Source: an uncultured Pseudomonadota bacterium (lineage in GTDB: Bacteria; Pseudomonadota; Alphaproteobacteria; Rs-D84). Taken from it: 64,000 nucleotides of DNA. The translations under genes were made by a program, and so were the position numbers. The notes beneath the pieces were generated by a model. The model was not told where the DNA came from and made no database searches. It worked only from the letters and a program-made list of their open reading frames with translations. The stretch is taken from positions 596,094-660,093 of the forward strand of contig CACWNX010000001.1 of the NCBI GenBank assembly GCA_902762295.1, in the 5' to 3' direction. Shown here in pieces: positions 1 through 64,000 of the stretch (within the stretch, counting starts at the first letter, position 1; each line of letters starts with the position of its first letter).

Positions 1-215
1 TCCCATACGGTCACGGTTAAAGTCTGATTGTCGGGGGTTGAAACGGTTGCTAGTTGGTTAAGTGGCATGTCTGAACCATATGTTTCAACGCGTACACCGT
101 CCAACAAATGTACCGATGCACGTCCGGTGCGCAGGCCCGCGTATTCATTGCGCAAAACATCAATTGTTTGGGTGGTTTTTTGTTCAACTTCGTTCTTTAA
201 AGATTGATAGTCCAT
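1..215 (-). CDS. frr: ribosome recycling factor, N-terminal ~71 codons; gene continues beyond window start
   Basis: Minus-strand ATG at 213-215 with SD AAGGAG 7 nt upstream. Translation MDYQSLKNEVEQKTTQTIDVLRNEYAGLRTGRASVHLLDGVRVETYGSDMPLNQLATVS matches the conserved RRF N-terminus (TGRASxxLLD). Absent from the ORF track because no stop falls inside the window. Confidence 0.8.
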   Translation of the reverse strand, partial: MDYQSLKNEVEQKTTQTIDVLRNEYAGLRTGRASVHLLDGVRVETYGSDMPLNQLATVSTPDNQTLTVTVW

Positions 216-299
216 GTATAACACTCCTTGTTTACAAACCCAGATTAGCAAATATATTTGACATTTGGCAAGAAGAAATATAAAATAAGCATCCGATAT

Positions 300-375
300 G
301 GGGTTGTAGCTCAGTTGGTAGAGCACTTGCATGGCATGCAAGGGGTCGTCGGTTCAAGTCCGATCAGCTCCACCA
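300..375 (+). tRNA. tRNA-Ala (anticodon GGC)
   Basis: Cloverleaf read by eye: GGGGTTG acceptor with G3:U70, anticodon loop ATGGCAT, T-loop GGTTCAAGTCC, encoded CCA. Confidence 0.9.
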
Positions 376-379
376 AAAA

Positions 380-412
380 TTCAAACCGCCGACCGGCGGT
401 TTTTTAATTTTT
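380..412 (+). terminator. intrinsic terminator after tRNA-Ala
   Basis: aaaccgccgaccggcggtttttt: GC hairpin followed by T-run. Confidence 0.6.
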
Positions 413-428
413 AATACGGCTTCAAATA

Positions 429-1349
429 CTAAATCAAATACCAAATATATGCAGCATAGGATGCGATAAATAAAATACCGGCAATATGCGATAGTTTTGA
501 TTTTCGTGCAACAAATATCATCAACATTGTGACCGCCAAAAGTGCGATGGCACCATCTGTTAAAAATGCGGAACTGAATGGCATCGGCTGTATTGCGGCG
601 GCAATTCCTAGAACAAACAAAATGTTAAATATATTTGAACCGACAATGTTTCCAATCGCCATATCAAATTCATGTTTTATTGTGGCGGCTATTGTCACAA
701 CCAGTTCTGGTAAACTTGTTCCAAAAGCAATAAGTGTTAAACCAATTACGCGTTCGGATATACCAAAGTGCCGTGCGATATCTGTTGCAGATTTCGTCAC
801 CATATTTGCCCCGATAATCAACGCAATAATTCCGGCAACTATGACAATAATGGTTTCTGACAATGGCATGATTTTAAATTCTTTGATTTCGCGCTTTGAT
901 TTATATGCTAAAATCGTCATATAACACAAAAATATCACGAACAGCCCCAGTAAAATCAGTCCAGAAATTCGCGATATCTTGCCAAACCACATTCCCATTA
1001 CACACATAATGATTGTAATAAATCCAACAAACGGTAATTCAATAAATTTTGTGCTTTTATGAATTATTGGCGCGCCAATTAAAGCCGTTATCCCAAGAAT
1101 AAGGAATATGTTTGTAATGTTGCTGCCGATGACATTACCGATTGAAACACCGTCTGATTCATGCAATGCCGCGGTGATGCTGATTGCGGCCTCTGGTGCG
1201 CTGGTTCCGATGGCAACCAGTGTTGTTCCAATCACAATTGCCGGAATGCGAAAACGACGGGCGATTCCAACTGCGCCATCAACGAACGCATCTGCACCCC
1301 GAATCAATAACACAAATCCAACAACTAAAAAAATCCAAGAAATAATCAT
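429..1349 (-). CDS. Na+/Ca2+ exchanger family (CaCA, YrbG-like) inner-membrane antiporter
   Basis: Two internal alpha-repeats (GNVIGSNITNIFLILG and GNIVGSNIFNILFVLG). Polytopic membrane protein. Start moved from the ORF-track 1421 to the in-frame ATG at 1349 (MIISWIFLVVG...). Confidence 0.8.
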   Translation of the reverse strand: MIISWIFLVVGFVLLIRGADAFVDGAVGIARRFRIPAIVIGTTLVAIGTSAPEAAISITAALHESDGVSIGNVIGSNITNIFLILGITALIGAPIIHKSTKFIELPFVGFITIIMCVMGMWFGKISRISGLILLGLFVIFLCYMTILAYKSKREIKEFKIMPLSETIIVIVAGIIALIIGANMVTKSATDIARHFGISERVIGLTLIAFGTSLPELVVTIAATIKHEFDMAIGNIVGSNIFNILFVLGIAAAIQPMPFSSAFLTDGAIALLAVTMLMIFVARKSKLSHIAGILFIASYAAYIWYLI

Positions 1350-1442
1350 GCGTGCATTATAACATAAAAATGCTTTTTTTATAAATGCTTTTATGATAAA
1401 ATAGACAAGAAATAAAATCATAAAACAAACGGGAGAGGAATT

Positions 1443-4400
1443 ATGCCAGAAAATATTCGTGCAACATCAGATGAAAACTTAATCGCATTTGCCAAGAATA
1501 TTGCGACCACATATGGAAAAATGGGCTTGCTGGCAAAAAGGTTGGTGACCCAGGTCGTTACGTCAACCAATAATATAGATGCAGTTAATCGGGTTATATC
1601 AAAGGTTGGGCAACTTGACCCAGAAAGCAAAAAACTGTTTGGAAATTATTTTGTCGGCGAAAATCTGGAAAATCTGGAAATGGCGACACGTGCACCGGCA
1701 ATTCTGGCGGCGGCATACGAATATATATCTGAACACCGTGATGACAGTGACGAAATGCGTGAACGCTTTGCACGAATTGGCGCGCATGTTGATACATTAT
1801 CGGCGAATTTTGCAAACACCGGTGGCATGGTTGTAAATGGCGGTGAATGGCCATTGGTTGATACGAATAATATCGCCGATGCATACACAGGATTACTGCG
1901 TACATTCGCAGCACGACGCGCCGATATTGAACGTTCGGGTGATAATGCCAAGGTTGCTGAATTCAATAATAATTTAGATTTGTTGCAAACGGTTATTGCT
2001 GAATACGATCATAATTGGGGGCTTTCGAACCTGTATCCCGAACATGCAGGCAAACTTGAAGACCGCTGGAGTGATTTATGGGATGCGCTGAATCGTGCAG
2101 AATTAACCCCCGAATTAAAGGAAAAATTGCACCAGTGGGGGTTCACTGATGCAAAAGGTAACGAAATTCCGCAATTCAAAAAGAATGGTAAATTGGATAA
2201 ATCCGGACGCTTGGCGGCGATTATCGATTTAACTCGCCACGATATTGCAAAGCAACATGCTGCTCGTATTAATGAAAAGATTGATGAAGATGCGTTGGCT
2301 GTGGAATTGAACGAAAAAATTGAATTTAAACTTTATAACATGGCGGTTGCTGATAAAGTAGCATCGTCAGCCAAAATTCAAGCAATGCGCGAGCAAAACC
2401 CGGATTATGAACCTGACTATGAACCAGAAATTGATATAGCGCGTTTTAATTCAGATCAAGATTATCGTGCGGCAGTGTTAGATAAATTATCCGAATATGG
2501 TGCGATTATTTCTGATACAGGTTATAACGCTCAGGTTGATGCCGACGTTAACGCAACCGCGGGTTGGACGGCGCGTGTTAAATCTAAATTAAGAAATGGC
2601 GCAGAAAATCTCGGCGGTTTCTTTGAACGTGTGTTTCATCCGATTAGTCGTGTTGACCGTTTGGCAAATGTTCGTTTAGCAGGTAGTATGGTTGATAAGC
2701 GCACAAGACGTATCCAGTTTATTAAACGCCTTGCTAAAGGATTTGGCAGTGCATTCATATACAGTGCATTTTTGACTGTAATTGTTACTACGGTTGCGGC
2801 AACAACTGGTATGTCGGCGGCTGTTGCGACAGCCGTACTTGGTGGGTCGCTAGCAATAGGTATTGGGGTTAAACAGGTGTTACGTTGGCGCCGGGCGCAA
2901 CAGAAAGCAAATAAACCAACCGATATCCATGCGTTTTTATCGGATAAACGATTGGTTGCGTCACTTGGGGTCAGCGCGATTGCCGTCATCGCAATGTGTT
3001 TTGGTGCTGCTGGTATGACAGAATTAGCTCGCGGATTTGGTGGACTAGCATTAGGGGTTGGGGCTACCAAAAATGCTGTGGAGGGTGGCTTAGATACCTG
3101 GGCACGTGGTGGATCTACATTGCAGGCAATAGCTGCCGGTTTAGCAAATGCTGGTGCAGTTATCGCTGGTGGACTGACAGGTCGTGGTTTGACGAATCTT
3201 GGAATGGATTGGATCAATAAACTGTTCCCAAGAAATACATTCTTGCAGACTGAACACACTCATACGGAGCAACGTGAAGTCACAGAACAAGTTGAACACA
3301 CTCGGACTGTGACCGATTGGCCAACAGAAACAACGCATGAAGCCGCAGTAAGGAATTGGTTCGGTGCCCGTTATCCACATAATCCTGAAGTTATGCAGGG
3401 GCTTCTTGATGCTGTAAATCATTATAACGCAGATACTGGGGCTAATTTGGATCCATGGGCCGCATTGCGTGGAATTGCATTATCTGGTGGTGATCCAAAT
3501 CACGGTGTATATAATGCTCCCGATTGGTTTAATTCGCACGGGTTTGCGGCAGAACAAATTCATGATGCGGCTAATGCATTACATCCTGATGGAACTTACG
3601 ACCCAGTTGGAATGGAAACATTAAAAGATTTGGTGACCCATCACCTTAGTTCAAAGGGTTATGTGGGAGAAATGCCTGGACATACGATAAAAACAAGTAC
3701 AGACGTATATCAATCGCGTGGCGAGATGCCGACTCAACGTACTGAAACGTGGACTGAATTAAAGAGTCATGTGGAAAATTACGATAAAACTGATTACGAT
3801 AGTGTAAATGATGGTGCATATGCGGCAGGTGGCAATTACAATTCCAAAGTTTATCGTGGCCTTCGTGACCGTATTGGTGCGGTGGATAATTATCCATTTA
3901 ATTCACTGCGACCATCTGATCGTCGCAAACCGATTGAACCGATTATCAAACCAACGGATGATGAACGGGATGGTGATATAGATGTGTTCCCACCGGTTGT
4001 TGTACGCAGACCAGATTTGCCGGTAAAACGCCAAAAACCCGAATTACCGGCAGAACGCGAAAAACCTGAATTGCCGGTAAAACCAGGTGGCGATGTTGAT
4101 ATCTTCAAACCGGTACCAATTGAAAAGCCGGTCCCGAAACCGGTGGTTGTTCCAATCTTGGATGACGATGAACCCGAAGACAAGATTTTTGCCATTACTC
4201 GTCCCCAGGCCAAAGCATGGAAAGATTTGCAAGAACGTCTGAAAAAGGTTCGTGCAAAACTAAAAAAAGGCCCACATGGATCCAAGGCGGCAAAATTGCG
4301 CGAGGAAGAATCAAAATTGACATATTTTATCAAAAATTTATGCAACCAGATTGGTCATTATGATCCTGATGTCATAGATCTTGCATCCAAAGAGGCACTT

Positions 4401-5717
4401 TTGCGTGAAAACCTAAATAGAAAAAACGCATTGATTGAGGATAAGCCTGGTGATAATGCATCTCAATGGGAGGTTGTTGATTGGCGCGCTGAAATTGCAA
4501 GGTTGGATAAAAAGATCAACGAACAGATTAAAGAATTTGGTTCTGCAGCTGATGCTGTTGCACATGCGAGTGCGGATGAATCACGTTTGTATTATCCAAT
4601 GCCGGTTCCCGGCATCCAGGCGCAAAAGAAGGCTGCGCGTCGTGCCGAATATGAATCGCATCGTGCAGAAATCTTGGAAACCCCATTGCCAAAACCAACA
4701 TCGCGCGTAAAACCAACCCAAGACGAAATTGTTGAAGATGCTGAATTCGTACCCGAATTTGATTTGCCAGAATATGAAAGTCAATTCAACGATGATGTGG
4801 ATTTAGACATTTCAAATCATCGTGTGCCTAAATTAGATTTGGGTCGGTTCAAAAAACCAAAATATGATATTAGTGATGATGAAATTCGTGTAATTGGCGG
4901 CAATGATGAATTTGTACCAGATTTATCAAAAAACACGAATGAAAAACCGGTGTCGCACGTGATTCATGAAAAACCACGTCACAATGAACGCGGTGGTTTG
5001 GTCGCGGCATTGCGCAATGCGTATAACAAAATCAAGAAACGCGTTTCGGGTCGTGAATATTTTGTGCCGGAATCTTTGATTTCAATCGCCGAAAATGCAA
5101 ACTTGATGCACGATCCGGTTGCAACAATTAACGGTGTACCGATTCATTTGGTTGATTTAACCGGTAATAATACACCAATCACACAAAACAATGATCGTGC
5201 CGTTGTGGTTGTTGATATTCGTGGATTACGTATACCGTTCTATTTATCAAACGGTGACGAGGACGGCAAGGCAGGGCATTGGACACCGTTGCAATCATTG
5301 TTCCGTGATGGTAAATGGAAGTCGTTCATGTTCATCAATAATAAGTTATCACATATCCAGGCGTTGTCTATGATAGCCGATGCATTAGATAACAAACTTG
5401 GCGATATTCGTAACTATCGTGATATTGAATTGACCGCAGAGTACCAGGCCAGTGGCAAAGATGGTTTTGTCGGCGGCGCAGATGCAATCGAACATGTTAA
5501 CCCAGATACCATATTCCGATTGATAAACGGTGCAAGATACGAAAGTGTCAACAACCATATGATATTCGGGACATACAGTGACAGTCGTGTTAGTGCCGAA
5601 GCAGCATGGTTGCAAGAATATTTGGACGAAAATGGATTGCCATCTGATGATGTAGTAGAAGAAAATATGAATTTGCTGCAGAGATGGCGCGCAAGACGCA
5701 AATCCAAGCATGAATAG
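1443..5717 (+). CDS. very large (1424 aa) hypothetical membrane protein with soluble N-terminal domain, Gly/Ala-rich TM block and Pro-rich KPELP/KPVP repeats; no recognisable catalytic motif
   Basis: Long uninterrupted ORF, GGAGAGGAAT SD-like sequence before the ATG. Hydrophobic segments at about aa 420-560. Repeats PDLPVKRQKPELPAEREKPELPVKPGG...KPVPIEKPVPKPVVVP. Confidence 0.7.
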   Translation: MPENIRATSDENLIAFAKNIATTYGKMGLLAKRLVTQVVTSTNNIDAVNRVISKVGQLDPESKKLFGNYFVGENLENLEMATRAPAILAAAYEYISEHRDDSDEMRERFARIGAHVDTLSANFANTGGMVVNGGEWPLVDTNNIADAYTGLLRTFAARRADIERSGDNAKVAEFNNNLDLLQTVIAEYDHNWGLSNLYPEHAGKLEDRWSDLWDALNRAELTPELKEKLHQWGFTDAKGNEIPQFKKNGKLDKSGRLAAIIDLTRHDIAKQHAARINEKIDEDALAVELNEKIEFKLYNMAVADKVASSAKIQAMREQNPDYEPDYEPEIDIARFNSDQDYRAAVLDKLSEYGAIISDTGYNAQVDADVNATAGWTARVKSKLRNGAENLGGFFERVFHPISRVDRLANVRLAGSMVDKRTRRIQFIKRLAKGFGSAFIYSAFLTVIVTTVAATTGMSAAVATAVLGGSLAIGIGVKQVLRWRRAQQKANKPTDIHAFLSDKRLVASLGVSAIAVIAMCFGAAGMTELARGFGGLALGVGATKNAVEGGLDTWARGGSTLQAIAAGLANAGAVIAGGLTGRGLTNLGMDWINKLFPRNTFLQTEHTHTEQREVTEQVEHTRTVTDWPTETTHEAAVRNWFGARYPHNPEVMQGLLDAVNHYNADTGANLDPWAALRGIALSGGDPNHGVYNAPDWFNSHGFAAEQIHDAANALHPDGTYDPVGMETLKDLVTHHLSSKGYVGEMPGHTIKTSTDVYQSRGEMPTQRTETWTELKSHVENYDKTDYDSVNDGAYAAGGNYNSKVYRGLRDRIGAVDNYPFNSLRPSDRRKPIEPIIKPTDDERDGDIDVFPPVVVRRPDLPVKRQKPELPAEREKPELPVKPGGDVDIFKPVPIEKPVPKPVVVPILDDDEPEDKIFAITRPQAKAWKDLQERLKKVRAKLKKGPHGSKAAKLREEESKLTYFIKNLCNQIGHYDPDVIDLASKEALLRENLNRKNALIEDKPGDNASQWEVVDWRAEIARLDKKINEQIKEFGSAADAVAHASADESRLYYPMPVPGIQAQKKAARRAEYESHRAEILETPLPKPTSRVKPTQDEIVEDAEFVPEFDLPEYESQFNDDVDLDISNHRVPKLDLGRFKKPKYDISDDEIRVIGGNDEFVPDLSKNTNEKPVSHVIHEKPRHNERGGLVAALRNAYNKIKKRVSGREYFVPESLISIAENANLMHDPVATINGVPIHLVDLTGNNTPITQNNDRAVVVVDIRGLRIPFYLSNGDEDGKAGHWTPLQSLFRDGKWKSFMFINNKLSHIQALSMIADALDNKLGDIRNYRDIELTAEYQASGKDGFVGGADAIEHVNPDTIFRLINGARYESVNNHMIFGTYSDSRVSAEAAWLQEYLDENGLPSDDVVEENMNLLQRWRARRKSKHE

Positions 5718-5736
5718 TAATACATATATCAAATAA

Positions 5737-5768
5737 TAAAAATGCGGGGATTTTTCCCCGCGTTTTTT
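5737..5768 (+). terminator. intrinsic terminator
   Basis: aaaaatgcggggatttttccccgcgttttttt: perfect hairpin followed by T-run. Confidence 0.65.
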
Positions 5769-5776
5769 TAAATAAT

Positions 5777-6757
5777 ATGTTTTTTATTATGAAAATTTAT
5801 GATATAATGCTTGGTATGAAGGCAGGGATTTTATACATCTTATCCGCATGTGTGGCGCTGAATTCGGGCGCGGCAATGGCAAATTGGCAATATTCCGGCG
5901 AATACACATATGATATGTCATATTATGATAATGGTGGTCGTACGGCGGTATCACTGCGTGGTGGCGCATCGTATGCGATGTCGGGTATGAAAAACAACGC
6001 TAATTCAATTGTGTATGCGCTGTGTATAAATGATAATGGCGAATTTGATTTTCCAACCGCAGATGGTTGCCCTTCTGGATACACCTATGCAGGTACGGGT
6101 AATTTGTCGTCTTTGGGGTTATCTGATTTATCGGGTTTAAATTTTTCCGCCGGGGTCAGTTTGGGTTGGATAATGCCGAATCATCCTCAGTGGCGATTGG
6201 AAATTGGGTGGGACACATTTTCGGATGTTGATTATAATAAGACCCCGCTGTTTTCCGGAAATATGCAGTTAAGTGGCGGATATACATTGGCGAATTTGAC
6301 GGTTGGCGGTGTTCAATCAACTGTATCCAGCGATGTAATCAGTGCAATGGCATTTTATGATTTCTTTGATGGGTTGTATAAGCCGCTACACCAAATGATT
6401 CCGTACATTGGAATTGGTGTCGGTTATGGTGATACCAAAACAGTAATGAGTCTTTTTGACCCAACCGGTGATTTATCGCAATTTGAAGATTTGACAAACT
6501 TTGGTCAATTGGAAAACAATGTTATTCATTTTTACCGTGCGACAACGAATACAACAAATATTGTTGGTATTGGGGCGCTTGGGATTTCCTATGGCCTTAG
6601 TGATAAATTTTTTATAGATTTTGGTGCGCGCGTGTTTTATTTGCCACGCGTAAAGTACCAGTTGGTGAATTCTGATGCATCGCGGCGGCTTGATTGGTTC
6701 AGTGCCAAGAATTTGATATATGCCAATGTCATGCTGGGCATTCGTTTTGAATTCTAA
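5777..6757 (+). CDS. outer-membrane β-barrel protein (surface-antigen / OmpA-like), C-terminal Phe
   Basis: Signal-peptide-like N-terminus (the in-frame MKAGILYILSACVALNSGAAMA is the likely true start). Alternating amphipathic β-strand pattern; ends ...GIRFEF, the terminal aromatic typical of β-barrel OMPs. Confidence 0.6.
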   Translation: MFFIMKIYDIMLGMKAGILYILSACVALNSGAAMANWQYSGEYTYDMSYYDNGGRTAVSLRGGASYAMSGMKNNANSIVYALCINDNGEFDFPTADGCPSGYTYAGTGNLSSLGLSDLSGLNFSAGVSLGWIMPNHPQWRLEIGWDTFSDVDYNKTPLFSGNMQLSGGYTLANLTVGGVQSTVSSDVISAMAFYDFFDGLYKPLHQMIPYIGIGVGYGDTKTVMSLFDPTGDLSQFEDLTNFGQLENNVIHFYRATTNTTNIVGIGALGISYGLSDKFFIDFGARVFYLPRVKYQLVNSDASRRLDWFSAKNLIYANVMLGIRFEF

Positions 6758-6759
6758 AT

Positions 6760-8289
6760 TTATTTCACGCTGTATTTACCACGATTTGTTGGACGATATG
6801 ACAGTGCCTCGGTGATATCGGACATTTCAACATTTTCCGCCCCACGCAAATCGGCAATTGTACGTGCAATGCGTTTAATGCGATTATATCCGCGTGCAGA
6901 CATCCCCATCTTTTCCGCCGCCATGTTCAAGAAATTTGTCAATTCATCGGAAAGTGGCACATGTTTTTCTAAATCGGCACCATCAAGGCGCGCATTCACA
7001 TAGCCCTGGCGCGATATTTGGGCGGCGCGTGCACGAACAACGCGTTCGCGAATTGTCGCACTGGATTCCGCCGGTGCCGAATTATCATTCTTCATTTCCC
7101 ATGGATTTACCGCATCAACATCAACATGCAAATCAATACGGTCAAGCAATGGCCCCGAAATTTTATTCTGATATGCCTCGGCACATCTGGGCGCGCGCGA
7201 ACAGGACAGGGCGGCATTACCCAAATGGCCACATGGACACGGATTCATCGCCGCAATCAGTTGGAATTGTGCCGGATATGTCGCGTTACGCCGTGCGCGT
7301 GAAATCATAATTTTGCCCGATTCCATTGGTTGTCGCAGTATTTCCAATGTCGCACGATTAAATTCAGGTAATTCGTCCAAAAACAAAACCCCGTTGTGCG
7401 CCAATGATATCTCACCCGGTCGCGCATCCGAACCACCGCCCGCCAATGCGACCGGACTTGATGTGTGGTGCACACTGCGGAATGGACGTTGCGATACAAG
7501 GCTTTTATTATCTAATCCACCGGCAATAGAATAAATAACGGATGTTTCCAGAATTTCATCTGCGGTCATTTCGGGCAGAATGGTTGCCAATCGCGATGCC
7601 AACATCGTTTTTCCCGATCCCGGCGGGCCAACCATTAACATTGCATGTCCACCCGCCGCCGCGATTTCCAGCGCGCGTTTTGCCGCGGCCTGGCCATGAA
7701 CCTCGGCCATATCAATATTTGATTGATTTGTTTGATTCATCACTGGTGCATCCGGCAACGCAATCGGATTTTTACCATTAAAGTGATTTATCAGTTCTAA
7801 AACATGATTTGCCGCCAAAATATTATCATGTCCCGCCAATCGTGCCTCGGTTCCCTGGGGGCCAGGGCATATAATACCAAATCCGTTTTTATTTGCCCAA
7901 ACACTTGCCGCCAGAACGCCATTTGTTTTAACAATCGCACCATTCAGACCGACTTCGCCAATAATAATATATTTTGATAACTTATCTTCGGGCAGTATAT
8001 CAAATGCACACAATATTCCGCACAGTATCGGCAAATCAAAATGTGCACCGGTTTTTTCTACATCGGCGGGCGACAGGTTTACCGTTAAACGTTTTGATGG
8101 TAATTGCAATCCCAGTGCAGATAACACATTTATAATGCGTTGCGCCGATTCTTTGACCGCGCGATCCGCCAACCCGATAATACTAAAATCTGGCCGTGCC
8201 AGTCCATGTGAAATCTGAACCTGGACATCTATCTTGGTGGCATCCATGCCATTAAAGATAACAGAATATAACGAAATCATGATTATCAC
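6760..8289 (-). CDS. comM: Mg-chelatase-like AAA+ ATPase ComM/YifB
   Basis: N-terminal Lon-protease-like subdomain, Walker A GPPGSGKT, C-terminal ChlI-like domain with CPCG zinc motif. Confidence 0.85.
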   Translation of the reverse strand: MIIMISLYSVIFNGMDATKIDVQVQISHGLARPDFSIIGLADRAVKESAQRIINVLSALGLQLPSKRLTVNLSPADVEKTGAHFDLPILCGILCAFDILPEDKLSKYIIIGEVGLNGAIVKTNGVLAASVWANKNGFGIICPGPQGTEARLAGHDNILAANHVLELINHFNGKNPIALPDAPVMNQTNQSNIDMAEVHGQAAAKRALEIAAAGGHAMLMVGPPGSGKTMLASRLATILPEMTADEILETSVIYSIAGGLDNKSLVSQRPFRSVHHTSSPVALAGGGSDARPGEISLAHNGVLFLDELPEFNRATLEILRQPMESGKIMISRARRNATYPAQFQLIAAMNPCPCGHLGNAALSCSRAPRCAEAYQNKISGPLLDRIDLHVDVDAVNPWEMKNDNSAPAESSATIRERVVRARAAQISRQGYVNARLDGADLEKHVPLSDELTNFLNMAAEKMGMSARGYNRIKRIARTIADLRGAENVEMSDITEALSYRPTNRGKYSVK

Positions 8290-8362
8290 ATTATAGACTT
8301 GCCATAACCGAATTCAAGTTATAAAATGCAAATCGTTGAATTTATAAAAGAAAGGAAAGATT

Positions 8363-9241
8363 ATGCCAACAAAACATAAAAATCGTGTCCGTGAATGGTT
8401 TGATACATTGTTTTATGGAATTCTGATTGCCGTTGTTTTCCGCAGTTTACTTTTGGAACCATTTAATATTCCGTCGGGTTCAATGATACCATCGCTGCAT
8501 ATTGGTGACCATATCTTTGTGCAAAAATGGGCATATGGATATTCGCGATATTCATTCCCGTTTGGTTCGTGGCATCTGTGGAATGGTCGTATGTTCAAGA
8601 AAATGCCGACGGTTGGCGATGTTATCGTATTTCGCAATCCGCATGATGAATCGGTTGATTATGTTAAACGTTTAATTGGTTTGCCGGGTGATGTTATTCA
8701 AATGAAGGCAGGGCGTTTATATATAAATGGTAAAATGGTTGAACGCAAAGATCCACGACCCTACGTTGTCGCGGTATTGCCACGATCATTGCGTTCGGTC
8801 GGATATTATGCGGATAATATGACGGTCAAAGGAAACAAAATTTTTGTTGATGGAAAACCTGCGGATTTTAATTATACGATTGAATATAAAAGTGATAAAT
8901 TATGTCGCAGTTACGAAAATATGTGCGGTGTGTTTCGTGCAACCGAATATACCGAAATACTGCCAAATGGTGTTGAACACAGTATCATAGAATTCACAGA
9001 TAACGGAAATTTGGATAATACAACCGAATTCTTGGTCCCAGAAAACCATTTATTCTTTATGGGCGATAATCGCGATAATAGCAACGATAGTCGTGCCGAT
9101 GTTGGATTTGTTCCGGTTGATAATATGCTGGGGCGCGTTTGGTTTATATGGTATTCGCATAATTACGCATCCCCAATGGTTGCATTTTGGAATTGGAATG
9201 CTAAGATGCGGTGGAACAGATTTGGCAAAGGAATAAACTAA
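8363..9241 (+). CDS. lepB: signal peptidase I
   Basis: N-terminal TM segment, catalytic GSMIPSL (Ser) and KRLIGLPGD (Lys) boxes, GDNRDNSNDSR box. Confidence 0.9.
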   Translation: MPTKHKNRVREWFDTLFYGILIAVVFRSLLLEPFNIPSGSMIPSLHIGDHIFVQKWAYGYSRYSFPFGSWHLWNGRMFKKMPTVGDVIVFRNPHDESVDYVKRLIGLPGDVIQMKAGRLYINGKMVERKDPRPYVVAVLPRSLRSVGYYADNMTVKGNKIFVDGKPADFNYTIEYKSDKLCRSYENMCGVFRATEYTEILPNGVEHSIIEFTDNGNLDNTTEFLVPENHLFFMGDNRDNSNDSRADVGFVPVDNMLGRVWFIWYSHNYASPMVAFWNWNAKMRWNRFGKGIN

Positions 9242-9242
9242 A

Positions 9243-9887
9243 ATGAAGTTAAAGTATAAATTTAAAGACGAAGGTTTGCTGGATTTAGCATTGACCCAGA
9301 GTGGTGCGAATTGCGCGCATAATAATGAAAAACTGGAATTTGTGGGTGACCGCGTGCTGGGGTTATCGGTTGCAACATTGTTATACCAAATGTTTCCAAC
9401 CGAAACCGAGGGCGAATTGGCGCGCCGTTTTGCGGTATTGGTTTCAACCGATACATTGGCAACGATTGCAAATCGTATGGAACTGGACAAATCATTGCGA
9501 CATGGTCATGTGACGGGGGGGCGTAAACGGCATCTGATTGCCAACGCGATGGAGGCCGTTCTTGGTGCAATGTTTTTTGATTCGGGCTTTGATGCGACAC
9601 GCAATTTTATATGGGAAATATGGCGGCCGCTGGCGGCGGCGGAGGCCGAGGCCCCAAAAGATTCAAAAACTAAATTACAAGAATATGTGCAAAAACACGA
9701 CAATGGTGCATTGCCAGTATATAAGTTTTTAGAGCAAACCGGTGCGGCGCACGCGCCAATATTCACCGTTGATGTGACGGCAATGGGGCAAACCGCAACC
9801 GGGTCGGGAACATCAAAAAAGGCGGCGAGTATCGCGGCGGCGGCGGCACTGTTTAAAAAACTTGCAATTTTGCCGGCTGATAAGTAA
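9243..9887 (+). CDS. rnc: ribonuclease III
   Basis: RNase III signature ERLEFVGDRVLG, C-terminal dsRBD. Immediately follows lepB (classic lepB-rnc arrangement). Confidence 0.9.
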   Translation: MKLKYKFKDEGLLDLALTQSGANCAHNNEKLEFVGDRVLGLSVATLLYQMFPTETEGELARRFAVLVSTDTLATIANRMELDKSLRHGHVTGGRKRHLIANAMEAVLGAMFFDSGFDATRNFIWEIWRPLAAAEAEAPKDSKTKLQEYVQKHDNGALPVYKFLEQTGAAHAPIFTVDVTAMGQTATGSGTSKKAASIAAAAALFKKLAILPADK

Positions 9888-9921
9888 AATCGGGAAAAAT
9901 AGATAAAAAAAGGATTAAGAT

Positions 9922-10293
9922 ATGTTTTCAATTTTATTGGTGTTGTTGATTATTGTGGCGGTGTTTATGACTGGGTTGATTTTGCTCCAGAAATCCGAGG
10001 GCAGTGGCATGTCCGGTTCGGCGGCGGCATCTATGTTTGGTGGCGCGTTGACTGGGGCGGCGGCGGGTAATTTTTTGACCAAATTGACAACATGGCTGGC
10101 GATTATATTTTTTGTGCTGTGTGCGGCATTGGCATTGGTTTCATCAAAGTCTGATATTGCAAATGTAAATCAAAGTGGTCTGCGTGATGAACTGGCGGCG
10201 GACGAATTGGCAAATGAACCGACACCGGAAAATGCGACTGCACCGGCAACACCGGCGGAAAGTGAACCTGTGACGGTTGATGATAAAAAATAA
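9922..10293 (+). CDS. secG: preprotein translocase subunit SecG
   Basis: MFSILLVLLIIVAVFMTGLILLQKSEGSGMSGS...: typical SecG N-terminus and Gly-rich loop. Confidence 0.8.
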   Translation: MFSILLVLLIIVAVFMTGLILLQKSEGSGMSGSAAASMFGGALTGAAAGNFLTKLTTWLAIIFFVLCAALALVSSKSDIANVNQSGLRDELAADELANEPTPENATAPATPAESEPVTVDDKK

Positions 10294-10343
10294 GATTTTA
10301 CTTTTAAAAATGCCCCAGATGGGGCATTTTTAATGGTTTGTGT

Positions 10344-11480
10344 TTATTGTTTTTCTAAATTTCTTTTTAATTGCGCAATCTGTGCGGCCAGGTCTTTACC
10401 TTTGTTTAAAACAGACCCCGTTGCGCGTTTTTCGGATTCAGAAATAAATGTTTTAATTGTAGCACGTAAAACCGCATTTTTAGATTTTTCTGTTCCCAAT
10501 TCGCTTTCCAGTTCTGCAATTTGATCTTGCAAATCACGATTTTCACGGTTGCGTTCATCTAATGTCTTGCGAGCATTGGTTGCATATTGTTTGTTTTGTT
10601 CAGATTCTTGTTGCATTTTTTTTAATTCTTGTTCCGCCATTGACAATTCAATAGATGCCTGGGTTTCAAATTGTTGTACATAATCTCGCTGACCATTATT
10701 TAGTATGCTTTCTAAAGAATATTTTTGTTCTGTTTTTTTTGCCAGTGTTCGTATTGCGTTCATATCATCAGCGGATGCACCTTGACGTTGCATTATGCGC
10801 AGTATCTCCTCAACCAACCCCGGCAATGTCAGAACACCGGTATTGCGTATTCTTTCTATATTTGGTGCGTCTTTGTCCAATTCGTGTTTAAGTTCACTAT
10901 CAACCTTTACTGTTTGGTCATTAAACATCTGAATCAGTTCATACGGCGCATCACGATAATATTTGGATTGTTGATTATTTGCCAGTGCAACCGCGTAATT
11001 ATAAACATCATACGGTTTTGCCACCGGATTCATCGCAATCAACCGTTTAATATCAAATTTCAATTCCGGTGATGTTGCCCGCTCTTCAATTACTTTCAAT
11101 AATCGTAACGCATAGTGTTGGTTTTTAATTTTATTGTTTTGAGTCATATGTACAACTGCTAGATACGCATCGTTCAAATTATGTTGTTTATTATCATCGG
11201 CGTATAACACTGTAATAGTTTTGACGATATTCAAGAAATCTGCGGCCTCGGGGGAATCATTATAATCATAATCTTTACGCGCATTCCAATATTGTTTATA
11301 CAACTTTTCGCCGTTTGGACCAAAAGAAGGGGCACTCAGACTGGGCAATTCTGGATTCTGCGCAACCATATTGGGAAAGTAACCTATACGATCTTCGTGT
11401 TTATCTTGTGCGGTAAAAAATGTTTCCAAAAATTCATTAAGATTCATATATTTTGACTGGTTTTGCTTTGGTTCCAACAT
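10344..11480 (-). CDS. hypothetical 378-aa protein with C-terminal coiled coil (ORFan, effector-like)
   Basis: Long ORF. C-terminal 100 aa is heptad-rich (ELKKMQQESEQNKQYATNARKTLDERNRENRDLQDQIAELESELG...). No enzymatic motif recognised. Confidence 0.55.
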   Translation of the reverse strand: MLEPKQNQSKYMNLNEFLETFFTAQDKHEDRIGYFPNMVAQNPELPSLSAPSFGPNGEKLYKQYWNARKDYDYNDSPEAADFLNIVKTITVLYADDNKQHNLNDAYLAVVHMTQNNKIKNQHYALRLLKVIEERATSPELKFDIKRLIAMNPVAKPYDVYNYAVALANNQQSKYYRDAPYELIQMFNDQTVKVDSELKHELDKDAPNIERIRNTGVLTLPGLVEEILRIMQRQGASADDMNAIRTLAKKTEQKYSLESILNNGQRDYVQQFETQASIELSMAEQELKKMQQESEQNKQYATNARKTLDERNRENRDLQDQIAELESELGTEKSKNAVLRATIKTFISESEKRATGSVLNKGKDLAAQIAQLKRNLEKQ

Positions 11481-11537
11481 GAATTTTCTCCTTCGCCTTT
11501 TGATAGATATTATATCATAAAAACATAATGATTAAAA

Positions 11538-11757
11538 GTAAAAACACCGCACAAGGCGATGTTTTTATTTTTATCCTGGCGCACCCAGAAGGATTGTTCG
11601 CGTTGCTCACCACACGTAAGACTCGAACTTCATTTCATTCGTTCTCGTCAACTATCGTGTCGAACCAGGGTTCGCATCCCCGTTGTTCCAACGGTAAAAA
11701 CAAAAACACCGCACAAGGCGATGTTTTTATTTTTATCCTGGCGCACCCAGAAGGATT
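11538..11757. repeat. direct repeat (~56 bp, copies at 11538-11595 and 11700-11757) bracketing a 103-bp insert at the 3' end of tRNA-Arg(ACG)
   Basis: Identical strings aaaaacaccgcacaaggcgatgtttttatttttatcctggcgcacccagaaggatt at both positions. The repeat equals the tRNA 3' terminus (T-loop to CCA) plus its downstream flank. Confidence 0.85.
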
Positions 11758-11815
11758 CGAACCCTCAGTCTTCTGATCCGTAGTCAGACGCTTTATCCAG
11801 TTGAGCTATGGGTGC
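11739..11815 (-). tRNA. tRNA-Arg (anticodon ACG)
   Basis: Acceptor GCACCCA/TGGGTGC, anticodon loop CTACGGA, T-loop TTCGAAT, encoded CCA. Confidence 0.9.
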
Positions 11816-11863
11816 AACGCGTATTATTCTATACCAAAATATTGCGATTGCAAGAAAAATTAT

Positions 11864-12826
11864 TTACATGCTTTCTAATCGGCGGATTCGTTCTGCAATT
11901 GGTGGGTGCGTCGCCAGTATTTTCGACATAAATGCACGTGCGCGACCCGGGTTCGCAATGCAAATATGTGCCATCGCACTTTGTGTTGCAATCGTTTGAA
12001 CATGTGAATTGCCCGATATTTTTCGCAGTGCATCGGCCAATGCACGTGGATTACGCGTAATCATTGCACCCGTTGCATCGGCGGCATATTCACGCCGCCG
12101 CGAAATTGCCATACGCAACACCGGGGTTATAATCAGGTTAAATACCGTGAATGCCAACCATACCATTAACAGCACCGCACCGGTATTATTTTTTTCATCA
12201 CTGTGGTGATTTGTGTATGTAATGTTTCGCAAAATCGTATTTGCAATAAATACCGTCACACCAACACCCGTAATTACCAACATATCCAGTCTAATATCAC
12301 GATTACCAATATGTGCCATTTCGTGTGCAATTACACCTTCTAGTTCGGGTTGACTAAGTTTTTCAATAATTCCACGGGTCAGGGCGATTGTCGCATCACG
12401 TGGCCCGCGTCCCGTTGCAAATGCGTTTAAATGTGAATCCGAAATAACATATACGCGCGGGGTTGGCAGCCCTGCGGCCAGTGCAACATTTTCAACCGAT
12501 TTATAGATATATTTGTAATCTGGGTCGCCTTCATTTATTTGTTTTGCCCCCGCCATATTCAGCATCATTGAATCACCAAAAACCCATGAAATTATCATCC
12601 ATATAACACATACTATACCGGTTGGAATTGCAACCGATACCGCCGTATTCAACGCGTCATTTGCCGGCATAATAATCCAAGTAAACAAAAACACCAATGC
12701 GATAAATATAATCGGAAACAGAATAACCAGTACAGCGGTCTTAATATTGTTTTCGCGAATATGGTCATAAACAGTCTTGATTCTTTTCATGCAAAAAATG
12801 GTATTAGAAAAAAATATTTCCTGCAA
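11864..12826 (-). CDS. htpX: membrane zinc metalloprotease HtpX
   Basis: HEMAHIGNRD (HExxH) between TM segments; M48 family architecture. Confidence 0.85.
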   Translation of the reverse strand: MQEIFFSNTIFCMKRIKTVYDHIRENNIKTAVLVILFPIIFIALVFLFTWIIMPANDALNTAVSVAIPTGIVCVIWMIISWVFGDSMMLNMAGAKQINEGDPDYKYIYKSVENVALAAGLPTPRVYVISDSHLNAFATGRGPRDATIALTRGIIEKLSQPELEGVIAHEMAHIGNRDIRLDMLVITGVGVTVFIANTILRNITYTNHHSDEKNNTGAVLLMVWLAFTVFNLIITPVLRMAISRRREYAADATGAMITRNPRALADALRKISGNSHVQTIATQSAMAHICIANPGRARAFMSKILATHPPIAERIRRLESM

Positions 12827-12865
12827 GATATTTTATTTATTACAAATATATGATAAAATAGTCTT

Positions 12866-13756
12866 ATGAGAATGTCAGGAATTTTTTTTGTTATTATGCT
12901 GATATATGCGCCGGCATTGGCGGGGTTCTTGGAACCAACATCATTTCCAACGGTTGTTTCGGATATGTCGTTTATTGACCGAATGGCGTTGTTGGCATCG
13001 GGGTATGAACAATTTGAATCAGAATATGATGCGGATGGAAACTGTATATCCGGCTGCAGTTATGCCGCCCCAAAACTGGAAGACGAAATTGCCGCAATGG
13101 AACGATGGAACGCGTTGGTGAAACATGAATTGGTTGAAGAATATAACTATACAGAAAATATTGATGGTTCATTGACACCATCATCCCAAATTACTTTTAA
13201 TACCAAACCGTCAATAACTTCTGTATCACAAACACAATTTCCATCACAAAATCCTGTGCCCGCAAATGTTGTTGATAATGCAAATTGTGCGATACGCGCG
13301 GCATCGTTTGGTGACCGTACGATTCCGTTTGGCAGTCCACTTGGCTATGTTTCGTGTATATCATCACCATATGGGGTTAAACGAAATCTGTTCGGAAATA
13401 CTCACATTCACTATGGTATGGATTTGCGAGCGAAAACTGGGACCCCGGTATATGCACCTGCATCGGGTACTGTGACGGTTGTAATGTTAGGAAATGCAAC
13501 ATGTGGTAATGGAATAGTTATTAAACACGCAAACGGATATTCAACCAAGTATTGTCATTTTAGTGCGGTTGCGGTGACCCGCGGTCAACAGGTTTTGGCC
13601 GGATGCATGATTGGACGCGTTGGCAATACTGGGCAAAGTACCGGACCACACCTGCATTACGCGGTGTATAAGGATGGTGGCACAACCAGTAAACATAGTG
13701 TTGATCCAAAATATTTTATTGAGCCCGAAAACCAGTGTTGCCCTGGTAAGTGTTAG
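12866..13756 (+). CDS. M23 (LytM-type) peptidoglycan endopeptidase, secreted
   Basis: Signal peptide. C-terminal HxxxD...HxH arrangement (HIHYGMD ... GPHLHYAV). Confidence 0.8.
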   Translation: MRMSGIFFVIMLIYAPALAGFLEPTSFPTVVSDMSFIDRMALLASGYEQFESEYDADGNCISGCSYAAPKLEDEIAAMERWNALVKHELVEEYNYTENIDGSLTPSSQITFNTKPSITSVSQTQFPSQNPVPANVVDNANCAIRAASFGDRTIPFGSPLGYVSCISSPYGVKRNLFGNTHIHYGMDLRAKTGTPVYAPASGTVTVVMLGNATCGNGIVIKHANGYSTKYCHFSAVAVTRGQQVLAGCMIGRVGNTGQSTGPHLHYAVYKDGGTTSKHSVDPKYFIEPENQCCPGKC

Positions 13757-14147
13757 AAATATTTTTACGGAATTTGACGGCAAAACTGCCGTTGTTGATT
13801 GGATTGTATGACACAATATATGGTGCCAAGATGCTGTCGCGAACCCATTCTTGAAATTTAATTTTTAATATACCACTTGCGCCGGTGATAATTGTTGCCG
13901 TTTTTGTACCAGATTTTGCCAGATCCATAATTTCAGTCCATGCCTGTTCAATGGTATGCATGTGCAAGTCCAGTATTGCATGCGATGGAACACGAACCGG
14001 ATGCGGAATGCGTTGCGACAAATGCAATTCACCCCGCACCCGTTTGCGAATATCATCATTATTTGGCGCAAATTCTGCCCCAATCATTTCAGCAATATCT
14101 TGGTCGGTCAATTTTCGCATATTTATTTTTCCAGTTTTTTTGTCCAA
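13716..14147 (-). CDS. Smr-domain protein
   Basis: LDLHMHTIEQAW...IITGASG resembles the Smr (MutS2 C-terminal) nuclease-domain core. Overlaps the bamD 3' end by about 25 nt. Confidence 0.55.
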   Translation of the reverse strand: MDKKTGKINMRKLTDQDIAEMIGAEFAPNNDDIRKRVRGELHLSQRIPHPVRVPSHAILDLHMHTIEQAWTEIMDLAKSGTKTATIITGASGILKIKFQEWVRDSILAPYIVSYNPINNGSFAVKFRKNISNTYQGNTGFRAQ

Positions 14148-14848
14148 TCATTGTCTGGAAAATTCAGTTTTAGCATTTCTGCATAACCCGCCGCCTGTTC
14201 TGGGAAACCAATTGCGGTATAGGCCTGGGTCAAACGATAAATTGCTTCGGGTGTCATAACGGTTTCTTGGGCATCGGTCACAACGGATTGCAGTTTTGTA
14301 ATCGCACTTGCCCAGTTTTCTTTGCGCATATCAACGCGTGCCGAATACATTACTTTTCCGGCGATATAGTTTTTCAATATTGTAATCTTGTTTTTTGCAT
14401 TTTTTGCATAAGACGATTTCGGAAAACGATCAACTAATTGTTGGAACTGTTGCAGGGCATAGACCGACATACCCGGTTCACGACGAACATCGCTTACCTG
14501 GCGATAATAACACATTCCACGCAGATACAGCATATATGGAACATCTTTGTGCCCGGGGTGAAAGCGCATAAATCGGTCAACGGTCAATATTGCACCGGCA
14601 AAATCGTTATCCAAGTATTGTGAATACGCCGCCATAATCAACGCATCGGCGGCCCATGGACTTGCCGGGTATTGGGTTTCAACGGTTAAAAACTTTTCGG
14701 CGGCATCATCATAGTCTTTATCTTCAAATTCGGCATATGCCGTGTCAAAAAGATTGTCAATTGGTTCGTATGGAACAATTTTCTGGGAATCTTCGGCACA
14801 GCCTGCAAGGATTGTGCCAGTTAAACAAATTAAAAATATTTTTTTCAT
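14123..14848 (-). CDS. bamD: outer-membrane assembly lipoprotein BamD (YfiO), TPR-containing
   Basis: Lipobox LAGC after a signal peptide; TPR-like repeats. Start set at ATG 14848 (MKKIFLICLTG...), which has an AGGA SD; the ORF-track start at 14920 lacks one. Confidence 0.75.
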   Translation of the reverse strand: MKKIFLICLTGTILAGCAEDSQKIVPYEPIDNLFDTAYAEFEDKDYDDAAEKFLTVETQYPASPWAADALIMAAYSQYLDNDFAGAILTVDRFMRFHPGHKDVPYMLYLRGMCYYRQVSDVRREPGMSVYALQQFQQLVDRFPKSSYAKNAKNKITILKNYIAGKVMYSARVDMRKENWASAITKLQSVVTDAQETVMTPEAIYRLTQAYTAIGFPEQAAGYAEMLKLNFPDNDWTKKLEK

Positions 14849-14902
14849 TTCTTTATATTCCTGTCTTGATTTTGTTTCTCTGGGTCTAGTATAATCCAAA
14901 CT

Positions 14903-16366
14903 ATGAAACTTGGCAAACATATTTTCGGGGTCGGCCTGATGACCGGTATAAGTCGCATATTCGGATTTGTTCGTGATATGCTTATTGCGCGTGTGTTGGG
15001 CGCAGGACGACTTTCCGATATATTTTTGGCGGCATTTAAATTGCCGAATCTGTTTCGTGATTTATTGGGCGAGGGCGCATTATCGGTTATTTTTATTCCA
15101 ATGTATACCGATTGCAAAAAGGATGAATCTTTTGCCAAAAATGTGTTTTCATGGTTGATTGTGGTGTTGCTTGGTATCACATTGGTCTTTGAAATATTTA
15201 TGCCGTTGATTGTATGGGGTCTGGCACCCGGATTTTCCGAGGTTCCCGGTAAAATGGAATTAACCGTTATTATATCGCGTATAATGTTTTTTTATGTGAT
15301 TTTTGTGTGTGCGGCGGCATTTTTATCGGCGATTCTGAATGCTTTTTCGCGTTTTATGTTGGCGGCATTTATGCCGGTTATGTTGAATATTATGCTGATT
15401 TTGGCATTGGTTGCATCTATGCATTTGGGTGTATCAGATACTGTTCTTTACATTATGGCGGGAACGGTGGTTCTGTCTGGGATAATCCAGTGTATCGTGC
15501 TTTGGCTGCGAATTCGGCATAAACATTTTGGATTGCATTTGGTCATTCCGCGTTGGACAAATGGAATCAAGACGATGTTTAAACGTCTTGGGGTAAGTAT
15601 TATTGGTAATGGTTTCTATCAGATAACAATCATACTGGGTACATTGGTGGCAAGTTTTGAAAGCGGTGCAGTTTCGTGGTTGTATTATTCTGACCGCATT
15701 GTCCAGTTGCCATTTGCGATGATTGGTTTGGCGGTTGGGACGGTTTTGATGTCGTCCATATCAAATGCGCTTTCGGAAAAAAATATGCGCAGTGTTTATA
15801 TCCAGCAAAATTCGTCTATGCGCCAATCTATGATGTTGATAATGCCGTGTGTGGCGGGTTTGTTTGTATTGGCGGAACCAATTATCAAGTATTTGTTTGA
15901 ATATGGTGCATGGACTGCGCATTCTACACACGCGGTTGCGGTTGCAATTATGATTCAGATTTTTGTTTTGCCTGTGATGTTAATAAGTCAGATTTATAGC
16001 AAGACTCTTTACGCATCCCAGGATGTAAAAACACCGGTTAAAACCAGTATGATTTCACTGGGGGTTGCATCGGTAATATATGTTGGTTTGTTCTGGTTTG
16101 TTGGATATCTGGCAATACCAATTGGAATTGTAATCAGTGGTTATGTCAAAAATTACTTGCTGGGGCGGGCATGCCGCCGGCGCGGACTGATTAAACCGGA
16201 TGGTCGAACAATTCGTGCAATGGTTGTATTTGGATTGTTGTCGGCAATATTGGGTTTGGGGCTTTGGTTTATCCCGATAACCAGTGTTTTCACACTCGGT
16301 TTGGCAATCGTCGGATTTGGAATTGTGTATTTACCTGTTGCGTTTTTATTGAATCGAAAAATATAA
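14903..16366 (+). CDS. murJ: lipid II flippase MurJ (MviN)
   Basis: MKLGKHIFGVGLMTGISRIFGFVRDMLIARVLGAG...: canonical MurJ N-terminus; about 14 TM segments. Confidence 0.9.
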   Translation: MKLGKHIFGVGLMTGISRIFGFVRDMLIARVLGAGRLSDIFLAAFKLPNLFRDLLGEGALSVIFIPMYTDCKKDESFAKNVFSWLIVVLLGITLVFEIFMPLIVWGLAPGFSEVPGKMELTVIISRIMFFYVIFVCAAAFLSAILNAFSRFMLAAFMPVMLNIMLILALVASMHLGVSDTVLYIMAGTVVLSGIIQCIVLWLRIRHKHFGLHLVIPRWTNGIKTMFKRLGVSIIGNGFYQITIILGTLVASFESGAVSWLYYSDRIVQLPFAMIGLAVGTVLMSSISNALSEKNMRSVYIQQNSSMRQSMMLIMPCVAGLFVLAEPIIKYLFEYGAWTAHSTHAVAVAIMIQIFVLPVMLISQIYSKTLYASQDVKTPVKTSMISLGVASVIYVGLFWFVGYLAIPIGIVISGYVKNYLLGRACRRRGLIKPDGRTIRAMVVFGLLSAILGLGLWFIPITSVFTLGLAIVGFGIVYLPVAFLLNRKI

Positions 16367-16434
16367 TTAAAAAAAGTTGAAAGACGACTTTTTATGTGAT
16401 ACAATATCCTTATAAGAATGTAAGGAGTCCTTAA

Positions 16435-17307
16435 ATGAAAAAATTAGTATCTTTTACGGTTTTGGCTGCATTGCTTGGCGGCTGTATTGAAACGACACCG
16501 ACAACATCGGAATATGGTTCGGATGGTTTCGGCGAAGAAACACTGGCCACCGAAAGTTTTAATGACACATATCTGATGGCACCGGCACCGCGCTACTATA
16601 TTGGTAATGCGTACAAAGTGGAAGATGTTCAATATATTCCAACCGAAGATTTTACATATAATCAGACCGGTATGGCGGGTATAATTCCGTCCGAATTGAA
16701 TGGTACAAAAACCAGTAACGGCGAAACATACGACATGAATCAAATGGCCGCAACCAGCAAGACTTTGCCATTGCCAACAATTGCCAAGGTCACAAACCTG
16801 GAAAATGGGGAAAGTGTGGTTGTTCGTGTGAATAATCGTGGCCCGTTTGTGAATACTCGTATTATGGATTTGTCTGTGGCGGCGGCCCAGAAAATTGGTT
16901 TGACCAACCAAACCAGGGTTCAGATTCAGGTTCTGCCTGAACAGTCATTGGCGGTAAAGAATGCAACACTGGGCAAAACCGAACAAGTGACCGCAACCGA
17001 AGAAGTTGTTGTCGCGCAACCGACACCAGAGCCGGCACCCGCCCCGGTCCAGGTTGTACCCCAAGGGGGTGAATACAGTGTCCAGGTCGCGGCATTCTAT
17101 GCCGAAGACAGTGCCGATGCATTGGTCGCCCGTCTGCGTAACTATGGCAATGCAACCGTTGTCAAAGAAGGTGACATGTATAAGGTTCGCATTGTTAACC
17201 TGAATGCGTCCGAAGCGCGTCGCGTGATTGACAGCCTGCGCAGTAATGAAGGTATGGCGCCGGGACTGTTAAAGAACGGTCGTTGGGTCAACGCGGACAG
17301 CATTTAA
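16435..17307 (+). CDS. rlpA: septal ring lytic transglycosylase RlpA-like lipoprotein with C-terminal SPOR domain
   Basis: Lipobox LGGC. DPBB fold region (GETYDMNQMAA...VVVRVNNRGPF). Pro-rich linker. C-terminal SPOR-like EYSVQVAAFYAEDSADALVARLRNYG. Confidence 0.75.
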   Translation: MKKLVSFTVLAALLGGCIETTPTTSEYGSDGFGEETLATESFNDTYLMAPAPRYYIGNAYKVEDVQYIPTEDFTYNQTGMAGIIPSELNGTKTSNGETYDMNQMAATSKTLPLPTIAKVTNLENGESVVVRVNNRGPFVNTRIMDLSVAAAQKIGLTNQTRVQIQVLPEQSLAVKNATLGKTEQVTATEEVVVAQPTPEPAPAPVQVVPQGGEYSVQVAAFYAEDSADALVARLRNYGNATVVKEGDMYKVRIVNLNASEARRVIDSLRSNEGMAPGLLKNGRWVNADSI

Positions 17308-17324
17308 TAATCTAATAGTTTACT

Positions 17325-17352
17325 AAAAAAAATCCCCGCAAAACGCGGGGAT
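17325..17352. terminator. bidirectional intrinsic terminator between convergent rlpA and dCMP deaminase genes
   Basis: aaaaaatccccgcaaaacgcggggattatttattt: hairpin flanked by A/T runs on both sides. Confidence 0.6.
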
Positions 17353-17355
17353 TAT

Positions 17356-17853
17356 TTATTTAGATTTTATGTTATTCACCCCAAGTGATTTATAAATAAC
17401 ACCGGCCTCGTCAAACATTTTAAATGAAATTTCTAATTTGTCACGCCATCCGGGAATATTTTGGGTTTTGTCTGTCGGCATATCCATGTATATTACTTCG
17501 CGAATACCACTTTGGATAATTCCGCGGGCACAGTCTGCACACGGTGGAAATGTCACATACATAATGCAATTTTTGACCGATGCGCCATATAAACTGGCAT
17601 TATAAATCGCATTTCGTTCGGCATGTTCGGTAAAATCGTATTTTGCCGGGCGCAGTTTGCGTGCCGGAATTGTATCATCAACGCCGCGCGGAAATCCATT
17701 GTAGCCTGTTGACCGAATTTCTTTATCGGGACCAATTATCACGCATCCGACCTTGGTGCTGGTATCTTTGAACCATGTCGCAATCATTTTTGCTAGTTCC
17801 ATAAATCGTGCATCCCATACATCCGAAAAAGTGAATCTAGGTTTCTTTGCCAT
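17356..17853 (-). CDS. dCMP deaminase / ComEB-type cytidine-deoxycytidylate deaminase
   Basis: Zinc-binding HAERNAI ... PCADCARGI motifs of the CMP/dCMP deaminase family. Confidence 0.8.
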   Translation of the reverse strand: MAKKPRFTFSDVWDARFMELAKMIATWFKDTSTKVGCVIIGPDKEIRSTGYNGFPRGVDDTIPARKLRPAKYDFTEHAERNAIYNASLYGASVKNCIMYVTFPPCADCARGIIQSGIREVIYMDMPTDKTQNIPGWRDKLEISFKMFDEAGVIYKSLGVNNIKSK

Positions 17854-17942
17854 ACGAACTCCTTTTAGCCGAATCTACAATAAATTAGGGATTTTTCAAG
17901 TTTTTTGTTCACTTTTGAAATTTGTGTGCTATTGTTTACGAC

Positions 17943-18836
17943 ATGACCAAGACATATTCTGGATTTATTGCGATTATTGGGCCAACTAATGCCGGAAAAA
18001 GCACCCTGATGAATCAAATCATGGGGCGCAAGGTTTCTATTGTTTCGCATAAGGTTCAAACCACACGGACAACCCTGCGGGCGGTAAAAATGGTTGGTGC
18101 GCGGCAACTGATTTTTGTGGATACACCGGGAATTTTTCGCCCCAATCGTCGATTGGACCGTGCAATGGTGTCGGCGGCGATGGATGCGCTTTCTGATGCG
18201 GATGCGGTATTACTGATTATCGATGCAACCAAGGGGATTACAGAAACTGTGCGAAATCTGATTGAAAAAATTCGTGAACATAAAAATATTTTTGTCGCGT
18301 TAAATAAAACGGATTCTGTGAAAAAGCCTGATTTATTGCCGATTGCCGCGGAATTAAATGAAATGGCGAATTTTCGTGAAATATTTATGATTTCGGCAAT
18401 GAAAAACGATGGTATCGCGGAAATGCTAAATGCGTTGGCATCCGTTATGCCGGAATCTCCGTACTTATTTGATGCGGCGGACACTGTGGATGTGCCGGAT
18501 AATCTCTATTTGGCAGAATTAACACGGGAAAAGATTTATCGCTTCATTCATCAAGAATTGCCTTATCATATAAATGTTGTGACCGAGCGCGTTGATGTTG
18601 ATGACGAAGGTGTCTTGGACATATATCAAAAAATTGTTGTGAAAAGTGAAGGGCACAAGAAAATTGTTGTTGGTCGTGGTGGTGCGCAATTAAAGAAAAT
18701 TGGAACGGCGGCGCGCCATGATATCCAAGACCAATGGGGGGTAAACGCGCGATTGCACCTGTTTGTGCGGGTTGAAGAAAACTGGGAAGATATCGCCGAA
18801 AATTACACTGACCAAGGTTTAGAGTTTAAAAAATAA
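17943..18836 (+). CDS. era: GTPase Era
   Basis: G1 GPTNAGKST, G3 DTPG, G4 NKTD, C-terminal KH domain. ATG at 17943 preferred over the TTG at 17922. Confidence 0.9.
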   Translation: MTKTYSGFIAIIGPTNAGKSTLMNQIMGRKVSIVSHKVQTTRTTLRAVKMVGARQLIFVDTPGIFRPNRRLDRAMVSAAMDALSDADAVLLIIDATKGITETVRNLIEKIREHKNIFVALNKTDSVKKPDLLPIAAELNEMANFREIFMISAMKNDGIAEMLNALASVMPESPYLFDAADTVDVPDNLYLAELTREKIYRFIHQELPYHINVVTERVDVDDEGVLDIYQKIVVKSEGHKKIVVGRGGAQLKKIGTAARHDIQDQWGVNARLHLFVRVEENWEDIAENYTDQGLEFKK

Positions 18837-18847
18837 AGGGTAAAAAA

Positions 18848-19261
18848 ATGAAAAAACATCAAAACATAAAAATTCGTCCGGGCTATAAAACACTTGCAAC
18901 GATTTTGTTATTTGGATTGGCGGGTTGTAAAAAGTACGAACATAAAAACGTGATCACCGGAATAGGGGCGATTGAAAATCAAAAAATTCTTTTGTTAGAT
19001 GATGTCGAAACAGGTATCGAAAGAATTTACAATGTTCCTAAAACTTGTGATTTTTATGACTGGTTACAATTGGGTGATACTGTGATAATTTATGTTGGTC
19101 CTGATGTTTATCCTGGACTAGAGAAATATTATCAAAAAGATCGTATTTTGGACGAAAACTTTGCTCGCCTTCGCTACAATACTGACAGTATTTACGCAAG
19201 GAAACAACGCAAAAAGTTTAGCGACATGAAACAAAAAATGTTCGAAGAAAATCAAAGATAA
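18848..19261 (+). CDS. small lipoprotein, unknown function
   Basis: Lipobox LAGC after a hydrophobic N-terminus. Immediately followed by queA (start overlaps the stop). Confidence 0.5.
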   Translation: MKKHQNIKIRPGYKTLATILLFGLAGCKKYEHKNVITGIGAIENQKILLLDDVETGIERIYNVPKTCDFYDWLQLGDTVIIYVGPDVYPGLEKYYQKDRILDENFARLRYNTDSIYARKQRKKFSDMKQKMFEENQR

Positions 19262-20275
19262 ATGCTGCATACATCGGATTTTGATTTTGAATTGCCAACC
19301 GAATTGATTGCATCACACCCATTGGAACGGCGCGATGCATCGCGTATGTTGGTGGTTCGCGATAGTGGTGTTGAAGATAAACATATTCGTGATTTTTTGG
19401 ATTACCTGCGACCCGGTGATGTGGTTGTGTTTAATAACTCTCGTGTTATTCCGGCGCGCTTTGATGCGGACGGACATGAAATCACACTGCATACTGCGCT
19501 AGATGATAAAAATTGGTGGGGGCTGTGTAAAAAATTTAATAAAATAAATATCGGCGACATATTAACAATGACCGACGGTACAACGATTACGGTTGTTGAT
19601 AAAGATGATGAAAGCGGATTGTTGTTGCGGTTTAATTGCGATAATGTTTTTGATGTGCTGGGGCGCATCGGCAAAATGCCATTGCCGCCATATATGAAGC
19701 GTGAAGCCGAGATTGCCGACCAAACACGTTATCAAACGGTCTATGCCGACCCATTGGGTTCTATGGCGGCACCAACTGCGGGACTGCATTTTACGCCCGA
19801 ATTGATGGCGGAAATTGAAAATCGTGGCGCAAAAATTGTAAAGATAACTTTACATGTTGGCGCGGGTACATGGATGCCGGTCAAGACCGAAAATCTTTCC
19901 GAACATAAAATGCACAGCGAATGGTGCTGTATCACACCAGAGCAGGCAGACATTATAAACAACGCCACGCGTGTAATCGCCGTTGGCACAACGACACTCC
20001 GCACACTGGAAAGTGCCGCCCGAAATGCCACCGGTGGGGCGCGCGTTGCGCCAATTTGCCGGACAACCGATATATTTATTACACCGGGTTATAAATTTCG
20101 TGCGGTTGATGTGTTGTTAACGAACTTTCATTTACCAAAATCTACATTGTTTATGTTGGTGTCGGCGTTTTCGGGCCTGGATGAGATGAAGGCGGCATAT
20201 GCCCACGCCGTTGCAGAAAAATATAGATTTTTCAGTTATGGCGATTGTTGTTTGTTGTTTAGAAAGGATACATAA
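19262..20275 (+). CDS. queA: S-adenosylmethionine:tRNA ribosyltransferase-isomerase
   Basis: Characteristic QueA N-terminus (FDFELP..LIA..P...RD.SRLL) and length; adjacent to tgt. Confidence 0.9.
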   Translation: MLHTSDFDFELPTELIASHPLERRDASRMLVVRDSGVEDKHIRDFLDYLRPGDVVVFNNSRVIPARFDADGHEITLHTALDDKNWWGLCKKFNKINIGDILTMTDGTTITVVDKDDESGLLLRFNCDNVFDVLGRIGKMPLPPYMKREAEIADQTRYQTVYADPLGSMAAPTAGLHFTPELMAEIENRGAKIVKITLHVGAGTWMPVKTENLSEHKMHSEWCCITPEQADIINNATRVIAVGTTTLRTLESAARNATGGARVAPICRTTDIFITPGYKFRAVDVLLTNFHLPKSTLFMLVSAFSGLDEMKAAYAHAVAEKYRFFSYGDCCLLFRKDT

Positions 20276-20276
20276 T

Positions 20277-21389
20277 ATGTCACTAAAATTCAATTTAATT
20301 GCAACCGATGGAAATGCGCGGCGGGGCGCGGTTTCAACCGCGCACGGGACATTTCAAACGCCCGCTTTTATGGCGGTGGGGACGGCGGCGACGGTCAAGG
20401 CATTGACTATGGACCAGGTTCGCGCGACCGGAACCGAAGTAATTTTGGGCAACACATATCATTTAATGATGCGCCCCGGTGGCGATTTGGTTGAACGCAT
20501 GGGCGGTTTGCACAAATTTAGTGGTTGGCATGGCCCAATTTTGACCGACAGTGGCGGGTTCCAGGTTATGTCGCTGTCTAATCTGGTTAAAATGAAGGAA
20601 GAGGGTGTAGAATTTACTTCACACATTGATGGTGGTGTAAAACATTTCCTGCGCCCCGAAGATTCTGTGCATATTCAGCATCAACTGGATTCCAATATCA
20701 CAATGGTGTTGGATGAATGTCTGCATTTGCCGACCACGCGCGACCGCGCCGAAAAAAATGTAGATATGGTGACGCGTTGGGCGGCGCGCAGTAAATCTGC
20801 GTTTGTTGACCGCGATGGATACGGCATTTTCGGTATTGTCCAAGGCGCAGATTTCCCCGACCTGCGTGAAAAATCTGCGCGGGAATTGACCGCGATTGGT
20901 TTTGACGGGTACGCGATTGGTGGGCTGGCCGTGGGTGAACCCCAGGAAGTAATGTTCAAAATGATTTCAACCGTTGCACCGATGTTGCCAAATGATAAAC
21001 CGCGATATTTAATGGGGGTTGGAACGCCACTGGATATACTGGGCGCGGTGGAACGCGGTGTTGATATGTTCGATTGTGTTATGCCAACGCGCGCGGGCCG
21101 TACGGCAATGGCATTTACCCGTCATGGTACAATGAATATGCGCAATGCAAAATATCGTGATGACAGCGCGCCCATTGATGATAAGTGTGGTTGCCCGGCG
21201 TGTAAACTTTCGCGCGCGTATATTCATCACCTTATAAAGTGCAACGAAATTTTGGGTGCGACATTACTTACACAACATAACCTTTGGTTTTATCAAGATT
21301 TGATGCGTGGCATCCGCGAAGCAATAGAGCAGGGACGTTTTGCGGAATTCAAATCTGAATTTATAAAAAATTACACGGGTGAAAACTAA
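20277..21389 (+). CDS. tgt: queuine tRNA-ribosyltransferase
   Basis: MSLKFNLIATDGNARRGAV...TPAFMAVGT...: Tgt N-terminus; zinc site CxCxxC...H near the C-terminus. Start set at ATG 20277 (AAAGGA SD) rather than the ORF-track 20199, which would overlap queA. Confidence 0.9.
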   Translation: MSLKFNLIATDGNARRGAVSTAHGTFQTPAFMAVGTAATVKALTMDQVRATGTEVILGNTYHLMMRPGGDLVERMGGLHKFSGWHGPILTDSGGFQVMSLSNLVKMKEEGVEFTSHIDGGVKHFLRPEDSVHIQHQLDSNITMVLDECLHLPTTRDRAEKNVDMVTRWAARSKSAFVDRDGYGIFGIVQGADFPDLREKSARELTAIGFDGYAIGGLAVGEPQEVMFKMISTVAPMLPNDKPRYLMGVGTPLDILGAVERGVDMFDCVMPTRAGRTAMAFTRHGTMNMRNAKYRDDSAPIDDKCGCPACKLSRAYIHHLIKCNEILGATLLTQHNLWFYQDLMRGIREAIEQGRFAEFKSEFIKNYTGEN

Positions 21390-21448
21390 ACTGTTGATTT
21401 AATTTTTCAAAAGTTGAAAAATCCATCTGTAAAACGAAAGGATTCAAC

Positions 21449-22423
21449 ATGGCAAAGAAAAAAGAAATTGAAGTAATCGATCGTGGTGGCGCAAAAACCG
21501 TCGCAAAAAAAACTTCGGTCGTCACACATGCCAAACGCATATTTTTAATAGTCAGTGTTATATGGTTGGCATTTGTTGCGTGGTTTCCGCTGCATGTGAA
21601 AAATAAATATTCTGATTCGATAAAGCAATCAACGGTTGTTGCGATTTTCTATGACTTGCAACGCAATGTCGCGGAACAATATGAAAGAATGCTGAATGGA
21701 ATTAAAAATGCGATAAATCTTGAAAAACCTGTGTCAATTGCCATTGACAAGGTTAAAATGGTTGAATCCAAGGTTGATAAAGTGACCGATGCAACCGCCA
21801 AGGCCAAAGAACAAACCGAAAAAGTAAAAGAACAAACATCTGGGGTACGCGCACTGACCGGATTGGCAAATAAATTTGGTGTGAAAACCGGTGCGGTTGA
21901 TAATGCTTTGAATAAAGCAGATGGAATGGTTGATAAAGCCAATGCGACGGTAGACAAAGTAGATAATGTCGCAAAATTGGTCAATGACAAATTGGATGGG
22001 GTCGAGAAAGAATTAACCAAAGTCACCCAGTTAGAGGTTGATAAAGTAATTGATGCCGCGATAAAAAGTCAAATGGATTCTGCGGTGGCAATGTTGTTTA
22101 CAAAATACGATATCAAACATGTGTATCCTTGGGAACCGTCCAGTTGGCCGACCGCGCGCAAGATTTATCGTGAATTGGTGAATTCAAATCTTGATTTTGT
22201 TCACACTATTATTAAAACAGTAAATAAATATTTCGGCTATGTTGCATGGGGATTGGTGTTTGCGGCGTGGTTGCTGGGGCTTTATATCTGGACATTTATA
22301 CACGGAAAATACAAGGCGACGATTGCACCGTTTATTGTGTGCCCGCGTTGTGGTCACGCGTTTGCAGATAAAAGAACCGCCATGAGTATGCTAAAATTAT
22401 TACAGCCATGGAAATGGTTTTAA
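21449..22423 (+). CDS. hypothetical membrane-anchored coiled-coil protein with C-terminal CPRCGH zinc-ribbon-like motif
   Basis: N-terminal TM helix, repetitive KVDKV/DKVDNV coiled-coil middle, second hydrophobic segment, then CPRCGHAF. Confidence 0.5.
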   Translation: MAKKKEIEVIDRGGAKTVAKKTSVVTHAKRIFLIVSVIWLAFVAWFPLHVKNKYSDSIKQSTVVAIFYDLQRNVAEQYERMLNGIKNAINLEKPVSIAIDKVKMVESKVDKVTDATAKAKEQTEKVKEQTSGVRALTGLANKFGVKTGAVDNALNKADGMVDKANATVDKVDNVAKLVNDKLDGVEKELTKVTQLEVDKVIDAAIKSQMDSAVAMLFTKYDIKHVYPWEPSSWPTARKIYRELVNSNLDFVHTIIKTVNKYFGYVAWGLVFAAWLLGLYIWTFIHGKYKATIAPFIVCPRCGHAFADKRTAMSMLKLLQPWKWF

Positions 22424-22424
22424 T

Positions 22425-22457
22425 AGCAAAGCAATACCGCCCATTCGGGCGGTGTTT
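22425..22457. terminator. bidirectional terminator
   Basis: gcaataccgcccattcgggcggtgttttt: hairpin plus T-run. Confidence 0.6.
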
Positions 22458-23567
22458 TTATATTGAATATTTTTCAAATACTTTGTTCAATTGATTATGA
22501 ACTTGAATTATCGTTGCGCACTTTGCCATATGTTTTACCGATGTCGCACCAATATATGTACAACACGATGCGATACCGCCTGTAATATCCTGCAAAATTT
22601 TATCTATTGCCCCTGTATATGGTATCAGTAATTCGCGTCCTTCGGATGTTTTATAGTCTGACATTCCGCCTGCAAATTTGTTGTTTGCATACTCTGATGA
22701 CATACCATAGTATGCCTTGAAATATTTTGTTTGAATACTCCGCACCCCATCAATAATTTCATTTGTTTCAAAATGTTTTTCAACTATATCGCCGGCGGCT
22801 TCGTCGGTCCCGGCGAACATTCCGCCCACCATAATAAAATCAGAATTCAGACAAAATGCCTTGCAAATATCGCCGGCATTCACAATTCCCCCATCGGCAC
22901 AAATATGTCCGCCGACCGAGTGCGCAATATCAGCACATTCAACAACCAGTGATACCATCGGTGTCCCGCAACCGGTCTGGCGACGGGTCAGACATGCCGA
23001 ACCACTGCCTATGCCACATTTTATAATATCTGCAAAGTCTAACAGTTTCAAACAAATGTCGCCACTGGCGATATTACCCGCCATGATAACTGCATCTGGA
23101 AATTCATGACGCACGCGTCGCAAAACATCCAATGCATTTGGAATATAAAAATTCGGCGCATCTATACATATATTGCGTGACGATGTCCATTTATATTTTG
23201 ATTCTAAATCTTTCAGTTTTTGAATTTCGGCATCTGCGTTTTTTAATCCAATCGTCAGAAATAAATTGTCCAGTGATACATTTGCCGTACGACAAGAATC
23301 CATAAATATCCCGATTTCATCAACCGTATAGTGCTTGTGCAGTGTCGCAAACATTCCGCGTGCTAATAATTTTTGCGCCACTGTAAAATTACCAACTGTT
23401 GCCATATTCGCGTTAAAAATGCCCAGACCAGTGCGCACCTGGCCGTGTTTGAATTTGAAAACGCGTTGTAAATCAACATCTTTGCGTGAATTCAGGTTTA
23501 TGCCCATTTTCGGACGAATTAAAATATCGGAATAGTCCAGAAAAACTTCGGACAAAATCTGTGTCAT
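22458..23567 (-). CDS. guaC: GMP reductase / IMPDH-family TIM-barrel oxidoreductase
   Basis: Catalytic-loop motif GIGSGSACLTRRQTGCG (compare GIGPGSICTTR of GuaC). Length 369 aa with no CBS pair, which favours GMP reductase over IMPDH. Confidence 0.7.
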   Translation of the reverse strand: MTQILSEVFLDYSDILIRPKMGINLNSRKDVDLQRVFKFKHGQVRTGLGIFNANMATVGNFTVAQKLLARGMFATLHKHYTVDEIGIFMDSCRTANVSLDNLFLTIGLKNADAEIQKLKDLESKYKWTSSRNICIDAPNFYIPNALDVLRRVRHEFPDAVIMAGNIASGDICLKLLDFADIIKCGIGSGSACLTRRQTGCGTPMVSLVVECADIAHSVGGHICADGGIVNAGDICKAFCLNSDFIMVGGMFAGTDEAAGDIVEKHFETNEIIDGVRSIQTKYFKAYYGMSSEYANNKFAGGMSDYKTSEGRELLIPYTGAIDKILQDITGGIASCCTYIGATSVKHMAKCATIIQVHNQLNKVFEKYSI

Positions 23568-23624
23568 AATTTATCCCTTTTGTCGGTGGGATTATAGACG
23601 ATAACACCGTAATCTTGCAAGAAA

Positions 23625-23885
23625 TTTCAAAGTACTTCGGCAACAAAAGTTGCCTCGCCTCGCAACCCTTCGGGTTCTCGCCCCTTTGCCGACAAAATTA
23701 AAAACCGACCTAACGGACGGTTTTAAAATTTTGGTGCGAGCAAAGTACTTCGGTGGCATACGCCACCTCGCCTCGCAACCCTTCGGGTTCTCGCCCCTTT
23801 GCCGACAAAATTAAAAACCGACCTAACGCCCTTTGCCGACAAAATTAAAAACCGACCTAACGGACGGTTTTAAAATTTTGGTGCG
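23625..23885. repeat. tandem ~120/140-bp repeat units ending in duplicated tRNA-Gly 3' terminus, between guaC start and tRNA-Gly
   Basis: Unit caaagtacttcgg...ctcgcctcgcaacccttcgggttctcgcccctttgccgacaaaattaaaaaccgacctaacggacggttttaaaattttggtgcgagcaaag occurs twice (23625-23744 and 23745-23885). The second unit has an extra internal 34-bp duplication. The last 25 bp equal the tRNA-Gly 3' end plus flank. Confidence 0.85.
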
Positions 23886-23955
23886 AGCAAAGGGGCTCGA
23901 ACCCTCGACCTCAACCTTGGCAAGGTTGCGCTCTAGCCAACTGAGCTACGCTCGC
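23879..23955 (-). tRNA. tRNA-Gly (anticodon GCC)
   Basis: Acceptor GCGAGCG/TGCTCGC, anticodon loop TTGCCAA, T-loop TTCGAGC, encoded CCA. Confidence 0.9.
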
Positions 23956-24188
23956 ATTGCGTGGTGTATTCTTACATACAAAAATTCATTTTGCAAGTAA
24001 AAAATTGCCGGCGGTTTAGGCGAAAGTGTGCGGGCATCTATTTTCCTTGTGTTTAATGCAAAAATTATGTATCATTCGGCGTAGATGCCCCGCAGTCACG
24101 GATTCACTACGAATAGAGCATGGTGCTTTATTGGCAATGGATTCCGGTGATTGCGGAAATGTTTTGTTAAAAAAAAGGATTATTATAA

Positions 24189-26012
24189 ATGGTAAAATTA
24201 CATAAACACACTGAACCGGACGAAATCGCCGAATTAGACGGTCCAGAAGATTTAACATTGCATGTGTCGGCGGATGGTACCGGCACCGATGTTGCCCACC
24301 CAGAATCAGACGAAAATGATGAAAAAGTTTACTTTATGGCATTGGGTGGCTTGGAACATGTCGGCCAGAATATGTATGTATATAAGTACAAGGGTAAATA
24401 CATTATCGTTGATTGCGGTATGGGATTCTTAGAGGAAGAAATCGGTGCCGGCGATGTGCAGTACTGTGATACGAAATGGCTGGAAAAGCGCAAAAAAGAT
24501 GTCGTCGCATTTGTTGTCACACATGGACACGAAGACCATATTGGCGCATTAAAATATATCTGGCCAAAGTTCAGAAAACCAATCTATTGTACTCGTTTTC
24601 CGGCGGAAATTTTGCGTCGCACATTTCGTGGAATTGAATTAGATTTTGACCCGAAACGTGATATTGTTGAATTTGATGCCACGGGCGCAACACTGGATTT
24701 AAAACCGTTTACGGTTGAAACATTCCATGTCAGTCATTCTGTACCAGAGGCTCAGATGCTGATTATCAAAACCGGTGCGGGTAAAATTTTGCATACCGGG
24801 GATTGGACTTTTAACGACGGTAATCCGATTGAACCAGAAACTGATTATGCACGTTTGCGCGAAATTGGGTCTGACCCGAAATTGTTGGCGTGCGTTTGTG
24901 ATTCAACATCGTCGTCACGTCAAACACCGCAAACAACCGAGATTCAGGTTCGTGAAACATTAACCGAAATTATGCGTAATGCCCCAGGTCGTGTTTTTGT
25001 GACCGGATATTCGCGCAGTTTGGCGCGTATAAAAATGTTTGCCAGCGCCGCGCGTGCCGCCGGTCGTGTTGCGGCGATAAAAGAACGCAGTAACCCAAAT
25101 CCTGTGCCATATGTTGGATTGCCAGAATTTCGCGAAATTGGTATTGAATTTAAATACTTGAATGAAGACGATGTATATCTGCATTCGGAAATCAAGGATT
25201 TGCCGGCGGAAAAACAGGCGATTTTCTTGACCGGATCCCAGGGCGAAAAATTCGCAATGTTGACCCGCCTGTGTCGTGGTCAGGTCAAAGAATTGAAATT
25301 GATGCCAACTGATACGGTCGTATTCAGTGCCATTATTATTCCGGGACGTGAACAAGATGTTTCATTTCTTTATAACAAACTGGCAAAAATGGGTATCCGT
25401 ACACACACAATTTATGACACCGATCATGTTCATGCCAGTGGTCACGCCGGTCGTCCAGAATTTGAACGATTCTATGATATGGTGCACCCCCAGGTATCTA
25501 TTCCGATGCATGGCGATTACATTAATGAAATGCTGAACGGAAAAATGGCAATGGAACGTGGTGGTGCAAAACATATGATGCTGGTTCGTAATGGTGAAAT
25601 GGTCGCATTGGCAGATGGCACCGAACCATATGTTTGCGAAACAATAGATACCGGTTTCGTTGTTATGGAGGGCGAAACCGAACGCAGTGCCAACGACCAG
25701 GTTTACAAGAACCGCAAAAAAATTGCATCTAATGGTGCAATATTTGTGACATTGCCGGTGGATAAACGCGGATTCTTAAAAGGTACACCCGAAGTTTCCA
25801 GTGCCGGTATATTTGAATCTGATACAACGGGATTTATGAAACGACAAATTCAGATTGAAATTACCAAGGCAATTGACGGACTGTCCAAGACCGAACGAAA
25901 GGTTCAAGATAACTTGGTCAAGGCCGTTCAAGTTGCGGCAAACAAGGTTGTACGCGCATCATTGGGGGCCGACAAAAAACCACAATATAGTGTGCACTTT
26001 GTTCAGAAATAA
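24189..26012 (+). CDS. rnj: ribonuclease J (β-CASP metallo-β-lactamase RNase)
   Basis: HGHEDH motif (VVTHGHEDHIGAL), β-CASP region, C-terminal domain. An N-terminal ~45-aa acidic extension precedes the conserved MALGGLEHVGQNM; the true start may be internal. Confidence 0.85.
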   Translation: MVKLHKHTEPDEIAELDGPEDLTLHVSADGTGTDVAHPESDENDEKVYFMALGGLEHVGQNMYVYKYKGKYIIVDCGMGFLEEEIGAGDVQYCDTKWLEKRKKDVVAFVVTHGHEDHIGALKYIWPKFRKPIYCTRFPAEILRRTFRGIELDFDPKRDIVEFDATGATLDLKPFTVETFHVSHSVPEAQMLIIKTGAGKILHTGDWTFNDGNPIEPETDYARLREIGSDPKLLACVCDSTSSSRQTPQTTEIQVRETLTEIMRNAPGRVFVTGYSRSLARIKMFASAARAAGRVAAIKERSNPNPVPYVGLPEFREIGIEFKYLNEDDVYLHSEIKDLPAEKQAIFLTGSQGEKFAMLTRLCRGQVKELKLMPTDTVVFSAIIIPGREQDVSFLYNKLAKMGIRTHTIYDTDHVHASGHAGRPEFERFYDMVHPQVSIPMHGDYINEMLNGKMAMERGGAKHMMLVRNGEMVALADGTEPYVCETIDTGFVVMEGETERSANDQVYKNRKKIASNGAIFVTLPVDKRGFLKGTPEVSSAGIFESDTTGFMKRQIQIEITKAIDGLSKTERKVQDNLVKAVQVAANKVVRASLGADKKPQYSVHFVQK

Positions 26013-26110
26013 ATTTTTCATCCCCCAATTGGGGGATGTTTTTTTAAAAAATTCTTTACTTAATAAAAATATTTTATACAATTAACATGGTCAAACCAAA
26101 AGGAAGGAAT

Positions 26111-26509
26111 ATGCCAAGAAAAACTGTAAAAAAAACTAACACAAAAAAAATGACAATACAAAAAAATACCAAGGTTATTGCGGCGACGAAACCTGAGTTG
26201 CATGAATGTCACTGTGGTTGCAGTTGCGGCCCGGTAAAGAAAACCATTATTTTGACATGTATGTTTTTGTTGGGTTTTGCCGTTGCAAAATTCGCATTTT
26301 GTTCATGCCGTTATCGCATACCGAAAATGGCACATGAACACCCGGTATTTGTAGATGGCTGTTTGGATATGGAATCTATTAAATGTCCCAAGATGCAGGA
26401 AATATTGGCGAATGCCGATATGGACGCGGACGGTTGCATCAGTGTTTCTGAATTTAATGCAGTCAAACGCATCATGCGTCAGGGTCCAAAGAAGCCGATT
26501 GCAGAATAA
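26111..26509 (+). CDS. small membrane protein with Cys cluster and canonical EF-hand Ca2+-binding loop
   Basis: AGGAAGGA SD before ATG 26111. Lys-rich N-terminus, HECHCGCSCG cluster, one TM helix, then DMDADGCISVSEF, which fits the DxDxDGxIxxxE EF-hand loop. Flanked by hairpin terminators on both sides. Confidence 0.55.
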   Translation: MPRKTVKKTNTKKMTIQKNTKVIAATKPELHECHCGCSCGPVKKTIILTCMFLLGFAVAKFAFCSCRYRIPKMAHEHPVFVDGCLDMESIKCPKMQEILANADMDADGCISVSEFNAVKRIMRQGPKKPIAE

Positions 26510-26562
26510 TAAGTTTACTAAAAAAAACACACACCCGCAAATCGCGGGTGTGTGTTTATAAT

Positions 26563-27105
26563 TTAATTAAATTTTACTTTTGGGGCGATGCGTTCAGATT
26601 CATCCATTTCAAACAATTTTTCTTTTGTTATACCAAACATGCGGGCAACAATATTTGATGGAAACTGCTCAATCGTGGTGTTCAGCGACATAACAACCGT
26701 ATTATAAAATTGTCGCGCCGATTGAATTTTTGTTTCTGTATCGGTCAATTCGCGTTGCAATTCCAAGAAATTTTCGTTCGCACGCAGTGTTGGATACGCT
26801 TCGCCCAGTGCAAACAATTTGTTCAGCGCACCGGTCAATCCGCGTTCCGCCGCCGCACCGTCCAGTGGATTTGTTGACATTGCTGTATTGCGCGCAGCGA
26901 TAACCGCGGACAATGTATCTTTTTCGTGCGCCGCTGCACCACGCACCGTTTCAACCAAGTTTGGTATTAAATCATAACGACGTTTTAATTGTGTATCTAT
27001 GGTTGCCCATGCTTCACGTGCCTGGTTTCGGCGTGAAACCAAACCATTATAAACCGCGATAAAATATAAAACTAACACTGCAACTATACCGATAGCCGTC
27101 CACAT
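26563..27105 (-). CDS. lemA: LemA family membrane protein
   Basis: N-terminal TM helix followed by a LemA-type domain (...ARNTAMSTNPLDGAAAERGLTGALNKLFALGEAYPTLRANENFLELQRELTDTE...). Confidence 0.8.
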   Translation of the reverse strand: MWTAIGIVAVLVLYFIAVYNGLVSRRNQAREAWATIDTQLKRRYDLIPNLVETVRGAAAHEKDTLSAVIAARNTAMSTNPLDGAAAERGLTGALNKLFALGEAYPTLRANENFLELQRELTDTETKIQSARQFYNTVVMSLNTTIEQFPSNIVARMFGITKEKLFEMDESERIAPKVKFN

Positions 27106-27204
27106 TTTAAAATCCTTTTGTTATTATTAAATATGCCTAGTCATTTTGATATAAATTCCGATTAAAATCAACCCATAAAAAATCCCGCATCTGCGGGATT
27201 TATT

Positions 27205-27543
27205 TTATTTTTTCCAGAACGCGAATCCAGAATGTTTTTTTTCTTCGTGACTTTTTCTTTCTTCGCGGGCGCGTCTGCGTTCGGCACGACGTTCTTGAAA
27301 TCTTTTTGCAGATTCTTCGTCACGTTGAATCATTTTGATTGTTGTGACCGACAGTTTTCCGTTGCGAACTTCTTCTTCAAACTCAACGACATCCCCTTCG
27401 TTCAAGAACCGCAAATCTGCATTTTTTAACGAACTGGAATGCACGAACACATCATCCGTATTGCCGTCTTCGTTTGGTGTATCGGGTGCAATAAAACCGA
27501 AACACTTTTTACCATTATACCATTTTACTTTACCTTGGCGCAT
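27205..27543 (-). CDS. cold-shock domain protein (CspA family) with basic/acidic C-terminal tail
   Basis: MRQGKVKWYNGKKCFGFIAPD...DVFVHSS: RNP1/RNP2 CSD motifs, followed by an Arg/Glu/Lys-rich 40-aa extension. Confidence 0.8.
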   Translation of the reverse strand: MRQGKVKWYNGKKCFGFIAPDTPNEDGNTDDVFVHSSSLKNADLRFLNEGDVVEFEEEVRNGKLSVTTIKMIQRDEESAKRFQERRAERRRAREERKSHEEKKHSGFAFWKK

Positions 27544-27678
27544 CTTTTTTTCCTTTACTAACCTTGTTTATGATTTAACAAACATGTCAAATCTGATTTG
27601 ATTGTTGCACATCAACTGAGTTAAATCAAGTAAATATCATATATGACAAAAAGGACAATTGTCCCTTGGGTGTTCAGA

Positions 27679-29067
27679 CTACATATTCTTGTGATAATAG
27701 CGGTAAACTTCGGCCATTACGAAATTAAACAGCCGTGCCGCCGGTCCATCGTCTTTTACGAATTTACCAAGCCGTGTGTACGGCATTGCCGCCACCAGAA
27801 CAAACCGTGCCATAAAACGAAAGATTGCAATCTGTTGTGTCATATCAAGTTTTGAAGATGAATGCACCACACGAAATATTTCGTTTTGCACCGCGGCATC
27901 CAGTTTATTCATTATCGTATCAACAATATGCGTTGGGTAATACATTTTGCATTCGCGCGGGAAACCTTCAAATAACGATACATCACCACCGCGACTGTAT
28001 AAAATATTCCATCCAACGCGTTCAAACAAATCGTCCAAGCATTGGCATATCATCAAATTATATTTATCTATGCCGTCCTTCATAAGGTCCGCCGCTTCTT
28101 GTTCAATGATTGCATCGGCGGTATCTGGGTGTTCACGCAGTGTTGCATAATAGTCATGTGTTTTGCGTTCAAATTCAAAGAATGTTCGAACCTGGCAAAT
28201 TATTTCCATTGGGATAACATTGTCGGGTGTGCCAATATTCACAATAACCTTGGAATCACGATAGTTGCGTGGATTTCCAATATCATAGAATTTATCACGC
28301 ACCGTCAAAACACGTTCCGGCATAATTTCGTGCAGCCGTTCAATAAATGTTCGCGCCTGGGGTATTAAATCAAACAGACATTTCACGCGCCAAACATCAT
28401 TCAAATGCTTATGCGGTTTCTTGATTTTATCAAGATTGCGAACCAGTGTCGCGACCAGTTCTTTGTCTGAACAATCTATTAACGATAAAACCGCCGCAGA
28501 TGCATCAGTAATATATTTTTCGGAAAAACATTTACGAATTTTGGTTATGGTTTCCGCAGTTTGTTTTTTTCCAAATTTATCCGATACGGTTTTTTCAACC
28601 ACAGATATTACATCTTCAATAAAAAAACGATAGTATTTACCACAAACCTTGTCTATGGCGCGTTCTACGTTTTTTTGTGCACCGACAATAACCGTGACAA
28701 TTGACGATACCGACAAATCAATTTTATGCGCCGCGCCCGATGTAAAGAACTGATTACGCATTGGGTCAACATCTAAGCGATGATTCACCAAATACGCCGA
28801 CAGCGGATTTATATCTGCAATCTTTATTGGTTTTTCCACCGGCAAATCGGTTTCTGGGTTATATTCCATCACCGCCGTTTTTGGTGCGCCGAAACATTTA
28901 CCCAATGTATGAAAAACATCACGATAGCAGTCCATACCGTTGCTGTAAAGTCGCGTTAAATAATCGGCGGCTTCGTCATTTATGCGACCAGATGCGCGAA
29001 CCTTGGCAATATATTCAAGGTTGTGGCGGTCGCGGTCGGCGGTCAAAAGATTTACATCTGGTTGCAT
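27679..29067 (-). CDS. hypothetical 462-aa soluble protein (ORFan)
   Basis: Long ORF with no internal stops. No motif I can assign; no TM segments. Ends 4 nt from the lysS start, so probably co-transcribed. Confidence 0.55.
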   Translation of the reverse strand: MQPDVNLLTADRDRHNLEYIAKVRASGRINDEAADYLTRLYSNGMDCYRDVFHTLGKCFGAPKTAVMEYNPETDLPVEKPIKIADINPLSAYLVNHRLDVDPMRNQFFTSGAAHKIDLSVSSIVTVIVGAQKNVERAIDKVCGKYYRFFIEDVISVVEKTVSDKFGKKQTAETITKIRKCFSEKYITDASAAVLSLIDCSDKELVATLVRNLDKIKKPHKHLNDVWRVKCLFDLIPQARTFIERLHEIMPERVLTVRDKFYDIGNPRNYRDSKVIVNIGTPDNVIPMEIICQVRTFFEFERKTHDYYATLREHPDTADAIIEQEAADLMKDGIDKYNLMICQCLDDLFERVGWNILYSRGGDVSLFEGFPRECKMYYPTHIVDTIMNKLDAAVQNEIFRVVHSSSKLDMTQQIAIFRFMARFVLVAAMPYTRLGKFVKDDGPAARLFNFVMAEVYRYYHKNM

Positions 29068-29071
29068 TTTT

Positions 29072-30541
29072 CTACTTCATAATCGGAAATAATATAACAT
29101 CGCGCAATGTTGGTTGGTCAAAGACAATCGCGGCCAGACGGTCAATCCCCATTCCAACACCCGAAATCGGTGGAAATCCATGTTCCATTGCGCGAACAAA
29201 ATCGTTGTCGGGGTTGAATGCCTCTTGTTCGCCACCCTCTATGCTTTTTGCCTGGTCTTCAAAGGCTTTGGCTTGTTGAATCGGGTTTACCAATTCGGAA
29301 TATCCCTTGCACAGTTCACCCCCGGCGACCAATAATTGGTACATATCTAAACGGCGATCATCTTCGTTGTTATGCCGTGCCAATGGTACCATATATGTTG
29401 GATAGTTGTACAGGATTGTTGGCTGGACAATACTATCACGGATTTTCCGCTTGTACACATAGTCCACCAATGTCGCCAGCGATTTTAAATCTTCCAGTTC
29501 ATCCGCCGGGAACATACCTTCGTCAACCAATTTTTGGCGCAACACATCAACATCGTCAAAGTCTAAAATATTGCATCCGAACAATTCGTTCATCTTTGCG
29601 GTATAGTCAATCATTTCGTAACTTGAAAAATCCAGTTTGGTTCCCTGGTATTCAATTTGCAATGTTCCGCGTGCCTTCATAATCAGTTCTTGAACCATTG
29701 CCCATGTGAAATCTATATTGCGTTTATAGTCCCAATATGCCGCATACCATTCAATCATGGTAAATTCTTGCAGGTGCATCGCATCCATACCTTCGTTGCG
29801 GAAATCCTTTGCCACTTCGTAGACACGATCAAAACCCGCCCCAATCGCCATTTTTAAAAACAGTTCCGGTGAAATACGCAACTGGAAATCGGTGTCCAGT
29901 GCGTTATGATGTGTCGTAAACGGCCGTGCCGCCGCGCCCGATGCGATATTTTGCATAATCGGTGTTTCAATTTCCAAAAATCCATGATTGTTCATAAAAT
30001 CACGCAGATTTTGTGTCATTTGAAACCGCCCCAGTAATGCCGCGCGCGCATCTGGGTTTGATATGATATCCAGATAACGTTGACGATAGCGCGTTTCCAT
30101 ATCGGTCAGTCCATGAAACTTTTCCGGCAATGGACGCAAAGCCTTGGCCAGTATTTCATATGCCGACACACGCACGGTCAATTCGCCGGCGGTCGTGTGA
30201 TACAGTTCGCCAGTAATCCCGATAAAGTCGCCCATATCAACATTAGTCTTCATAAATTTATAGTTTTCTTCGCCTAATTCTTCACGCGACATTGAAAACT
30301 GAATTTCGCCGTTTATATCGTAAATGCGTCCAAACATCAGTTTACCCAACCAACGCAATGCCGTCACACGACCGCAAAGTTTTACCGCCGTTCCATCTGG
30401 CAAATCGCGTGATTCGGCGATTGTATGTGTGCGATCAAATTTATCTTTCCATACAACGCCATCGCGTGCGCGAATGTTTTCCGCCTTTTGCAGACGCGCG
30501 GTTAATTCGTTTGTGGACATAGTGTTGTTCTGTTCTGACAT
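29072..30541 (-). CDS. lysS: lysyl-tRNA synthetase, class II
   Basis: N-terminal OB-fold anticodon-binding domain; class II motifs 1-3 (e.g. ...GFLEIETPIMQ..., ...FRNEGMDAMHLQEFTMIEWY..., ...GVGMGIDRLAAI...). Confidence 0.9.
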   Translation of the reverse strand: MSEQNNTMSTNELTARLQKAENIRARDGVVWKDKFDRTHTIAESRDLPDGTAVKLCGRVTALRWLGKLMFGRIYDINGEIQFSMSREELGEENYKFMKTNVDMGDFIGITGELYHTTAGELTVRVSAYEILAKALRPLPEKFHGLTDMETRYRQRYLDIISNPDARAALLGRFQMTQNLRDFMNNHGFLEIETPIMQNIASGAAARPFTTHHNALDTDFQLRISPELFLKMAIGAGFDRVYEVAKDFRNEGMDAMHLQEFTMIEWYAAYWDYKRNIDFTWAMVQELIMKARGTLQIEYQGTKLDFSSYEMIDYTAKMNELFGCNILDFDDVDVLRQKLVDEGMFPADELEDLKSLATLVDYVYKRKIRDSIVQPTILYNYPTYMVPLARHNNEDDRRLDMYQLLVAGGELCKGYSELVNPIQQAKAFEDQAKSIEGGEQEAFNPDNDFVRAMEHGFPPISGVGMGIDRLAAIVFDQPTLRDVILFPIMK

Positions 30542-30809
30542 ACATTTTCCCTTTTGGTTTAAAAAAACGGGGCACCGTGAAAGTGCGCCCGTAAATTACT
30601 TTATGGTCGCACCGTTATAACAAAGATTTCTTGCCATTTGTACGCATTTTATTTTCCCGCTGTGTTAACCACAACATGGGCATTATGCAGTGTTTTATAT
30701 TAAATGTCAAAGTAATTATTTAAAAAAATACGAAAAAACTTACTGGAAATCATTTTTATGTATGAATACAATCCAGTCCATAAATTACGAAAGGAAAAGA
30801 GAAAAAGAG

Positions 30810-30989
30810 ATGGTAAAGACCGTGTACCCACCCGTCTTTGATAAAGAATCGGGCAAGTGGATACTGCGAATTTTGAATACGAATGGATATTTACAAATTG
30901 TTGAATTTGTAAATCGCCAATCCTTGGAAAACTATCGTGATGAAATGATGGCGTTCCAACGCAATTTGCATCCGGAATTATCGCGCTAG
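30810..30989 (+). CDS. small hypothetical protein (59 aa)
   Basis: AAGGAAAAGAGAAAAAGAG purine-rich SD immediately upstream of ATG 30810. The ORF-track version starts further upstream at 30690. Confidence 0.35.
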   Translation: MVKTVYPPVFDKESGKWILRILNTNGYLQIVEFVNRQSLENYRDEMMAFQRNLHPELSR

Positions 30990-32233
30990 GCGCGTTTCAC
31001 ACCGGTGGCATGTACGGTTTGTGGTGCATGTGATTTTCCATGAATTTTTGATGTCGCCGTTTTATATACCTGACGTTTCATTTCATTGCGGAATGCGATA
31101 AAGTCCGCCGTTTTGTTATCCTGGGTAATATCTGATGTGCCGAATACCAGTTTATCATCATCAAAGTATTCAATTATATCTGGATTTATTCGGTTCAACA
31201 GGTTTCCAATTGTTCTATCACTGAACTTTGTTTTGCCATCGTGTGCGACCGGATTTCCCAACCATTCATCAAATGGGATCAGTGTTTCCATATTTATGAT
31301 CGGGTGTTCTTTGTCGCCACCCCAGAAAACATCTTTTTTACCGCCCATCATCTTCATAAATTCGGACAGTGTTCCCATTGGTAATTCCAAGAAACTTTTT
31401 GGATTTATGTTGCCCATTAAAACCTGGCCCTCCATCCAGCGACGCGACCATAATCCCCGACCACCAACGACATACAGCCCCAATACATTCGCAAGTTCTT
31501 TATCCGATGCGCCACTGATTGCCAATTTTCCAAAAGACCGCGGTTCGGTAATTGGGTATTTTGCAAAGCATTCACGAACCATTTCCGCCGTCACATTATT
31601 GCCATATTCTTTATACAATTTCCGCAGTGTTTCATTACGATTGCGATGGTTTTTGTTTTCGGGTTCTTCCATCAGTTTGGTTCCTGAATTATAAAATATC
31701 GATGCGAACGCGCATTGACGACCGGGGGTATCCAAACGCAGGCTATCACAGCCCACATCATAGCAATACATCATAAAATATGTTTCACGATTTTCCAGCA
31801 CATTAACCGATTCATCCCATGCGTTTTCTATTGGTATTGGTTCGGTTTTTGATGTCACTTTTTTGCCGTCGCGGGTACTGGTCATGCCGAACGCGATTGT
31901 CCATATACCGCGGGAATCTTTGTACGGAATGCAATAGTTGCCGGTTTTATCCAATTTTACCCCTTCGGTCAGCATCAGTTCCAGCATTACATACGGTGTA
32001 ACCGGATTCAGCATTTTCCGATATTCGCCATATGTCATATCTTTTTGATTTTTTTTGATATGTTTTGTATTGGTGGTTTGTTCTGTTGGGGTGGGGGACT
32101 TGTCACGTGTATCGCGTGCACCTTTGACAATTCCCTGGCCAAGTATGGCGGTTGCCGCCAATGCCAGTGTTGCATTGGTCAGTGTAGTTTTATTCAGTTT
32201 GCGTTTTTTCTGTATTATTTTCATATCTATCAC
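30986..32233 (-). CDS. secreted GH24 (phage/T4-type) lysozyme-like muramidase with ~200-aa C-terminal extension
   Basis: Signal peptide (TLTNATLALAATAILG). LMLTEGVKLDKTGNYCIPYKDSRGIWTIAFGMTS matches the GH24 catalytic E...D...G(x)WTIG(x)G pattern; later FASIFYNSG. Confidence 0.6.
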   Translation of the reverse strand: MIDMKIIQKKRKLNKTTLTNATLALAATAILGQGIVKGARDTRDKSPTPTEQTTNTKHIKKNQKDMTYGEYRKMLNPVTPYVMLELMLTEGVKLDKTGNYCIPYKDSRGIWTIAFGMTSTRDGKKVTSKTEPIPIENAWDESVNVLENRETYFMMYCYDVGCDSLRLDTPGRQCAFASIFYNSGTKLMEEPENKNHRNRNETLRKLYKEYGNNVTAEMVRECFAKYPITEPRSFGKLAISGASDKELANVLGLYVVGGRGLWSRRWMEGQVLMGNINPKSFLELPMGTLSEFMKMMGGKKDVFWGGDKEHPIINMETLIPFDEWLGNPVAHDGKTKFSDRTIGNLLNRINPDIIEYFDDDKLVFGTSDITQDNKTADFIAFRNEMKRQVYKTATSKIHGKSHAPQTVHATGVKRA

Positions 32234-32297
32234 CTTTTAGTGACATTCTATCATAAATACGCAATAAAATCAAAACCGCCCGAACGGGCGGATTTTT

Positions 32298-32684
32298 TTA
32301 ATTTTTATTCCACAGCCAGCAATTTGCATCCGTATGTGTTGCGCCGTCCGGCCATCCGGCACAGTACATTTTTGCCTGGGTAACAGCCGCAATTGCACCC
32401 GCCGTAGGAATTACATTATCATAATAGCCAGGGTCATTATAAATATCCATATCTAGTGTATCCGAATCACCTATACTCATCTTTCCAACAATACCATCGG
32501 TGGTTGTGTTGGTTAACACAGATTGAATTTCACAATTAGGGTTGTATGCTTCAATTTTATTTTGTTTTTGTTCTAGTGCATTATCAACATATGATTTAGA
32601 TGTCACGATGTTTTCACCGGTTGCAAATGATGATGATGTTATTGCGGCAAAAATGCCCGCAAATATTAGCGATTTGTTTGTCAT
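32298..32684 (-). CDS. secreted protein, family member A (conserved ATGENxVTSKSYVD N-module and CAGWPDG...THTDANCWLW C-module)
   Basis: Signal peptide, then ATGENIVTSKSYVDNA; C-terminal Cys...Cys loop. Paralog of 56248-57174. Confidence 0.6.
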   Translation of the reverse strand: MTNKSLIFAGIFAAITSSSFATGENIVTSKSYVDNALEQKQNKIEAYNPNCEIQSVLTNTTTDGIVGKMSIGDSDTLDMDIYNDPGYYDNVIPTAGAIAAVTQAKMYCAGWPDGATHTDANCWLWNKN

Positions 32685-33071
32685 TTTCCTCTCTTTTATT
32701 TTTTTGTAAAGACTAAAAATTCCTCAGTCCTATTGTCACATAAAAGGTACCTTTTTTGTGTCAATTTTTTGGCGGATTTCCGGGCGTTTCAAAATTTACT
32801 GTCAAATTTAGTTTGTAAAAACCCCAGTGTTTCTGGGCGGTTCGGTGCCAAATTTTGATTTTTAAAAACTATTTTTCCCGGTTTTCTGCACACTTCCCCG
32901 ATTCGTTCCCACCACCGAAGTGCGGTGTTTGTTCTTGGACGGTGTAATAAAGAGATCCCGGTATGCGCCGGGATGACGATTTATTCCGCCGGGATGACGG
33001 TTCGCATTATAAATATGAAATAACAAAAATGATTTCTGAAATAAAAAATCGCCCTACTGGGCGACTTTTTA

Positions 33072-33278
33072 CTAGAATCCGAAAACCATTCTTTGTTTTG
33101 ATTGACGTTTCTTTTCGTTGCGAACGGCTTCTTCTTTTAAACGTTTGCGTTTTGTTGTTGGTTTTTCATAACGCTGGCGTTCTTTCATTTCGCGGTATAA
33201 ACCCTCTTTCTGGGATTTGCGTTTTGCGACACGTAATGCCTGTTCAACATTATTATCACGAACCAGAACTTTTACCAT
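33072..33278 (-). CDS. rpsU: 30S ribosomal protein S21
   Basis: [21 protein letters not shown]...: S21 signature. GGGGG SD before ATG 33278. Hairpin terminator at 33046-33070. Confidence 0.9.
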
Positions 33279-33323
33279 AAAGTATTCACCCCCTTTTGGC
33301 GTCAATTTATTTTTGAGAACTTG

Positions 33324-33400
33324 TGGTGGAGCTGATGGGACTCAAACCCACGACCTCCTGAATGCAAATCAGGCGCTCTAATCAACTGAGCTACAACCCC
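33324..33400 (-). tRNA. tRNA-Ala (anticodon TGC)
   Basis: Acceptor with G3:U70, anticodon loop TTTGCAT, T-loop TTTGAGT, encoded CCA. Confidence 0.9.
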
Positions 33401-33499
33401 AGAACTCTGTGACGCGTATTTTATGTGGTTTTTACGCAAAAGTCAACAAAAAAATATTTACTTTACACGCAACCGAACAATTCCTATAATTGGGGCATT

Positions 33500-35296
33500 A
33501 TGATGAAAATAATACATAAAATAAAAAATTTCTTTCGCGGCGATGCATCAAACGCACGCATTAAATGGTCACTGTATGGTCGCATATGGCGTGAAATCGG
33601 TCGTCCCCAATGGAAGTGGTTGGCACTTGGGATTATTGCAACAATCGGTGCCGCCGGTGCCGAAGGGTATTCAATCACACTGGTACAGCGTGTTGTTGAT
33701 AATGCATTCATAGATAAGAATATGCAGTCAACATATATTGTTGGGTTGCTGATTATCATGGCGTTCGGGGCCAAAGGCGCATTTAACTATGCGCGGTCGT
33801 TACTTATGGCTAAGGGCGGTTTGGCGGCCAGTGCATCATTGCAAAAACGCATATATTCGCATATGGTGCATATGGGAATTGCGGGATTCTATGGCGATGG
33901 TGTTGGAAAGCATTTGAATTATTTCTATGTTCAATCGGGCGCGGTGTTGCGTTTAGTAACGGAAAACATTTTATCACTGGTGCAACAGTTGGCAACACTG
34001 GTTATCACATTAACCCTGATGATATACTATGCACCCCAGGTATGCGCGATTCTGATTTTCTTGGTGCCGGCGATAATTGTGCCGTTGCTGATAATTATGC
34101 GTCGCCGGCGCAAACTGTCACGGCAATCATTTGGTATTGCAAACACTGTGTCCCAGCATTTAAACCAAACACTGCGCGGAATCAAAACCATTCAGGCATT
34201 TGCAAACGAAGATGTCGAAACACGCAAGTTCGCCGATGTTTTGCATCAATCTATGATAAATTCGTATAAGACGACCCAGGCCGCCGCGATTCAATCACCG
34301 TTATTGGAACTGATGATTTCAATCGGACTGTGTTTCGCATTGATTTTAGGTGGACATTTTATTGTGAATGGCGCGATTACAACCGGTGATTTTACGGCAT
34401 TCTTGCTGGCACTGATTGCGGCGTACAAACCGGCCAAGGCGATTACCGGAACCGGGGATACGGTTCAACATGGCTTACTGGCGGCAGAGGTTTTGTTTGA
34501 TTTCTTGGACACCAAACCAACAATTCGCAACAAACGCGATGCCAAGGATTTACGCGCCGTCCAACCATCGGTTGAATTCAAAAATGTTGATTTTTCATAT
34601 ATTGACGGTGAACAAGTTCTGCACGATATAAACCTGCATGTTGCCCCGGGTCAGGTTTGCGCCCTGGTCGGTCCCAGTGGTGGTGGCAAGACAACAATGT
34701 TTAACCTGATTGAACGTTTCTATGAACCAAATAATGGTTTTGTTGCGATAAACGGTACAAATATTCAGAAATATACTCTGGATTCGTTGCGTCGCAATAT
34801 TGCCGAAGTTTCCCAGGATGTATTTTTATTCAACGATACGATAGAGGCGAATATTAAATACGGTGCGCCACATGCATCGCATGACGAAGTTGTCGCGGCG
34901 GCACGCGCGGCGAATGCCGATGAATTTATTTGCGCATTGCCACATGGCTATGATTCCTGTGTCGGTGAAGGTGGTGCGTTATTGTCAGGTGGCCAGAAAC
35001 AGCGCATCGCGATTGCACGTGCAATATTGAAAAATGCACCGATATTGTTGCTGGACGAGGCGACATCCGCATTAGATACCGAGAGTGAGAAACTGATTCA
35101 ATCGGCATTAAAAGATTTGATGCAGGGACGCACGACATTTGTAATTGCGCATCGGTTGTCTACAATTCTGGATGCTGATATCATCTGTGTTATCAAGAAC
35201 GGTCACATTGTTGAACAGGGAACCGATGCTGAATTGGTCGCGATGGACGGCGAATACAAAAAACTGCGCGACATTCAATTCAAGAGCAAAAAATAG
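33500..35296 (+). CDS. ABC exporter, fused TMD-NBD (MsbA/lipid A exporter-like)
   Basis: Six-helix TMD followed by an NBD with Walker A GPSGGGKTT, signature LSGGQKQR, Walker B ILLLDEAT. Start at the MMKII ATG (33500) rather than the GTG at 33425. Confidence 0.85.
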   Translation: MMKIIHKIKNFFRGDASNARIKWSLYGRIWREIGRPQWKWLALGIIATIGAAGAEGYSITLVQRVVDNAFIDKNMQSTYIVGLLIIMAFGAKGAFNYARSLLMAKGGLAASASLQKRIYSHMVHMGIAGFYGDGVGKHLNYFYVQSGAVLRLVTENILSLVQQLATLVITLTLMIYYAPQVCAILIFLVPAIIVPLLIIMRRRRKLSRQSFGIANTVSQHLNQTLRGIKTIQAFANEDVETRKFADVLHQSMINSYKTTQAAAIQSPLLELMISIGLCFALILGGHFIVNGAITTGDFTAFLLALIAAYKPAKAITGTGDTVQHGLLAAEVLFDFLDTKPTIRNKRDAKDLRAVQPSVEFKNVDFSYIDGEQVLHDINLHVAPGQVCALVGPSGGGKTTMFNLIERFYEPNNGFVAINGTNIQKYTLDSLRRNIAEVSQDVFLFNDTIEANIKYGAPHASHDEVVAAARAANADEFICALPHGYDSCVGEGGALLSGGQKQRIAIARAILKNAPILLLDEATSALDTESEKLIQSALKDLMQGRTTFVIAHRLSTILDADIICVIKNGHIVEQGTDAELVAMDGEYKKLRDIQFKSKK

Positions 35297-35397
35297 CAAT
35301 CTTAAATTAAAAATGCTGTTTTTGTGATTTTTGCTTGATTTTTTATAAAACTGTGTCATAATTTGCCCCGAACTGCTGGAAAAAGACAGAAAGTTCT

Positions 35398-35473
35398 GGG
35401 GCTATAGCTCAGTTGGTAGAGCAAATGACTTTTAATCATTGGGTCCAGGGTTCGAGTCCCTGTGGCCCCACCA
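35398..35473 (+). tRNA. tRNA-Lys (anticodon TTT)
   Basis: Acceptor GGGGCTA/TGGCCCC, anticodon loop CTTTTAA, T-loop TTCGAGT, encoded CCA. Confidence 0.9.
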
Positions 35474-35676
35474 AAAATCAAAACCGACCTTGTGTCGGTT
35501 TTTGTTTTTTGATTGGGAAAACAAGACGAGAACCCGTGGGTTCGACACGATAGTTGGTGAAAACAAGCCTTGGCGCAGTTTGAACCTTACGAGTGGAAGG
35601 GTCCCAACACGCAGTGTTGGGATGTGCAATCCCTGTGGCCCCACCAAAAATCAAAACCGACCTTGTGTCGGTTTTT
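35458..35676. repeat. direct repeat (46 bp, copies at 35458-35503 and 35631-35676) bracketing a ~125-bp insert downstream of tRNA-Lys
   Basis: ccctgtggccccaccaaaaatcaaaaccgaccttgtgtcggttttt twice: the tRNA 3' terminus plus its terminator hairpin. The second copy is preceded by gggtcc, which matches the tRNA variable loop. Confidence 0.85.
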
Positions 35677-36385
35677 ATTTTTTATTTTCGTTTTTTATCG
35701 GTGGTGGCGCAACCTGGGTCAACATCTGGTCAAAATTCTTAGAAATTTCGGCGGTTGAATCCAGCCAATCGGTTATTTCGTCTATAATATTTCGTATATG
35801 GCGCGCAATTACGCGCCGACCACCCCCAAGGTGATGCGTGCCAACCAGTCGCGACATATCACGTGTTAGTTCCGTCATTATGCGCATTTGTTCCGGCGAA
35901 AAAACATTTTCCTTTGCGTACCCCAGAATAAGATTTTCCAGTTCTTCGTAATATTGGTGCAGTAAATTCATATTGTCCATTCGCAACGACAATTCGCGTG
36001 CAATGTGCGCCTCGGAAAGGGCGCGCATAGAATTTACAGCACCGCGTGTCAGCCGCCCACGCATCTTTATCATCTTGCGCAGAATAATCAGCGTATGCAA
36101 CATAATCGTATTGATTTTATCGGTCATGCCATTAATCAGGGTTTCTTGCAATCGTCGCGACACCCGGTTTGTCGTGTAATCGTAAAGCAAAAACACCAGC
36201 GGTATCGCCAACAATGATGCGGAAATATTGCTAATCAAACCTTCAACTGCCGGGTCCCGGACATTGTCCAATGATACCGAAAACAGAACAATTCCGCCGG
36301 CGATGGATATTGCATACGGCAAAGTTTTCAGCAAAAAATTACGAATTTTGTTTCTCATGGCATAAATTTTGCCAAAAATACCCAC
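35675..36385 (-). CDS. hypothetical membrane-anchored protein (236 aa)
   Basis: Two N-terminal TM helices, then a soluble helical region. No motif recognised. Confidence 0.45.
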   Translation of the reverse strand: MGIFGKIYAMRNKIRNFLLKTLPYAISIAGGIVLFSVSLDNVRDPAVEGLISNISASLLAIPLVFLLYDYTTNRVSRRLQETLINGMTDKINTIMLHTLIILRKMIKMRGRLTRGAVNSMRALSEAHIARELSLRMDNMNLLHQYYEELENLILGYAKENVFSPEQMRIMTELTRDMSRLVGTHHLGGGRRVIARHIRNIIDEITDWLDSTAEISKNFDQMLTQVAPPPIKNENKK

Positions 36386-36485
36386 ACCCCGCTATAAGAT
36401 AAAATCCCCGAACGCGCTTGAATTTCCCCGCATTTTGTACTATAATTATGGGTGTGTGGTGACATCAAACCAAAGGGGTCAGACA

Positions 36486-38999
36486 ATGACAATGAGTATG
36501 AAAAAATTTCTTGAAACATATTTTAAACTTGTTCGCTTGAAAGAAATGCGGTCTGATGATATCGAACGCTGGGTTCAATTTGAATCTTTGGTAAAAAAAG
36601 CCGACCTTACAAAAAACATGGCCGATTGGGTCAAGTTGTTAGAAAAGGATCCAATAACTGGTAATATTACCATAGACCCCGCGGATGGTTTCTATAAATT
36701 GATAAATTTAGACCCGAATGAATTAAGTGATAATGACTGGAAAGAATTATTTCTTAACACACAAAATGCTATGTCGGGACTGGTTGCACGACGCAAATCT
36801 TATGCAAACTTAGGTGAAGATGATATAGTAAATTTTATAGATGATAACAAAGACCGTTTTGAAAAAGCATGGGGCGACACAAAAGAGGCAACGCCAGAAA
36901 CAGAAGCGGCCATTGATTATTTAGTCAATAAACTAGATGATTTATTGAAAAAAAATCCTGATTTGTTTAGACAGCTTGGTTTATCCTATGTTAATATACA
37001 TGAACTAAAAGCTAAAGTTGCGCGTAAAGATTATAATAAAGCAGAATTTCAGAAAGAGATACGTGATATTGCGCAAAAATATACAGAATTTGTTTATGAT
37101 GATAGTAAAAAAATTGCCGGTATCGATAAAGACGCTGAAAATCTGGCTGATGAGTTTCGTGCCAATAATGTTGGATTTATCAGTAATGATTATGCCGGTT
37201 GGATTACCCCAGAGGTTGATGCTGCTAAATTGGCAGATTTTAAACTGCATTACCCAGATTTTATGCAAACATTGTATAAGAATCAAAAGGTTCTTGATGC
37301 GTTTAAACAGCACGAAGGCCAAAACAATCAGATATCTGCTGCTATTGCCGTTGCCAAAGAAAAAGTTGATTATGCAAATCCAGAATCAAAAGATTATGTC
37401 CAGCCAAAGCGTTCGGACGAACTTACGTTATTTCAACAAGTAAAGAAATACGTTGGTGATACATATGAAAATTTATTTGAAAAATATACAAAGTTACGTG
37501 GAGATAGAATATACCTTAATCCGGCAACAAAAGATGTTTGTAAAGCCATAGATAAAGCAGGCATAAAACCAACAGATGGATTAGGAAAAATTGTTGAAAC
37601 CGCATCAAACATAAAAGCAAATTTAAAAGGCAAACATAATGCCAGCGCTGCGTTTGAATGGTTAGAATCAACACTTAACGATTTTAAAAATGATTTAAAT
37701 ATGGCAAAATCTTTTGCAGGCGCTTTAAAGAACGGACGTCAAATGAAAAATTTGATCGCGGAACTTATTATGAAAGCCGCCAAGGATGCGCAAGATCCAA
37801 AAAACGGGAAAACAAAAGAAGATGTTATAAAAAATGTCAAAATTGCTATGGAGGTTTTATCCATCATTAAATATGCCAACACAACAAGCAAAATTATGGG
37901 TGCAATTAAAGACGACAAAGAATTATTCAACTTTATGTCAAACAAGGACTTGTCGTGGAATAAAAATGCGGGCGTACAGTTCGTAACAAGCGCGCTAGAT
38001 AAAAGTGTCCGTGCCGCTTTCATTGGTATTGGTTATGGTGCAACTTTACTAACAAATACTATCAGAAAATCTGGAAGTAAATTTAATCAGAAATTCAAAA
38101 ACAAAGGCATGAAAAATTCTTACAAGACATGGAACACAAAAAACACCGCATACAAAGGTGAGCTTAATACGCGAGTGGCTGCAGATGCCGCCGGCACTTC
38201 GGCGGATGCGATGAATCGCGATGCAAATGTTATGAGAAAAGGCGCTGCTTTGGTTGGGTTGGGTGTTGCCGGTGGTGGCGCGGCGGATGTTGAATTAAAA
38301 CAAAAAGAGTTAGATACTACGGGGCGTCAAGATGAATTAAAGGCTCAGTATGCACTTGAACCATATGAACAATTATTACAACAATTACAACAAGTCCTTG
38401 ATATCAAGAAAAAATTAGAACCGATTGAGGCACAAGAAGCCGCCCTGCGAGCGGCTGTAATGGCAGCAGGACCAGATAAAGACGTAAAAGTTGCAGAATT
38501 AACAGCATTGTTAAATTCAAAAAAAAGTCTTGTGGAACAATTGGAAAATTTCAGGGATGTTATTGATTTAGGAATTGTTGGTCTTGGCGTCGTAGATATT
38601 GATGCAGTTACTGTTGCTGATATTGAAGCAATAATGGATCATATTCAGAATGTTGATCCCGGTTATCAGAATGCTGTGTTAGATTATGAATTAATCAGTC
38701 AAGAAAACGCAGAAAAGCAACAACATATAAATGATTTTCGCAAAGCGACAGAAGAAATAAAAAATTCACAAGCAAGTATGGATCGTCGTGCAAAAGAATT
38801 AGCAGATTGGGATAAAAAACACATTGATGTATACAATGAATTAATGGCGTATTGGGATTTCTTGGAAACTGGGCGCGATTCTCATACAGGAAAGTTATAT
38901 AGCTGGCGTCCGGGTAATGCCGAAAACAAACAAAAACCTATGCGTGCCGATGCATTAGCTAAGTTTGCTGCATTCCGCAGTGGATACCATGCGGCGTAA
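36486..38999 (+). CDS. large hypothetical protein (~838 aa) with extensive coiled-coil/Lys-rich regions and a Gly/Ala-rich hydrophobic segment
   Basis: AAAGGGG SD before ATG 36486 (MTMSMKKFLE...). Heptad-rich segments (ELKAQYALEPYEQLLQQLQQVLDIKKKLEPIEAQEAALRAAV). GAALVGLGVAGGGAA segment. No enzymatic motif. Confidence 0.6.
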   Translation: MTMSMKKFLETYFKLVRLKEMRSDDIERWVQFESLVKKADLTKNMADWVKLLEKDPITGNITIDPADGFYKLINLDPNELSDNDWKELFLNTQNAMSGLVARRKSYANLGEDDIVNFIDDNKDRFEKAWGDTKEATPETEAAIDYLVNKLDDLLKKNPDLFRQLGLSYVNIHELKAKVARKDYNKAEFQKEIRDIAQKYTEFVYDDSKKIAGIDKDAENLADEFRANNVGFISNDYAGWITPEVDAAKLADFKLHYPDFMQTLYKNQKVLDAFKQHEGQNNQISAAIAVAKEKVDYANPESKDYVQPKRSDELTLFQQVKKYVGDTYENLFEKYTKLRGDRIYLNPATKDVCKAIDKAGIKPTDGLGKIVETASNIKANLKGKHNASAAFEWLESTLNDFKNDLNMAKSFAGALKNGRQMKNLIAELIMKAAKDAQDPKNGKTKEDVIKNVKIAMEVLSIIKYANTTSKIMGAIKDDKELFNFMSNKDLSWNKNAGVQFVTSALDKSVRAAFIGIGYGATLLTNTIRKSGSKFNQKFKNKGMKNSYKTWNTKNTAYKGELNTRVAADAAGTSADAMNRDANVMRKGAALVGLGVAGGGAADVELKQKELDTTGRQDELKAQYALEPYEQLLQQLQQVLDIKKKLEPIEAQEAALRAAVMAAGPDKDVKVAELTALLNSKKSLVEQLENFRDVIDLGIVGLGVVDIDAVTVADIEAIMDHIQNVDPGYQNAVLDYELISQENAEKQQHINDFRKATEEIKNSQASMDRRAKELADWDKKHIDVYNELMAYWDFLETGRDSHTGKLYSWRPGNAENKQKPMRADALAKFAAFRSGYHAA

Positions 39000-39002
39000 A
39001 CA

Positions 39003-39030
39003 TTTCCCCACAGCATGTGGGGATTTTTGT
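39003..39030 (+). terminator. intrinsic terminator
   Basis: ttccccacagcatgtggggattttt: hairpin plus T-run. Confidence 0.6.
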
Positions 39031-39099
39031 TGAAATCGCGCAGACTGGGTGCTAAGATTCCCGCGTGATAATCATTTAATTCAACCAAAAGGAAATAAT

Positions 39100-40341
39100 A
39101 TGTATATCATGGCGTTGAACTGTGGTTCGTCCAGTTTGAAATATCAAATCTTTGATGCGGATTCTAAAAAACAGGTTGTCGGTGGCAATGTTGAAAAAAT
39201 CGGATCTGATGATTCTTTCGTCACCCAGAAATATCCCGATGGAACAAAACAGAAAAAAGAAACACCTATGAAAAATCATAACGAAGCATTGGGCGTAGTT
39301 ATGAATATGCTGCGCGATGCATCGGTTGATATGAACGAAATTCGTGGTGTTGGTCATCGCGTTGTTATGGGCGGTTCTAAATTTGCATCATCCGTAGAAA
39401 TAAATGACGAAGTTATGCGTGAAATTGAAAACTGGCGCGATTTGATGCCGTTGCATATTCCGGCATCCTTGATGGGAATTGAAAGCGCGCGCCAGATGTT
39501 ACCAAATGCAACCCAGGTTGCCGTATTTGATACTGCGTTTTTGCAGACTATGCCGGAATATGCGTATCGCTATGCAATTCCCGAGGCATGGTATAAAAAC
39601 CTTGGGGTGCGTCGTTATGGTTTCCATGGAACAAGCCATTTATATGTGTCAAAGCGCGCAGCGGCAATGTTGGGGCGGCCCGCAGACAAATGCAATTTGA
39701 TTACTATGCATATTGGTTCGGGTGCATCAGGTGTCGCGATTAAAAACGGTGTTGCGGTTGACACAACACTGGGGATGACACCGACCGCCGGTCTGGTTAT
39801 GGGGACACGTCCGGGCGATGTTGATGCCGGCGCGTTGCTCTATGTGATGCAGCAATTAAACCTGACACCGGAACAGATGACAAAGCACCTGAATAAAGAT
39901 TCTGGTTTAATGGGTATAACCAAGTGCTTTGCCGACCGCCGCGATGTAGAAGGCAATCGTGAAACAAATCCAGACTGTAAATTGGCATTGGAAATAGAAG
40001 TGCATAATGTTAAAAAATACATTGGTGCATTTATGGCCGAACTTGGTCATGTTGATGCGTTGGTATTCACCGCGGGCGTTGGCGAAAACGACAATTATCT
40101 GCGCGCAAAATACTGTGAAGGACTGGAAGAACTGGGCATCAAATTGGATCCGGAAAAGAATGACAAAGCCCTGGCGCGTCTGGATGCCGGCGAATGCGAA
40201 ATCAGCGCACCCGACAGTCGCGTTAAAATATTTATGATTCCAACAAACGAAGAAATTGTTATCGTCGAGGATACAATCGGGATTATGAATAAAACATACG
40301 ATGCAAACCATCTGAATATGAAGTATTCATTTGCAAAATAA
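39100..40341 (+). CDS. ackA: acetate kinase
   Basis: MYIMALNCGSSSLKYQIFD (the LNCGSSS phosphate-1 motif) and the downstream RVVHGG-type motif (RVVMGG here). AAAGGAAA SD before ATG 39100. No pta gene adjacent. Confidence 0.9.
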   Translation: MYIMALNCGSSSLKYQIFDADSKKQVVGGNVEKIGSDDSFVTQKYPDGTKQKKETPMKNHNEALGVVMNMLRDASVDMNEIRGVGHRVVMGGSKFASSVEINDEVMREIENWRDLMPLHIPASLMGIESARQMLPNATQVAVFDTAFLQTMPEYAYRYAIPEAWYKNLGVRRYGFHGTSHLYVSKRAAAMLGRPADKCNLITMHIGSGASGVAIKNGVAVDTTLGMTPTAGLVMGTRPGDVDAGALLYVMQQLNLTPEQMTKHLNKDSGLMGITKCFADRRDVEGNRETNPDCKLALEIEVHNVKKYIGAFMAELGHVDALVFTAGVGENDNYLRAKYCEGLEELGIKLDPEKNDKALARLDAGECEISAPDSRVKIFMIPTNEEIVIVEDTIGIMNKTYDANHLNMKYSFAK

Positions 40342-40434
40342 CACGATGTTTTCCGTTACCAATTGCTTGTGGCAACGGAAAACTTGCATTTTTATTCTGT
40401 GGGTGGTATTCTTGAACACCGTAAGAAGGTTTTC

Positions 40435-41460
40435 ATGTCATTTGGTGCAAAAAAAACATTTAAAAAACTGCTTGGGTATTCGGGTATAGTGTTCTTTTGT
40501 TTGGCGGCCGGAATGCTCTGGTGGCAATTGCGGAATTATTCTTTATCAGACATTGCGCATGCATTATTGGATATTCCGTTTATTAACCTTGTTCTTGCAT
40601 CGTTGGCATGTCTGGCGGGCTATGTGGCATTGGCATTATATGATTATTTGGCATTAAAATATGTTGGCGCAGGCGACCGCGTAAGTTGGTGGAAATGGAT
40701 GTTGGCGGGTATGCTTGGGTTCGCAATCAGTAATAATGCCGGTCATGCGGTTGTGTCGGGCGGCGCGATTCGTTATCGGCTGTACACACGGTGGCGTATT
40801 CGTGGTGGCGATATCGTCAAAATTGTGACAATAAATGGTTTTACATACTTTCTTGGGGCGACGGCGATTGCGGTTGTTGGATATTTTCTGATTCCGCATG
40901 ATATTTTTGCTGAATCGGTCGGTGCCAGTGTAGGGCTTAATACTTTATTCATATTCTGTTTGGCGGCATTGCTGGCGTATTTTGCGATTACCGTATTTTT
41001 CCGCAACAAAAGTATTAAAATCGGTCAATTGCGGTTTGATGTGCCATCTACAAAAATGGCGTTTTTGCAGACTTTACTTGGCATGGCGGACAGTGTTCTG
41101 GCGGGGTTGGTTCTGTATTTTTGTCTGATACCATTTGTGCATATTCCGTTTGGAACATTTATTGGACTTTTTGTTGTAGCCCAAACCACCGGTGTATTCA
41201 GCCAGGTTCCCGGTGGTATCGGTGTGTTTGAAAGTGTCTTTTTGCTTGCGGTGCCCGATGGCGCGGACAAGGCAAGTATTTTCGGTGCGTTATTGGCATA
41301 CCGTATTATTTATTATGTTTTGCCGTTGATTGGGGTTGGCGGATTGTTCTTTATATATGAACGGTGGTTGCGTGCGCGTATGCGTCGGTGGCTTGACGAA
41401 GCAAAACAGAAAATGCAGCATTTGCCCCGGATTTCTAAGAATAAAACACCTATGGAATAA
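40435..41460 (+). CDS. polytopic inner-membrane protein, UPF0104 / MprF-flippase-domain-like
   Basis: About 8 TM helices. Resembles the lysylphosphatidylglycerol synthase TM-region family. AAGAAGG SD before ATG 40435. Confidence 0.5.
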   Translation: MSFGAKKTFKKLLGYSGIVFFCLAAGMLWWQLRNYSLSDIAHALLDIPFINLVLASLACLAGYVALALYDYLALKYVGAGDRVSWWKWMLAGMLGFAISNNAGHAVVSGGAIRYRLYTRWRIRGGDIVKIVTINGFTYFLGATAIAVVGYFLIPHDIFAESVGASVGLNTLFIFCLAALLAYFAITVFFRNKSIKIGQLRFDVPSTKMAFLQTLLGMADSVLAGLVLYFCLIPFVHIPFGTFIGLFVVAQTTGVFSQVPGGIGVFESVFLLAVPDGADKASIFGALLAYRIIYYVLPLIGVGGLFFIYERWLRARMRRWLDEAKQKMQHLPRISKNKTPME

Positions 41461-41670
41461 AATACCTTGCCAAATCATATTTTATCGTGTTAAACTATCA
41501 TCTGGCATTTAACTGATGGAATTATAAGGCGATGTTATTTTTATCACTTGTATCTTTAATTCGATGGACATTGTTGGGTATCGTGATGTTATCCCTTGGC
41601 ATGGGCTTGGACGCCCCACGGGGACGGATTATTGCCCACGGTTATGCATTTAACACAAAAGGATTATTTA

Positions 41671-43473
41671 ATGTCAAAAAAGATATATGTGGACGCAGTC
41701 CACCCGGAGGAAACGCGCGTTGTTGTCGTAGACTCCGCCAATAATCGTGTCTCGGATTTTGATGTTGAAACCACCACCAAACCCCAGATAAAGGGTAATA
41801 TCTATCTGGCCAAGGTGATACGGGTGGAACCATCACTCCAGGCGGCGTTTGTTGATTATGGAACGGGTAAAAATGGGTTCTTGCCGTTTTCGGAAATTCA
41901 TCCAGATTATTACCAGGTGACCGCCGAACAGAAAAAGAAATTGCTGGAATTGGCGCATGCAAATATCGTTGATGATGACGATGACCCCGATGACGAGGTT
42001 GACGAAGTCGCCGACTATGACGATCACAGCGCCGGCGAAGATAACAAAGAATTCGCCAAACGCGCCCGTGAATTTAAAATTCAAGATGTTATAAAGCCAA
42101 AGCAAATTTTGTTGGTCCAGGGGGTCAAGGAAGAACGCGGACAAAAGGGCGCATCTATGACAACATATTTGTCATTGGCGGGTCGTTTTGCGGTTTTAAT
42201 GCCAAATTCGCGTAAACGGAACAGTTATGGTATTTCTAAAAAGATTTCTGATAAATCTGAACGCGCGCGTCTGCGTGAAATTCTGCACACATTGAAAATA
42301 CCGCGTGGTATGACGGTTGTGCTGCGCACGGCGGCATTTGGTGCATCGGCGGCGGAAATATCAGCGGATTATGATTATTTGGTGAATTTATGGAATGATA
42401 TTCGTAAAACGACATTGGAATCGGTTGCACCGGTGACAATTCACACCGAAGATTCACTGTTGCGGCGTGTGGTTCGTGACTTCTTGTCGTCCAAGGACGA
42501 CGTTCTAACGATTCAAGGTGAAGAGGCATACGATGCTGCAAAAACTTATTTCCAGCAACTTTATGGTCGTGCGCCGCGAAAGCAATTAGTTTTATATAAA
42601 GACACTGCGGTACCACTTATGACCAAGGCGGGTGTTGAAAAACAGTTAGAAGGTCTGCATGGTCCATATGTTCAGTTGCCGTCCGGCGGTTCATTGGTTA
42701 TCAACCAGACCGAAGCAATGGTGACAATTGATGTCAATTCGTCCCGTGCGATTAAGGAAAAAGATATCGAACAAACCGCATTAAACACTAATTTAGAGGC
42801 CGCCGAAGAAATCGCCTTGCAATTACGCCTGCGCGATTTGGCGGGTATTGTCGCGATTGACTTTATCGATATGGAAGAAGAACGCAATAATCGTAAATTA
42901 GAAATGAAAATGCGCGAAGTTATGAAACACGACCGCGCTCGGACCCAGGTTGCCAAGATAAACGCGTTTGGGGTTCTTATGCTGTCACGTCAAAGATTGC
43001 GCAGCAGTTTTATTGAATCGTCCTATGTTCCATGCCCACACTGTATGGGGGCGGGCGTAGTACCAAGCATTCAAACCGCATCTATTATTCTGTTCCGTCA
43101 TTTGCAGGAAAAATTGCTGGCAAAATCGGCGCAAAAGATAATTATGACGGTGCCAACCGATATCGCAATTTATATCTTGAATCATAAACGCGCAGAATTA
43201 AATGCGATGGAAAATGAATTTGGCACAGAAATTGTGATTGTCGGTGACGACAGTTTAATGAATATTGACCAATATTCAATCCAACGTGTCGCACCAGAGC
43301 AGGCAAAAACCGATGAAATCTTGATGGCGAATGCGCCGTCAACGGACGCAAAAAAGAAAAATGCCCAACATACCGAGGCAAAGCGGACAACAATGAACGC
43401 ACCGCATCGCACGCGTAAGCGCCAAAATCAAAAAGGCAAAAAGAAAAGCCTTTGGCACAAATTGGTTGGTTAA
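41671..43473 (+). CDS. rne: ribonuclease E/G family endoribonuclease (catalytic domain plus basic tail)
   Basis: MSKKIYVDAVHPEETRVVVVD start. S1 domain with an acidic DDDDDPDDEVDEV insertion, DNase-I-like and Zn-link (CPHCMGAG) regions, short K/R-rich C-terminus. Roughly 200-nt 5' UTR upstream. Confidence 0.85.
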   Translation: MSKKIYVDAVHPEETRVVVVDSANNRVSDFDVETTTKPQIKGNIYLAKVIRVEPSLQAAFVDYGTGKNGFLPFSEIHPDYYQVTAEQKKKLLELAHANIVDDDDDPDDEVDEVADYDDHSAGEDNKEFAKRAREFKIQDVIKPKQILLVQGVKEERGQKGASMTTYLSLAGRFAVLMPNSRKRNSYGISKKISDKSERARLREILHTLKIPRGMTVVLRTAAFGASAAEISADYDYLVNLWNDIRKTTLESVAPVTIHTEDSLLRRVVRDFLSSKDDVLTIQGEEAYDAAKTYFQQLYGRAPRKQLVLYKDTAVPLMTKAGVEKQLEGLHGPYVQLPSGGSLVINQTEAMVTIDVNSSRAIKEKDIEQTALNTNLEAAEEIALQLRLRDLAGIVAIDFIDMEEERNNRKLEMKMREVMKHDRARTQVAKINAFGVLMLSRQRLRSSFIESSYVPCPHCMGAGVVPSIQTASIILFRHLQEKLLAKSAQKIIMTVPTDIAIYILNHKRAELNAMENEFGTEIVIVGDDSLMNIDQYSIQRVAPEQAKTDEILMANAPSTDAKKKNAQHTEAKRTTMNAPHRTRKRQNQKGKKKSLWHKLVG

Positions 43474-43505
43474 ATCAAAAAATCCCCATTGTTGGGGATC
43501 TTTTA

Positions 43506-44108
43506 TTACTTCAATTCGCTTATCACATCGGCGATTTTATAGGACAATTCTGCAATCAACCGGCTTTGTGTGCGCACGATTGCATCATAGTCTGGGGCAT
43601 TTATATCGCCGTCCGGTGTCACCGCTGTTTTTGTCGTCTTTTTCTGGGCGACAACATCTCCGCGATTATTCGTCACCGTCCACCATGCAGATATTGTTAT
43701 CACACCATCTATTTCGGTATCAAATCGCACAAAGTCAATCGCCAGATGATAATTATTGTTTGATTCAGACATTTGTCGCCGACCTGGGCGCGCATTTATG
43801 TTTTTTGCATATATATTCATGTTTTCTGAAATTACAATTGGCAATGCGTTCGGCAAACCCTCTATCCAGCGGTCAAATTCAGATACCGAAAGCATATTTG
43901 AATTGGGATGTTTTATAACAATTTGTGGACGGTCAACCGATTGCGGTACCGATACATTGTCAATTGCAACATTTACCCGCGATTTTGGTCCACGAATCTG
44001 TTCAATATTTGGTGTTGAAAGTGTATAGAATCGTGCGGGTTCGCTGCTATGACCAAATGTACATGCCGCCAAAGAAGCCGCAGTTAAAACTAAACATATT
44101 TTTTTCAT
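43506..44108 (-). CDS. ABC-transport auxiliary lipoprotein (PqiC/YmbA-like) of the Mla/MCE cluster
   Basis: Lipobox LAAC; about 200 aa. Lies immediately downstream of mlaD on the same strand. Confidence 0.55.
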   Translation of the reverse strand: MKKICLVLTAASLAACTFGHSSEPARFYTLSTPNIEQIRGPKSRVNVAIDNVSVPQSVDRPQIVIKHPNSNMLSVSEFDRWIEGLPNALPIVISENMNIYAKNINARPGRRQMSESNNNYHLAIDFVRFDTEIDGVITISAWWTVTNNRGDVVAQKKTTKTAVTPDGDINAPDYDAIVRTQSRLIAELSYKIADVISELK

Positions 44109-44109
44109 A

Positions 44110-44886
44110 TTAGTATCCTCCTTTTCCCTTTAATAATGCCTCGGGGTGACGTTCCAGATAATCACTCAATCGTGATACTGCGCGTGCCGCATCACTGACA
44201 TCGCGAATCATTTTATTTAAATCATTTATTGTTGTTGAACCTGGCCCCGATAGCGCGTTTGCCAATTTGTTAATGCTGGCCACCGCCGCCGTTGATTGAC
44301 GCATCAAATCGGGTATGTCGTTGTTCAGATTTTGCAACAATGTGTTCATGTTTCCTGTAATATCGGACAATGGAATTTTTTCCAGGTTGTGCGAAATTTC
44401 ATCTAACATAGATGGCAATGTCGGAATTTCTATATCATTTATATCATATTTCCCCGCCAAAAATCGTTCGGGGTATCCCGGATAGAAATCTAATTCTATC
44501 GTCATTTGTCCGGTCAGAACACTTTGCGCCTGTAATTTCCCTTTTAACCCGTGCGCGACCAAATCACGAATCCAGTTTTCCATCTGGGACTTTGACATTT
44601 GACCGTTTGCCGCCATACGCGGGTCAATACGCACATAGACCGGAATAACAATTTTATCTTGGTTGTTCGGTATCAGTTGTATCTTATCAACCCGACCAAT
44701 CGGCACACCACGAAAATATACATTTGAACCGACATTCAGGCCCTTGACCGAACCTTCAAAGAATAATACCGGTGTCACATAATTTCGTTCCAGTCGCCCG
44801 CCAAAAAAGAATACCAATGCCCCAATAATCAGCAAGAAACTGAATATCAAAAATCCGCCGATTGCGCTTTTACTTGGTCGTTTCAT
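44110..44886 (-). CDS. mlaD: MCE-domain protein MlaD
   Basis: N-terminal TM anchor followed by an MCE domain (EGSVKGLNVGSNVYFRGVPIGRVDKIQL). GGGGG SD before ATG 44886. Confidence 0.75.
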   Translation of the reverse strand: MKRPSKSAIGGFLIFSFLLIIGALVFFFGGRLERNYVTPVLFFEGSVKGLNVGSNVYFRGVPIGRVDKIQLIPNNQDKIVIPVYVRIDPRMAANGQMSKSQMENWIRDLVAHGLKGKLQAQSVLTGQMTIELDFYPGYPERFLAGKYDINDIEIPTLPSMLDEISHNLEKIPLSDITGNMNTLLQNLNNDIPDLMRQSTAAVASINKLANALSGPGSTTINDLNKMIRDVSDAARAVSRLSDYLERHPEALLKGKGGY

Positions 44887-45646
44887 GTTTACCCCCATTT
44901 GGTTTAAGGAATTTTATAATTTCACCGTTCTTGGTTGTCCTAAGGATATTGCGTGGCGCACCGTACGCACCAACCGTTTTAGTGTTTATGTCAATATATA
45001 CCGCATTTGTTGCAATGTTCATAATTGACGATAAATCATGTGTCACCATAACAATCGTTGTTCCGGTCCGCCGGTTTATATCTAATATAATGTTATCTAA
45101 TTCTGCCGACCGTACCGGGTCCAGACCGGCGGACGGTTCATCAAAGAATAACACGTGTGGATTCAATGCCATCGCGCGTGCAATTGCTACGCGCTTTACC
45201 ATACCACCACTGATTTCTGATGGATATAAATCATCACAATTATCAAGTCCAACCATATGCAGTTTTTCGCGCACGCGTTTGTTTATCTCGGATATGTTCA
45301 TATTTGTTTTTAATTGCAATGGCAATGCAACATTTTCCCATACCGTCATAGAAGAAAATAATGCGCCACTTTGATACGATACCCCAAATCCAGATATAAT
45401 ATGATTGCGTTTTTCTTCGTCCGCCGTCCACATATCTGTGCCATCAATAATAATTTGCCCCTTGTGTGGTGGCAACAGACCAATCATTGACCGCATAATC
45501 GTACTTTTTCCACATCCCGACATACCCATAATCACGAATATATCGCCACGATTTACGGTAAAGTTTATATTATGCACAACAATCTTGCGGTCGTATGCAA
45601 CCGATAAATCACGAACACAAATAAAAGGCGTATCTTTTCTATTCAT
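44870..45646 (-). CDS. mlaF: ABC transporter ATP-binding protein MlaF
   Basis: Walker A GMSGCGKST, signature ISGGMVKR, Walker B LFFDEPSAGLD. Confidence 0.85.
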   Translation of the reverse strand: MNRKDTPFICVRDLSVAYDRKIVVHNINFTVNRGDIFVIMGMSGCGKSTIMRSMIGLLPPHKGQIIIDGTDMWTADEEKRNHIISGFGVSYQSGALFSSMTVWENVALPLQLKTNMNISEINKRVREKLHMVGLDNCDDLYPSEISGGMVKRVAIARAMALNPHVLFFDEPSAGLDPVRSAELDNIILDINRRTGTTIVMVTHDLSSIMNIATNAVYIDINTKTVGAYGAPRNILRTTKNGEIIKFLKPNGGKHETTK

Positions 45647-46488
45647 TATATGTCAAGCCAGTTAAATATTATCGTCAATATTGCCGTTGCCACAACGCAT
45701 CCAACGATACCCGCCACCACGGCACGCGTTGTTGCACGGCCAATTCCATCGGCGGTGCGTTCTGCGCGCATACCACAGATGCATCCTGCAATTGCAATAA
45801 CCCAACCAAACAACCATCCATGCAACACCCCAACCGCAAAGTTATTAAACGAAATCCAATCCAGTGTCATGCGCCAATATTCCATCATGGACACATTCAT
45901 AATTGTCATTGCAACGAACATTCCACCGGCAATAGCAACGATATCAGAAATGATTGTTAAAATCGGCATAGTAATAGTCAGCGCCAGAACCCGTGGCAAA
46001 ACCAGAAATTCGGTTGGTGAAACGCCCATTGTTTTTAATGCATCAATTTCCTGGTTTACACGCATAGAACCAATTTCGGCGGCATATGCCGCACCTGTGC
46101 GCCCCGCCATAATAATTCCGGTCATAATTGCACCCATAATACGAACCGTTGCAATCGCGACCAAGGCCGCAACATAAATCTGGGCCCCGAACATTTTCAG
46201 TTGCATATTTCCAACAAATGCCATAATCATACCAATCATAAAACTGATAAGACATACAATCGGTATCGCACGCAATCCGGCATTATTAATTTCAATTGCC
46301 AAATCAACACGGCGCAGATTTGTCAGACCACGAAACATATTCCAAATGGCAACAAATATTGCGCACACAAATCGGGCGACCGATGCAATACTGTGCCACG
46401 CAGAAATTGCAACATTACCCACCGATTCCCGAAAGTTTTTCGGTAAAATCACACGTTTTTTGAAAAAGATTTCGTCCCTCCGCTGCAC
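45646..46488 (-). CDS. mlaE: ABC transporter permease MlaE
   Basis: Five-helix permease with the conserved EIDALKTMGVSP motif. Confidence 0.8.
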   Translation of the reverse strand: MQRRDEIFFKKRVILPKNFRESVGNVAISAWHSIASVARFVCAIFVAIWNMFRGLTNLRRVDLAIEINNAGLRAIPIVCLISFMIGMIMAFVGNMQLKMFGAQIYVAALVAIATVRIMGAIMTGIIMAGRTGAAYAAEIGSMRVNQEIDALKTMGVSPTEFLVLPRVLALTITMPILTIISDIVAIAGGMFVAMTIMNVSMMEYWRMTLDWISFNNFAVGVLHGWLFGWVIAIAGCICGMRAERTADGIGRATTRAVVAGIVGCVVATAILTIIFNWLDI

Positions 46489-46660
46489 AGAATTACACCC
46501 AAATATTATTGGTTCAATTCAACAATAGCAAAGTCAAAAATTTCATTCAACACAAAAATGCATCCGCACCAACCAAAGGAATTTTTACAACAAAAAAATC
46601 TGCGCCAGTTTCCTGTGCGCAGATTTTATTCACTCTTTCGAAAGAGCAATTGGTGGGTTA

Positions 46661-46737
46661 TGTAGGACTCGAACCCACGACCAAAGCGTTATGAGCGCTC
46701 CGCTCTAACCAACTGAGCTAATAACCCACGGCGGTTA
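46661..46737 (-). tRNA. tRNA-Met (anticodon CAT); elongator type, could alternatively be the lysidine-modified tRNA-Ile2
   Basis: Acceptor GGGTTAT/ATAACCC with a paired 1:72, so not initiator. Anticodon loop CTCATAA. Encoded CCA. Two downstream hairpin terminators. Confidence 0.8.
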
Positions 46738-46820
46738 TTATTATATATTTCTTTTACCGTTGCAAGTTAAAATTTTTATTTCTGCTTTATTTTTATTCCC
46801 TTTTATGCCAAAATGCGCGT

Positions 46821-48089
46821 ATGTCTGAAATTGTTCCTATTTTAAGTGATGTCCAGAAAATTGCGTTTGACACGATTGAACGCACTAATTCAAATGTGCT
46901 TATCTTGGGTCAGGCGGGAACCGGCAAGTCAACATTTATAAACTATATTAAATCTGCTACGAAAAAGCGCGTTGTTTGCGCGTGTCCAACGGCGGTCGCG
47001 GCGCTTAATATTGGTGGTGCAACAATCCATTCGTTGTTCAGAATTCTGCCACGCGACTTTATATTTCCGGAATTCTTGGAATTACATGCCAAGGTTCGTA
47101 ATATTTTGACCGCGACCGATGTTTTGATTTTGGACGAAGTTTCAATGATTGCTCCCGATTTGATGGATGCAATGGATATATTGGCGCGTCGCGCGCGCAA
47201 GAATGATGCGCCGTTTGGCGGAATCCAGGTTGTTGCAATCGGCGATTTGTTTCAATTACCACCGGTTATAACACGCGATGCAACCAAATATTATGAATCT
47301 GAATATGGACATAGCAAATCGTATTTCTTTGACAGTCATGTTTACCCGCGTATAAATTTTATACGATTCAATTTTGATTTGGTTTATCGTCAAAGTGATA
47401 TTGAATTATTGGAAAAATTGACCGCGCTGCGAACCGGCAATATGAACGCCCTGGGGTTCTTTAATGCATGTAAAATATCTGATAATGAACGATATAAAAA
47501 TGCGGTTTTGATAACACCTTTTCGCGCGGTGGCCGATCGGGTAAATATGGAACGACTGGGACAAATTGATGCGCCTGTTGTTTCGTATGTTGGGGAATTG
47601 TCGGGCAATTTTTCCGAACGTGATGTACCGGCACCGATGAATTTAGAACTAAAGGTTGGTGCGTTGGTTGTGTTTGTTAAAAACGGTGACCGGTGGCACA
47701 ACGGTTCAATGGGTGTTGTGCAAAGCATGACATCGCGTGAAATAATTGTTCAATTACTGAATCGTGAACGCGATATCGTCGTTGTAAAACCCGAAAAGTG
47801 GCAGAAAATTGAATATTCGCGTGATGAGAATGACCGATTGGTTGAAAATGAAATTGGCGCATATAAGCAGTTTCCGCTTGCATTAGGCTATGCGATGACC
47901 ATACATAAATCCCAGGGCAAAACACTGGATTCGGTAATTGTTGATATATCGCGTGGCGCGTTCGAGCATGGTCAAACCTATGTTGCACTTTCACGCACGC
48001 GTTCTGCCAACGATATGCATATTGCCCGACCACTTTCCATGCGAGATGTAATCTTTGACCCGCGGGTGCTGGGATTTGTGGGCGAGTAA
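46821..48089 (+). CDS. Pif1-family (RecD-like SF1B) DNA helicase
   Basis: Walker A GQAGTGKST, Pif1 motifs (DEVSMI, GDLFQLPPV, ...TIHKSQG...). About 420 aa; no N-terminal accessory domain. Confidence 0.8.
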   Translation: MSEIVPILSDVQKIAFDTIERTNSNVLILGQAGTGKSTFINYIKSATKKRVVCACPTAVAALNIGGATIHSLFRILPRDFIFPEFLELHAKVRNILTATDVLILDEVSMIAPDLMDAMDILARRARKNDAPFGGIQVVAIGDLFQLPPVITRDATKYYESEYGHSKSYFFDSHVYPRINFIRFNFDLVYRQSDIELLEKLTALRTGNMNALGFFNACKISDNERYKNAVLITPFRAVADRVNMERLGQIDAPVVSYVGELSGNFSERDVPAPMNLELKVGALVVFVKNGDRWHNGSMGVVQSMTSREIIVQLLNRERDIVVVKPEKWQKIEYSRDENDRLVENEIGAYKQFPLALGYAMTIHKSQGKTLDSVIVDISRGAFEHGQTYVALSRTRSANDMHIARPLSMRDVIFDPRVLGFVGE

Positions 48090-48099
48090 AAAACGCGGG

Positions 48100-48489
48100 T
48101 TAGCGTTTTTTTTGATTTCGCAGTTTTATAATTTCTTTTCGTTGTTTTTCAATTATTTCTACTAATTCTGGAACAGATTTGGTATATAAAATATTGTTTT
48201 TTGTTGGATGAATTTTAATATTGCCGTATTTTAATTTTTGTAACATAAAATTTACAATGGTTTGCGGTGTTGGGTCCTGGTTGAATATTTCATAAAACAA
48301 ATCTTCTTCATCGGTGTTAAAATTGCAATGCACGCGGTGCGCCACCCGCACAAAAATTTCTGCTTTATCCAAAGAATCTAATTCAAAATTATATACCAAA
48401 TTTGTATCTTGTTGTATAGATTTAGGCTCAATACAAAAGATATGACCAATTACATCCTGAACAATTGTCAATATTTGTTTTTCATTCAT
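48100..48489 (-). CDS. acyl-carrier-protein-like protein with C-terminal basic extension
   Basis: FELDSLDKAEIFVRV matches the ACP phosphopantetheine-attachment DSL(D) motif; 129 aa. Confidence 0.45.
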   Translation of the reverse strand: MNEKQILTIVQDVIGHIFCIEPKSIQQDTNLVYNFELDSLDKAEIFVRVAHRVHCNFNTDEEDLFYEIFNQDPTPQTIVNFMLQKLKYGNIKIHPTKNNILYTKSVPELVEIIEKQRKEIIKLRNQKKR

Positions 48490-48500
48490 GTTTTTATCCT

Positions 48501-48911
48501 TTAAATTTCTTTGATCATTAAAATTGCATCTACACCGTCATAGTATTTTGGGCGGCGACCATTTTGGTTGAAACCGCATTTTTTATACAGATTGATTGCC
48601 GGAATATTTTCCGCCGATGCTTCTAAAAATATTTTCTTTACACCGGATTTTTTAATCTCGTTTTCCATGATACCAAGCAGGGCGATTGCAATTCCTGTGC
48701 CACGCGCATCGGGGTGAACACCAATAGTTATAATTTCTGCTTCGTCAAGAACGGTGCGCCAAACAATAAAACCATTTTCAGATGCCACGATTTCACATCC
48801 CGATTTTTTTAATTCTGCAAAATCGTCCGCACCCCACGGTTTATGTGGAAAACAAAGTTTATGAAGTTCGGCAATTTTATTTAGCATTTTTATTTTTTGC
48901 TTCTTCGGCAT
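48501..48911 (-). CDS. rimI: GNAT N-acetyltransferase RimI (ribosomal-protein-alanine acetyltransferase)
   Basis: GNAT acetyl-CoA motif (IGVHPDARGTGIAIALL). Classic position immediately downstream of and overlapping tsaB. Confidence 0.75.
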   Translation of the reverse strand: MPKKQKIKMLNKIAELHKLCFPHKPWGADDFAELKKSGCEIVASENGFIVWRTVLDEAEIITIGVHPDARGTGIAIALLGIMENEIKKSGVKKIFLEASAENIPAINLYKKCGFNQNGRRPKYYDGVDAILMIKEI

Positions 48912-49428
48912 AACTTTGGCGCAAATACATTGGCACGACCGGTTCTGACCCGCCCCGATTCAATTTATCTTGAACAATTCCAGTAGCCAATTTTAAATCA
49001 AATGGTTTATGCCCAACGGTACGCGGACATTTCATTTGTTCAGATTCAACTTCTTCAATACTCATCGTACAAGGTTCGTGTTGTGGTGACGCAACAAAGA
49101 AATCACCGCGCCCGGAATCGATTGCAACAAATGCATCCGGTGTTGCCGTCAAATATAATTCAAACGCGTTGATTCCGACAACCGGAATATTTAATCCTAA
49201 TGCTAGGCCCTTGGCATAGGCAATTCCCATGCGAATTCCGGTAAAACTGCCCGGCCCGACAACAACACCAATCGCGTTTAAATCTGACCATTTTGCACCG
49301 CATTCGTTTAAAAATGATTCCGCCGCCGCGGGCAGGGCGATTGACTGTTTTTCCACCACAACAGACTTGTGATGCTTATCTAGCACAAATTCTAAACCCG
49401 TTCCCGAAGTATTTATAATAAATATCAT
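48877..49428 (-). CDS. tsaB: tRNA threonylcarbamoyladenosine biosynthesis protein TsaB (YeaZ)
   Basis: GVVVGPGSFTGIRMGIAYAKGLA motif of the inactive Kae1/YgjD homologue family. Overlaps rimI by 35 nt. Confidence 0.8.
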   Translation of the reverse strand: MIFIINTSGTGLEFVLDKHHKSVVVEKQSIALPAAAESFLNECGAKWSDLNAIGVVVGPGSFTGIRMGIAYAKGLALGLNIPVVGINAFELYLTATPDAFVAIDSGRGDFFVASPQHEPCTMSIEEVESEQMKCPRTVGHKPFDLKLATGIVQDKLNRGGSEPVVPMYLRQSYAEEAKNKNAK

Positions 49429-49437
49429 AATAGTCCC

Positions 49438-51234
49438 CTAAATACCAACCCCGAATCCAATGCGTTTGGAAAAACCGGCAGACTGTTGCAATGATAACAA
49501 ATCATCTATCTTTTGAATTGTGAATTCGGTTGGCGTATCGTTGCCATCGTTTTCCAATAATTGCCGTCGCAGAATTGCCGCAATTTCGCGTTGCAGTTGG
49601 CGAACCCCCGATTCCGCAGTATATTTTTGAATTATATGCCGAATTGCATCGTCAGAAATGGTTATGTTGTCTGGATTCCAACCTGTATCCGCCGCCGCAC
49701 GCGCAATCAAATGTTCGCGTGCAATTTGAACCTTATCATCTTCGCTGTAGCCGGGAATTTCAATAATTTCCATTCTATCCTTTAATGCGCCCGACATATT
49801 CAAACTGTTTGCGGTTGCGATGAACAATACATTTGATAAATCAAAGTCAACCTCAAGATAATGGTCACGAAACGCACGATTTTGTTCGGGGTCTAATACT
49901 TCTAGCAATGCCGATTCTGGGTCGCCACGCCAATCGCGTCCCATTTTATCTATTTCGTCCAACACGATAACTGGATTGTTTGATTTTGCGCGTTTTAACG
50001 CATCCATAATGCGTCCAGGTTGCGAACCAATATAGGTTTTACGATGCCCACGAAAGTGCGCCTCGTCCGAAACCCCGCCAAGTGATATACGATGATATTT
50101 TCGTCCCAATGCCGCGGCGATAGATTTACACAGTGATGTTTTTCCGACACCCGGTGCCCCAACAAAGCATAAAATGCTGCCTTTATTTGAACCGGTCTTT
50201 TTCATAACCGCAATGTGTTCTAAAATGCGTTCTTTGACGGCGCGCATGCCGGAATGTTCGCTGTCCAGTATTTTGCGTGCAACATTTAAATCAATTTCCG
50301 ATTTATCGGACTTTCCCCACGGCATCGCCAACAATTCATCAAGATATGTTTTAATAAGTCCACCTTCGTTTGACATTGGCGACATATTGCGCATGCGTTT
50401 CCATTCAGATACCGCCTTGTCCTTGACATCCGATGGCATTGCGGATTTTTCAATTTTCTTGCGCATATTTACTGTATCAGATTCTTCGTCATCTTCGCCC
50501 ATTTCTTTTTGAATTGCGCGCATTTTTTCTTGCAATATGGCATCACGACGACCTTGCTCCATCTGCATGCTGATACGGCGATTTATGCTGTCTTCTACCT
50601 TAGATGTTTCATATATTACACGAATTTTTTCAAACAGCATAACCATTTTATCATACCACGACGGGGTAATCAGAATCTGGATTGCGACATCTGTATCAAT
50701 CTCGGCGGTTTGCAACATAGAATCGATGAATGCCGGCATCGGATAGTTTTGAATCACACTGCGCAATTTATCCATTTTTAACTTTCGGAACAGTGACATT
50801 GCCTGGACCATTTCAAAAATTTTATCACGCATTAAAATTGTGCGTTCATCGGCAATATCATCACCCATTGGAACGATATCAACATCAGATGTGAAAATGC
50901 CATTATCAACCGAGATATTTTTCATTCGGACAACCATTGTTGTGCGAATCACCGTATGCAATGAACCATCTGGCATGCGCAGAACTTGGGCAATTTCGCC
51001 AATTGTACCGTATTCATACAAATCGCCCGGTGCAGACGGATATGCCGTTCCATGTTGCGGCGCCAATATAACATTCTGATGCGCGGCAACCGCCGATTCA
51101 ATACAGGCAATTGAAACCAGGTTATCAATATAGATTGGCACCGTCATTCCGGGATGCACAACCAAATCACGACAAGGTAAAATGAATTCTTTCATAGCAA
51201 TACTAAATATAGACACAATTTTATCGTTTTTCAA
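49438..51234 (-). CDS. Lon-like ATPase: Lon N-terminal (LON/PUA) plus AAA+ module, without an S16 peptidase domain
   Basis: N-domain, then Walker A GAPGVGKTS, Walker B VIVLDEIDKM, sensor and helical subdomain (VRQLQREIAAILRRQL). The ORF stops about 15 aa past the point where Lon's protease domain normally begins. Confidence 0.8.
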   Translation of the reverse strand: MKNDKIVSIFSIAMKEFILPCRDLVVHPGMTVPIYIDNLVSIACIESAVAAHQNVILAPQHGTAYPSAPGDLYEYGTIGEIAQVLRMPDGSLHTVIRTTMVVRMKNISVDNGIFTSDVDIVPMGDDIADERTILMRDKIFEMVQAMSLFRKLKMDKLRSVIQNYPMPAFIDSMLQTAEIDTDVAIQILITPSWYDKMVMLFEKIRVIYETSKVEDSINRRISMQMEQGRRDAILQEKMRAIQKEMGEDDEESDTVNMRKKIEKSAMPSDVKDKAVSEWKRMRNMSPMSNEGGLIKTYLDELLAMPWGKSDKSEIDLNVARKILDSEHSGMRAVKERILEHIAVMKKTGSNKGSILCFVGAPGVGKTSLCKSIAAALGRKYHRISLGGVSDEAHFRGHRKTYIGSQPGRIMDALKRAKSNNPVIVLDEIDKMGRDWRGDPESALLEVLDPEQNRAFRDHYLEVDFDLSNVLFIATANSLNMSGALKDRMEIIEIPGYSEDDKVQIAREHLIARAAADTGWNPDNITISDDAIRHIIQKYTAESGVRQLQREIAAILRRQLLENDGNDTPTEFTIQKIDDLLSLQQSAGFSKRIGFGVGI

Positions 51235-51242
51235 GGGTAATA

Positions 51243-51270
51243 AAAAATCCCCAGAATTTGGGGATTTTTA
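51243..51270. terminator. bidirectional intrinsic terminator
   Basis: aaaaaatccccagaatttggggattttt. Confidence 0.6.
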
Positions 51271-51288
51271 ATGTCTGGGTCAATGTTT

Positions 51289-51513
51289 TTAACGACGGCG
51301 ACCGTTAAAACCATGCTGTTGGCTGCTGCCTGAACGTTTTGACAGATAACGTGCGGCGATAATCACCAACCATTCCAGTGCCAATGCACCCATTGCAACC
51401 ATTTTCTGTTCTAATTCTAACCAACCAATAACATAAACCAACTGGGCAATGAAAGATATATACAAAATTCCAAAAACACCACTAAAAAACACTTTTTTTA
51501 TTTTTCCTAACAT
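51289..51513 (-). CDS. small hydrophobic protein (74 aa, two predicted TM helices)
   Basis: ORF with an AAAGG SD-like sequence upstream. Hydrophobic throughout. Low certainty that it is expressed. Confidence 0.35.
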   Translation of the reverse strand: MLGKIKKVFFSGVFGILYISFIAQLVYVIGWLELEQKMVAMGALALEWLVIIAARYLSKRSGSSQQHGFNGRRR

Positions 51514-51640
51514 TTTATTACCTTTTTGTTCCTGTTATGTTTCATATATTATATTCCGGGTTTCTGGTGCCAGGCACCCGGCGGCCCCGCAAAAAAGCTG
51601 AACAGATATAATCAACAATCGCCAATTATATCAAACCTAA

Positions 51641-53669
<2,029 letters not shown>

Positions 53670-53741
53670 TCTTTTTGATTTTTTCACAAAATTTTGCTAG
53701 ACTGCATGCGTTAACAATTCATAACCAAGGGAGAAAAGTTT

Positions 53742-54365
53742 ATGACATCATTAAAGGGCACACAAACCGAAAAAAATTTGTTAATCGCATTTGCCGGCGA
53801 ATCCCAGGCACGCAATCGTTATTCTTTCTTTGCATCACGCGCCAAGGATGAAGGATACCAGGCGATTGGAAAAATATTTCTTGAAACCGCAGAACAGGAA
53901 CGCGAACACGCATCGCGACTTTTTAAATTTCTAGAAGGTGGTGCCATTGAAATAACTGCGGCATTTCCGGCGGGAAAAATTGGTACAACATTGGAAAACT
54001 TGCAGGCGGCGGCATACGGCGAACACGAAGAAAATACCGAAATGTATCCACACTTTGCACAAATTGCCGCCCAGGAAGGTTTTGATTCTATTGCATCGGT
54101 GTTAAAGAATATTGGACTTGCCGAACGTTATCATGAATCGCGTTTCCGTGCCTTGATAGATGCGATTGAAAACGGTACATTGTTCAAGCAAGATAAAATT
54201 GTTATGTGGCGTTGCACGAATTGCGGAATGTGGCATATTGGAACCGAGGCACCATCGGTTTGTCCGGCATGCCTGCACCCCCAGGGGTATTTTATCAGCG
54301 AAGGTACAATTTCCCGTTGTGACACGAACGAAGGTTTCTGTGAATATGCAAAAATAGATGACTAG
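53742..54365 (+). CDS. rubrerythrin (ferritin-like diiron domain plus C-terminal rubredoxin-like CxxC...CxxC)
   Basis: ExxH diiron ligands (EQEREHASR, GEHEENTEMY). C-terminal WRCTNCGMW...CPAC. Confidence 0.85.
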   Translation: MTSLKGTQTEKNLLIAFAGESQARNRYSFFASRAKDEGYQAIGKIFLETAEQEREHASRLFKFLEGGAIEITAAFPAGKIGTTLENLQAAAYGEHEENTEMYPHFAQIAAQEGFDSIASVLKNIGLAERYHESRFRALIDAIENGTLFKQDKIVMWRCTNCGMWHIGTEAPSVCPACLHPQGYFISEGTISRCDTNEGFCEYAKIDD

Positions 54366-54387
54366 TGTTCAATTATGTATAAACAAA

Positions 54388-54414
54388 AACGGTGCGCATC
54401 GCACCGTTTTTTAT
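54388..54414. terminator. bidirectional intrinsic terminator
   Basis: aaaaacggtgcgcatcgcaccgtttttt. Confidence 0.65.
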
Positions 54415-54995
54415 CGTGATTTTATCCGATTTGCATAAATTGTTGCACGTCGCCGCAGTTTATTTGGCATAGTTTCAATATTAAAAACATCTAAAATTTT
54501 TTGTGCATCCACCGGATGCGATTTCAGATGTCCAAACAAAATATTTTCTGCAATTTTTTTATCTGTAATTGAATTTGGATTTTGCATGAATTTATCAAAG
54601 ATGCCCGGATTGTGTTTTGCGATATTTTGCAGCACCAGTAAGTTAAATTTATCATCACTGTTAATTTTTAAGACACCATCTCGGATATAGATTTTAACAA
54701 TATCATTAATATTATTTGCGCGTTCTTTCATTTGGTCTTTTTTGTGTTCAACCGCATATTTACCCCAGCATGCACAGGTTGCGAACACAAGAATACTTGC
54801 AGAAAGCAGAAATTCCCCACATTTTCCCATTTTATAATTTTCGTTTGTTAACATCAGCCCCGTTAATCCTGCGCCAATAATTGCCGGTATTATCGGGCGC
54901 AACACGCCTGCGCGAATCATCAAGAATGGCGGTAATCTGTATTTGTTTGTTTCGGTATATCCTGGAAAAATTGCTTTTGATTTATTGCTTTGCAT
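54411..54995 (-). CDS. hypothetical membrane protein (194 aa)
   Basis: Two TM helices near the N-terminus, soluble C-terminal half. Forms an apparent two-gene unit with the lipoprotein at 54998-55465. Confidence 0.45.
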   Translation of the reverse strand: MQSNKSKAIFPGYTETNKYRLPPFLMIRAGVLRPIIPAIIGAGLTGLMLTNENYKMGKCGEFLLSASILVFATCACWGKYAVEHKKDQMKERANNINDIVKIYIRDGVLKINSDDKFNLLVLQNIAKHNPGIFDKFMQNPNSITDKKIAENILFGHLKSHPVDAQKILDVFNIETMPNKLRRRATIYANRIKSR

Positions 54996-54997
54996 TG

Positions 54998-55465
54998 TTA
55001 ATCCTTTTTTTCTAATTCATCCAGGATTTCATTTAATTTTCTGATAGAACTGTTCTGGCAACCGCGCCCGCGCCAAGACAGGATTTCTTTGCCGGTTTTT
55101 TGGTCTGCAACCGATACATTAAATCGCCACCACCACAGCCCATTGAATATGCACCATGGCATAAACAGTTCGCGACTTTCAGCAACTTTTACAACATATT
55201 CTGCCTTGATATACTTTTCTGATTTTGAATCGTCATAGAAAGTATCAACATCAACAACATCGGTCATTTTATTTGCACGTCCGACAATAACATTATAACC
55301 GCGTTTGTCCATGGTTTCTTTGATACTGCGCTTCATTGTAAATCCGCCCCGGTCGGCATATATTGTTTTTGTTGTGTCCAGTGTTCCCGGTTTCATATAA
55401 ACACTGTTGCATGCGGTCAAAGATAAAACAGCAACAAGAATCAGGATTTTTTTCATAAATACCAC
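54998..55465 (-). CDS. hypothetical lipoprotein (155 aa)
   Basis: MKKILILVAVLSLTACNSV: signal peptide plus lipobox. Confidence 0.5.
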   Translation of the reverse strand: MVFMKKILILVAVLSLTACNSVYMKPGTLDTTKTIYADRGGFTMKRSIKETMDKRGYNVIVGRANKMTDVVDVDTFYDDSKSEKYIKAEYVVKVAESRELFMPWCIFNGLWWWRFNVSVADQKTGKEILSWRGRGCQNSSIRKLNEILDELEKKD

Positions 55466-55474
55466 CTATAAAAA

Positions 55475-55663
55475 TGGCGCACCCGGCGCGATTCCCTCGG
55501 GCAAATGTCCTGCGGGGCATTCGTTAGCGCTTGAACTTCGTTTTACTCGTTCTCGCTTACTCATTGTCGAACGCGACGCGTTCAAATCGCGGGGCGCACA
55601 GCAATAAATTCAAATCATCATTGCGGGATAATTTAAATTTATTGGCGCACCCGGCGCGATTCG
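55475..55663. repeat. 20-bp duplication of the tRNA-Arg(CCG) 3' terminus (55475-55494 and 55644-55663) bracketing a ~149-bp insert
   Basis: tggcgcacccggcgcgattc occurs twice. The insert contains a T-arm-like gcgttcaaatcgcggggcgca and a tcgttctcg...gtcgaac segment resembling the Arg(ACG) and Lys inserts. Confidence 0.8.
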
Positions 55664-55719
55664 AACGCGCAATCCCCGCCTTCGGAGGGCGGTGCTCTAT
55701 CCAGTTAAGCCACGGGTGC
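55644..55719 (-). tRNA. tRNA-Arg (anticodon CCG)
   Basis: Acceptor GCACCCG/CGGGTGC, anticodon loop CTCCGAA, T-loop TTCGAAT, encoded CCA. Confidence 0.9.
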
Positions 55720-55960
55720 GTGACCGCATAAATTATATTCGTTCACCGTTAAAAATCAAGCATAAAAGCATCGGTAAATCGGCATCGTTTTGTATCGGCA
55801 TACCGGCGAAAATTTGTATGTGCGAACAACTGAACACGCAGTTCAAGCAACTACAAATTTACACGCAGGGCTTTGCCCTAGTGAAACCCGGTATAGTGTC
55901 ACTCTTGGCGGGCGCAAGCGCGCGCGCTTTACAATGTTTTGTTGTGTATGAAATTTTTGC

Positions 55961-55995
55961 TTGTACATAAATTGCATTTCTGATAAAATACAGGT
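55961..55995 (+). promoter_or_regulatory. σ70-like promoter (TTGTAC-17-TAAAAT) upstream of a ~220-nt leader
   Basis: ttgtacataaattgcatttctgataaaat: -35 and -10 hexamers with 17-bp spacing, read by eye. Confidence 0.4.
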
Positions 55996-56185
55996 GAACT
56001 GGGTGGGAACCTGGTTCGGGGCAGTAGCATGCCTTCTCAGAATCGGTGCAATGCATCGTAATCCGTTGTGATTTCCATGTTTTTGCACCGTATTTAGAAT
56101 CCCCGTATGTCGGGGTGCCTGTGGTTATATAATAGGCTTGTCCGAAAACTACAGGGTCATGATTCTGAGTGATATGCTAACGCCC

Positions 56186-56217
56186 CGACCGTCTTGGATT
56201 CCCATGACGGTTTTTTT
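56186..56217 (+). terminator. intrinsic-terminator-like hairpin plus T7 run, 30 nt before the start codon of family member B (possible attenuator or 3' end of an sRNA)
   Basis: gaccgtcttggattcccatgacggttttttt: 6-bp stem ACCGTC/GACGGT, 12-nt loop, seven T. Confidence 0.4.
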
Positions 56218-56247
56218 ACAACAAACAAAAAACAATGGGGGGAATCC

Positions 56248-57174
56248 ATGAAATCAAACCCAACATTTATCTTTGCCGGAATAATGTCGGCAATAGTCGG
56301 CAATGCGTACGCAACCGGCGAAAACACTGTGACAAGTAAAAGTTACGTTGATGCCCAAGATGCATTGAAACAGAATTTAATTCCGGCGAAAAGCACCGCA
56401 ACTTCATATTCCAATGCGAGCCTTGTAGAAGCGAGCGGGACACCCGGTATGATAGGTGAACGTAAAATTTTCGATCACATGGTGGATTTGGATACGGAAA
56501 CACTTGGGCAGACATCAGATTTTTACACAGGTGCGGGTTGGGACGACGATGCTGATTGGACAGAGTTACAATCATATATTCCAACCACTGGCGCGGTTGT
56601 TGATGCAATTGATGGTGCCATATATAGTTTGCAAAACAAAATTGCCAAATCTGGATACGGAGTGATGGGTGGTTTTAACAGGTATACAGAACAGGACCCT
56701 TCTAACACCAGTCTAAGTTGGTTAAGTTCGGGTGTCAAAGGAACAGGTTTGGTTACCAAAACAAATGAAGATGGTCGTGTTGGTGAACGTAAGATATTTG
56801 AAGAAACCGATGTTTCGGGCTATCACGCGGACGGATTGACCCAAAATCAAAAAGATATTCAAGATATTTCTATTCCGACCGTTGGGGCGATGATGACGGC
56901 GATTTCAAATGGTGTTAATGCCGCGACACCAACCGGAACACCAAACACAATTGCAAACTATGGTGCCAATGGCGAACTGGATTCTGGTATTGCAACATAT
57001 ACCGGTGCGGCGGCATACAATGCAACAAATGATTCAGCAAAGATTCCAACTATGGCGGGTGTCACAACTTATGCCCAGGCGAAAAAGACCTGTGCCGGGT
57101 GGCCTGATGGCACAACAACATACGATGCCACACATACCGATGCGAATTGTTGGCTGTGGACTTTCCCAGACTAA
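56248..57174 (+). CDS. secreted protein, family member B (same N- and C-terminal modules as 32298-32684; middle region with IPTxGA repeats)
   Basis: GGGGGGAA SD before ATG 56248. Signal peptide; ATGENTVTSKSYVDAQ. Three IPT(T/V/M)GA-type repeats. C-terminal CAGWPDGTTTYDATHTDANCWLW. Confidence 0.65.
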   Translation: MKSNPTFIFAGIMSAIVGNAYATGENTVTSKSYVDAQDALKQNLIPAKSTATSYSNASLVEASGTPGMIGERKIFDHMVDLDTETLGQTSDFYTGAGWDDDADWTELQSYIPTTGAVVDAIDGAIYSLQNKIAKSGYGVMGGFNRYTEQDPSNTSLSWLSSGVKGTGLVTKTNEDGRVGERKIFEETDVSGYHADGLTQNQKDIQDISIPTVGAMMTAISNGVNAATPTGTPNTIANYGANGELDSGIATYTGAAAYNATNDSAKIPTMAGVTTYAQAKKTCAGWPDGTTTYDATHTDANCWLWTFPD

Positions 57175-57206
57175 GTGTTTAGTTATCAAACAATCGTCAC
57201 TCCGTT

Positions 57207-57232
57207 GAAAAACGGGGCATTTGCCCCGTTTT
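57207..57232. terminator. bidirectional intrinsic terminator
   Basis: aaaacggggcatttgccccgtttt. Confidence 0.65.
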
Positions 57233-57253
57233 ACTAACCAGTAACACTAACCA

Positions 57254-57973
57254 CTATCGTGCTTTTTCATTTGAATTCACACGTGCCATTGTCTGGGTCA
57301 GGGTGAATATTTTTTCGGCGCGTTCCGCATCCATCTTTTGACCACTGATTTTTGCCCAATATTTTAACAAATACGCAAAGTCTTCATACGGATATTTTAT
57401 CCATGTCCGCGCCAGGAACATATTTGATGTACTTAATGTAATCGCGTTTGTGTCCAGTAATCCCGCCACATGCCCATCATCGGAAACCAATATGTTGCCG
57501 GCGTGCAAATCGTTGTGGAAAAATCCCATTTTTGTATCAAATACTTTATAGAACAAAAATTCTTTGTCTGATGCGAACATAGTTTTACCCCAGCGCTTTG
57601 GGTTGACCGGAATTTGCGACATTTTATATACTGTATTAAACGCTTCGCCGTAAATTTTGCTGATTTCATTTGCGGGCATACCATTGTTGATTAAATCGTA
57701 AAGGGTCTTGCCGGGTTGATATTCATATACGGTAAAGCACAAATCTTCGTGCTTTTTAATTTTGGTCTTTGGTACATTTATGCCGTTCGCATTTAAAATC
57801 TTGCTGACAAAAACATCATGGCGACATGCATTCAAATCATCAAATTTACAGACCAATTTCTTGCGCGATGTTGTCGCCAGTAAAATATTGTCGGTCAATT
57901 TGCCATGATGCAATGGTTCGATATTTTGAACATTTTTAATGTTATATGTTATTGCGTTTGTATATTTTTCCAT
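57254..57973 (-). CDS. small-molecule kinase of the aminoglycoside/choline-kinase (APH/ChoK) fold
   Basis: Brenner motif FHNDLHAGNILV and downstream GLLD (compare HGDLHPGN...GLID). 239 aa. Substrate unknown. Confidence 0.65.
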   Translation of the reverse strand: MEKYTNAITYNIKNVQNIEPLHHGKLTDNILLATTSRKKLVCKFDDLNACRHDVFVSKILNANGINVPKTKIKKHEDLCFTVYEYQPGKTLYDLINNGMPANEISKIYGEAFNTVYKMSQIPVNPKRWGKTMFASDKEFLFYKVFDTKMGFFHNDLHAGNILVSDDGHVAGLLDTNAITLSTSNMFLARTWIKYPYEDFAYLLKYWAKISGQKMDAERAEKIFTLTQTMARVNSNEKAR

Positions 57974-57976
57974 TTT

Positions 57977-59048
57977 TTAACCCCTTTGTAATAAACTTAT
58001 CATGAACCCATCTAAATCGCCGTCCAGAACGGCATCTGAATCTGTGTTTTCAAATCCGGTGCGTACATCTTTGACCAAGCGGTACGGGTACAGGACATAG
58101 TTTCGTATTTGGCTGCCCCATTCAATTTTCTTTTGTGCGGCCTTGGCGGCATCTTCGGCGGCGGCGCGTTTCTGCATTTCTAATTCATACAGCCGCGACC
58201 GCAACATCTTCATCGCCATATCTTTGTTTTGAAATTGACTGCGTTCGTTTTGACATGTGACAACAATACCGGTTGGAATATGGGTGATGCGGACGGCGCT
58301 GTCGGTTTTATTAACATGTTGACCACCGGCACCCGATGAACGATAGGTATCAATTCGTAAATCTTTTTCATTTATATCAATTTGAATAGAATCATCAACA
58401 TCTGGCCATACATCAACCGATGCAAAACTGGTCTGGCGTTTACCATTGGCATTAAATGGTGAAATGCGAACAAGGCGATGAACACCAATTTCGTTTCGTA
58501 ACCATCCATACGCACGTTCGCCAATAATTCGCATAGTAATACTTTTAATTCCGGCGGTATCGCCAATGTGTTCTTCAATAATTTCTACGGTAAAGTTATG
58601 TCGTTCCGCCCATCGCGCATACATCCGCGCCAGCATTTGCGCCCAGTCCTGGGCCTCGGTCCCGCCGGCACCCGCCTGGATAAATAAAAACGCATTGTTT
58701 TCATCCGCCGGATTATTGAACAGTGTAATATATTTCGCATTTTGAACACGCGCCGCCAATTTTTCAATTGCAGAAACTATATCTTTATCATCTGGCGCCA
58801 ACGAATAAAGTTCGTTCAGGTTGTTATATTCGTCATTCATTGAATTAAATTCTTTTAACTCACGCTCCATAGCGGATTTTCGTTGCATAACTGCGCGCGC
58901 ATTATCGGGATTATCCCATAAATCAGGTGCCAATGACTGCTGTGTGATTTCGGCAATTCGTTCCTGTAATTTATCGGGGTCAAAGAAACCCCCGAATTGC
59001 AATCAGGTTATCAGATATTTCGTTCAAAACTTCATTGACTAATATCAT
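57977..59048 (-). CDS. prfB: peptide chain release factor 2, with programmed +1 ribosomal frameshift
   Basis: Frame 1 reads MILVNEVLNEISDNLIAIRGFL, then TGA at 58982-58980, within CGG GGG TTT CTT TGA C (internal SD plus the CTT TGA C shift site). The +1 frame continues DPDKLQERIAEITQQ... through the GGQ-containing RF2 body (SGAGGQHVNKTDSAVRITH). Confidence 0.9.
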
Positions 59049-59148
59049 ATTTTGTATAATATCATAATTTTTTTCAAAATCAACAATAAAACAAATGTTG
59101 CCTTTCGGTTTTATCTGTGATAAAATAATGCCTAAGAGAGAGGTTTCA

Positions 59149-60384
59149 ATGAAACATATTTTCAATACTGTTGGTGCGGTGTGTTTGTGTATGACAACCG
59201 GTGCGGCGTGTGCCGTGTCGGCGGGAACGGTTGCAAATAATACGGCGCGTGGCATAAACCCAAATACCCAAATTAGCAATGCAAATCTGCGTGGGAACCA
59301 GGCACTGGCCAATGCATATGTGACAAACCAACGCAATACCTACTATATGGTGAATGTTCCAGATGTGGACAGTGCATGTCGCACAAAAATTATGAAATGT
59401 TTTACCGATTATTGTGGTGATATAACGGTTGTCCCGGGTCAGGTATCTGGTCGTTGTGCCTATGCAACCGAAAGCGAATTGTATAACTATGCGATGTTGT
59501 GCCTGCGTAATGACACATCGGTATTGTTGCCCCAGTATAATACAAATACAAAAATGGGTGTTGGGGGGCTGAATACTGCGGCGCATTTGTGCCCATCGTA
59601 TGTCCAGCAAGAACTTATGGCATATTTATCTATGGCGAATATGGCGAATGAATTGACCAAGGCACATTCGCCCCAGTGTCTGGAACGTCGCCAGGAATTA
59701 GAGGCTGCGTTGTCGTGTCATTCGGTTGCGTTGGCATATGGCAATGAAACATCCAGTATGCTGATGTCCCAGTTGACCGATTATTGTGGCGCAGGCGTGC
59801 CGGGCGGTTCGGCGGAAATGGTGTCGCGATTTGCAAATGCCGGTAATGTTGGTGCAAATATATGGGGCTGGGCGGAAAAAATCGTCAGTTTGGATTTGAA
59901 TAAAAAGGCATCAGATTGGGAAACGGCGGTTGATGCGGTATTGGCATCGTATACCAATCGTATGAATTTGGCATGTGGCGACGATATGAAATTAAATACT
60001 GTGCCACATACATCATCAACGGGAACGCCCGCCCTGCAAACCGCGGCGGCAATCGCAACCGGAATCGCGTTCCCCGATGCACAAAAAAAAACTAGCGATA
60101 CCCCAAATGTCAGTCTTTATATGGATGTGACATCTCATTACGAGATATACGATTATGCAACCGCAAACCAGGTTGTCCAGGCAGGATTGTCTAATTCGCC
60201 ATTGACCCAAAATGCATTTTTAACATCGTCACAAATGGATGATATGCAGACCGCATACAAGCGCGGAACAAAATTATTTGTTATCCGTGATACTGCGCGT
60301 TGTTTTTTGGTGCCGGTTGCCGATATGACGACATCTGAAAAATCTATGTTGGCGCAACAGTTTAGTACATGTATCTATAAATAA
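59149..60384 (+). CDS. secreted Cys-rich hypothetical protein (~412 aa)
   Basis: GAGAGAGG SD before ATG 59149. Signal peptide MKHIFNTVGAVCLCMTTGAACA. Multiple Cys pairs (CRTKIMKCFTDYCGD, CAYATESELYNYAMLC). No enzymatic motif. Confidence 0.55.
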   Translation: MKHIFNTVGAVCLCMTTGAACAVSAGTVANNTARGINPNTQISNANLRGNQALANAYVTNQRNTYYMVNVPDVDSACRTKIMKCFTDYCGDITVVPGQVSGRCAYATESELYNYAMLCLRNDTSVLLPQYNTNTKMGVGGLNTAAHLCPSYVQQELMAYLSMANMANELTKAHSPQCLERRQELEAALSCHSVALAYGNETSSMLMSQLTDYCGAGVPGGSAEMVSRFANAGNVGANIWGWAEKIVSLDLNKKASDWETAVDAVLASYTNRMNLACGDDMKLNTVPHTSSTGTPALQTAAAIATGIAFPDAQKKTSDTPNVSLYMDVTSHYEIYDYATANQVVQAGLSNSPLTQNAFLTSSQMDDMQTAYKRGTKLFVIRDTARCFLVPVADMTTSEKSMLAQQFSTCIYK

Positions 60385-60460
60385 TAAAACAGTTTTATAA
60401 TACCGCGCGCCCGTTTTTTCTTTTGAAAACGGGTGTGTTTTTTGATATAATACCTGTGCT

Positions 60461-61618
60461 ATGAGAATATCGCGTCGGAATCTTTTGCAAATTACGGGCG
60501 TTGGAATTGTTATTGCGGGGCTTTTGCCGCGTATGGCGTTTGCTGCGCGTAATTCATTGAAGTCTATGCGCACCGGGGTCCAGCCGAATGGTAAAACACG
60601 TCTTGTAATTGAAACGGCAAACCGCCCGTCATATACATTGGTTTACGGTGAAAATACATTGACGGTTAAGTTATCAAATACGCACGGGGACAAATCTGTA
60701 AATGCAAAGTTGGCATCGGGCACATTGGTAAAATCTATAAGTCAAACCCAAGTAGGCGATTCACTGAATATTGTTGCAGATTTAAAAAAACATGTCGCCG
60801 ATATTCCAAAGAATCAAATTATGATTTTAGAACCAAATGGTGATAATGATTATCGGTTGGTTCTGGATTTTGTGGCGGGAACATCGGGGACCAAGGCAAC
60901 GGCAAAAAACGAAAATGATAATGCAACTAAATCTGCAACAAAGAAGCATATAATTGTTGTTGATGCGGGACATGGTGGCAAGGACCCAGGCTGTATTGGA
61001 CGTGGCGGAACAAAAGAAAAAACGATTGTTTTATCGGTTGCACGCAAATTGCGTAATGCATTGCAATCTGCGGGTTTTGGTGTATATTTAACGCGAAATG
61101 ATGATACATATTTAAAATTGAATGAACGTTCTGCGATTGGTGAAAAACGACGCGCAGATTTGTTCTTGTCAATTCACGCGAATGCGAACCCAAGTCGTGC
61201 AATGAAAGGATTTTCTATTTATACATTGTCCGAAAAGGCATCTGACGAAGAGGCACAAAAACTTGCAGATGCCGAAAATGCAGCGGACAAGATCGATGTT
61301 TCTGGGTTTGAAAGTTTTTCCAAAGATATTCGTATCGCCTTATCATCACTGCAACAACACGCCGTTGCAGAAATGTCCGAAGAATATGCAAATGGTTGCG
61401 CACGTGCGTTTAATCGCGCAGGAATAGAGCAACAGCCTGGACCTGCGGTTCGTCATGCGCCATTGGCAGTACTGCGTTCGACTGTGCCGGGTGCGCTGAT
61501 TGAATGCGGGCATTTATCAAATTCAGCCGAAGAAAAATTACTGAAAAGTTCTGCGCACCAGGATAAATTAGTCGCGGCAATTGTAAAATCTGTAAAAAAT
61601 TATGATTTTGAGGCATAA
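60461..61618 (+). CDS. amiC: N-acetylmuramoyl-L-alanine amidase AmiC-like (Tat signal, AMIN domain, Amidase_3 domain)
   Basis: Twin-arginine signal SRRNLLQITGVGIVIAGLLPRMAFA. AMIN-type N-domain. Catalytic domain begins IIVVDAGHGGKDPG. Confidence 0.85.
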   Translation: MRISRRNLLQITGVGIVIAGLLPRMAFAARNSLKSMRTGVQPNGKTRLVIETANRPSYTLVYGENTLTVKLSNTHGDKSVNAKLASGTLVKSISQTQVGDSLNIVADLKKHVADIPKNQIMILEPNGDNDYRLVLDFVAGTSGTKATAKNENDNATKSATKKHIIVVDAGHGGKDPGCIGRGGTKEKTIVLSVARKLRNALQSAGFGVYLTRNDDTYLKLNERSAIGEKRRADLFLSIHANANPSRAMKGFSIYTLSEKASDEEAQKLADAENAADKIDVSGFESFSKDIRIALSSLQQHAVAEMSEEYANGCARAFNRAGIEQQPGPAVRHAPLAVLRSTVPGALIECGHLSNSAEEKLLKSSAHQDKLVAAIVKSVKNYDFEA

Positions 61619-61865
61619 AATCAAAAAATCCGCGATTGCGGATTTTTAACATTTTAATCTGGCGGAGATAGGTTTCTGTCCTTGATAAACAATAATCAAA
61701 ATCTATAAAAATCTTGTTCCGGCGATTTTTATGATTTTTCTAATTGTTCATCTGCGTATTGTGCGCTGCGTTCTGTGGGACTCGCACACATCCCCCTATC
61801 TCCTTGGTTAAAATCAAAAAATCCGCGATTGCGGATTTTTAACATTTTAATCTGGCGGAGATAGG
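61617..61865. repeat. 56-bp direct repeat (61617-61672 and 61810-61865) bracketing a 137-bp insert downstream of tRNA-Ser
   Basis: aaaatcaaaaaatccgcgattgcggatttttaacattttaatctggcggagatagg twice: the tRNA 3' end plus its terminator hairpin. The insert ends in ccccctatctcc, an inverted copy of the tRNA acceptor/T-stem. Confidence 0.85.
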
Positions 61866-61943
61866 GGGATTCGAACCCTCGATACAGTTTCCTGTATACG
61901 CGATTTCGAGTCGCGCGCATTCAACCAGCTCTGCCATATCTCC
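61853..61943 (-). tRNA. tRNA-Ser (anticodon CGA), long variable arm
   Basis: GGAGATA acceptor, anticodon loop CTCGAAA, extended variable arm, T-loop TTCGAAT, encoded CCA. Confidence 0.9.
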
Positions 61944-62071
61944 GGTGCCGGCATTATACACAACCTAAGATGTTTTGCAAGGTGAAAGTTCAAAATGTTA
62001 TATATTTTAGGTCGTTTGACTTTCTTGGAAAAATTTTATATTGTTAACACTAAGAAACAGGTGTTTATATA

Positions 62072-62416
62072 ATGTCCGGATTCTATAACGATGTTTATAA
62101 AATTGTAGAAAAAATTCCATATGGGCGTGTCGCCACATTTGGTCAAATTGCGTGTATGATTGGGCGACCGCGTATGGCGCGTTTCGTTGGATATGCATCA
62201 AATAATAAAAAGTATTGGCATCTGCCGTGGCATCGCGTAGTTTTTCGCGATGGAACACTGATTGGCGAACCGTATCGTGATATGCAGTACCGAACTCTGA
62301 AATCCGAAGGCGTAAATTTTACACACGACCGGCGCGTAAAATTACCCGATTTTCAGTGGCATCCCGAAAGCGAAACGGCCCCCGCAGATATTCGCGATTG
62401 GCCGTTAAAGTTTTAG
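62072..62416 (+). CDS. alkyltransferase-like (ATL) protein: MGMT DNA-binding domain with Trp replacing the active-site Cys
   Basis: MGMT C-domain helix-turn-helix (GRVATFGQIACMIGRPRMARFVG); the active-site PCHRV is replaced by PWHRVV. Confidence 0.7.
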   Translation: MSGFYNDVYKIVEKIPYGRVATFGQIACMIGRPRMARFVGYASNNKKYWHLPWHRVVFRDGTLIGEPYRDMQYRTLKSEGVNFTHDRRVKLPDFQWHPESETAPADIRDWPLKF

Positions 62417-63177
62417 TTTTTTCGCCTGGATCTCTTTTTTTCGCCAGTAATGTATTTTTGATGTGTGATTTTATCAAGAATCATTTCCGGACTGATATGT
62501 TTAAACATTAAAAACCAATTGCGCCCGCCTGTGGTCTTGGCCCGAACGCGTGCGCGCGCATCGGCAACTGTGTTTGGTGCCGGCACAATAACATCATCGC
62601 CTGGAATCCATTCGGCCGGGGTTGCAACACGAAATGCATCGGATGTCTGCAACGCAATCAGCACGCGTTTAATTTCGGTGATATTGCGCCCAACCGCTTT
62701 TGGATAATAGAGTATTGTTCGCACAATTCCACGTGGGTCAATTATAAAGACTGCGCGAATCGTGTCTGTATTGCCCGATGCATCATGAATCATTCCGTAT
62801 TTATGTGCGACCATTCCGGTATTATCGGCGATAATTGGGAACATAATTTCCATGTTTTTCCATCCTGAAAAGACAACATCATTCTGAATCGCCTGAATCC
62901 AGGCGATATGTGATGCATTTGAATCAACCGATAATCCCAACAGTTCTGTGTTTAATGCCCGAAATTCATCGTACATAGATTGAAATGTCATAAATTCGGT
63001 TGTACAGACCGGCGTAAAATCACCGGGGTGCGAAAAGAATACAACCCATTTGCCGCGATAATCGTGCGGAAAGTTGATATATCCATTGGTAGAATTTGCG
63101 CCAAATTCTGGGGCCATTTCACCGATATTCGGCATATGGTTGCATTTGTAGTCGGCATCGTTGTTAAAATCATTCAT
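62413..63177 (-). CDS. 1-Cys peroxiredoxin (Prx6-type) with basic C-terminal tail
   Basis: FTPVCTTE peroxidatic-Cys motif; no resolving Cys in the usual 2-Cys position. GGGAG SD before ATG 63177. Confidence 0.85.
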   Translation of the reverse strand: MNDFNNDADYKCNHMPNIGEMAPEFGANSTNGYINFPHDYRGKWVVFFSHPGDFTPVCTTEFMTFQSMYDEFRALNTELLGLSVDSNASHIAWIQAIQNDVVFSGWKNMEIMFPIIADNTGMVAHKYGMIHDASGNTDTIRAVFIIDPRGIVRTILYYPKAVGRNITEIKRVLIALQTSDAFRVATPAEWIPGDDVIVPAPNTVADARARVRAKTTGGRNWFLMFKHISPEMILDKITHQKYITGEKKRSRRKN

Positions 63178-63447
63178 AGAAAGCTCCCTTGGTTATATAA
63201 GTTGATGCATTATACCAAAGATATTTATATGTGTCCCCAAGACTGATTTCTTATGGTGTCACAGGAATCGCAAAATCAAATCATGCACAGTTAATATTTT
63301 ACTATTACAACCAAACAAGGTATGTTTTCTTTCTGTCGCGTTTCAAGGCATAATTCAGACGGATACTCTTCATACAAACGTTCAGATAATAAAACAATTT
63401 TTCAATTATAATAATAAAAATACCCCACGACTATGGGACAAATAACC

Positions 63448-63643
63448 GCTTTTTTATAATGGGACGGATGACCGGATTGTTTCACCAATATTGTCCCATT
63501 TGCTTTCGCAAACCGGCGCACTTCCGTTCGCCTTGGGTCAATATTTCGAACCGGCTGCTTCGCCGGTTCAAACCCGAACATTCACGATTATAAAAAATCG
63601 CCCCAAATGGGACGCTTTTTTATAATGGGGCGGATGACCGGAT
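63448..63643. repeat. ~31-bp duplication of the tRNA-His 3' end plus flank (63448-63478 and 63613-63643) bracketing a ~134-bp insert
   Basis: gcttttttataatggg(a/g)cggatgaccggatt twice. The insert contains the tRNA-like fragment cagccggttcgaaatattgacc (compare the His T-arm gccggttcgaatccggtc). Confidence 0.8.
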
Positions 63644-63703
63644 TCGAACCGGCGACATTCGGTACCACAAACCGACGCTCTAACCAGCTGAGCTACATCC
63701 GCC
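63626..63703 (-). tRNA. tRNA-His (anticodon GTG) with encoded G-1
   Basis: Extra 5' G pairing with C73 (the His identity element). Anticodon loop TTGTGGT. T-loop TTCGAAT. Encoded CCA. Confidence 0.85.
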
Positions 63704-63808
63704 ATGCGAAACGCAGTCTAACATTAAAATATCCGGTTTTCAACATTTTTCTTTACATACCCCGAAAACAATGCATAATACCACAAAATCACAGAAAAAG
63801 GATATATT

Positions 63809-64000
63809 ATGGAACATCTTATTAGCATGTATGCCACATTGCAAACAAATCCCGTTAAAGTGTCTTACCCGAAAAATCAACCTTCTATAGATTCTGAAAA
63901 ATCTGTAATTAAAGATTTCAAATGGGACCATGATTTTATCACTTTTTACCATTTTGGTCCATATGAACTTAAACATGTTGAAATTGAACGCCGTTATAAC
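63809..64000 (+). CDS. 5' part of an unidentified gene running off the window end
   Basis: AAAGGA SD before ATG 63809. 64 codons open to the window edge (MEHLISMYATLQTNPVKVSYPKNQPS...). Confidence 0.4.
   Translation, partial: MEHLISMYATLQTNPVKVSYPKNQPSIDSEKSVIKDFKWDHDFITFYHFGPYELKHVEIERRYN

What the first reader, a model, noticed from the sequence alone, without database searches (positions are those of the whole stretch)
32298..57174. Two-member family of secreted proteins with conserved N-terminal ATGENxVTSKSYVD and C-terminal CAGWPDG...THTDANCWLW disulfide-loop modules and a variable repeat-bearing middle
Proteins at 32298-32684 (128 aa, minus strand) and 56248-57174 (309 aa) share a signal peptide, a nearly identical 14-residue block right after the cleavage site, and a nearly identical C-terminal about 25 residues with two Cys flanking a W-rich loop. 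The long member has three IPT(T/V/M)GA(V/M) repeats in the expanded middle. The bipartite conservation with a hypervariable, repeat-expandable centre resembles pilin/adhesin or phage tail-fibre tip logic (conserved anchor plus variable receptor-binding part). I do not recognise the family.
Basis: seen in the sequence. Interest (0 to 1): 0.6.

Follow-up and report, generated by a model that had tools for sequence, protein, structure and literature searches.

The report
Mosaic secreted repeat-protein family, gut Alphaproteobacteria
The two genes are real members of a large, undescribed family of exported, modular proteins, probably surface fibres, found only in tiny-genome gut Alphaproteobacteria (Candidatus Enterousia, order Rs-D84); the family swaps its middle parts between copies and strains and carries its own upstream control elements.

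Summary
Gene A (32298-32684, minus strand, 128 aa) and gene B (56248-57174, 308 aa) share a Sec-type signal peptide, a 13/14-identical block after the predicted cleavage site, and a two-cysteine C-terminal cap.

They are not a two-member family. A profile search finds 564 cluster representatives (86-2302 aa). All named or located members come from Candidatus Enterousia / Rs-D84 gut and rumen genome bins of about 0.75-1 Mb, with up to 14 copies per bin.

No Pfam, NCBIfam, PHROG, PDB or phage match exists.

The N-terminal block is the start of a repeat unit (helix, beta segment, loop, IPTxGA). A has one unit plus the cap; B has three.

Members are mosaics. A second strain (flanks 98-99% identical) carries a 156-aa allele at the B locus, with B-type ends, an A-type N block and an unrelated middle.

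About 40% of family genes, including B, follow a 130-nt structured leader ending in a terminator hairpin; it has no Rfam match. A follows a family-specific palindrome instead.

The best reading is Sec-exported, disulfide-capped fibre-like surface adhesins diversified by cassette exchange. Function, oligomeric state and surface location are inferred, not shown.

The parts
32298..32684 (-). Gene A, 128 aa: signal peptide + one repeat unit + C-terminal cap (the minimal family member)
   Evidence: ORF list. Family HMM E 2e-40 with an N and a C segment. Residues 21-103 align to at least 5 internal repeats of the 1004-aa member P0121.
32622..32684 (-). A signal peptide, residues 1-21 (MTNKSLIFAGIFAAITSSSFA, then TGEN)
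   Evidence: Read from the sequence: basic n-region, hydrophobic core, small-x-small (SFA) before the conserved block. It has no lipobox cysteine. Position conserved in the family. No signal-peptide predictor was available.
32553..32621 (-). A N block, residues 22-44 (TGENIVTSKSYVDNALEQKQNKI), the start of the repeat unit
   Evidence: About 91% identical in DNA to the N block of the 156-aa allele found at the B locus of another strain.
32391..32411 (-). A IPTAGAI motif, the end of the repeat unit
32310..32375 (-). A C-terminal cap, residues 104-125 (AKMYCAGWPDGATHTDANCWLW), with two invariant Cys
   Evidence: It is the only confidently modelled part of A, a beta-hairpin with pLDDT about 85.
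32266..32291 (-). Intrinsic-terminator-like hairpin plus T run straight after A's stop codon
   Evidence: Sequence CCGCCCGTTCGGGCGGTTTTGATTTT. It suggests A is transcribed separately from the lysozyme-like gene downstream.
32733..32764 (-). 32-bp near-perfect inverted repeat with core palindrome AAAGGTACCTTT (32743-32754), 59-70 nt upstream of A's ATG: a family-specific, operator-like element
   Evidence: It is the only occurrence in the 64-kb window. In 732 kb of related loci, 22 of 23 occurrences lie within 200 nt upstream of a family gene, often as two copies 86 nt apart. There are none in 62 kb of control loci.
56095..56230 (+). Structured leader of about 130 nt directly 5' of B: -10-like box, three-way junction (P1 GUCGGGGUG/CGCCCCGAC, P2, P3), then a terminator-like hairpin plus U run (56189-56217)
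   Evidence: Covariance model R1 scores 98 bits, E 4e-21 here. All 34 hits at E<=1e-3 in 730 kb precede a family gene on the same strand. In the alignments, 89-90% of cells are paired against 34-55% for slid controls, and helix P2 has changes on both sides at 5 of 5 pairs. The minimum-free-energy fold recovers all helices, z = -2.65. No Rfam match.
56248..57174 (+). Gene B, 308 aa: signal peptide + three repeat units + C-terminal cap
   Evidence: ORF list. Family HMM E 2e-139. RBS GGGGGG 7 nt before the ATG.
56248..56313 (+). B signal peptide, residues 1-22 (MKSNPTFIFAGIMSAIVGNAYA, then TGEN)
   Evidence: Read from the sequence. Conserved in the family.
56314..56385 (+). B N block, residues 23-46 (TGENTVTSKSYVDAQDALKQNLIP)
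   Evidence: (Y33, D35 and Q42 invariant)
56455..56472 (+). GERKIF motif of unit 1 (beta segment)
   Evidence: It is repeated at 56782-56799.
56578..56598 (+). IPTTGAV, the end of unit 1
   Evidence: Modelled as strand plus helix.
56719..56913 (+). Conserved core, residues 158-222 (WL..VKGTGLVTKT..DG.VGERKIFE..DVSGYHA..LTQ..KDIQDISIPTVGAMM), including the second GERKIF (56782-56799) and IPTVGAM (56872-56892)
   Evidence: Nearly invariant columns G165 to I219 in the 80-sequence alignment.
57043..57063 (+). IPTMAGV, the end of unit 3
57079..57159 (+). B C-terminal cap, residues 278-304 (AKKTCAGWPDGTTTYDATHTDANCWLW)
   Evidence: C282, C301, L303 and W304 are invariant. pLDDT about 87.
57213..57232 (+). 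Intrinsic-terminator-like hairpin plus T run after B
   Evidence: Sequence CGGGGCATTTGCCCCGTTTT

Best explanation
A and B belong to a lineage-restricted multigene family of Sec-exported, acidic, Thr/Gly/Ala/Asn/Asp-rich modular proteins.

Each protein has three parts: a signal peptide, then n tandem repeat units, then a small C-terminal cap closed by a disulfide (C-x12-18-C-x-L-W). Each unit has four elements: a short helix (..YVD..AL..KQxKI), a beta segment (SVLTxTTxDGxVG(K/ER)KIF), a variable loop or inserted module, and an IPTxGA(V/M) strand. A has one unit, B has three, and the largest members reach 2302 aa.

I propose that they assemble into thin fibre-like surface appendages, probably oligomeric, on a partner-dependent, reduced-genome gut alphaproteobacterium, where they mediate attachment to other cells or surfaces.

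Under this reading the invariant first unit-start and the C cap are the assembly parts: export or anchoring at one end, and a folding or registration nucleus at the other. The middle modules are the exposed, specificity-bearing part.

The same conserved end blocks serve as homology arms. Middle cassettes are exchanged between paralogues and between strains, which gives mosaic genes and unrelated alleles at one locus.

Each gene is its own transcription unit. About 40% of them, including B, sit behind a family-specific structured leader that ends in an intrinsic terminator, so the gene needs read-through. Others, including A, sit behind a family-specific palindromic operator-like site. This implies dedicated, conditional control of the repertoire.

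Shown here: the family and its restriction to one lineage, the unit and cap architecture, the lack of any known homologue, mosaicism, the allele replacement with a chimeric N block, and the specificity and structural conservation of the upstream elements.

Inferred: export through Sec, the disulfide, fibre or oligomer formation, surface location, the adhesin role, and how the leader works.
For: Family and lineage:
- 172 hits in the indexed search.
- 564 cluster representatives at E<=1e-3 and 153 at E<=1e-30, 86-2302 aa long.
- 58 genomic loci, all in Candidatus Enterousia or uncultured alphaproteobacterial rumen and gut genome bins.
- Up to 14 copies per bin. These genomes are 0.75-1.0 Mb, lack respiration, and are interpreted as obligate symbionts or parasites (PMC12306168).

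Architecture:
- Invariant residues are Y33, D35, Q42, I183, C282, C301, L303 and W304.
- 227 of 245 members carry the N motif, mostly at residues 23-30. 232 of 245 carry the C motif, with a 3-4 residue tail in 191.
- A aligns to at least 5 internal repeats of P0121.
- 162 of 245 members have exactly two Cys. Others add Cys-rich C-terminal extensions, which fits an extracytoplasmic location.
- Mature pI is 4.2-4.3.

Fibre-like behaviour:
- Monomer AlphaFold models are poor, with pLDDT 65.5 for B and 51.3 for A. Only the cap hairpin and the strand-helix at each IPT motif are confident.
- No globular fold match was found.

Mosaicism:
- Identity per 30-aa window between members includes 57, 90, 97, 73, 43, 57, 57, 93, 53 for one pair and 97, 40, 27, 17, 17, 47, 90 for another.
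- The middle cassette of the 156-aa allele recurs at 50-65% identity inside giant members.

Allele swap:
- L062 is 98-99% identical to the window in the flanks, but carries a 156-aa gene at the B locus.
- That gene has a B-type 5' end and cap (92% and 96%), an N block about 91% identical to paralogue A, and a 243-nt middle with no match in the window.

Independent units:
- Each gene has its own RBS and terminator.
- No neighbour is conserved across the 58 loci.
- The closest homologues of B lie at different loci.

Control elements.

Closest functional analogue: the Bdellovibrio MAT fibres (PMC10769870).
Against: - No experiment or transcript data support any step of the functional reading.
- No route across the outer membrane was identified. 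The organism appears to have two membranes: msbA and mlaE lie in the window or its flanks, and fabZ and lpxD-like genes lie in L073. A Sec signal alone would leave the proteins in the periplasm.
- Oligomerisation could not be tested, because no multimer prediction was available.
- Poor monomer models are equally expected for intrinsic disorder or shallow alignments.
- A conserved C terminus is unusual for receptor-binding fibres, whose tips normally vary.
- The organism is an anaerobe without a respiratory chain, so the source of disulfide oxidation is unclear.
- I found no antiterminator structure in the leader. It could instead be a separate small RNA.
Confidence: 0.5

Rival explanations
1. 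Variable surface coat for evasion rather than adhesion. The proteins are the same exported modular proteins, but their main role is to vary the exposed surface, escaping phages, predators or host IgA. Only some of the repertoire is expressed at a time, under control of the leader and operator elements.
For: Many paralogues sit in a genome under 1 Mb. Cassette exchange and unrelated alleles occur at one locus within a species. The family has dedicated upstream control elements of two types within one genome.
Against: No switching mechanism is visible: no invertible promoter, long simple repeats, silent cassettes or reverse transcriptase next to the genes. Every copy seen has its own start, RBS and terminator. 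The conserved core of B suggests a fixed function.
Confidence: 0.15
2. Periplasmic or envelope proteins, or soluble secreted factors, that are not surface fibres. The repeat units could act as envelope spacers or scaffolds, or as soluble binding proteins, and the Cys-rich extensions as knottin-like effector domains.
For: Only a Sec signal is evident. No secretion or assembly genes are linked. Some members end in Cys-rich knot-like extensions.
Against: Extreme length variation (86-2302 aa), mosaicism and allele replacement are typical of exposed proteins under diversifying pressure, not of envelope housekeeping proteins.
Confidence: 0.15
3. Subunits of a polymeric filament (pilus-like). The conserved N-terminal strand of one subunit docks into the conserved C-terminal cap of the next, as in donor-strand or head-to-tail assembly, and the variable middles decorate the filament.
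For: Conservation is concentrated at the two ends, as in flagellin and pilins. N-block subtype correlates with cap subtype: TSK with CAGW..CWLW in 153 of 190 members, and TQ/SQ with C(T/V)R(W/Y)..CLLW in 67 of 69.
Against: Signal-peptide columns correlate equally with the cap subtype, so the correlation reflects subfamily descent, not contact. The N block also recurs internally many times in long members. No usher, chaperone, sortase or prepilin-peptidase-type signal was found. Subunits of 86 to 2302 aa are implausible for one polymer.
Confidence: 0.08
4. Domesticated or prophage-borne phage tail-fibre genes.
For: The proteins are fibre-like, repetitive and mosaic. Motifs such as xSKxYVD, IPTxGAV and GKVLVVxxxG recall, from my memory only, tail-fibre sequences. 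A weak lysozyme-like gene lies next to A.
Against: No PHROG or Pfam tail-fibre hit was found for 80 members or for the giants. tblastn found nothing in 50,697 phage records. No locus was found in IMG/VR. The proteins have Sec signal peptides. The genes stand alone among housekeeping genes with no phage neighbours. A terminator separates A from the lysozyme-like gene.
Confidence: 0.03

Closest known systems
Bdellovibrio bacteriovorus MAT (mosaic adhesive trimer) fibres (Caulton et al. 2024, PMC10769870)
   Same: Both are multigene families (21 in Bdellovibrio; up to 14 or more per genome bin here) of signal-peptide-bearing, phage-fibre-like mosaic proteins. Both occur in a bacterium that depends on other cells. 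In both, a conserved module follows the signal peptide directly, other parts are swappable, and the outer-membrane route and anchor are unknown.
   Different: MAT proteins have a conserved beta-rich N domain of about 130 aa and variable C-terminal tips, and 13 of the 21 end in an S74 chaperone-protease. Here the conserved N element is about 25 aa and is the start of a repeat unit. The C terminus is the most conserved part, a 25-30 aa disulfide cap. No S74 domain was found. No sequence link to the solved MAT fragments was found in the PDB.
Phage tail fibres and receptor-binding proteins
   Same: Both have a modular, repetitive, mosaic architecture with recombination at conserved junctions, and large length variation.
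   Different: No sequence or fold match was found. The family has Sec signal peptides, a chromosomal housekeeping context, a conserved rather than variable distal end, and no chaperone gene.
Flagellin, and type IV pilins with the C-terminal disulfide-bonded D-region
   Same: All have conserved termini with a variable, exchangeable middle. The family, like pilins, has a C-terminal loop closed by two Cys.
   Different: No Flagellin_N/C or pilin domains were detected. The family has a classical Sec signal instead of none (flagellin) or a prepilin leader with G/FTLIE (pilins). It has tandem internal repeat units. The lineage has no flagellar machinery.
Foldon of phage T4 fibritin (27-residue C-terminal beta-hairpin trimerisation nucleus); comparison from my own knowledge, by analogy only
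   Same: Both are very small conserved C-terminal beta-hairpin modules at the end of a repetitive protein.
   Different: There is no sequence similarity. The cap is locked by a Cys pair. Trimerisation was not tested.
Terminator-containing 5' leaders (riboswitches and attenuators) upstream of surface-structure genes
   Same: The conserved multi-helix RNA is followed by an intrinsic terminator only 25-40 nt before the RBS, so the gene can be expressed only by read-through.
   Different: It matches none of the 4227 Rfam families. No ligand, antiterminator or trans factor was identified. It is restricted to this gene family.

Membership tests
Bdellovibrio MAT fibre family | [quoted passage not shown] | tested here: not met
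   The conserved element after the signal peptide is about 25 aa and recurs internally as the start of the repeat unit.
Bdellovibrio MAT fibre family | Variable C-terminal tip domains; S74 chaperone-protease in a subset | tested here: not met
   The C terminus is the most conserved part. No Peptidase_S74 or other Pfam hit was found in 80 members or 6 giants.
Bdellovibrio MAT fibre family | Trimeric fibre | not testable with these tools
   Only monomer AlphaFold2 was available. The models are poor.
Phage tail fibre / receptor-binding protein families | Sequence or fold match to known tail-fibre families; location in a phage or prophage | tested here: not met
   No hit in PHROGs or Pfam, tblastn against phages, IMG/VR or Foldseek BFVD and PDB. 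Neighbours are housekeeping genes.
Flagellin | Flagellin_N and Flagellin_C domains; no signal peptide; flagellar genes present | tested here: not met
   No such Pfam hits, apart from one member with a sub-threshold FliC_D2 hit at E 0.004. The proteins have signal peptides. The lineage lacks flagellar machinery (PMC12306168).
Type IV pilins | Prepilin leader ending in Gly, followed by a hydrophobic N-methylated helix (FTLIE) | tested here: not met
   The N terminus is a classical signal peptide of 21-22 aa with an A-x-A-like site, followed by the polar sequence TGENxVTSK.
Type IV pilins | C-terminal disulfide-bonded loop | tested here: inconclusive
   Two invariant Cys are spaced 12-18 residues apart near the C terminus. 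This is a superficial resemblance only, and the disulfide itself is not shown.
Chaperone-usher or other pilus subunits | Fimbrial domain; linked chaperone and usher genes | tested here: not met
   No Pfam hit. No neighbour family is conserved across the 58 loci.
Trimeric autotransporter adhesins | C-terminal YadA-type beta-barrel anchor; head, neck and stalk motifs | tested here: not met
   No Pfam hit. The proteins end 3-4 residues after the cap. The best Foldseek hit, to an Hsf domain, is not significant at E 3.6.
Any Rfam RNA family (for the leader at 56095-56230) | Score at or above a family's gathering threshold | tested here: not met
   Only tRNAs and tmRNA pass in the window. In the permissive scan the best hit has E 0.82, at 17 bits against a gathering score of 90.
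Candidate new leader RNA motif (model R1) | Conserved secondary structure with covariation; consistent genomic context | tested here: met
   89-90% of cells are paired against 34-55% in slid controls. Helix P2 has both-side changes at 5 of 5 pairs, while P1 is almost invariant and so uninformative. All 34 hits lie 5' of family genes on the same strand. Caveat: the sequences are related, and the alignment A8 was fitted to the model.

The most novel reading that the evidence does not exclude
The unit as a whole is a previously undescribed system for generating a surface repertoire in an uncultured, partner-dependent gut bacterium. It consists of a control element, signal peptide, unit-start block, exchangeable cassettes, disulfide cap and terminator. 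The conserved coding ends have two roles: they are assembly modules and they are recombination anchors that let cassettes move between paralogues and strains. A new class of structured leader RNA, riboswitch- or attenuator-like and carrying a built-in terminator, decides which fibres are made. The fibres would determine which partner cells the bacterium can attach to, much as receptor-binding proteins set phage host range.
Probability: 0.25. Interest if true: 0.75.

Novelty: new variant of a known kind. Interest (0 to 1): 0.58.

Why it matters
Rs-D84 / Enterousia bacteria are widespread in ruminant, horse, chicken, wolf and human guts. Their genomes are under 1 Mb and lack respiration, the TCA cycle and standard transporters, and nobody knows how they obtain metabolites from a partner.

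A family that takes up to 14 or more of about 900 genes, is exported, and is reshuffled even within a species is a prime candidate for the interface with that partner. Its dedicated control elements point the same way.

The family gives concrete handles for three things:
- finding the partner, using the fibres as baits;
- typing strains, using allele repertoires;
- testing a new terminator-containing leader RNA.

It also adds an independent example, beside the Bdellovibrio MAT fibres, of a cell using a fibre-like mosaic repertoire. This example has a different layout, with both ends fixed and the middle swapped.

Tried and rejected
1. Known-family assignment. Pfam, NCBIfam and PHROGs were run on A and B. 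Pfam and PHROGs were also run on 80 members, the giants and the most canonical-looking members. The only result was one member with a weak hit to an unknown-function PHROG.
3. Phage origin. tblastn of B, of a 580-aa member and of a 2302-aa member against 50,697 phage records found no match. IMG/VR gave no locus.
4. Linked secretion or assembly genes. No neighbour cluster is shared by more than 6 of the 58 loci, and those are syntenic housekeeping genes.
5. Recent gene conversion between A and B in this genome. Rejected, because the conserved blocks differ at synonymous sites. Exchange between the two loci is nevertheless seen in another strain.
6. Direct contact between the N block and the cap, inferred from subtype co-variation. 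Rejected, because signal-peptide columns correlate just as strongly, so the pattern reflects subfamily descent.
7. A Cys2-His-Asp metal site in the cap. Rejected, because the His is not conserved (for example ADRTDANC and AEQTDENC).
8. An antiterminator in the leader. The 5' strand of P2 can pair with the 5' strand of the terminator, but this pairing does not co-vary, judged by inspection of the alignment. No mechanism is claimed.
9. More alleles at the two loci. Exact-protein look-ups of flanking genes returned only the same alleles.
10. Loci around an identical rpsU gene turned out to be diverged genomes without the family. They were used as negative controls.


Full report
**1. The observation**

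Both ORFs exist as described.
- A is 32298-32684 on the minus strand, 128 aa.
- B is 56248-57174 on the plus strand, 308 aa. A longer TTG start at 56194 is unlikely, because the ATG at 56248 follows a GGGGGG ribosome-binding site.

BLASTP of A against B returns two separate significant segments. The N-terminal one has E 1e-15. The C-terminal one is 62% identical over 39 aa, E 2e-14.

The block after the predicted cleavage site is 13/14 identical (ATGENIVTSKSYVD against ATGENTVTSKSYVD). The C-terminal CAGWPDG..ATHTDANCWLW differs only by a 5-residue insertion in B.

Within these blocks the two genes differ at many synonymous sites, including Ser TCT/TCA against AGT/AGT. The similarity is therefore maintained at the protein level and is not a recent duplication or conversion in this genome.

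A family HMM run on all six reading frames finds only these two members in the window.

**2. What organism and how big a family**

An indexed search with B returned 172 relatives. None has a Pfam domain, and all are unnamed or called hypothetical. The few named ones come from 'Alphaproteobacteria bacterium' genome bins.

An exhaustive profile search of 1.84 billion cluster representatives found 564 at E<=1e-3 and 153 at E<=1e-30. Their lengths run from 86 to 2302 aa.

A scan of one genome per species found 58 loci. All are in 'Candidatus Enterousia' or in uncultured alphaproteobacterial or proteobacterial bins from buffalo, goat and cattle rumen and other guts.

HMM searches of those loci give up to 14 copies per bin: 14, 10, 9, 8, 7 and so on. 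These are lower bounds, because the loci were fetched with only two peptide patterns.

Enterousia belongs to order Rs-D84. Its genomes are 0.75-1.0 Mb and lack the TCA cycle, respiration, flagella and standard transporters. They have been interpreted as obligate symbionts or parasites that may take metabolites from other cells (PMC12306168).

**3. Anatomy**

In an 80-sequence alignment the invariant residues are Y33, D35, Q42, I183, C282, C301, L303 and W304, in B numbering.

Of the 245 family proteins retrieved:
- 227 have the N motif ([..][ST][KQR]xY[VT]D), mostly starting at residues 23-30, directly after a signal peptide of 21-25 residues;
- 232 have the C motif C-x(n)-C-x-L-[WY];
- the loop between the two Cys is mainly 12-13, 16 or 18 residues;
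- 191 end 3-4 residues after the LW.

A minority (about 30-40 members) continue into Cys-rich knot-like extensions. Most members (162 of 245) have exactly two Cys.

Mature A and B are acidic (pI 4.2-4.3), rich in Thr, Gly, Ala, Asn and Asp, and poor in Arg.

The N-terminal block is not a unique module. Residues 21-103 of A align, at 30-44% identity, to at least five consecutive internal repeats of the 1004-aa member P0121.

The family is thus built from a tandem unit with four elements:
- a short helix, (Y/F)(V/A)D..AL..KQxKI;
- a beta segment, SVLTxTTxDGxVG(K/ER)KIF;
- a variable loop or inserted module;
- an IPTxGA(V/M) strand, followed by the next helix.

A is a signal peptide, one unit and the cap. 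B has three units and the cap, with GERKIF at residues 70 and 179 and IPT motifs at 111, 209 and 266. The giants have many units plus inserted repeated domains.

B's residues 158-222 form a core that is nearly invariant in the members of about 300 aa.

**4. No known relative**

Nothing meaningful came from any of these searches:
- Pfam, NCBIfam and PHROGs on A and B;
- Pfam and PHROGs on all 80 aligned members;
- Pfam and PHROGs on six giants;
- PHROGs on the members with the most fibre-like motifs;
- a profile search of PDB sequences;
- tblastn against 50,697 phage genomes;
- a scan of IMG/VR.

AlphaFold2 monomer models are weak. B has pLDDT 65.5 and pTM 0.40; A has pLDDT 51.3 and pTM 0.24. 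Only the cap (a beta-hairpin, pLDDT about 85-87) and a strand-helix element at each IPT motif are modelled with some confidence. Foldseek against the PDB and BFVD found nothing significant.

The motifs reminded me of tail-fibre sequences. That is memory, not evidence, and every test of it failed.

**5. Mosaic evolution and an allele swap within one species**

Pairs of members show block-wise identity. Examples, as percent identity per 30-aa window:
- P0007 against P0021: 57, 90, 97, 73, 43, 57, 57, 93, 53;
- P0021 against P0077: 97, 40, 27, 17, 17, 47, 90, 67, 40, 63;
- P0060 against P0071: above 83% for 240 residues, then 37, 33, 37.

The best relative of A outside this strain, P0237 (156 aa), does not lie at the A locus. 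It lies at the B locus of another strain, on a wolf-gut metagenome scaffold, between the same lipoprotein gene and the APH-like kinase and prfB genes.

The flanks of that scaffold are 98-99% identical to the window. At the gene itself:
- the upstream region and signal peptide match B (92%);
- the next 77 nt match the N block of paralogue A (91%, including A's Ser codons);
- 243 nt have no match anywhere in the window;
- the cap and terminator match B (96%).

The unmatched cassette recurs at 50-65% identity inside several giant members.

So one locus in one species carries a 308-aa or a 156-aa gene. The ends are kept, the middle is replaced, and one breakpoint lies in the conserved N block, with sequence imported from another paralogue. 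This is direct evidence that the conserved ends act as recombination anchors.

The closest sequence relatives of B (71% and 63% identity) lie at unrelated loci in other genomes, next to rpsP/dnaK and next to secE-nusG/RNase J. A copy with the same RBS and start lies next to fabZ-lpxD.

No neighbouring gene family is shared by more than 6 of the 58 loci. Each gene has its own RBS and an intrinsic-terminator-like hairpin. The one after A separates it from the lysozyme-like gene downstream.

**6. Family-specific upstream elements (found while checking promoters)**

(a) The leader upstream of B. B is preceded by a conserved element of about 130 nt at 56095-56230. It consists of:
- an AT-rich -10-like box;
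- a three-way junction, with P1 GUCGGGGUG/C(A/G)CCCCGAC, P2 with an AU-rich loop, and P3 GGAAUCA/UGAUU;
- a hairpin plus U run (56189-56217) that ends only about 25-40 nt before the RBS.

There is therefore no room for a separate promoter, and the gene must be reached by read-through.

A covariance model built from 23 copies (R1) finds 28 hits at E<=1e-8 and 34 at E<=1e-3 in 730 kb. All 34 lie on the strand of a family gene and immediately 5' of it, with a median gap of 15 nt. For three hits the gene has a longer N-terminal prefix.

On the seed alignment 88.9% of cells are paired, against 35-54% when partners are slid. P2 shows changes on both sides at 5 of 5 pairs. P1 is almost invariant and so uninformative. 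The terminator stem exists in two compensating versions, CCGUC/GACGG and ACGUC/GACGU.

The minimum-free-energy fold of the window copy recovers all helices, z = -2.65. Rfam has no match.

(b) The palindrome upstream of A. A is preceded instead by a 32-bp near-perfect inverted repeat at 32733-32764, with core AAAGGTACCTTT.
- The core occurs once in the window.
- In the related loci, 22 of 23 occurrences lie within 200 nt upstream of a family gene, often as two copies 86 nt apart within a conserved segment of about 150 nt.

Neither motif occurs in 62 kb of control loci that lack the family.

These elements are more conserved than the coding middles. I read them as dedicated control modules: a terminator-containing leader RNA and an operator-like site. 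How either works is unknown. I found no convincing antiterminator.

**7. Mechanism proposed, and its status**

Shown:
- an exported-type N terminus;
- the unit-plus-cap architecture;
- restriction to one lineage and expansion within it;
- mosaicism;
- allele replacement anchored in the conserved ends;
- dedicated cis elements.

Inferred:
- The proteins cross the inner membrane by Sec.
- The two invariant Cys close the cap by a disulfide. The Cys-rich extensions in some members also point to an extracytoplasmic location.
- The units form an extended, probably oligomeric fibre whose folding is nucleated by the cap. This is by analogy with C-terminal registration modules such as the T4 fibritin foldon, cited from my own knowledge.
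- The fibres sit on the cell surface and bind partner cells or particles.
- The middle modules carry the specificity.

The main gaps are these. No outer-membrane route was identified. Oligomeric state was not tested. The source of disulfide oxidation in an anaerobe without a respiratory chain is unclear. There are no expression data.

The rivals, in decreasing order of plausibility, are:
- an evasion coat rather than an adhesin;
- periplasmic or soluble proteins;
- polymerising pilus-like subunits;
- phage-derived fibres.

The N/C subtype correlation that might have supported the pilus-like rival is explained by subfamily descent.

**8. Comparison with what is known**

The closest analogue in logic is the Bdellovibrio MAT fibre family. 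It has a signal peptide, a conserved N domain of about 130 aa and variable tips. It has 21 paralogues, is phage-like, and its anchor is unknown (PMC10769870).

This family differs in four ways:
- both ends are fixed and the middle is swapped;
- the conserved N element is short and repeat-derived;
- a disulfide cap takes the place of a tip or S74 domain;
- there is no detectable sequence relationship.

It fails the defining features of flagellins, type IV pilins, chaperone-usher pilins, trimeric autotransporters and tail fibres (see the membership table).

**9. Verdict**

This is a real and undescribed protein family: a new variant of the known kind 'mosaic surface fibre or adhesin repertoire'. 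It comes with two previously undescribed family-specific upstream elements, one of which is a candidate new structured leader RNA.

Interest is moderate to fairly high. The family is probably the interface between an abundant but unstudied group of gut bacteria and whatever they depend on. It is also directly testable.

Noticed in passing
window 56095-56230 (+): Conserved structured leader of about 130 nt (three-way junction plus terminator hairpin) directly upstream of B. It occurs upstream of about 40% of family genes in related genomes, has no Rfam match, and is a candidate new cis-regulatory RNA.
   Followed up: yes
window 32733-32764 (core 32743-32754): 32-bp inverted repeat with core palindrome AAAGGTACCTTT upstream of A. 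In related loci 22 of 23 occurrences lie upstream of family genes, often as two copies 86 nt apart within a conserved segment of about 150 nt. It looks like an operator for an unknown regulator.
   Followed up: partly
window 56006-56094 (+): Just upstream of the B leader lies a segment (GGTTCGGGGCAGTAGCATGCC..GCATCGTAATCCGTTGTGATTTCCATG). It resembles the 5' half of the variant leader seen in locus L017. It may be a half-copy left by recombination. Model R1 does not score it as a second full copy.
   Followed up: no
window 55643-55719 (-) tRNA-Arg(ccg); 33324-33400 (-) tRNA-Ala(tgc); loci L004, L006, L007, L009, L026, L041, L047, L069: Family genes often lie 320-530 bp downstream of a divergently oriented tRNA gene. 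At least 8 loci show this, involving at least 5 different tRNAs (Trp, Val, Arg-acg, Arg-ccg, Leu-caa; in L047 the tRNA is co-oriented). My rough estimate of the chance expectation is about 1 locus. It may mark preferred insertion or recombination sites.
   Followed up: partly
window 30986-32233 (-): A 415-aa protein just downstream of A, separated from it by a terminator. It has an N-terminal hydrophobic segment and weak, sub-threshold similarity to phage lysozyme and endolysin (PF00959 E 0.0075; phrog_7 E 6.6e-5). It is conserved next to A in other samples of this strain.
   Followed up: no
window 1443-5717 (+), 36369-38999 (+), 27679-29067 (-), 59095-60384 (+): Four large ORFs (1424, 876, 462 and 429 aa) have no Pfam domain at all. 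The 1424-aa protein has a central cluster of hydrophobic segments and a Pro/Lys-rich stretch. The 876-aa protein is Lys/Asp/Glu-rich and lies in the lowest-GC part of the window, 37%. They may be lineage-specific envelope or effector proteins.
   Followed up: no
window 58979-58985 (-), junction of ORFs 57977-59002 and 58980-59336: The prfB gene (release factor 2) is split over two frames, with a CTTTGAC site at the junction. This fits the classical +1 programmed frameshift.
   Followed up: partly
window 51553-51895 (-): A permuted alphaproteobacterial tmRNA (RF01849, 170 bits), which fits the taxonomic assignment.
   Followed up: no
L062 8518-9611 against window about 59095-60384: In the wolf-gut strain, the 411-aa hypothetical gene downstream of prfB is called as two ORFs (279 and 87 aa). 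The DNA alignment breaks at window 59845-59999. This is an indel or frameshift difference between the strains.
   Followed up: no
family members P0149, P0240-P0245, P0071, P0113 (not in the window): A subset of members replaces the 3-4 residue tail after the cap with Cys-rich, knottin-like extensions holding 6-18 extra Cys. In many of these the cap loop is also shortened, to C..C-T-L-W.
   Followed up: no

Follow-up and report, generated by a model that had tools for sequence, protein, structure and literature searches.

A conserved family of structured non-coding elements behind tRNA genes of gut Alphaproteobacteria

The DNA behind the tRNA-Lys gene of this genome is one copy of a conserved family of structured non-coding elements, about 100-170 nt long, which we named family Y. 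The family is previously undescribed and without an Rfam family, and our literature searches found no description of such elements. As the best explanation, at roughly even odds (about 50%), we propose that these are non-autonomous short non-coding insertion elements residing behind tRNA genes of the reduced-genome Candidatus Enterousia group, which spread by template switching and are made as tRNA read-through RNA. The mechanism and function in this proposal are what we infer from the comparisons described below.

The tRNA-Lys locus and its insert

The intact tRNA-Lys(UUU) gene lies at 35398-35473 (+ strand, as are all features of this locus; 75.5 bits) in the window, by which we mean the whole 64-kb stretch of DNA analyzed. 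A promoter-like site (TTGATT-16-CATAAT with TG) is found at 35335-35362; it was the sole promoter-like match when 35250-35750 was scanned, and none was found for the element itself. As an earlier note had claimed, the 3′ end of the tRNA and its terminator are duplicated, and the string it quoted (gggtcc-CAACACGCAGTGTTGGGATGTGCAAT-ccctgtggccccacca) is present in the window. The duplication is a 54-nt direct repeat that starts at tRNA-Lys nucleotide 60 and takes in the CCA end, a bidirectional terminator hairpin and a T-run. Copy 1 at 35457-35510 (tRNA nucleotides 60-76, an A-tract, the terminator hairpin at 35480-35502 and the T-run) and copy 2 at 35630-35683 (tRNA-Lys nucleotides 60-76 at 35630-35646, a second terminator hairpin at 35653-35675 and the T-run) are identical at 53/54 positions (98%) and enclose a 119-nt insert.

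The insert begins with a 5′ arm, GATTGGGAAAACAAGACGA (35511-35529), that repeats the tRNA-Lys 3′ end in inverted and decayed form and closes in a GAC-GA motif; in this copy, pairing of the arm with the 3′ fragment is at background level. The arm is followed by hairpin P1 (GAACCC-GT-GGGTTC, 35530-35543), whose 3′ strand is the T-stem/T-loop sequence GGGTTC(GA), and by the core GGTTCGACACGATAGTTG (35539-35556), in which CAC pairs with GTG at 35593-35595 and GT with AC at 35589-35590. Hairpin P2 (GGTGAAAAC ... GTTTGAACC, 35556-35586) has nine positions, a central tandem G.A internal loop and strong covariation across copies, and is joined by the conserved junction motif TTACGAGTGG (35587-35596) to a class-B right end (35597-35629) made of AAGGGT, hairpin P3 (CCCAACAC-GCA-GTGTTGGG) and ATGTGCAA. 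P2 and P3 are unrelated to each other in sequence, unlike the similar subterminal hairpins at the two ends of IS200/IS605-type miniature elements. Every family-Y copy has its parts in the same order: tRNA, terminator, decayed inverted tRNA 3′ end, P1 (GAACC/GGTTC), core, covarying P2 and P3, tRNA nucleotides 59/60-76 and second terminator.

These boundaries change how the joint is to be read. The earlier note placed the core inside a 26-mer joint, but the 26-mer (35605-35630) follows the core after about 50 nt; it is unique in the window and falls, together with the quoted gggtcc, in the class-B right end save for its last base. What had been taken for unrelated sequence replacing the T-arm (CAACAC-GCA-GTGTTG) is a hairpin stem-loop that other copies vary in sequence while keeping the pairing. 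Likewise, the gggtc that seemed to be left over from the variable loop is there by coincidence: one element subclass has GTGGAAGGGNCCC as a fixed motif, found also behind tRNA-His, whose variable loop is ATGTC, and as the close variant GTGGAAAGGGGCCC behind tRNA-Arg-CCU, whose variable loop is TGATG. The view that there is a joint in the T-arm holds, since in more than 50 copies, from nine tRNA species, the switch from element sequence to tRNA nucleotides 59/60-76 falls at a fixed point of the T-loop.

Related loci in the window and in other genomes

The 18-nt core GGTTCGACACGATAGTTG has exactly two matches in the window, at 35539-35556 (+) and 11649-11666 (-), and two core matches were reached in 0/100 shuffles. 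The second match confirms that the tRNA-Arg(ACG) locus shares the core, but the earlier note's account of the likeness was too narrow, as the whole architecture is shared, including that locus's own 56-63-nt repeat. This sister locus of family Y (11540-11815, -; 126 bits) has a class-A right end and consists of tRNA-Arg(ACG) at 11739-11815, repeat copy 1 at 11702-11757, the 5′ arm and P1 at 11662-11695, the core, P2 at 11620-11649, the right end TTACGTGTGGTGAGCAACGCGAACA at 11595-11619 and repeat copy 2 at 11540-11595.

Such elements accompany 6/9 tRNA genes of the window, belong to four families and add 100-350 nt of extra structured DNA each. A diverged relative of family Y lies behind tRNA-Arg(CCG) (55475-55719, -; 22 bits, E 6e-4), with the tRNA at 55643-55719, arm and body at 55494-55600 and a 19-nt 3′ fragment at 55475-55493. 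Family X, behind tRNA-His (63460-63702, -; tRNA 63626-63702, arm and body 63479-63586, 3′ fragment 63460-63478), has flanks like those of family Y (GGTTCGA ... GGTGAAACA|ATCC) around a different central hairpin. Family Z, behind tRNA-Gly(GCC) (23628-23955, -; tRNA 23879-23955), comprises two tandem short units at 23741-23806 and 23628-23693, each with an inverted arm GTCGGCAAAGGGGCGAGAACCC, and a 3′ fragment at 23732-23745. Family W, behind tRNA-Ser(CGA) (61616-61943, -; tRNA 61853-61943), has its arm and body, a long AT-rich hairpin, at 61673-61805 and a 57-nt repeat (61809-61865 and 61616-61672) that is again 3′ fragment plus terminator. The layout of families X, Z and W is the same as that of family Y. 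A tmRNA piece was rejected as an identity for the elements; the genuine alpha-type tmRNA is located at 51553-51895.

Outside the window, family-Y relatives were found behind Lys, Glu, Val, Pro, His and Arg tRNA genes in more than 40 metagenome-assembled genomes (MAGs) of gut and rumen Alphaproteobacteria, the hosts being Candidatus Enterousia and unnamed relatives. Among GTDB species genomes, 54/82 exact core matches are element copies, all of them in gut or rumen Alphaproteobacteria. Loci were gathered by exact match to the 17-mer core, so the invariance of the core is partly an artefact of selection. With a covariance model, 64 related loci yielded 68 matches and the window 4. Among core-matched copies fetched with enough upstream sequence, all but L048 are preceded by a tRNA on the same strand, about 65 nt from the core or more where another element intervenes. 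No element was found in 12 loci of tRNA-Asp, which has the same T-loop.

The genomes searched are nearly all metagenome-assembled, and mis-assembly of repeats is possible. That the architecture is chance similarity, an assembly artefact or the neutral decay of a simple tandem duplication is nonetheless refuted, to the point of being practically negligible, by its recurrence in more than 40 species genomes, each assembled independently, and in contigs of four repositories, by compensatory changes and by the shuffles, none of which held two cores.

Structure, strand and insertion

In the alignment of element copies, 89.7% of cells were paired. The covariation score was 0.310 compared to 0.157 in shuffles, with 0/500 shuffles reaching 0.310 and slid controls at or below 0.137. 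Single-sequence folding energies were no better than those of shuffles on either strand (z 0.06 and -0.35); the case for structure rests on covariation. The tRNA-sense strand gave the better fold of the body in 46/51 copies, by a mean of 4.4 kcal/mol. The P3 hairpins have 15 G:U among 144 predicted pairs and P2 outside the internal loop has 4 G:U and 0 A:C, while the 5′ arms show no strand signal (58 G:U and 66 A:C). The results for the body, P3 and P2 suggest that structure is selected on the tRNA-sense strand. The elements share with folded single-strand recombination sites of the integron attC and CTX-phage type an imperfect palindrome, structure conserved above sequence and the use of one strand. 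In Rfam 15 at gathering thresholds only the tRNAs and the tmRNA of the window pass, and a permissive search returned nothing credible over 35511-35629.

The orthologous tRNA-Lys site is empty in three related loci (L082, L086 and L088) and filled in the window, L081, L083, L085 and L087. Finding both states indicates insertion and rules out random decay, which the earlier note had named as its fallback. The tRNA gene itself is intact at element loci. Tandem arrays, nested copies, and truncated and chimeric copies were found; P2 types recur behind different tRNAs and bodies are common to different tRNA loci. Body identity does not track host divergence, being 96% next to a neighbouring protein of 59% identity and 75% next to one of 80%. 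The body always follows TTCGA and was seen only inside a partial tRNA-end copy, never at a generic TTCGA.

What surrounds the body is local. The 3′ fragment agrees with the tRNA at its own locus, and the inverted arm is similar to the reverse complement of that tRNA; only the body is common to loci. Identity to the tRNA is 67% for the 5′ arm and 91% for the 3′ fragment, and the arm has the complement of tRNA G59 where the fragment has A59. Since arms carry indels, an ungapped register for arm-fragment pairing was uninformative and was replaced by duplex energies: arms with their own fragment averaged -12.4 kcal/mol, shuffled arms -7.7 and fragments of other tRNA types -8.8. Both window family-Y copies are at background by this measure, while young arms also pair with CCA, and the arm of L081 is a near-perfect inverted copy that extends into the trailer. 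Within a genome, both terminators of a locus are similar (the window, L081, L067 and L009), but they differ from one genome to another, and a terminator follows nearly every copy examined even if unlike the first in sequence. Direct repeats range from 13-81 nt across copies with no fixed target duplication. A related 5′-half duplication with the microhomology AAAACCGC is found in L087.

Origin of the elements

In the mechanism that we favour, new copies would arise from replicative template switching without a dedicated integrase. The nascent strand would fold back on the palindromic terminator and copy the tRNA 3′ end in reverse, giving the 5′ arm, and would then jump to an element already present at a different tRNA locus, with the near-universal T-loop GGTTCGA serving as microhomology. 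By returning through (A)TCC to the tRNA 3′ end and terminator of its own locus it would leave the direct repeat, and later recombination between copies may shuffle bodies and homogenise the repeat. Quasipalindrome and microhomology template switching is a known source of mutation, and the elements resemble its products in having an inverted flank copy centred on a natural hairpin (the terminator) and junctions in short shared sequences (GGTTCGA and ATCC, and the microhomology in L087). To our knowledge, it is not a known means of distributing a conserved structured sequence over many loci and species. The predicted intermediate, a fold-back duplicate that has no body, was not seen. The conservation and covariation of the body are not accounted for by template switching alone, and the decay of the arm beside a kept 3′ fragment needs extra assumptions, either gene conversion or selection on the fragment. 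The 12 element-free tRNA-Asp loci, whose T-loop does not differ, also speak against the model, and a trans-acting enzyme whose gene lies outside the 64-kb window may take part.

The element RNA would come from read-through of the tRNA promoter and end at the second terminator. Since structure appears to be selected on the tRNA-sense strand and no promoter of its own was found at the tRNA-Lys copy, the element is probably made as RNA by read-through, and we predict that it is probably co-transcribed with the tRNA.

The elements are also similar to MITEs, REP/REPIN and Rickettsia palindromic elements, which are likewise short, non-coding, hairpin-forming, multi-copy and enzyme-less, with extragenic positions near terminators, occurrence in Alphaproteobacteria and structure conserved above sequence. 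Family Y differs from these elements in its strict association with tRNA 3′ ends, fixed orientation and long variable repeats (13-81 nt) in place of a short target duplication of fixed length. Its ends also vary with the local tRNA, which the 3′ fragment matches and the 5′ arm resembles, so that terminal inverted repeats common to the whole family are lacking. No transposase that could act as a MITE or REPIN partner was found in the window.

Tentatively, the elements could instead be a new class that copies itself to unharmed tRNA genes and builds its ends from the target, as inverted and direct copies of the tRNA 3′ end and terminator, passing through a single-stranded intermediate, RNA or DNA, with the fold of the tRNA-sense strand; or the body and 17-18 nt of tRNA could form a scaffold-plus-guide RNA for an RNA-guided protein. 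Either way, four families would be present in a genome of less than 1 Mb, behind the majority of its tRNA genes.

It is also possible, though we consider it rather unlikely, that these are host small-RNA genes: functional structured RNAs made by read-through from the tRNA promoter, with a tRNA-like 3′ end and terminator for processing or stability, mostly vertical inheritance and arms that are remains of a closing stem. The covarying hairpins with conserved unpaired motifs, the tRNA-sense strand bias, the terminator kept behind nearly every examined copy despite differing sequence, and a 3′ fragment that stays identical to the tRNA, CCA included, while the arm decays would all fit this. The same is true of the occupation of the same tRNA loci in dozens of species, and of elements behind 6/9 tRNA genes despite genomes below 1 Mb with about 90% coding (PMC12306168). 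Small RNAs of tRNA 3′ external transcribed spacers and tRNA-like RNAs resemble family Y in lying on the tRNA strand directly downstream with a terminator after, in having, at the tRNA-Lys copy, no promoter of their own, and in a 3′ end that is the tRNA acceptor end with CCA. In contrast to these, family Y lies beyond the first terminator, duplicates the tRNA end and is polymorphic, tandem and nested, with an acceptor-like stem that often appears not to be maintained. Orthologous sites that have no element, truncated and chimeric copies, at least four unrelated bodies in one layout and element similarity independent of host relatedness also speak against host genes, as do a closing stem at background in both window copies and a tRNA-Lys copy for which neither a promoter of its own nor an Rfam match was found.

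The earlier note had read the locus as the scar of an integrase whose attP contains the 26-mer. In its fullest form, this reading makes the repeats the attL and attR of a tyrosine-integrase element at the tRNA-Lys T-loop, later deleted to its arms and possibly mobilised in trans. Known tRNA-integrating elements show the same T-loop joint and the same order of intact tRNA, element and direct repeat of the tRNA 3′ part, and repeated insertion yields arrays, which the repeated 3′ fragments seen here resemble. Furthermore, a distant relative, L084, carries an integrase-bearing island with a 521-aa PF00589 integrase directly after tRNA-Lys. However, tblastn of this integrase against all related loci gave no match besides L084. 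Pfam searches with all 56 ORFs in the window that reach 110 aa returned housekeeping genes only, with no integrase, transposase, reverse transcriptase or HUH enzyme in the 64-kb window and no match to the PF00589 family, which includes XerC/D. A scan of 2.9 million viral contigs with the 17-nt core and a 16-nt right end gave chance or coding matches only, so that no viral relative of family Y was found with these two sequences. The insert is just 100-170 nt (119 nt here), the 26-mer proposed as an attP arm is a variable hairpin of a conserved covarying element, and covariation indicates selection on intrastrand pairing and not on protein-binding duplex sites. One body is joined to nine different tRNA ends, which would require nine integrase specificities. 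The repeat also takes in host-specific terminators, and an inverted arm matching the local tRNA 3′ end at the left is not predicted by the classical model. On this evidence, we find integrase-mediated insertion highly unlikely.

We regard the guide-RNA-like unit, taken on its own, as very improbable. By analogy, the body would serve as scaffold, and the 17-18 nt from the tRNA 3′ end would direct an RNA-guided protein whose gene lies elsewhere. In layout the unit is like TnpB omega-RNAs, Cas12 crRNAs and the tRNA-homing crRNAs of type V-K CRISPR-associated transposons, with about 90-110 nt of scaffold, 17-18 nt that equal the tRNA gene and a terminator; the match is kept perfect while the remainder drifts, and the constant TTCGA before the body is reminiscent of a target-adjacent motif. 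In window coordinates, about 59 bp lie between the T-loop GGTT and the element start downstream of it, an offset that invites comparison with the spacing of known transposons. Unlike these systems, the elements have no candidate effector gene in the window (TnpA and TnpB included), several unrelated scaffolds, four of which would need four effectors, and no sequence or Rfam similarity to omega-RNAs, IS605-related or other guide-RNA families. In addition, the guide would be directed at an essential tRNA gene in its own genome and so be self-targeting.

Several other identities were rejected. Group I or II introns do not fit an element this small that is without their domain features, a retron has no reverse transcriptase nearby, a split or permuted tRNA conflicts with the full tRNA present, and a mini CRISPR-associated transposon would be much too small for Tn7-like ends. 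A retroviral-type primer-binding site would agree with the 18-nt length of the fragment. Such a site also needs the 5′ arm to match the tRNA 3′ terminus, however, and this match is poor, as with TGATTGGGAA versus TGGTGGGGCC in the window copy; moreover, the junctions of families Z and W are different.

Enterousia-group genomes measure less than 1 Mb and have a coding share of about 90% (PMC12306168). Island finders will mis-call loci of this kind as integration scars or pseudo-tRNAs. If the elements are selfish, they would represent a tRNA-sparing form of spread and a new, possibly recombinase-free, route by which tRNA genes attract mobile DNA; alternatively, this host-dependent gut bacterium may possess a series of structured RNAs linked to its tRNA genes.

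Anatomy and distribution of the tRNA-Lys element

The gene for tRNA-Lys(UUU) (35398-35473, forward strand) is followed by a second copy of its own 3′ end. A direct repeat of 54 nt (53/54 identical; 35457-35510 and 35630-35683) starts at tRNA nucleotide 60, spans the 3′ strands of the T-stem and acceptor and the CCA end, and continues through an A-tract, a bidirectional terminator hairpin (35480-35502 and 35653-35675) and a T-run. The sequence quoted in the earlier note is present in the window and the duplication it described is real and non-random. The 18-nt core GGTTCGACACGATAGTTG has two exact copies in the window (35539-35556, forward; 11649-11666, reverse), a pair obtained in 0/100 shuffles. 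The idea of a joint within the T-arm also stands. The core lies within the 119-nt insert, approximately 50 nt 5′ of the 26-mer that the note took to replace the T-arm. This 26-mer occurs once in the window and is composed of a hairpin (P3) and a class-B right end, described below. The core is indeed common to the tRNA-Arg(ACG) locus, though similarity between the inserts is not confined to it and extends along most of their length. The "gggtcc" taken for a retained variable loop is a piece of the class-B motif GTGGAAGGGNCCC, which is found behind tRNA-His too, with a near variant GTGGAAAGGGGCCC behind tRNA-Arg-CCU; since the variable loops of these tRNAs (ATGTC and TGATG, respectively) are unlike it, the tRNA-Lys variable loop is not retained at all. 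The tRNA-Lys locus belongs instead to a family of structured elements linked to tRNA genes that is widespread and undescribed.

Read 5′ to 3′, a locus of this type (family Y) consists of the tRNA and its terminator and, immediately after the T-run, a 5′ arm that is an inverted copy of the local tRNA 3′ end. The arm is the reverse complement of that end save at T-loop dinucleotide 57-58, where GA stands for TC, giving the motif GGA(T/C)-GA-GAACC. Then come hairpin P1, GAACC(N)/(N)GGTTC, with the T-stem/T-loop sequence GGTTCGA as its 3′ strand; the core, CACGATAGTTG; hairpin P2, of nine positions, frequently with a central tandem G.A internal loop; the motif CTTACG(T/A)GTGG; a right end of class A (TGAGY-NNN-RCGAACA, with a longer hairpin inserted mid-way in some copies) or class B (AAGGGN, then P3, then ATGTGCA); tRNA nucleotides 59/60-76; and a terminator. 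The tRNA-Arg(ACG) gene (11739-11815, reverse strand) is followed by the same order of parts, namely a terminator, an insert of ~100 nt and a second tRNA 3′ end with terminator, with a repeat of 56-63 nt. This locus is a full sister, with a class-A right end where tRNA-Lys has class B.

An exact match to the 17-nt core was sought in one genome per GTDB species and occurred at 79 loci (L numbers here denote the loci collected for comparison). Copies of the same element account for 54 of 82 core matches (including the window's two), and all 54 belong to MAGs of Alphaproteobacteria from the gut or rumen (Candidatus Enterousia and relatives). Genomes of order Rs-D84, which includes Enterousia, measure ~0.75-1.0 Mb (PMC12306168). 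An exact 17-mer served to gather the loci, which in part builds in the invariance of the core; the remaining conserved motifs are unaffected. Where the fetched sequence extends far enough upstream, every copy except L048 has a same-strand tRNA on its 5′ side, ~65 nt before the core or farther where another element intervenes; the tRNAs are Lys-UUU, Lys-CUU, Glu-UUC, Val-UAC, Pro-CGG, His-GUG, Arg-UCU, Arg-ACG and Arg-CCU. From 51 distinct copies we built a covariance model, which gave 68 matches in 64 related loci, including copies whose core departs from the search pattern. Its four matches in the window were both family-Y copies (126 and 110 bits), a diverged relative downstream of tRNA-Arg(CCG) (22 bits, E 6e-4) and, at a weak score, the tRNA-His element.

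In the window, six of the nine tRNA genes are followed by an element with this layout. Besides Arg-ACG and Lys, these are, all on the reverse strand, Arg-CCG (diverged Y, 55475-55719), His-GUG (family X, with the same flanks and a different central hairpin, 63460-63702), Gly-GCC (family Z, with a short body, two tandem units and the joint in the T-stem 3′ strand, 23628-23955) and Ser-CGA (family W, with a long AT-rich hairpin and a 57-nt repeat, 61616-61943). These four share the inverted tRNA-end arm, structured body and direct 3′ fragment, and their bodies differ. The Ala-GGC, Ala-UGC and Met genes of the window have no element, nor does tRNA-Asp, which has a canonical T-loop, in 12 related loci. 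The tRNA-Met gene (46651-46727) adjoins a PIF1-like helicase gene (PF05970; 46821-48089, forward). The window also holds three ORFs without a Pfam match, at 1443-5717 (forward, 1424 aa), 36369-38999 (forward, 876 aa) and 10344-11480 (reverse, 378 aa), the latter two with a coiled-coil, low-complexity look, and a permuted (two-piece) alphaproteobacterial tmRNA gene (51553-51895, reverse; 169.8 bits). The 5′ end of a mechanical ORF call for the Obg GTPase (51656-52933, forward) overlaps the tmRNA gene; obg itself probably begins farther downstream.

Local ends, shared bodies and exchange

The body is the only part common across loci; the 3′ fragment matches the local tRNA and the arm resembles its reverse complement. 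Fragments agree with the local tRNA at 91% over nucleotides 60-73 (perfect in 22/35 copies) and track species-specific T-stem variants. Identity of the arm is only 67% in the best gapped alignment. However, the arm holds the complement of tRNA G59 where the fragment holds A59, the L081 arm is a near-perfect inverted copy reaching into the trailer, and arms pair with their own fragment at -12.4 kcal/mol, compared to -7.7 for shuffled arms and -8.8 for fragments of other tRNA types, all of which argues that the arm is templated locally. In both family-Y copies of the window this pairing has decayed to background. Comparing the window with L083, which has that same decayed arm, shows that homogenisation or replacement of the repeat took place once the arm had been made. 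Within a genome (window, L081, L067, L009) a locus has two similar terminators, which differ between genomes; in L073 and L004 the pair is dissimilar. Terminators such as 35480-35502 and 11710-11735 have a loop/stem flavour common to different tRNA genes and species (ACCGACC-TTGT-GTCGGT, CGCC-TTGT-GCGG; window compared with L013, L036, L059, L067, L073 and L085), and types exchange first and second position among genomes, so terminators may travel with the elements. Behind tRNA-Pro(CGG), all six species (L014, L027, L029, L052, L058, L060) share the fragment ATCCTGTGACGTAGACCA, with 4/14 positions unlike the adjacent tRNA and an arm that pairs partly via G:U; no source tRNA for it was found among the related loci collected.

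The tRNA-Lys locus lies between an msbA-like gene and a conserved 236-aa gene. Its site is empty in L082, L086 and L088, which have the tRNA and terminator and nothing more, and filled in the window, L081, L083 (the same sequence as L073), L085 and L087 (one contig with L002). An inversion relative to the flanking genes affects the whole unit of promoter, tRNA and element, which lies one way in the window, L073/L083 and L081 and the opposite way in other relatives (window 35300-36385 against L082, L085-L088, L004, L018 and L067). Tandem arrays include two family-Y copies behind tRNA-Val (L021), X then Y behind tRNA-His (L022, L066) and the two family-Z units in the window, and nested, truncated and chimeric copies also occur (e.g., L085, L012, L054, L030). 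Identical P2 variants recur behind different tRNAs, and a single tRNA locus holds differing variants across species. Body identity to the window copy is 96% in L083 and 75% in L081, as opposed to 59% and 80%, respectively, for the neighbouring protein.

Behind tRNA-Glu (L003, L011, L032, L064, L074), the family-Y fragment breaks after GGGG into ACAATTA(A/C)GAAAATC, which resembles the family-W body. In L023, L061 and L069 family W lies upstream of Y; L030 has W fused to a truncated Y, as probably does L047, where the contig ends early. These combinations look like nested insertions.

Conserved structure and strand

RNAalifold agreed with our hand-drawn structure (helices CAC/GUG, GU/AC, P2, P2b and the class-A mini-hairpin). 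Pairing cells make up 89.7% in the 51-sequence alignment, with 97 cells changed on both sides compared to 39 in shuffles. The covariation score of 0.310, versus 0.157 in shuffles, was reached by 0/500 shuffles, and slid controls stayed at or below 0.137. P3 hairpins keep their pairing despite differences in sequence and length. Folded singly, element copies were no more stable than their own shuffles, so the case for structure is a comparative one.

The tRNA-sense strand gives the more stable body fold in 46/51 copies (mean 4.4 kcal/mol), G:U makes up 15/144 predicted pairs in P3 hairpins, and P2 minus two internal-loop positions has 4 G:U and 0 A:C. The only promoter-like site found within 35250-35750 is the tRNA promoter (35335-35362). 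Together these indicate that the tRNA-sense strand is the structured one. If the element acts as RNA, read-through of the first terminator would be required.

Origin of the elements

We favour non-autonomous insertion elements, at a probability of about 0.5. Both junctions fall within stretches common to most tRNAs, GGTTCGA and (A)TCC, and the inverted arm adjoins a palindromic terminator; with the shared body and local ends, this fits a three-step replicative route. Replication would fold back on the terminator, switch template to an existing copy via T-loop microhomology and return to the local tRNA end, and copies may afterwards recombine. No intermediate of this proposed template switching was seen. 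A related case is a mirror-image arrangement at tRNA-Ser(UGA) in L087 (~2680-3010), where a 78-nt copy of the upstream region and 5′ half, ending at the anticodon loop, precedes an 80-nt element (CTTACGAGTC...GGTGAGCC...GGAGCGAAC) and the complete gene, with 8-nt microhomology (AAAACCGC) at the joint. This gene has a further element of another family downstream.

The main rival, that the loci are a set of host sRNA genes, is distinctly less probable. Rfam has no family matching the element. The literature searched holds no description of such elements. The integrase with a matching attP proposed in the earlier note is not supported. Integrases, transposases, reverse transcriptases and HUH enzymes are all missing from the 64-kb window, and viral contigs scanned with two element sequences gave nothing related. 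In the distant relative L084 (3291-5067), genes for a 521-aa tyrosine integrase (PF00589) and Imm_superinfect lie directly after tRNA-Lys(UUU), so a conventional island or prophage uses that same tRNA there. This integrase has no homologue in the other related loci. An integrase scar is improbable. A scaffold-plus-guide RNA is more doubtful still.

For non-autonomous insertion elements, the replicative route leaves the selection on structure unexplained. Such selection and the strand bias both point towards an element that exists as co-transcribed RNA or as single-stranded DNA.

Follow-up and report, generated by a model that had tools for sequence, protein, structure and literature searches.

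A lon gene that ends at the point where its protease domain should begin raises the question of what its product can still do. Lon is defined as an AAA+ protease in which an ATPase and a peptidase are fused. The gene considered here, lon', lies in the 64-kb window (the whole stretch of 64,000 nucleotides that was analyzed) of an uncultured alphaproteobacterium of the order Rs-D84. A first-pass annotation, made from the sequence alone, had offered two explanations: a naturally protease-less Lon-like unfoldase or chaperone, or a recent deletion of the protease domain. The analysis presented here indicates that lon' almost certainly encodes a functional protease-less Lon ATPase, and that the gene carries an invariant motif in its C-terminal tail whose role might be sought among the known unfoldase-peptidase pairs.

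Gene structure and predicted architecture of lon'

The window contains, on the minus strand from 49438 to 51234, a 598-aa ORF with a TTG start, but the gene is shorter than this extent, which the first-pass annotation had adopted. Nearly all homologs of the protease-less Lon (584-587 aa) begin with MKEFILPC, and thus the true coding sequence, of 585 aa plus a stop codon, starts at 51195 (table 1). The apparent TTG start is instead part of the gene's own promoter, namely its -35 hexamer. Since this promoter ends 10 nt before the ATG, a nearly leaderless mRNA is predicted. The same pattern, CTTGAA-N16-17-[C/T]TATATT, occurs upstream in 84 of 89 loci, sister clades included. A terminator hairpin, with equivalents upstream in most related loci, sets the promoter apart from a small upstream ORF, and at the same upstream place in relatives a gene of 74-77 aa is called. 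On the other side, the order lon-tsaB-rimI is kept in truncated and full-length lineages. The tsaB gene is probably in the same operon as lon'; it had rightly been noted to lie close downstream, although across a gap of 10 bp where 9 nt were measured.

Table 1. Features at the lon' locus, with positions in the window; residue numbers refer to the 585-aa product
Feature	Position	Strand	Evidence
ssrA, two-piece alphaproteobacterial tmRNA	51553..51895	minus	Rfam RF01849, 169.8 bits, E=6.8e-49
74-aa predicted membrane ORF, upstream of lon'	51289..51513	minus	ORF list; no Pfam match
Hairpin and T-run terminator of the upstream small ORF	51242..51266	minus	atcccc-aaattc-tggggat-tttttt
Promoter TTGAAA-17-TATATT	51206..51234	minus	best promoter-like site in region, 10/12 matches
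lon' CDS, predicted protease-less LonA-derived ATPase	49438..51195	minus	ORF, homolog starts, LonA PDB and fold matches
Lon N-terminal substrate-binding domain, residues 5-189	50629..51183	minus	PF02190, E=4e-19; pLDDT ~90
Long helix and linker joining N-domain and AAA+ module, residues 190-300	50296..50628	minus	AF2
AAA+ large subdomain	49762..50172	minus	PF00004, E=1.6e-22
Lon lid (small AAA+ subdomain), sensor-2 R532	49564..49686	minus	PF22667, E=2.6e-16
Post-lid strand-helix element, residues 549-570	49486..49551	minus	AF2 strand 556-558, helices 560-573
Flexible C-terminal tail, residues 571-585	49441..49485	minus	AF2 pLDDT <50
K577-R578-I579-G580-F581, [K/R]-I-G-F motif	49453..49467	minus	read from sequence
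tsaB	48877..49428	minus	PF00814; begins 9 nt past lon' stop codon
rimI-type GNAT acetyltransferase	48501..48911	minus	PF00583; overlaps tsaB end

The complete Lon N-domain, AAA+ module and lid that had been read from the sequence are borne out by Pfam, which on the 598-aa ORF places LON_substr_bdg at 18-202 (profile positions 4-196 of 200), AAA at 355-491 and Lon_lid at 517-557. The AAA+ motifs are Walker A G346-T353 (K352), pore-loop-1 Y388, Walker B D413/E414, sensor-1 N463 and the arginine finger R474. In the alignment K352, Y388, D413/E414, N463 and R474 correspond to K362, Y398, D423/E424, N473 and R484 of E. coli Lon, and together with the sensor-2 residue R532 they are invariant in 52 sequences. 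The product shares 39% identity with residues 13-585 of E. coli Lon, and its best PDB sequence matches are LonA (6u5z, 2.6e-128). In the AF2 model, a prediction of the monomer, a helix over residues 180-231 and further helices after it occupy the region between the N-domain and the AAA+ module; the model matched LonA folds, and its AAA+ part superposes on Lon 6n2i at 2.4 A. Some 37 residues follow the lid helix, first a short strand-helix element and then a tail of about 15 residues that is predicted to be disordered. The strand-helix element aligns with E. coli Lon and with a full-length sister Lon (P0124), and in full-length Lon it runs into the protease domain. The product shares with LonA (E. 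coli Lon, MEROPS S16, TIGR00763) the N-domain, the long helix, the AAA+ module with the pore loop TYIGS and the lid, but it lacks the entire S16 Ser-Lys peptidase domain and ends in a tail, predicted to be disordered, with a derived [K/R]IGF motif.

Several searches bear on the missing domain. Pfam gave no match to Lon_C (PF05362) in the product, and the NCBIfam model TIGR00763 ("endopeptidase La") aligned over positions 2-563 of 795 only, with 544 bits against a cut-off of 608. When the C-terminal domain of E. coli Lon was run by tblastn against all six frames of the whole 64-kb window, no match was better than E=0.8, in agreement with the earlier statements that the S16 domain is absent and that no frameshifted remnant of it persists; tblastn likewise found no Lon_C remnant 3' of lon'. 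The sole Lon_C-like domain in the window is part of an ordinary ComM/YifB. The first-pass annotation had put the stop about 15 residues into the start of the protease domain. The truncation does fall there, but in the alignment with P0124 only the last 8-10 residues or so of the lon' product correspond to the first beta-strand of that domain. In one related locus (L002) a 138-aa ORF lies between lon' and tsaB; considered as a Lon_C candidate, it has no obvious Lon_C features, and tblastn found no Lon_C in L002.

Origin and maintenance of the truncated form

The gene has the look of a truncated lon, and its NCBIfam score lies under the lon cut-off, so it had to be asked whether an error of sequencing or assembly, a deletion of recent date or the decay of lon into a pseudogene could account for it. 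The comparative data refute these explanations to the point that we see practically no room for them. Hundreds of uncultured Alphaproteobacteria (Candidatus Enterousia, order Rs-D84), gut bacteria with genomes of about 0.75-1 Mb, carry intact copies of 584-589 aa, and Lon_C is missing from more than 120 protein clusters with lengths of about 585 aa. Among GTDB species genomes there were 287 relatives, and the best 80 of the 287 gave 79 complete copies, all of 584-587 aa; 78 of these are intact, and the remaining one (L049) has one extra in-frame stop. A further 73 complete copies came from metagenome contigs. Independent assemblies, hundreds of them and from many hosts, thus share one stop position, and the truncated architecture, intact in 79 GTDB species genomes, in 73 contigs from metagenomes and in 180 protein clusters, sustains the proposal of a natural protease-less protein while disposing of sequencing error. 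The median dN/dS is 0.067, with values of 0.038 for the AAA+ module, 0.105 for the N-domain, 0.059 for the linker and 0.081 for the tail region, which indicates strong purifying selection on lon' and, with the hundreds of like copies, speaks against a recent deletion. The invariant ATPase residues, the conserved promoter, the lack of a Lon_C remnant downstream and the divergence of the truncated lineage to about 50% identity argue in the same direction. An apparent duplication of lon', with two copies (L067 and L069) on one contig, proved to be a 5.3-kb terminal redundancy of the assembly.

The branching pattern provides clues on how the truncated form arose. All truncated forms are monophyletic (bootstrap 100/100), and their sister clade consists of full-length Lon. 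Separate truncations in three lineages, which would have made the IGF tails convergent, are rejected by the monophyly of the three. Furthermore, the full-length sister Lons P0124 and P0284 sit at the same lon-tsaB-rimI locus, and in tblastn over 168 related loci these two were the only ones to match Lon_C. A full-length ortholog at this locus, which the first-pass annotation would have counted as refuting its observation, thus exists, but only in the sister lineage, where it reflects the ancestral state and points to no error in the sequence of lon'. Since the truncated forms are monophyletic and the sister full-length Lon occupies the same position, the tree and the synteny indicate a single, ancient loss of the S16 domain, in place, in the ancestor of Rs-D84 and Candidatus Enterousia.

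Lon-like modules also occur in BREX, and a BrxL-type Lon-like ATPase acting in anti-phage defense had been raised as a possibility. PADLOC returned weak generic AAA+ matches (DolB, 6.6e-13) but no match to BrxL, and there are no BREX partner genes nearby; as had been remarked already, no defense partner genes are visible at the locus. The neighbors are housekeeping genes (ssrA, obg, tsaB, rimI) in conserved synteny, with a PIF1-type helicase also nearby, and every recovered genome or contig with the truncated lon carries it at this same conserved locus, as the positional ortholog of canonical full-length Lon. A role as a defense component is, in our judgment, hardly credible. The evidence points instead to lon' being an expressed gene for a predicted LonA-derived AAA+ unfoldase.

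The C-terminal tail and its candidate partners

The tail holds a small island of invariance. I579, G580 and F581 have a column entropy of 0, against 1.3-2.6 bits at the other tail positions, the variable last 3-9 residues included. The motif [KR]IGF is found in 180 of 181 protein clusters (the remaining one reads ICF) and is kept in every 3'-complete locus, and in 80 genomes the IGF codons use all synonymous variants with zero amino-acid change. It is common to all three truncated lineages, and the residues beyond it differ between them (GVGI, RTATPAVRL and SERF). The first-pass annotation does not mention this motif.

Full-length Lons provide the background against which the motif can be judged. 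None of 103 has F at the corresponding position, and three of them have two basic residues ahead of it. The I/V-G of the motif goes back to the ancestral Lon strand, which reads VG[VI]; relative to this strand four of the six motif positions are altered, including V/I to F. The comparison indicates that [K/R]IGF is a derived motif which arose out of what had been the first beta-strand of the lost domain.

What the motif recalls is the docking element of the Clp unfoldases. E. coli ClpX carries GSGIGFGATV and E. coli ClpA carries ERKSIGLIHQ, and the IGF loops of Clp unfoldases dock in the H sites of ClpP (PMC9035409). In common with the lon' product, ClpX and ClpA are hexameric-type AAA+ unfoldases with a flexible I-G-F(-G) element (ClpX GIGFGA; ClpA RKSIGL), which in ClpA is preceded by basic residues, as in the lon' tail. 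The lon' product has its [L/I/V]-G-[F/L] tripeptide on an element that is predicted to be flexible and exposed, but this element is a C-terminal tail and not, as in ClpX and ClpA, an internal loop of the large AAA+ subdomain, and the tether from the folded part to IGF is short, about 8-10 residues. Moreover, the protein belongs to the Lon AAA+ clade and not to Clp/HslU: NCBIfam gave no ClpX match and, for ClpA, a generic AAA+ match (1.4e-10, 40 bits against a cut-off of 993), so that by sequence it falls outside ClpX/ClpA/ClpC. Because I/V-G is ancestral and about 11 of the 103 full-length Lons are already [IV]GL at this position, the likeness to the Clp motif could be partly coincidence. A PDB sequence search with ClpX, made to compare IGF loops between species, yielded nothing but E. 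coli variants in the alignments listed.

From these features we tentatively put forward, with confidence somewhat short of even, that lon' encodes a LonA-derived unfoldase whose IGF tails dock a separate peptidase, most likely ClpP. The Lon-derived hexamer would still pick and thread its substrates, which would no longer be fed into a fused proteolytic chamber; six IGF tails would instead fit into hydrophobic clefts on a peptidase ring encoded by a gene of its own, most likely that of ClpP, in the manner of the ClpX (IGF) and ClpA (IGL) loops and by a principle common to the C-terminal tails of HslU and the proteasomal ATPases, and a single-chain protease would have been converted into a two-component one. 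There is no clpP or clpX in the 64-kb window, and no clpP, clpX, hslV or hslU in the 10 kb past each window end (20 kb in total) or in 2.3 Mb of flanks from 168 related loci. Nevertheless, these flanks all cover one neighborhood of genomes of about 0.9 Mb, so the absence of clpP from them says little. Two other neighbors were considered as partners and set aside, a 105-aa ORF after P0121 and a Peptidase_S51 gene after P0271, neither of which is conserved.

In an alternative scenario the peptidase would act in trans, either as a separate S16 domain complemented by the beta-1-like tail or as HslV. Strand complementation is conceivable given that the tail derives from the first S16 strand, and for HslV and the 20S proteasome it is known that ATPases dock by their C-terminal tails. 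The ATPase tails of HslU, PAN, Mpa and ARC insert into pockets of a separate peptidase ring. Yet tblastn found no Lon_C-like ORF in the window or within 10 kb on either side in 166 truncated loci, the tail has departed from the ancestral strand at most motif positions, with V/I replaced by F, and the residues past the motif lack homology to the strand and differ from lineage to lineage. As for HslV, HslU-type docking uses the extreme C-terminus. HslU, PAN, Mpa and ARC rely on terminal residues with the carboxylate (HbYX, GQYL, the HslU tail), whereas in the lon' product no conserved extreme C-terminus of the HbYX type is present and it is an internal tripeptide that is invariant. We consider a split Lon, or a partner of the HslV kind, unlikely.

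The main rival to ClpP docking is that the protein needs no peptidase at all, acting as an unfoldase, chaperone or remodeler on proteins or DNA-bound proteins, with a tail that serves ring assembly in place of the protease ring, autoregulation or binding of a non-protease partner. We regard this as a serious possibility, only slightly less likely than docking. The parts for substrate binding and translocation are conserved, no peptidase gene lies nearby in 168 loci, and activity of the Lon N-domain and AAA+ module can be useful without proteolysis, as a precedent. Proteolytically inactive yeast Pim1 (S1015A) and human LONP1 reportedly show protease-independent, chaperone-like activity. These cases, however, are engineered or moonlighting full-length proteins with the protease ring present, whereas the deletion in lon' is natural. 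The protease ring adds strongly to the stability of the LonA hexamer, and an unfoldase without a peptidase would thus need a replacement contact. Such an unfoldase also leaves unexplained why the invariant island should be exactly [K/R]IGF(G/S), the docking motif of ClpX and ClpA, and why it lies in a segment that is predicted to be disordered in the monomer. Furthermore, a motor that threads substrates with no sink to receive them makes less economic sense in a genome of 0.9 Mb, but there are precedents of the ClpB type.

Relation to other Lon derivatives and wider implications

Other Lon derivatives in nature are known to lack one activity or domain, namely LonC/Lon-like-Ms and iLON (PMC4864567, PMC8889267). 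LonC has kept the protease and has a degenerate ATPase, whereas lon' is the reverse, with N-domain and intact ATPase kept and protease lost; iLON proteins consist of the N-domain only, in contrast to the N-domain with intact ATPase of the lon' product. Our literature searches returned nothing relevant on a natural protease-less LonA, a Lon-ClpP hybrid or the protease content of Enterousia/Rs-D84, and we found no published description of a protease-less Lon with an IGF tail.

At the ancestral lon locus, an entire lineage of bacteria has retained just the ATPase half, over a time sufficient for divergence to about 50% identity, and this amounts to a natural experiment on Lon without its protease. 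Should its tail dock ClpP, which we hold possible though short of probable, the protein would represent a previously unknown class of ClpP partner, a LonA minus the fused S16 domain and plus a C-terminal IGF docking peptide, and the first from the Lon family. It would offer a concrete case of partner swapping among AAA+ protease systems, with bearing on the evolution of unfoldase-peptidase pairings and of symmetry-mismatched docking, and might represent a natural evolutionary intermediate from a one-chain AAA+ protease to a two-component one. In that event ssrA-tagged and Lon-type substrates could possibly be disposed of through it in gut Alphaproteobacteria with minimal genomes. With a small protein and a three-residue motif, the docking idea is easily tested.

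There is also a practical side. In JGI annotation the truncated proteins appear as "ATP-dependent Lon protease" and may be tallied as Lon by automated pipelines, while Rs-D84 genomes may be without any Lon protease activity.

The ssrA gene near lon' encodes the tag (A)[11 protein letters not shown], and of 121 related loci, 93 have an ssrA tag ORF at most 1 kb upstream of lon'. The tag retains the canonical AANDN...AA form, a weak hint in favor of docking to ClpP.

The lon' gene and its ATPase machinery

The first-pass annotation had read the minus-strand open reading frame (ORF) at 49438..51234 as a Lon cut off at the AAA+/protease junction. The ORF exists and encodes a protease-less Lon: the alignment to TIGR00763, the NCBIfam lon equivalog, covers model positions 2-563 of 795 only (544 bits, below the 608-bit cut-off), and a six-frame tblastn search of all 64 kb with the C-terminal domain of E. 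coli Lon gives E=0.8 at best. The protein, which shares 39% identity with E. coli Lon residues 13-585, is named "AAA family ATPase" by NCBI and, misleadingly, "ATP-dependent Lon protease" by JGI. We rejected the TTG start at 51234, which belongs to the -35 hexamer of a promoter; the ATG at 51195 is the start of almost all homologues and yields 585 aa. The protein also runs on past the lid: in the AlphaFold2 model it continues with a strand-helix element (residues 549-570) and a ~15-residue tail. The immediate downstream position of tsaB holds, its start lying 9 nt past the lon' stop codon.

In a 52-sequence alignment, Walker A (G346-T353, including K352), pore-loop-1 (T387/Y388/G390), Walker B (D413/E414), sensor-1 (N463), the Arg finger (R474) and sensor-2 (R532) are invariant; their E. 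coli Lon counterparts by alignment are K362, Y398, D423/E424, N473, R484 and R542. The AlphaFold2 monomer model (mean pLDDT 81.5) has LonA structures as its top structural matches, with the AAA+ part on 6n2i at 2.4 A, and all PDB sequence matches are LonA. From these invariant residues and the LonA-like model, substrate recognition, ATP hydrolysis and translocation appear intact.

Conservation and origin of the truncated form

A search of 5.8 billion proteins recovered more than 120 clusters of ~585 aa (73-100% identity), every one without the S16 peptidase domain, Lon_C. One scan of GTDB species genomes found 287 relatives; the best 80 of these include 79 complete copies, all of 584-587 aa with an identical end, and 78 of the 79 are intact. 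The remaining copy (locus L049) carries an additional in-frame stop, which may be a rare variant or come from a sequencing error. A metagenome scan gave 73 further complete copies (584-589 aa). Median dN/dS is 0.067 (Nei-Gojobori, 218 close pairs), with 0.105 in the N-domain, 0.038 in the AAA+ module and lid, and 0.081 in the post-lid region. A recent deletion, one of two explanations first offered, and a sequencing error are both contradicted by this median and by the same end in hundreds of copies; the comparative data exclude an artefact or pseudogene, to which we attach practically no probability. The other explanation, a naturally protease-less Lon-like form, is borne out by intact copies without Lon_C in GTDB genomes, metagenomes and protein clusters. 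In full-text literature searches, neither a natural LonA lacking its protease domain nor a Lon-type partner for ClpP was described, and nothing turned up on the protease content of Rs-D84.

The carriers, uncultured Alphaproteobacteria, bear the labels Candidatus Enterousia, "Rickettsiales" or "Alphaproteobacteria bacterium" and were sampled from the rumen and gut of goat, yak, buffalo, deer, sheep, chicken, human and wolf. Enterousia is a member of the order Rs-D84, with genomes of ~0.75-1.0 Mb and a fermentative metabolism lacking the TCA cycle and respiratory chain (PMC12306168); one circular MAG chromosome with lon' measures 958,618 bp (L059). The locus also occurs in bins named "Bacteroides fragilis" (L071, CAVGNU010000005.1) and "uncultured Muribaculaceae bacterium" (L050, CAZJGX010000006.1), whose contigs are probably mis-binned. 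Two apparent lon' copies on one 24,088-bp contig (L067/L069, JAIDWS010000009.1) were rejected as a duplication: a 5.3-kb terminal redundancy with ends 99.7% identical marks an assembly artefact.

Among 1.84 billion cluster representatives, the nearest outside the query's cluster include the truncated P0121 (593 aa) and P0122 (580 aa), at 51-53% identity, as well as the full-length Lon P0124 (769 aa), at 51%, which keeps the catalytic Ser and Lys. P0124 and another full-length Lon, P0284, lie in the gene order lon-tsaB-rimI, as at the lon' locus; a full-length orthologue at this locus, as the first-pass annotation had considered, thus occurs only in a sister lineage. In a tree built by neighbour-joining only, on the N-domain and AAA+ region, all truncated sequences form one clade, sister to the syntenic full-length clade, both nodes with 100/100 bootstrap. 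It follows from this monophyly and the syntenic sister clade that a single loss, in place, removed the protease domain of the resident lon. Since the loss the truncated gene has diverged to ~50% identity, and in the P0121/P0271 lineage it has relocated.

A conserved tail motif and possible docking on ClpP

Residues 571-585 have pLDDT <50. Within this tail I579, G580 and F581 show zero entropy amid columns of 1.3-2.6 bits, and the preceding residue in the entropy alignment is K or R without exception. Across 80 genomes the three codons take every synonymous form and the amino acids stay unchanged (Ile: ATC 25, ATT 46, ATA 9; Gly: GGT 28, GGC 12, GGA 26, GGG 14; Phe: TTC 28, TTT 52). The [KR]IGF motif is found in every 3'-complete locus and in 180 of 181 protein clusters; the sole exception, P0035 (7 members), reads KRICFG instead of KRIGFG, possibly by sequencing error or as a rare variant. 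All three truncated lineages share the motif, and the residues after it differ (GVGI, RTATPAVRL, SERF). At the aligned site, where the protease domain has its first strand, the full-length sisters read D-[AV]-V-G-[VI]-[IV]. Among 103 full-length LonA representatives, V (56), L (14), I (10) or another residue stands opposite F581, and F never does; two basic residues precede the motif position in only three. Zero entropy despite scrambled codons, and the lack of F in these full-length Lons, thus mark [KR]IGF as a short linear motif that is derived and under strong selection, carried on a flexible tail.

Similar motifs occur in E. coli ClpX, where the ClpP-docking loop (ETGSGIGFGATVK) has IGF followed by G as in the lon' tail, and in ClpA (ERKSIGLIHQ), where basic residues likewise precede the motif. 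The IGF loop of ClpX docks in the hydrophobic H sites of ClpP (PMC9035409). In this context, we tentatively put forward, with somewhat less than even confidence, that the lon' hexamer would keep selecting and threading substrates and that its IGF tails would dock on a peptidase encoded by a separate gene, with ClpP the likeliest. Geometrically, the LonA lid end leads to the protease ring on the exit side of the ATPase ring, and a tail there would face a stacked peptidase. Our caution has four reasons: the I/V-G of the motif is ancestral, and ~11 of the 103 full-length Lons already have [IV]GL; the motif is C-terminal, whereas that of Clp sits in an internal loop; the tether is short; and clpP is a presumed gene in these genomes.

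A stand-alone unfoldase or chaperone, with the tail serving ring assembly or regulation, is a rival reading that we rate almost as likely. Inactive Lon shows chaperone-like activity, a precedent for such a role, but it would leave unexplained why the invariant island is the exact Clp docking motif. That some peptidase besides ClpP acts in trans, for example an orphan S16 domain or HslV, is improbable: in 166 truncated loci neither gene turns up within 10 kb, and the extreme C-terminus is variable. As to a link with BrxL-type defence, PADLOC yields no match to BrxL and the neighbourhood is housekeeping, which makes a defence system exceedingly unlikely.

The ssrA-lon' locus and other genes

Along the minus strand, ssrA is followed by a predicted membrane ORF of 74 aa, a hairpin terminator, the promoter, lon', tsaB and rimI.

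Coordinates of features in the window and in the loci L002 and L174
Feature	Sequence	Location	Strand	Remarks
ComM/YifB-type Mg-chelatase-like ATPase	window	6760..8289	-	N-terminal ChlI domain (PF13541), related to Lon_C
Large ORF	window	1443..5717	+	1424 aa
Large ORF	window	36369..38999	+	876 aa
Large ORF	window	27679..29067	-	462 aa
Large ORF	window	30986..32233	-	415 aa
PIF1-family helicase	window	46821..48089	+	422 aa
Small ORF between rimI and helicase	window	48100..48489	-	129 aa; faint PP-binding (ACP-like) similarity only
lon'	window	49438..51195	-	585 aa
lon' promoter	window	51206..51234	-	TTGAAA-17-TATATT
ssrA	window	51553..51895	-	two-piece (permuted) alphaproteobacterial tmRNA; RF01849, 169.8 bits, E=6.8e-49
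"obg" ORF	window	51656..52933	+	425 aa, TTG start
Inserted ORF between lon' and tsaB	L002 (GCA_045647355.1)	11768..12184		138 aa; no recorded Pfam match
Phage-like genes	L174 (ENA ERZ27279989 k141_1704341)	19637..20993		Phage_Bbp19, head-tail connector

ARAGORN finds no ssrA in the window and matches it in 41 related loci. In 93 of 121 Enterousia-type loci the tag ORF sits <1 kb upstream of lon', the tmRNA gene being about 450 nt away; in the sister clades ssrA does not adjoin lon. The tag still has the canonical AANDN...AA form, the one recognised by SspB and ClpX in E. coli and Caulobacter, which weakly hints at the survival of a ClpXP-type route. The promoter, which we take to resemble the alphaproteobacterial RpoH consensus, is kept upstream as CTTGAA-N16-17-[C/T]TATATT in 84 of 89 loci (L002-L090), full-length sisters included. 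In Enterousia it ends 9-10 nt ahead of the ATG, a gap that implies a nearly leaderless lon' mRNA, unlike the sister clades with their ~20 nt gap and Shine-Dalgarno sequence.

The "obg" ORF overlaps ssrA on the opposite strand; Obg homologues have 339-345 aa, which puts the real start near 51914 (MKFLDKAK) and makes the N-terminal extension spurious. The ComM/YifB gene, an ordinary housekeeping gene, has the sole Lon-protease-like fold detected in the window. None of the four large ORFs matches Pfam at E<=1e-8, which fits a published remark that Rs-D84 genomes hold many hypothetical proteins, possibly for surface or transport. The PIF1 helicase, an unusual family for the housekeeping neighbourhood of a reduced genome, is convergent to the lon'-tsaB-rimI operon and keeps its position in the Enterousia relatives L002, L003 and L093; the near-identical contig L093 also has the adjoining 129-aa ORF, which is uncalled in L002 and L003. 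By tblastn, the L002 locus, with its inserted ORF, has no Lon_C. The phage-like genes of L174, which may be a prophage, lie outside the window, ~9-10 kb before its start, on a 549-kb contig that appears to be its own.
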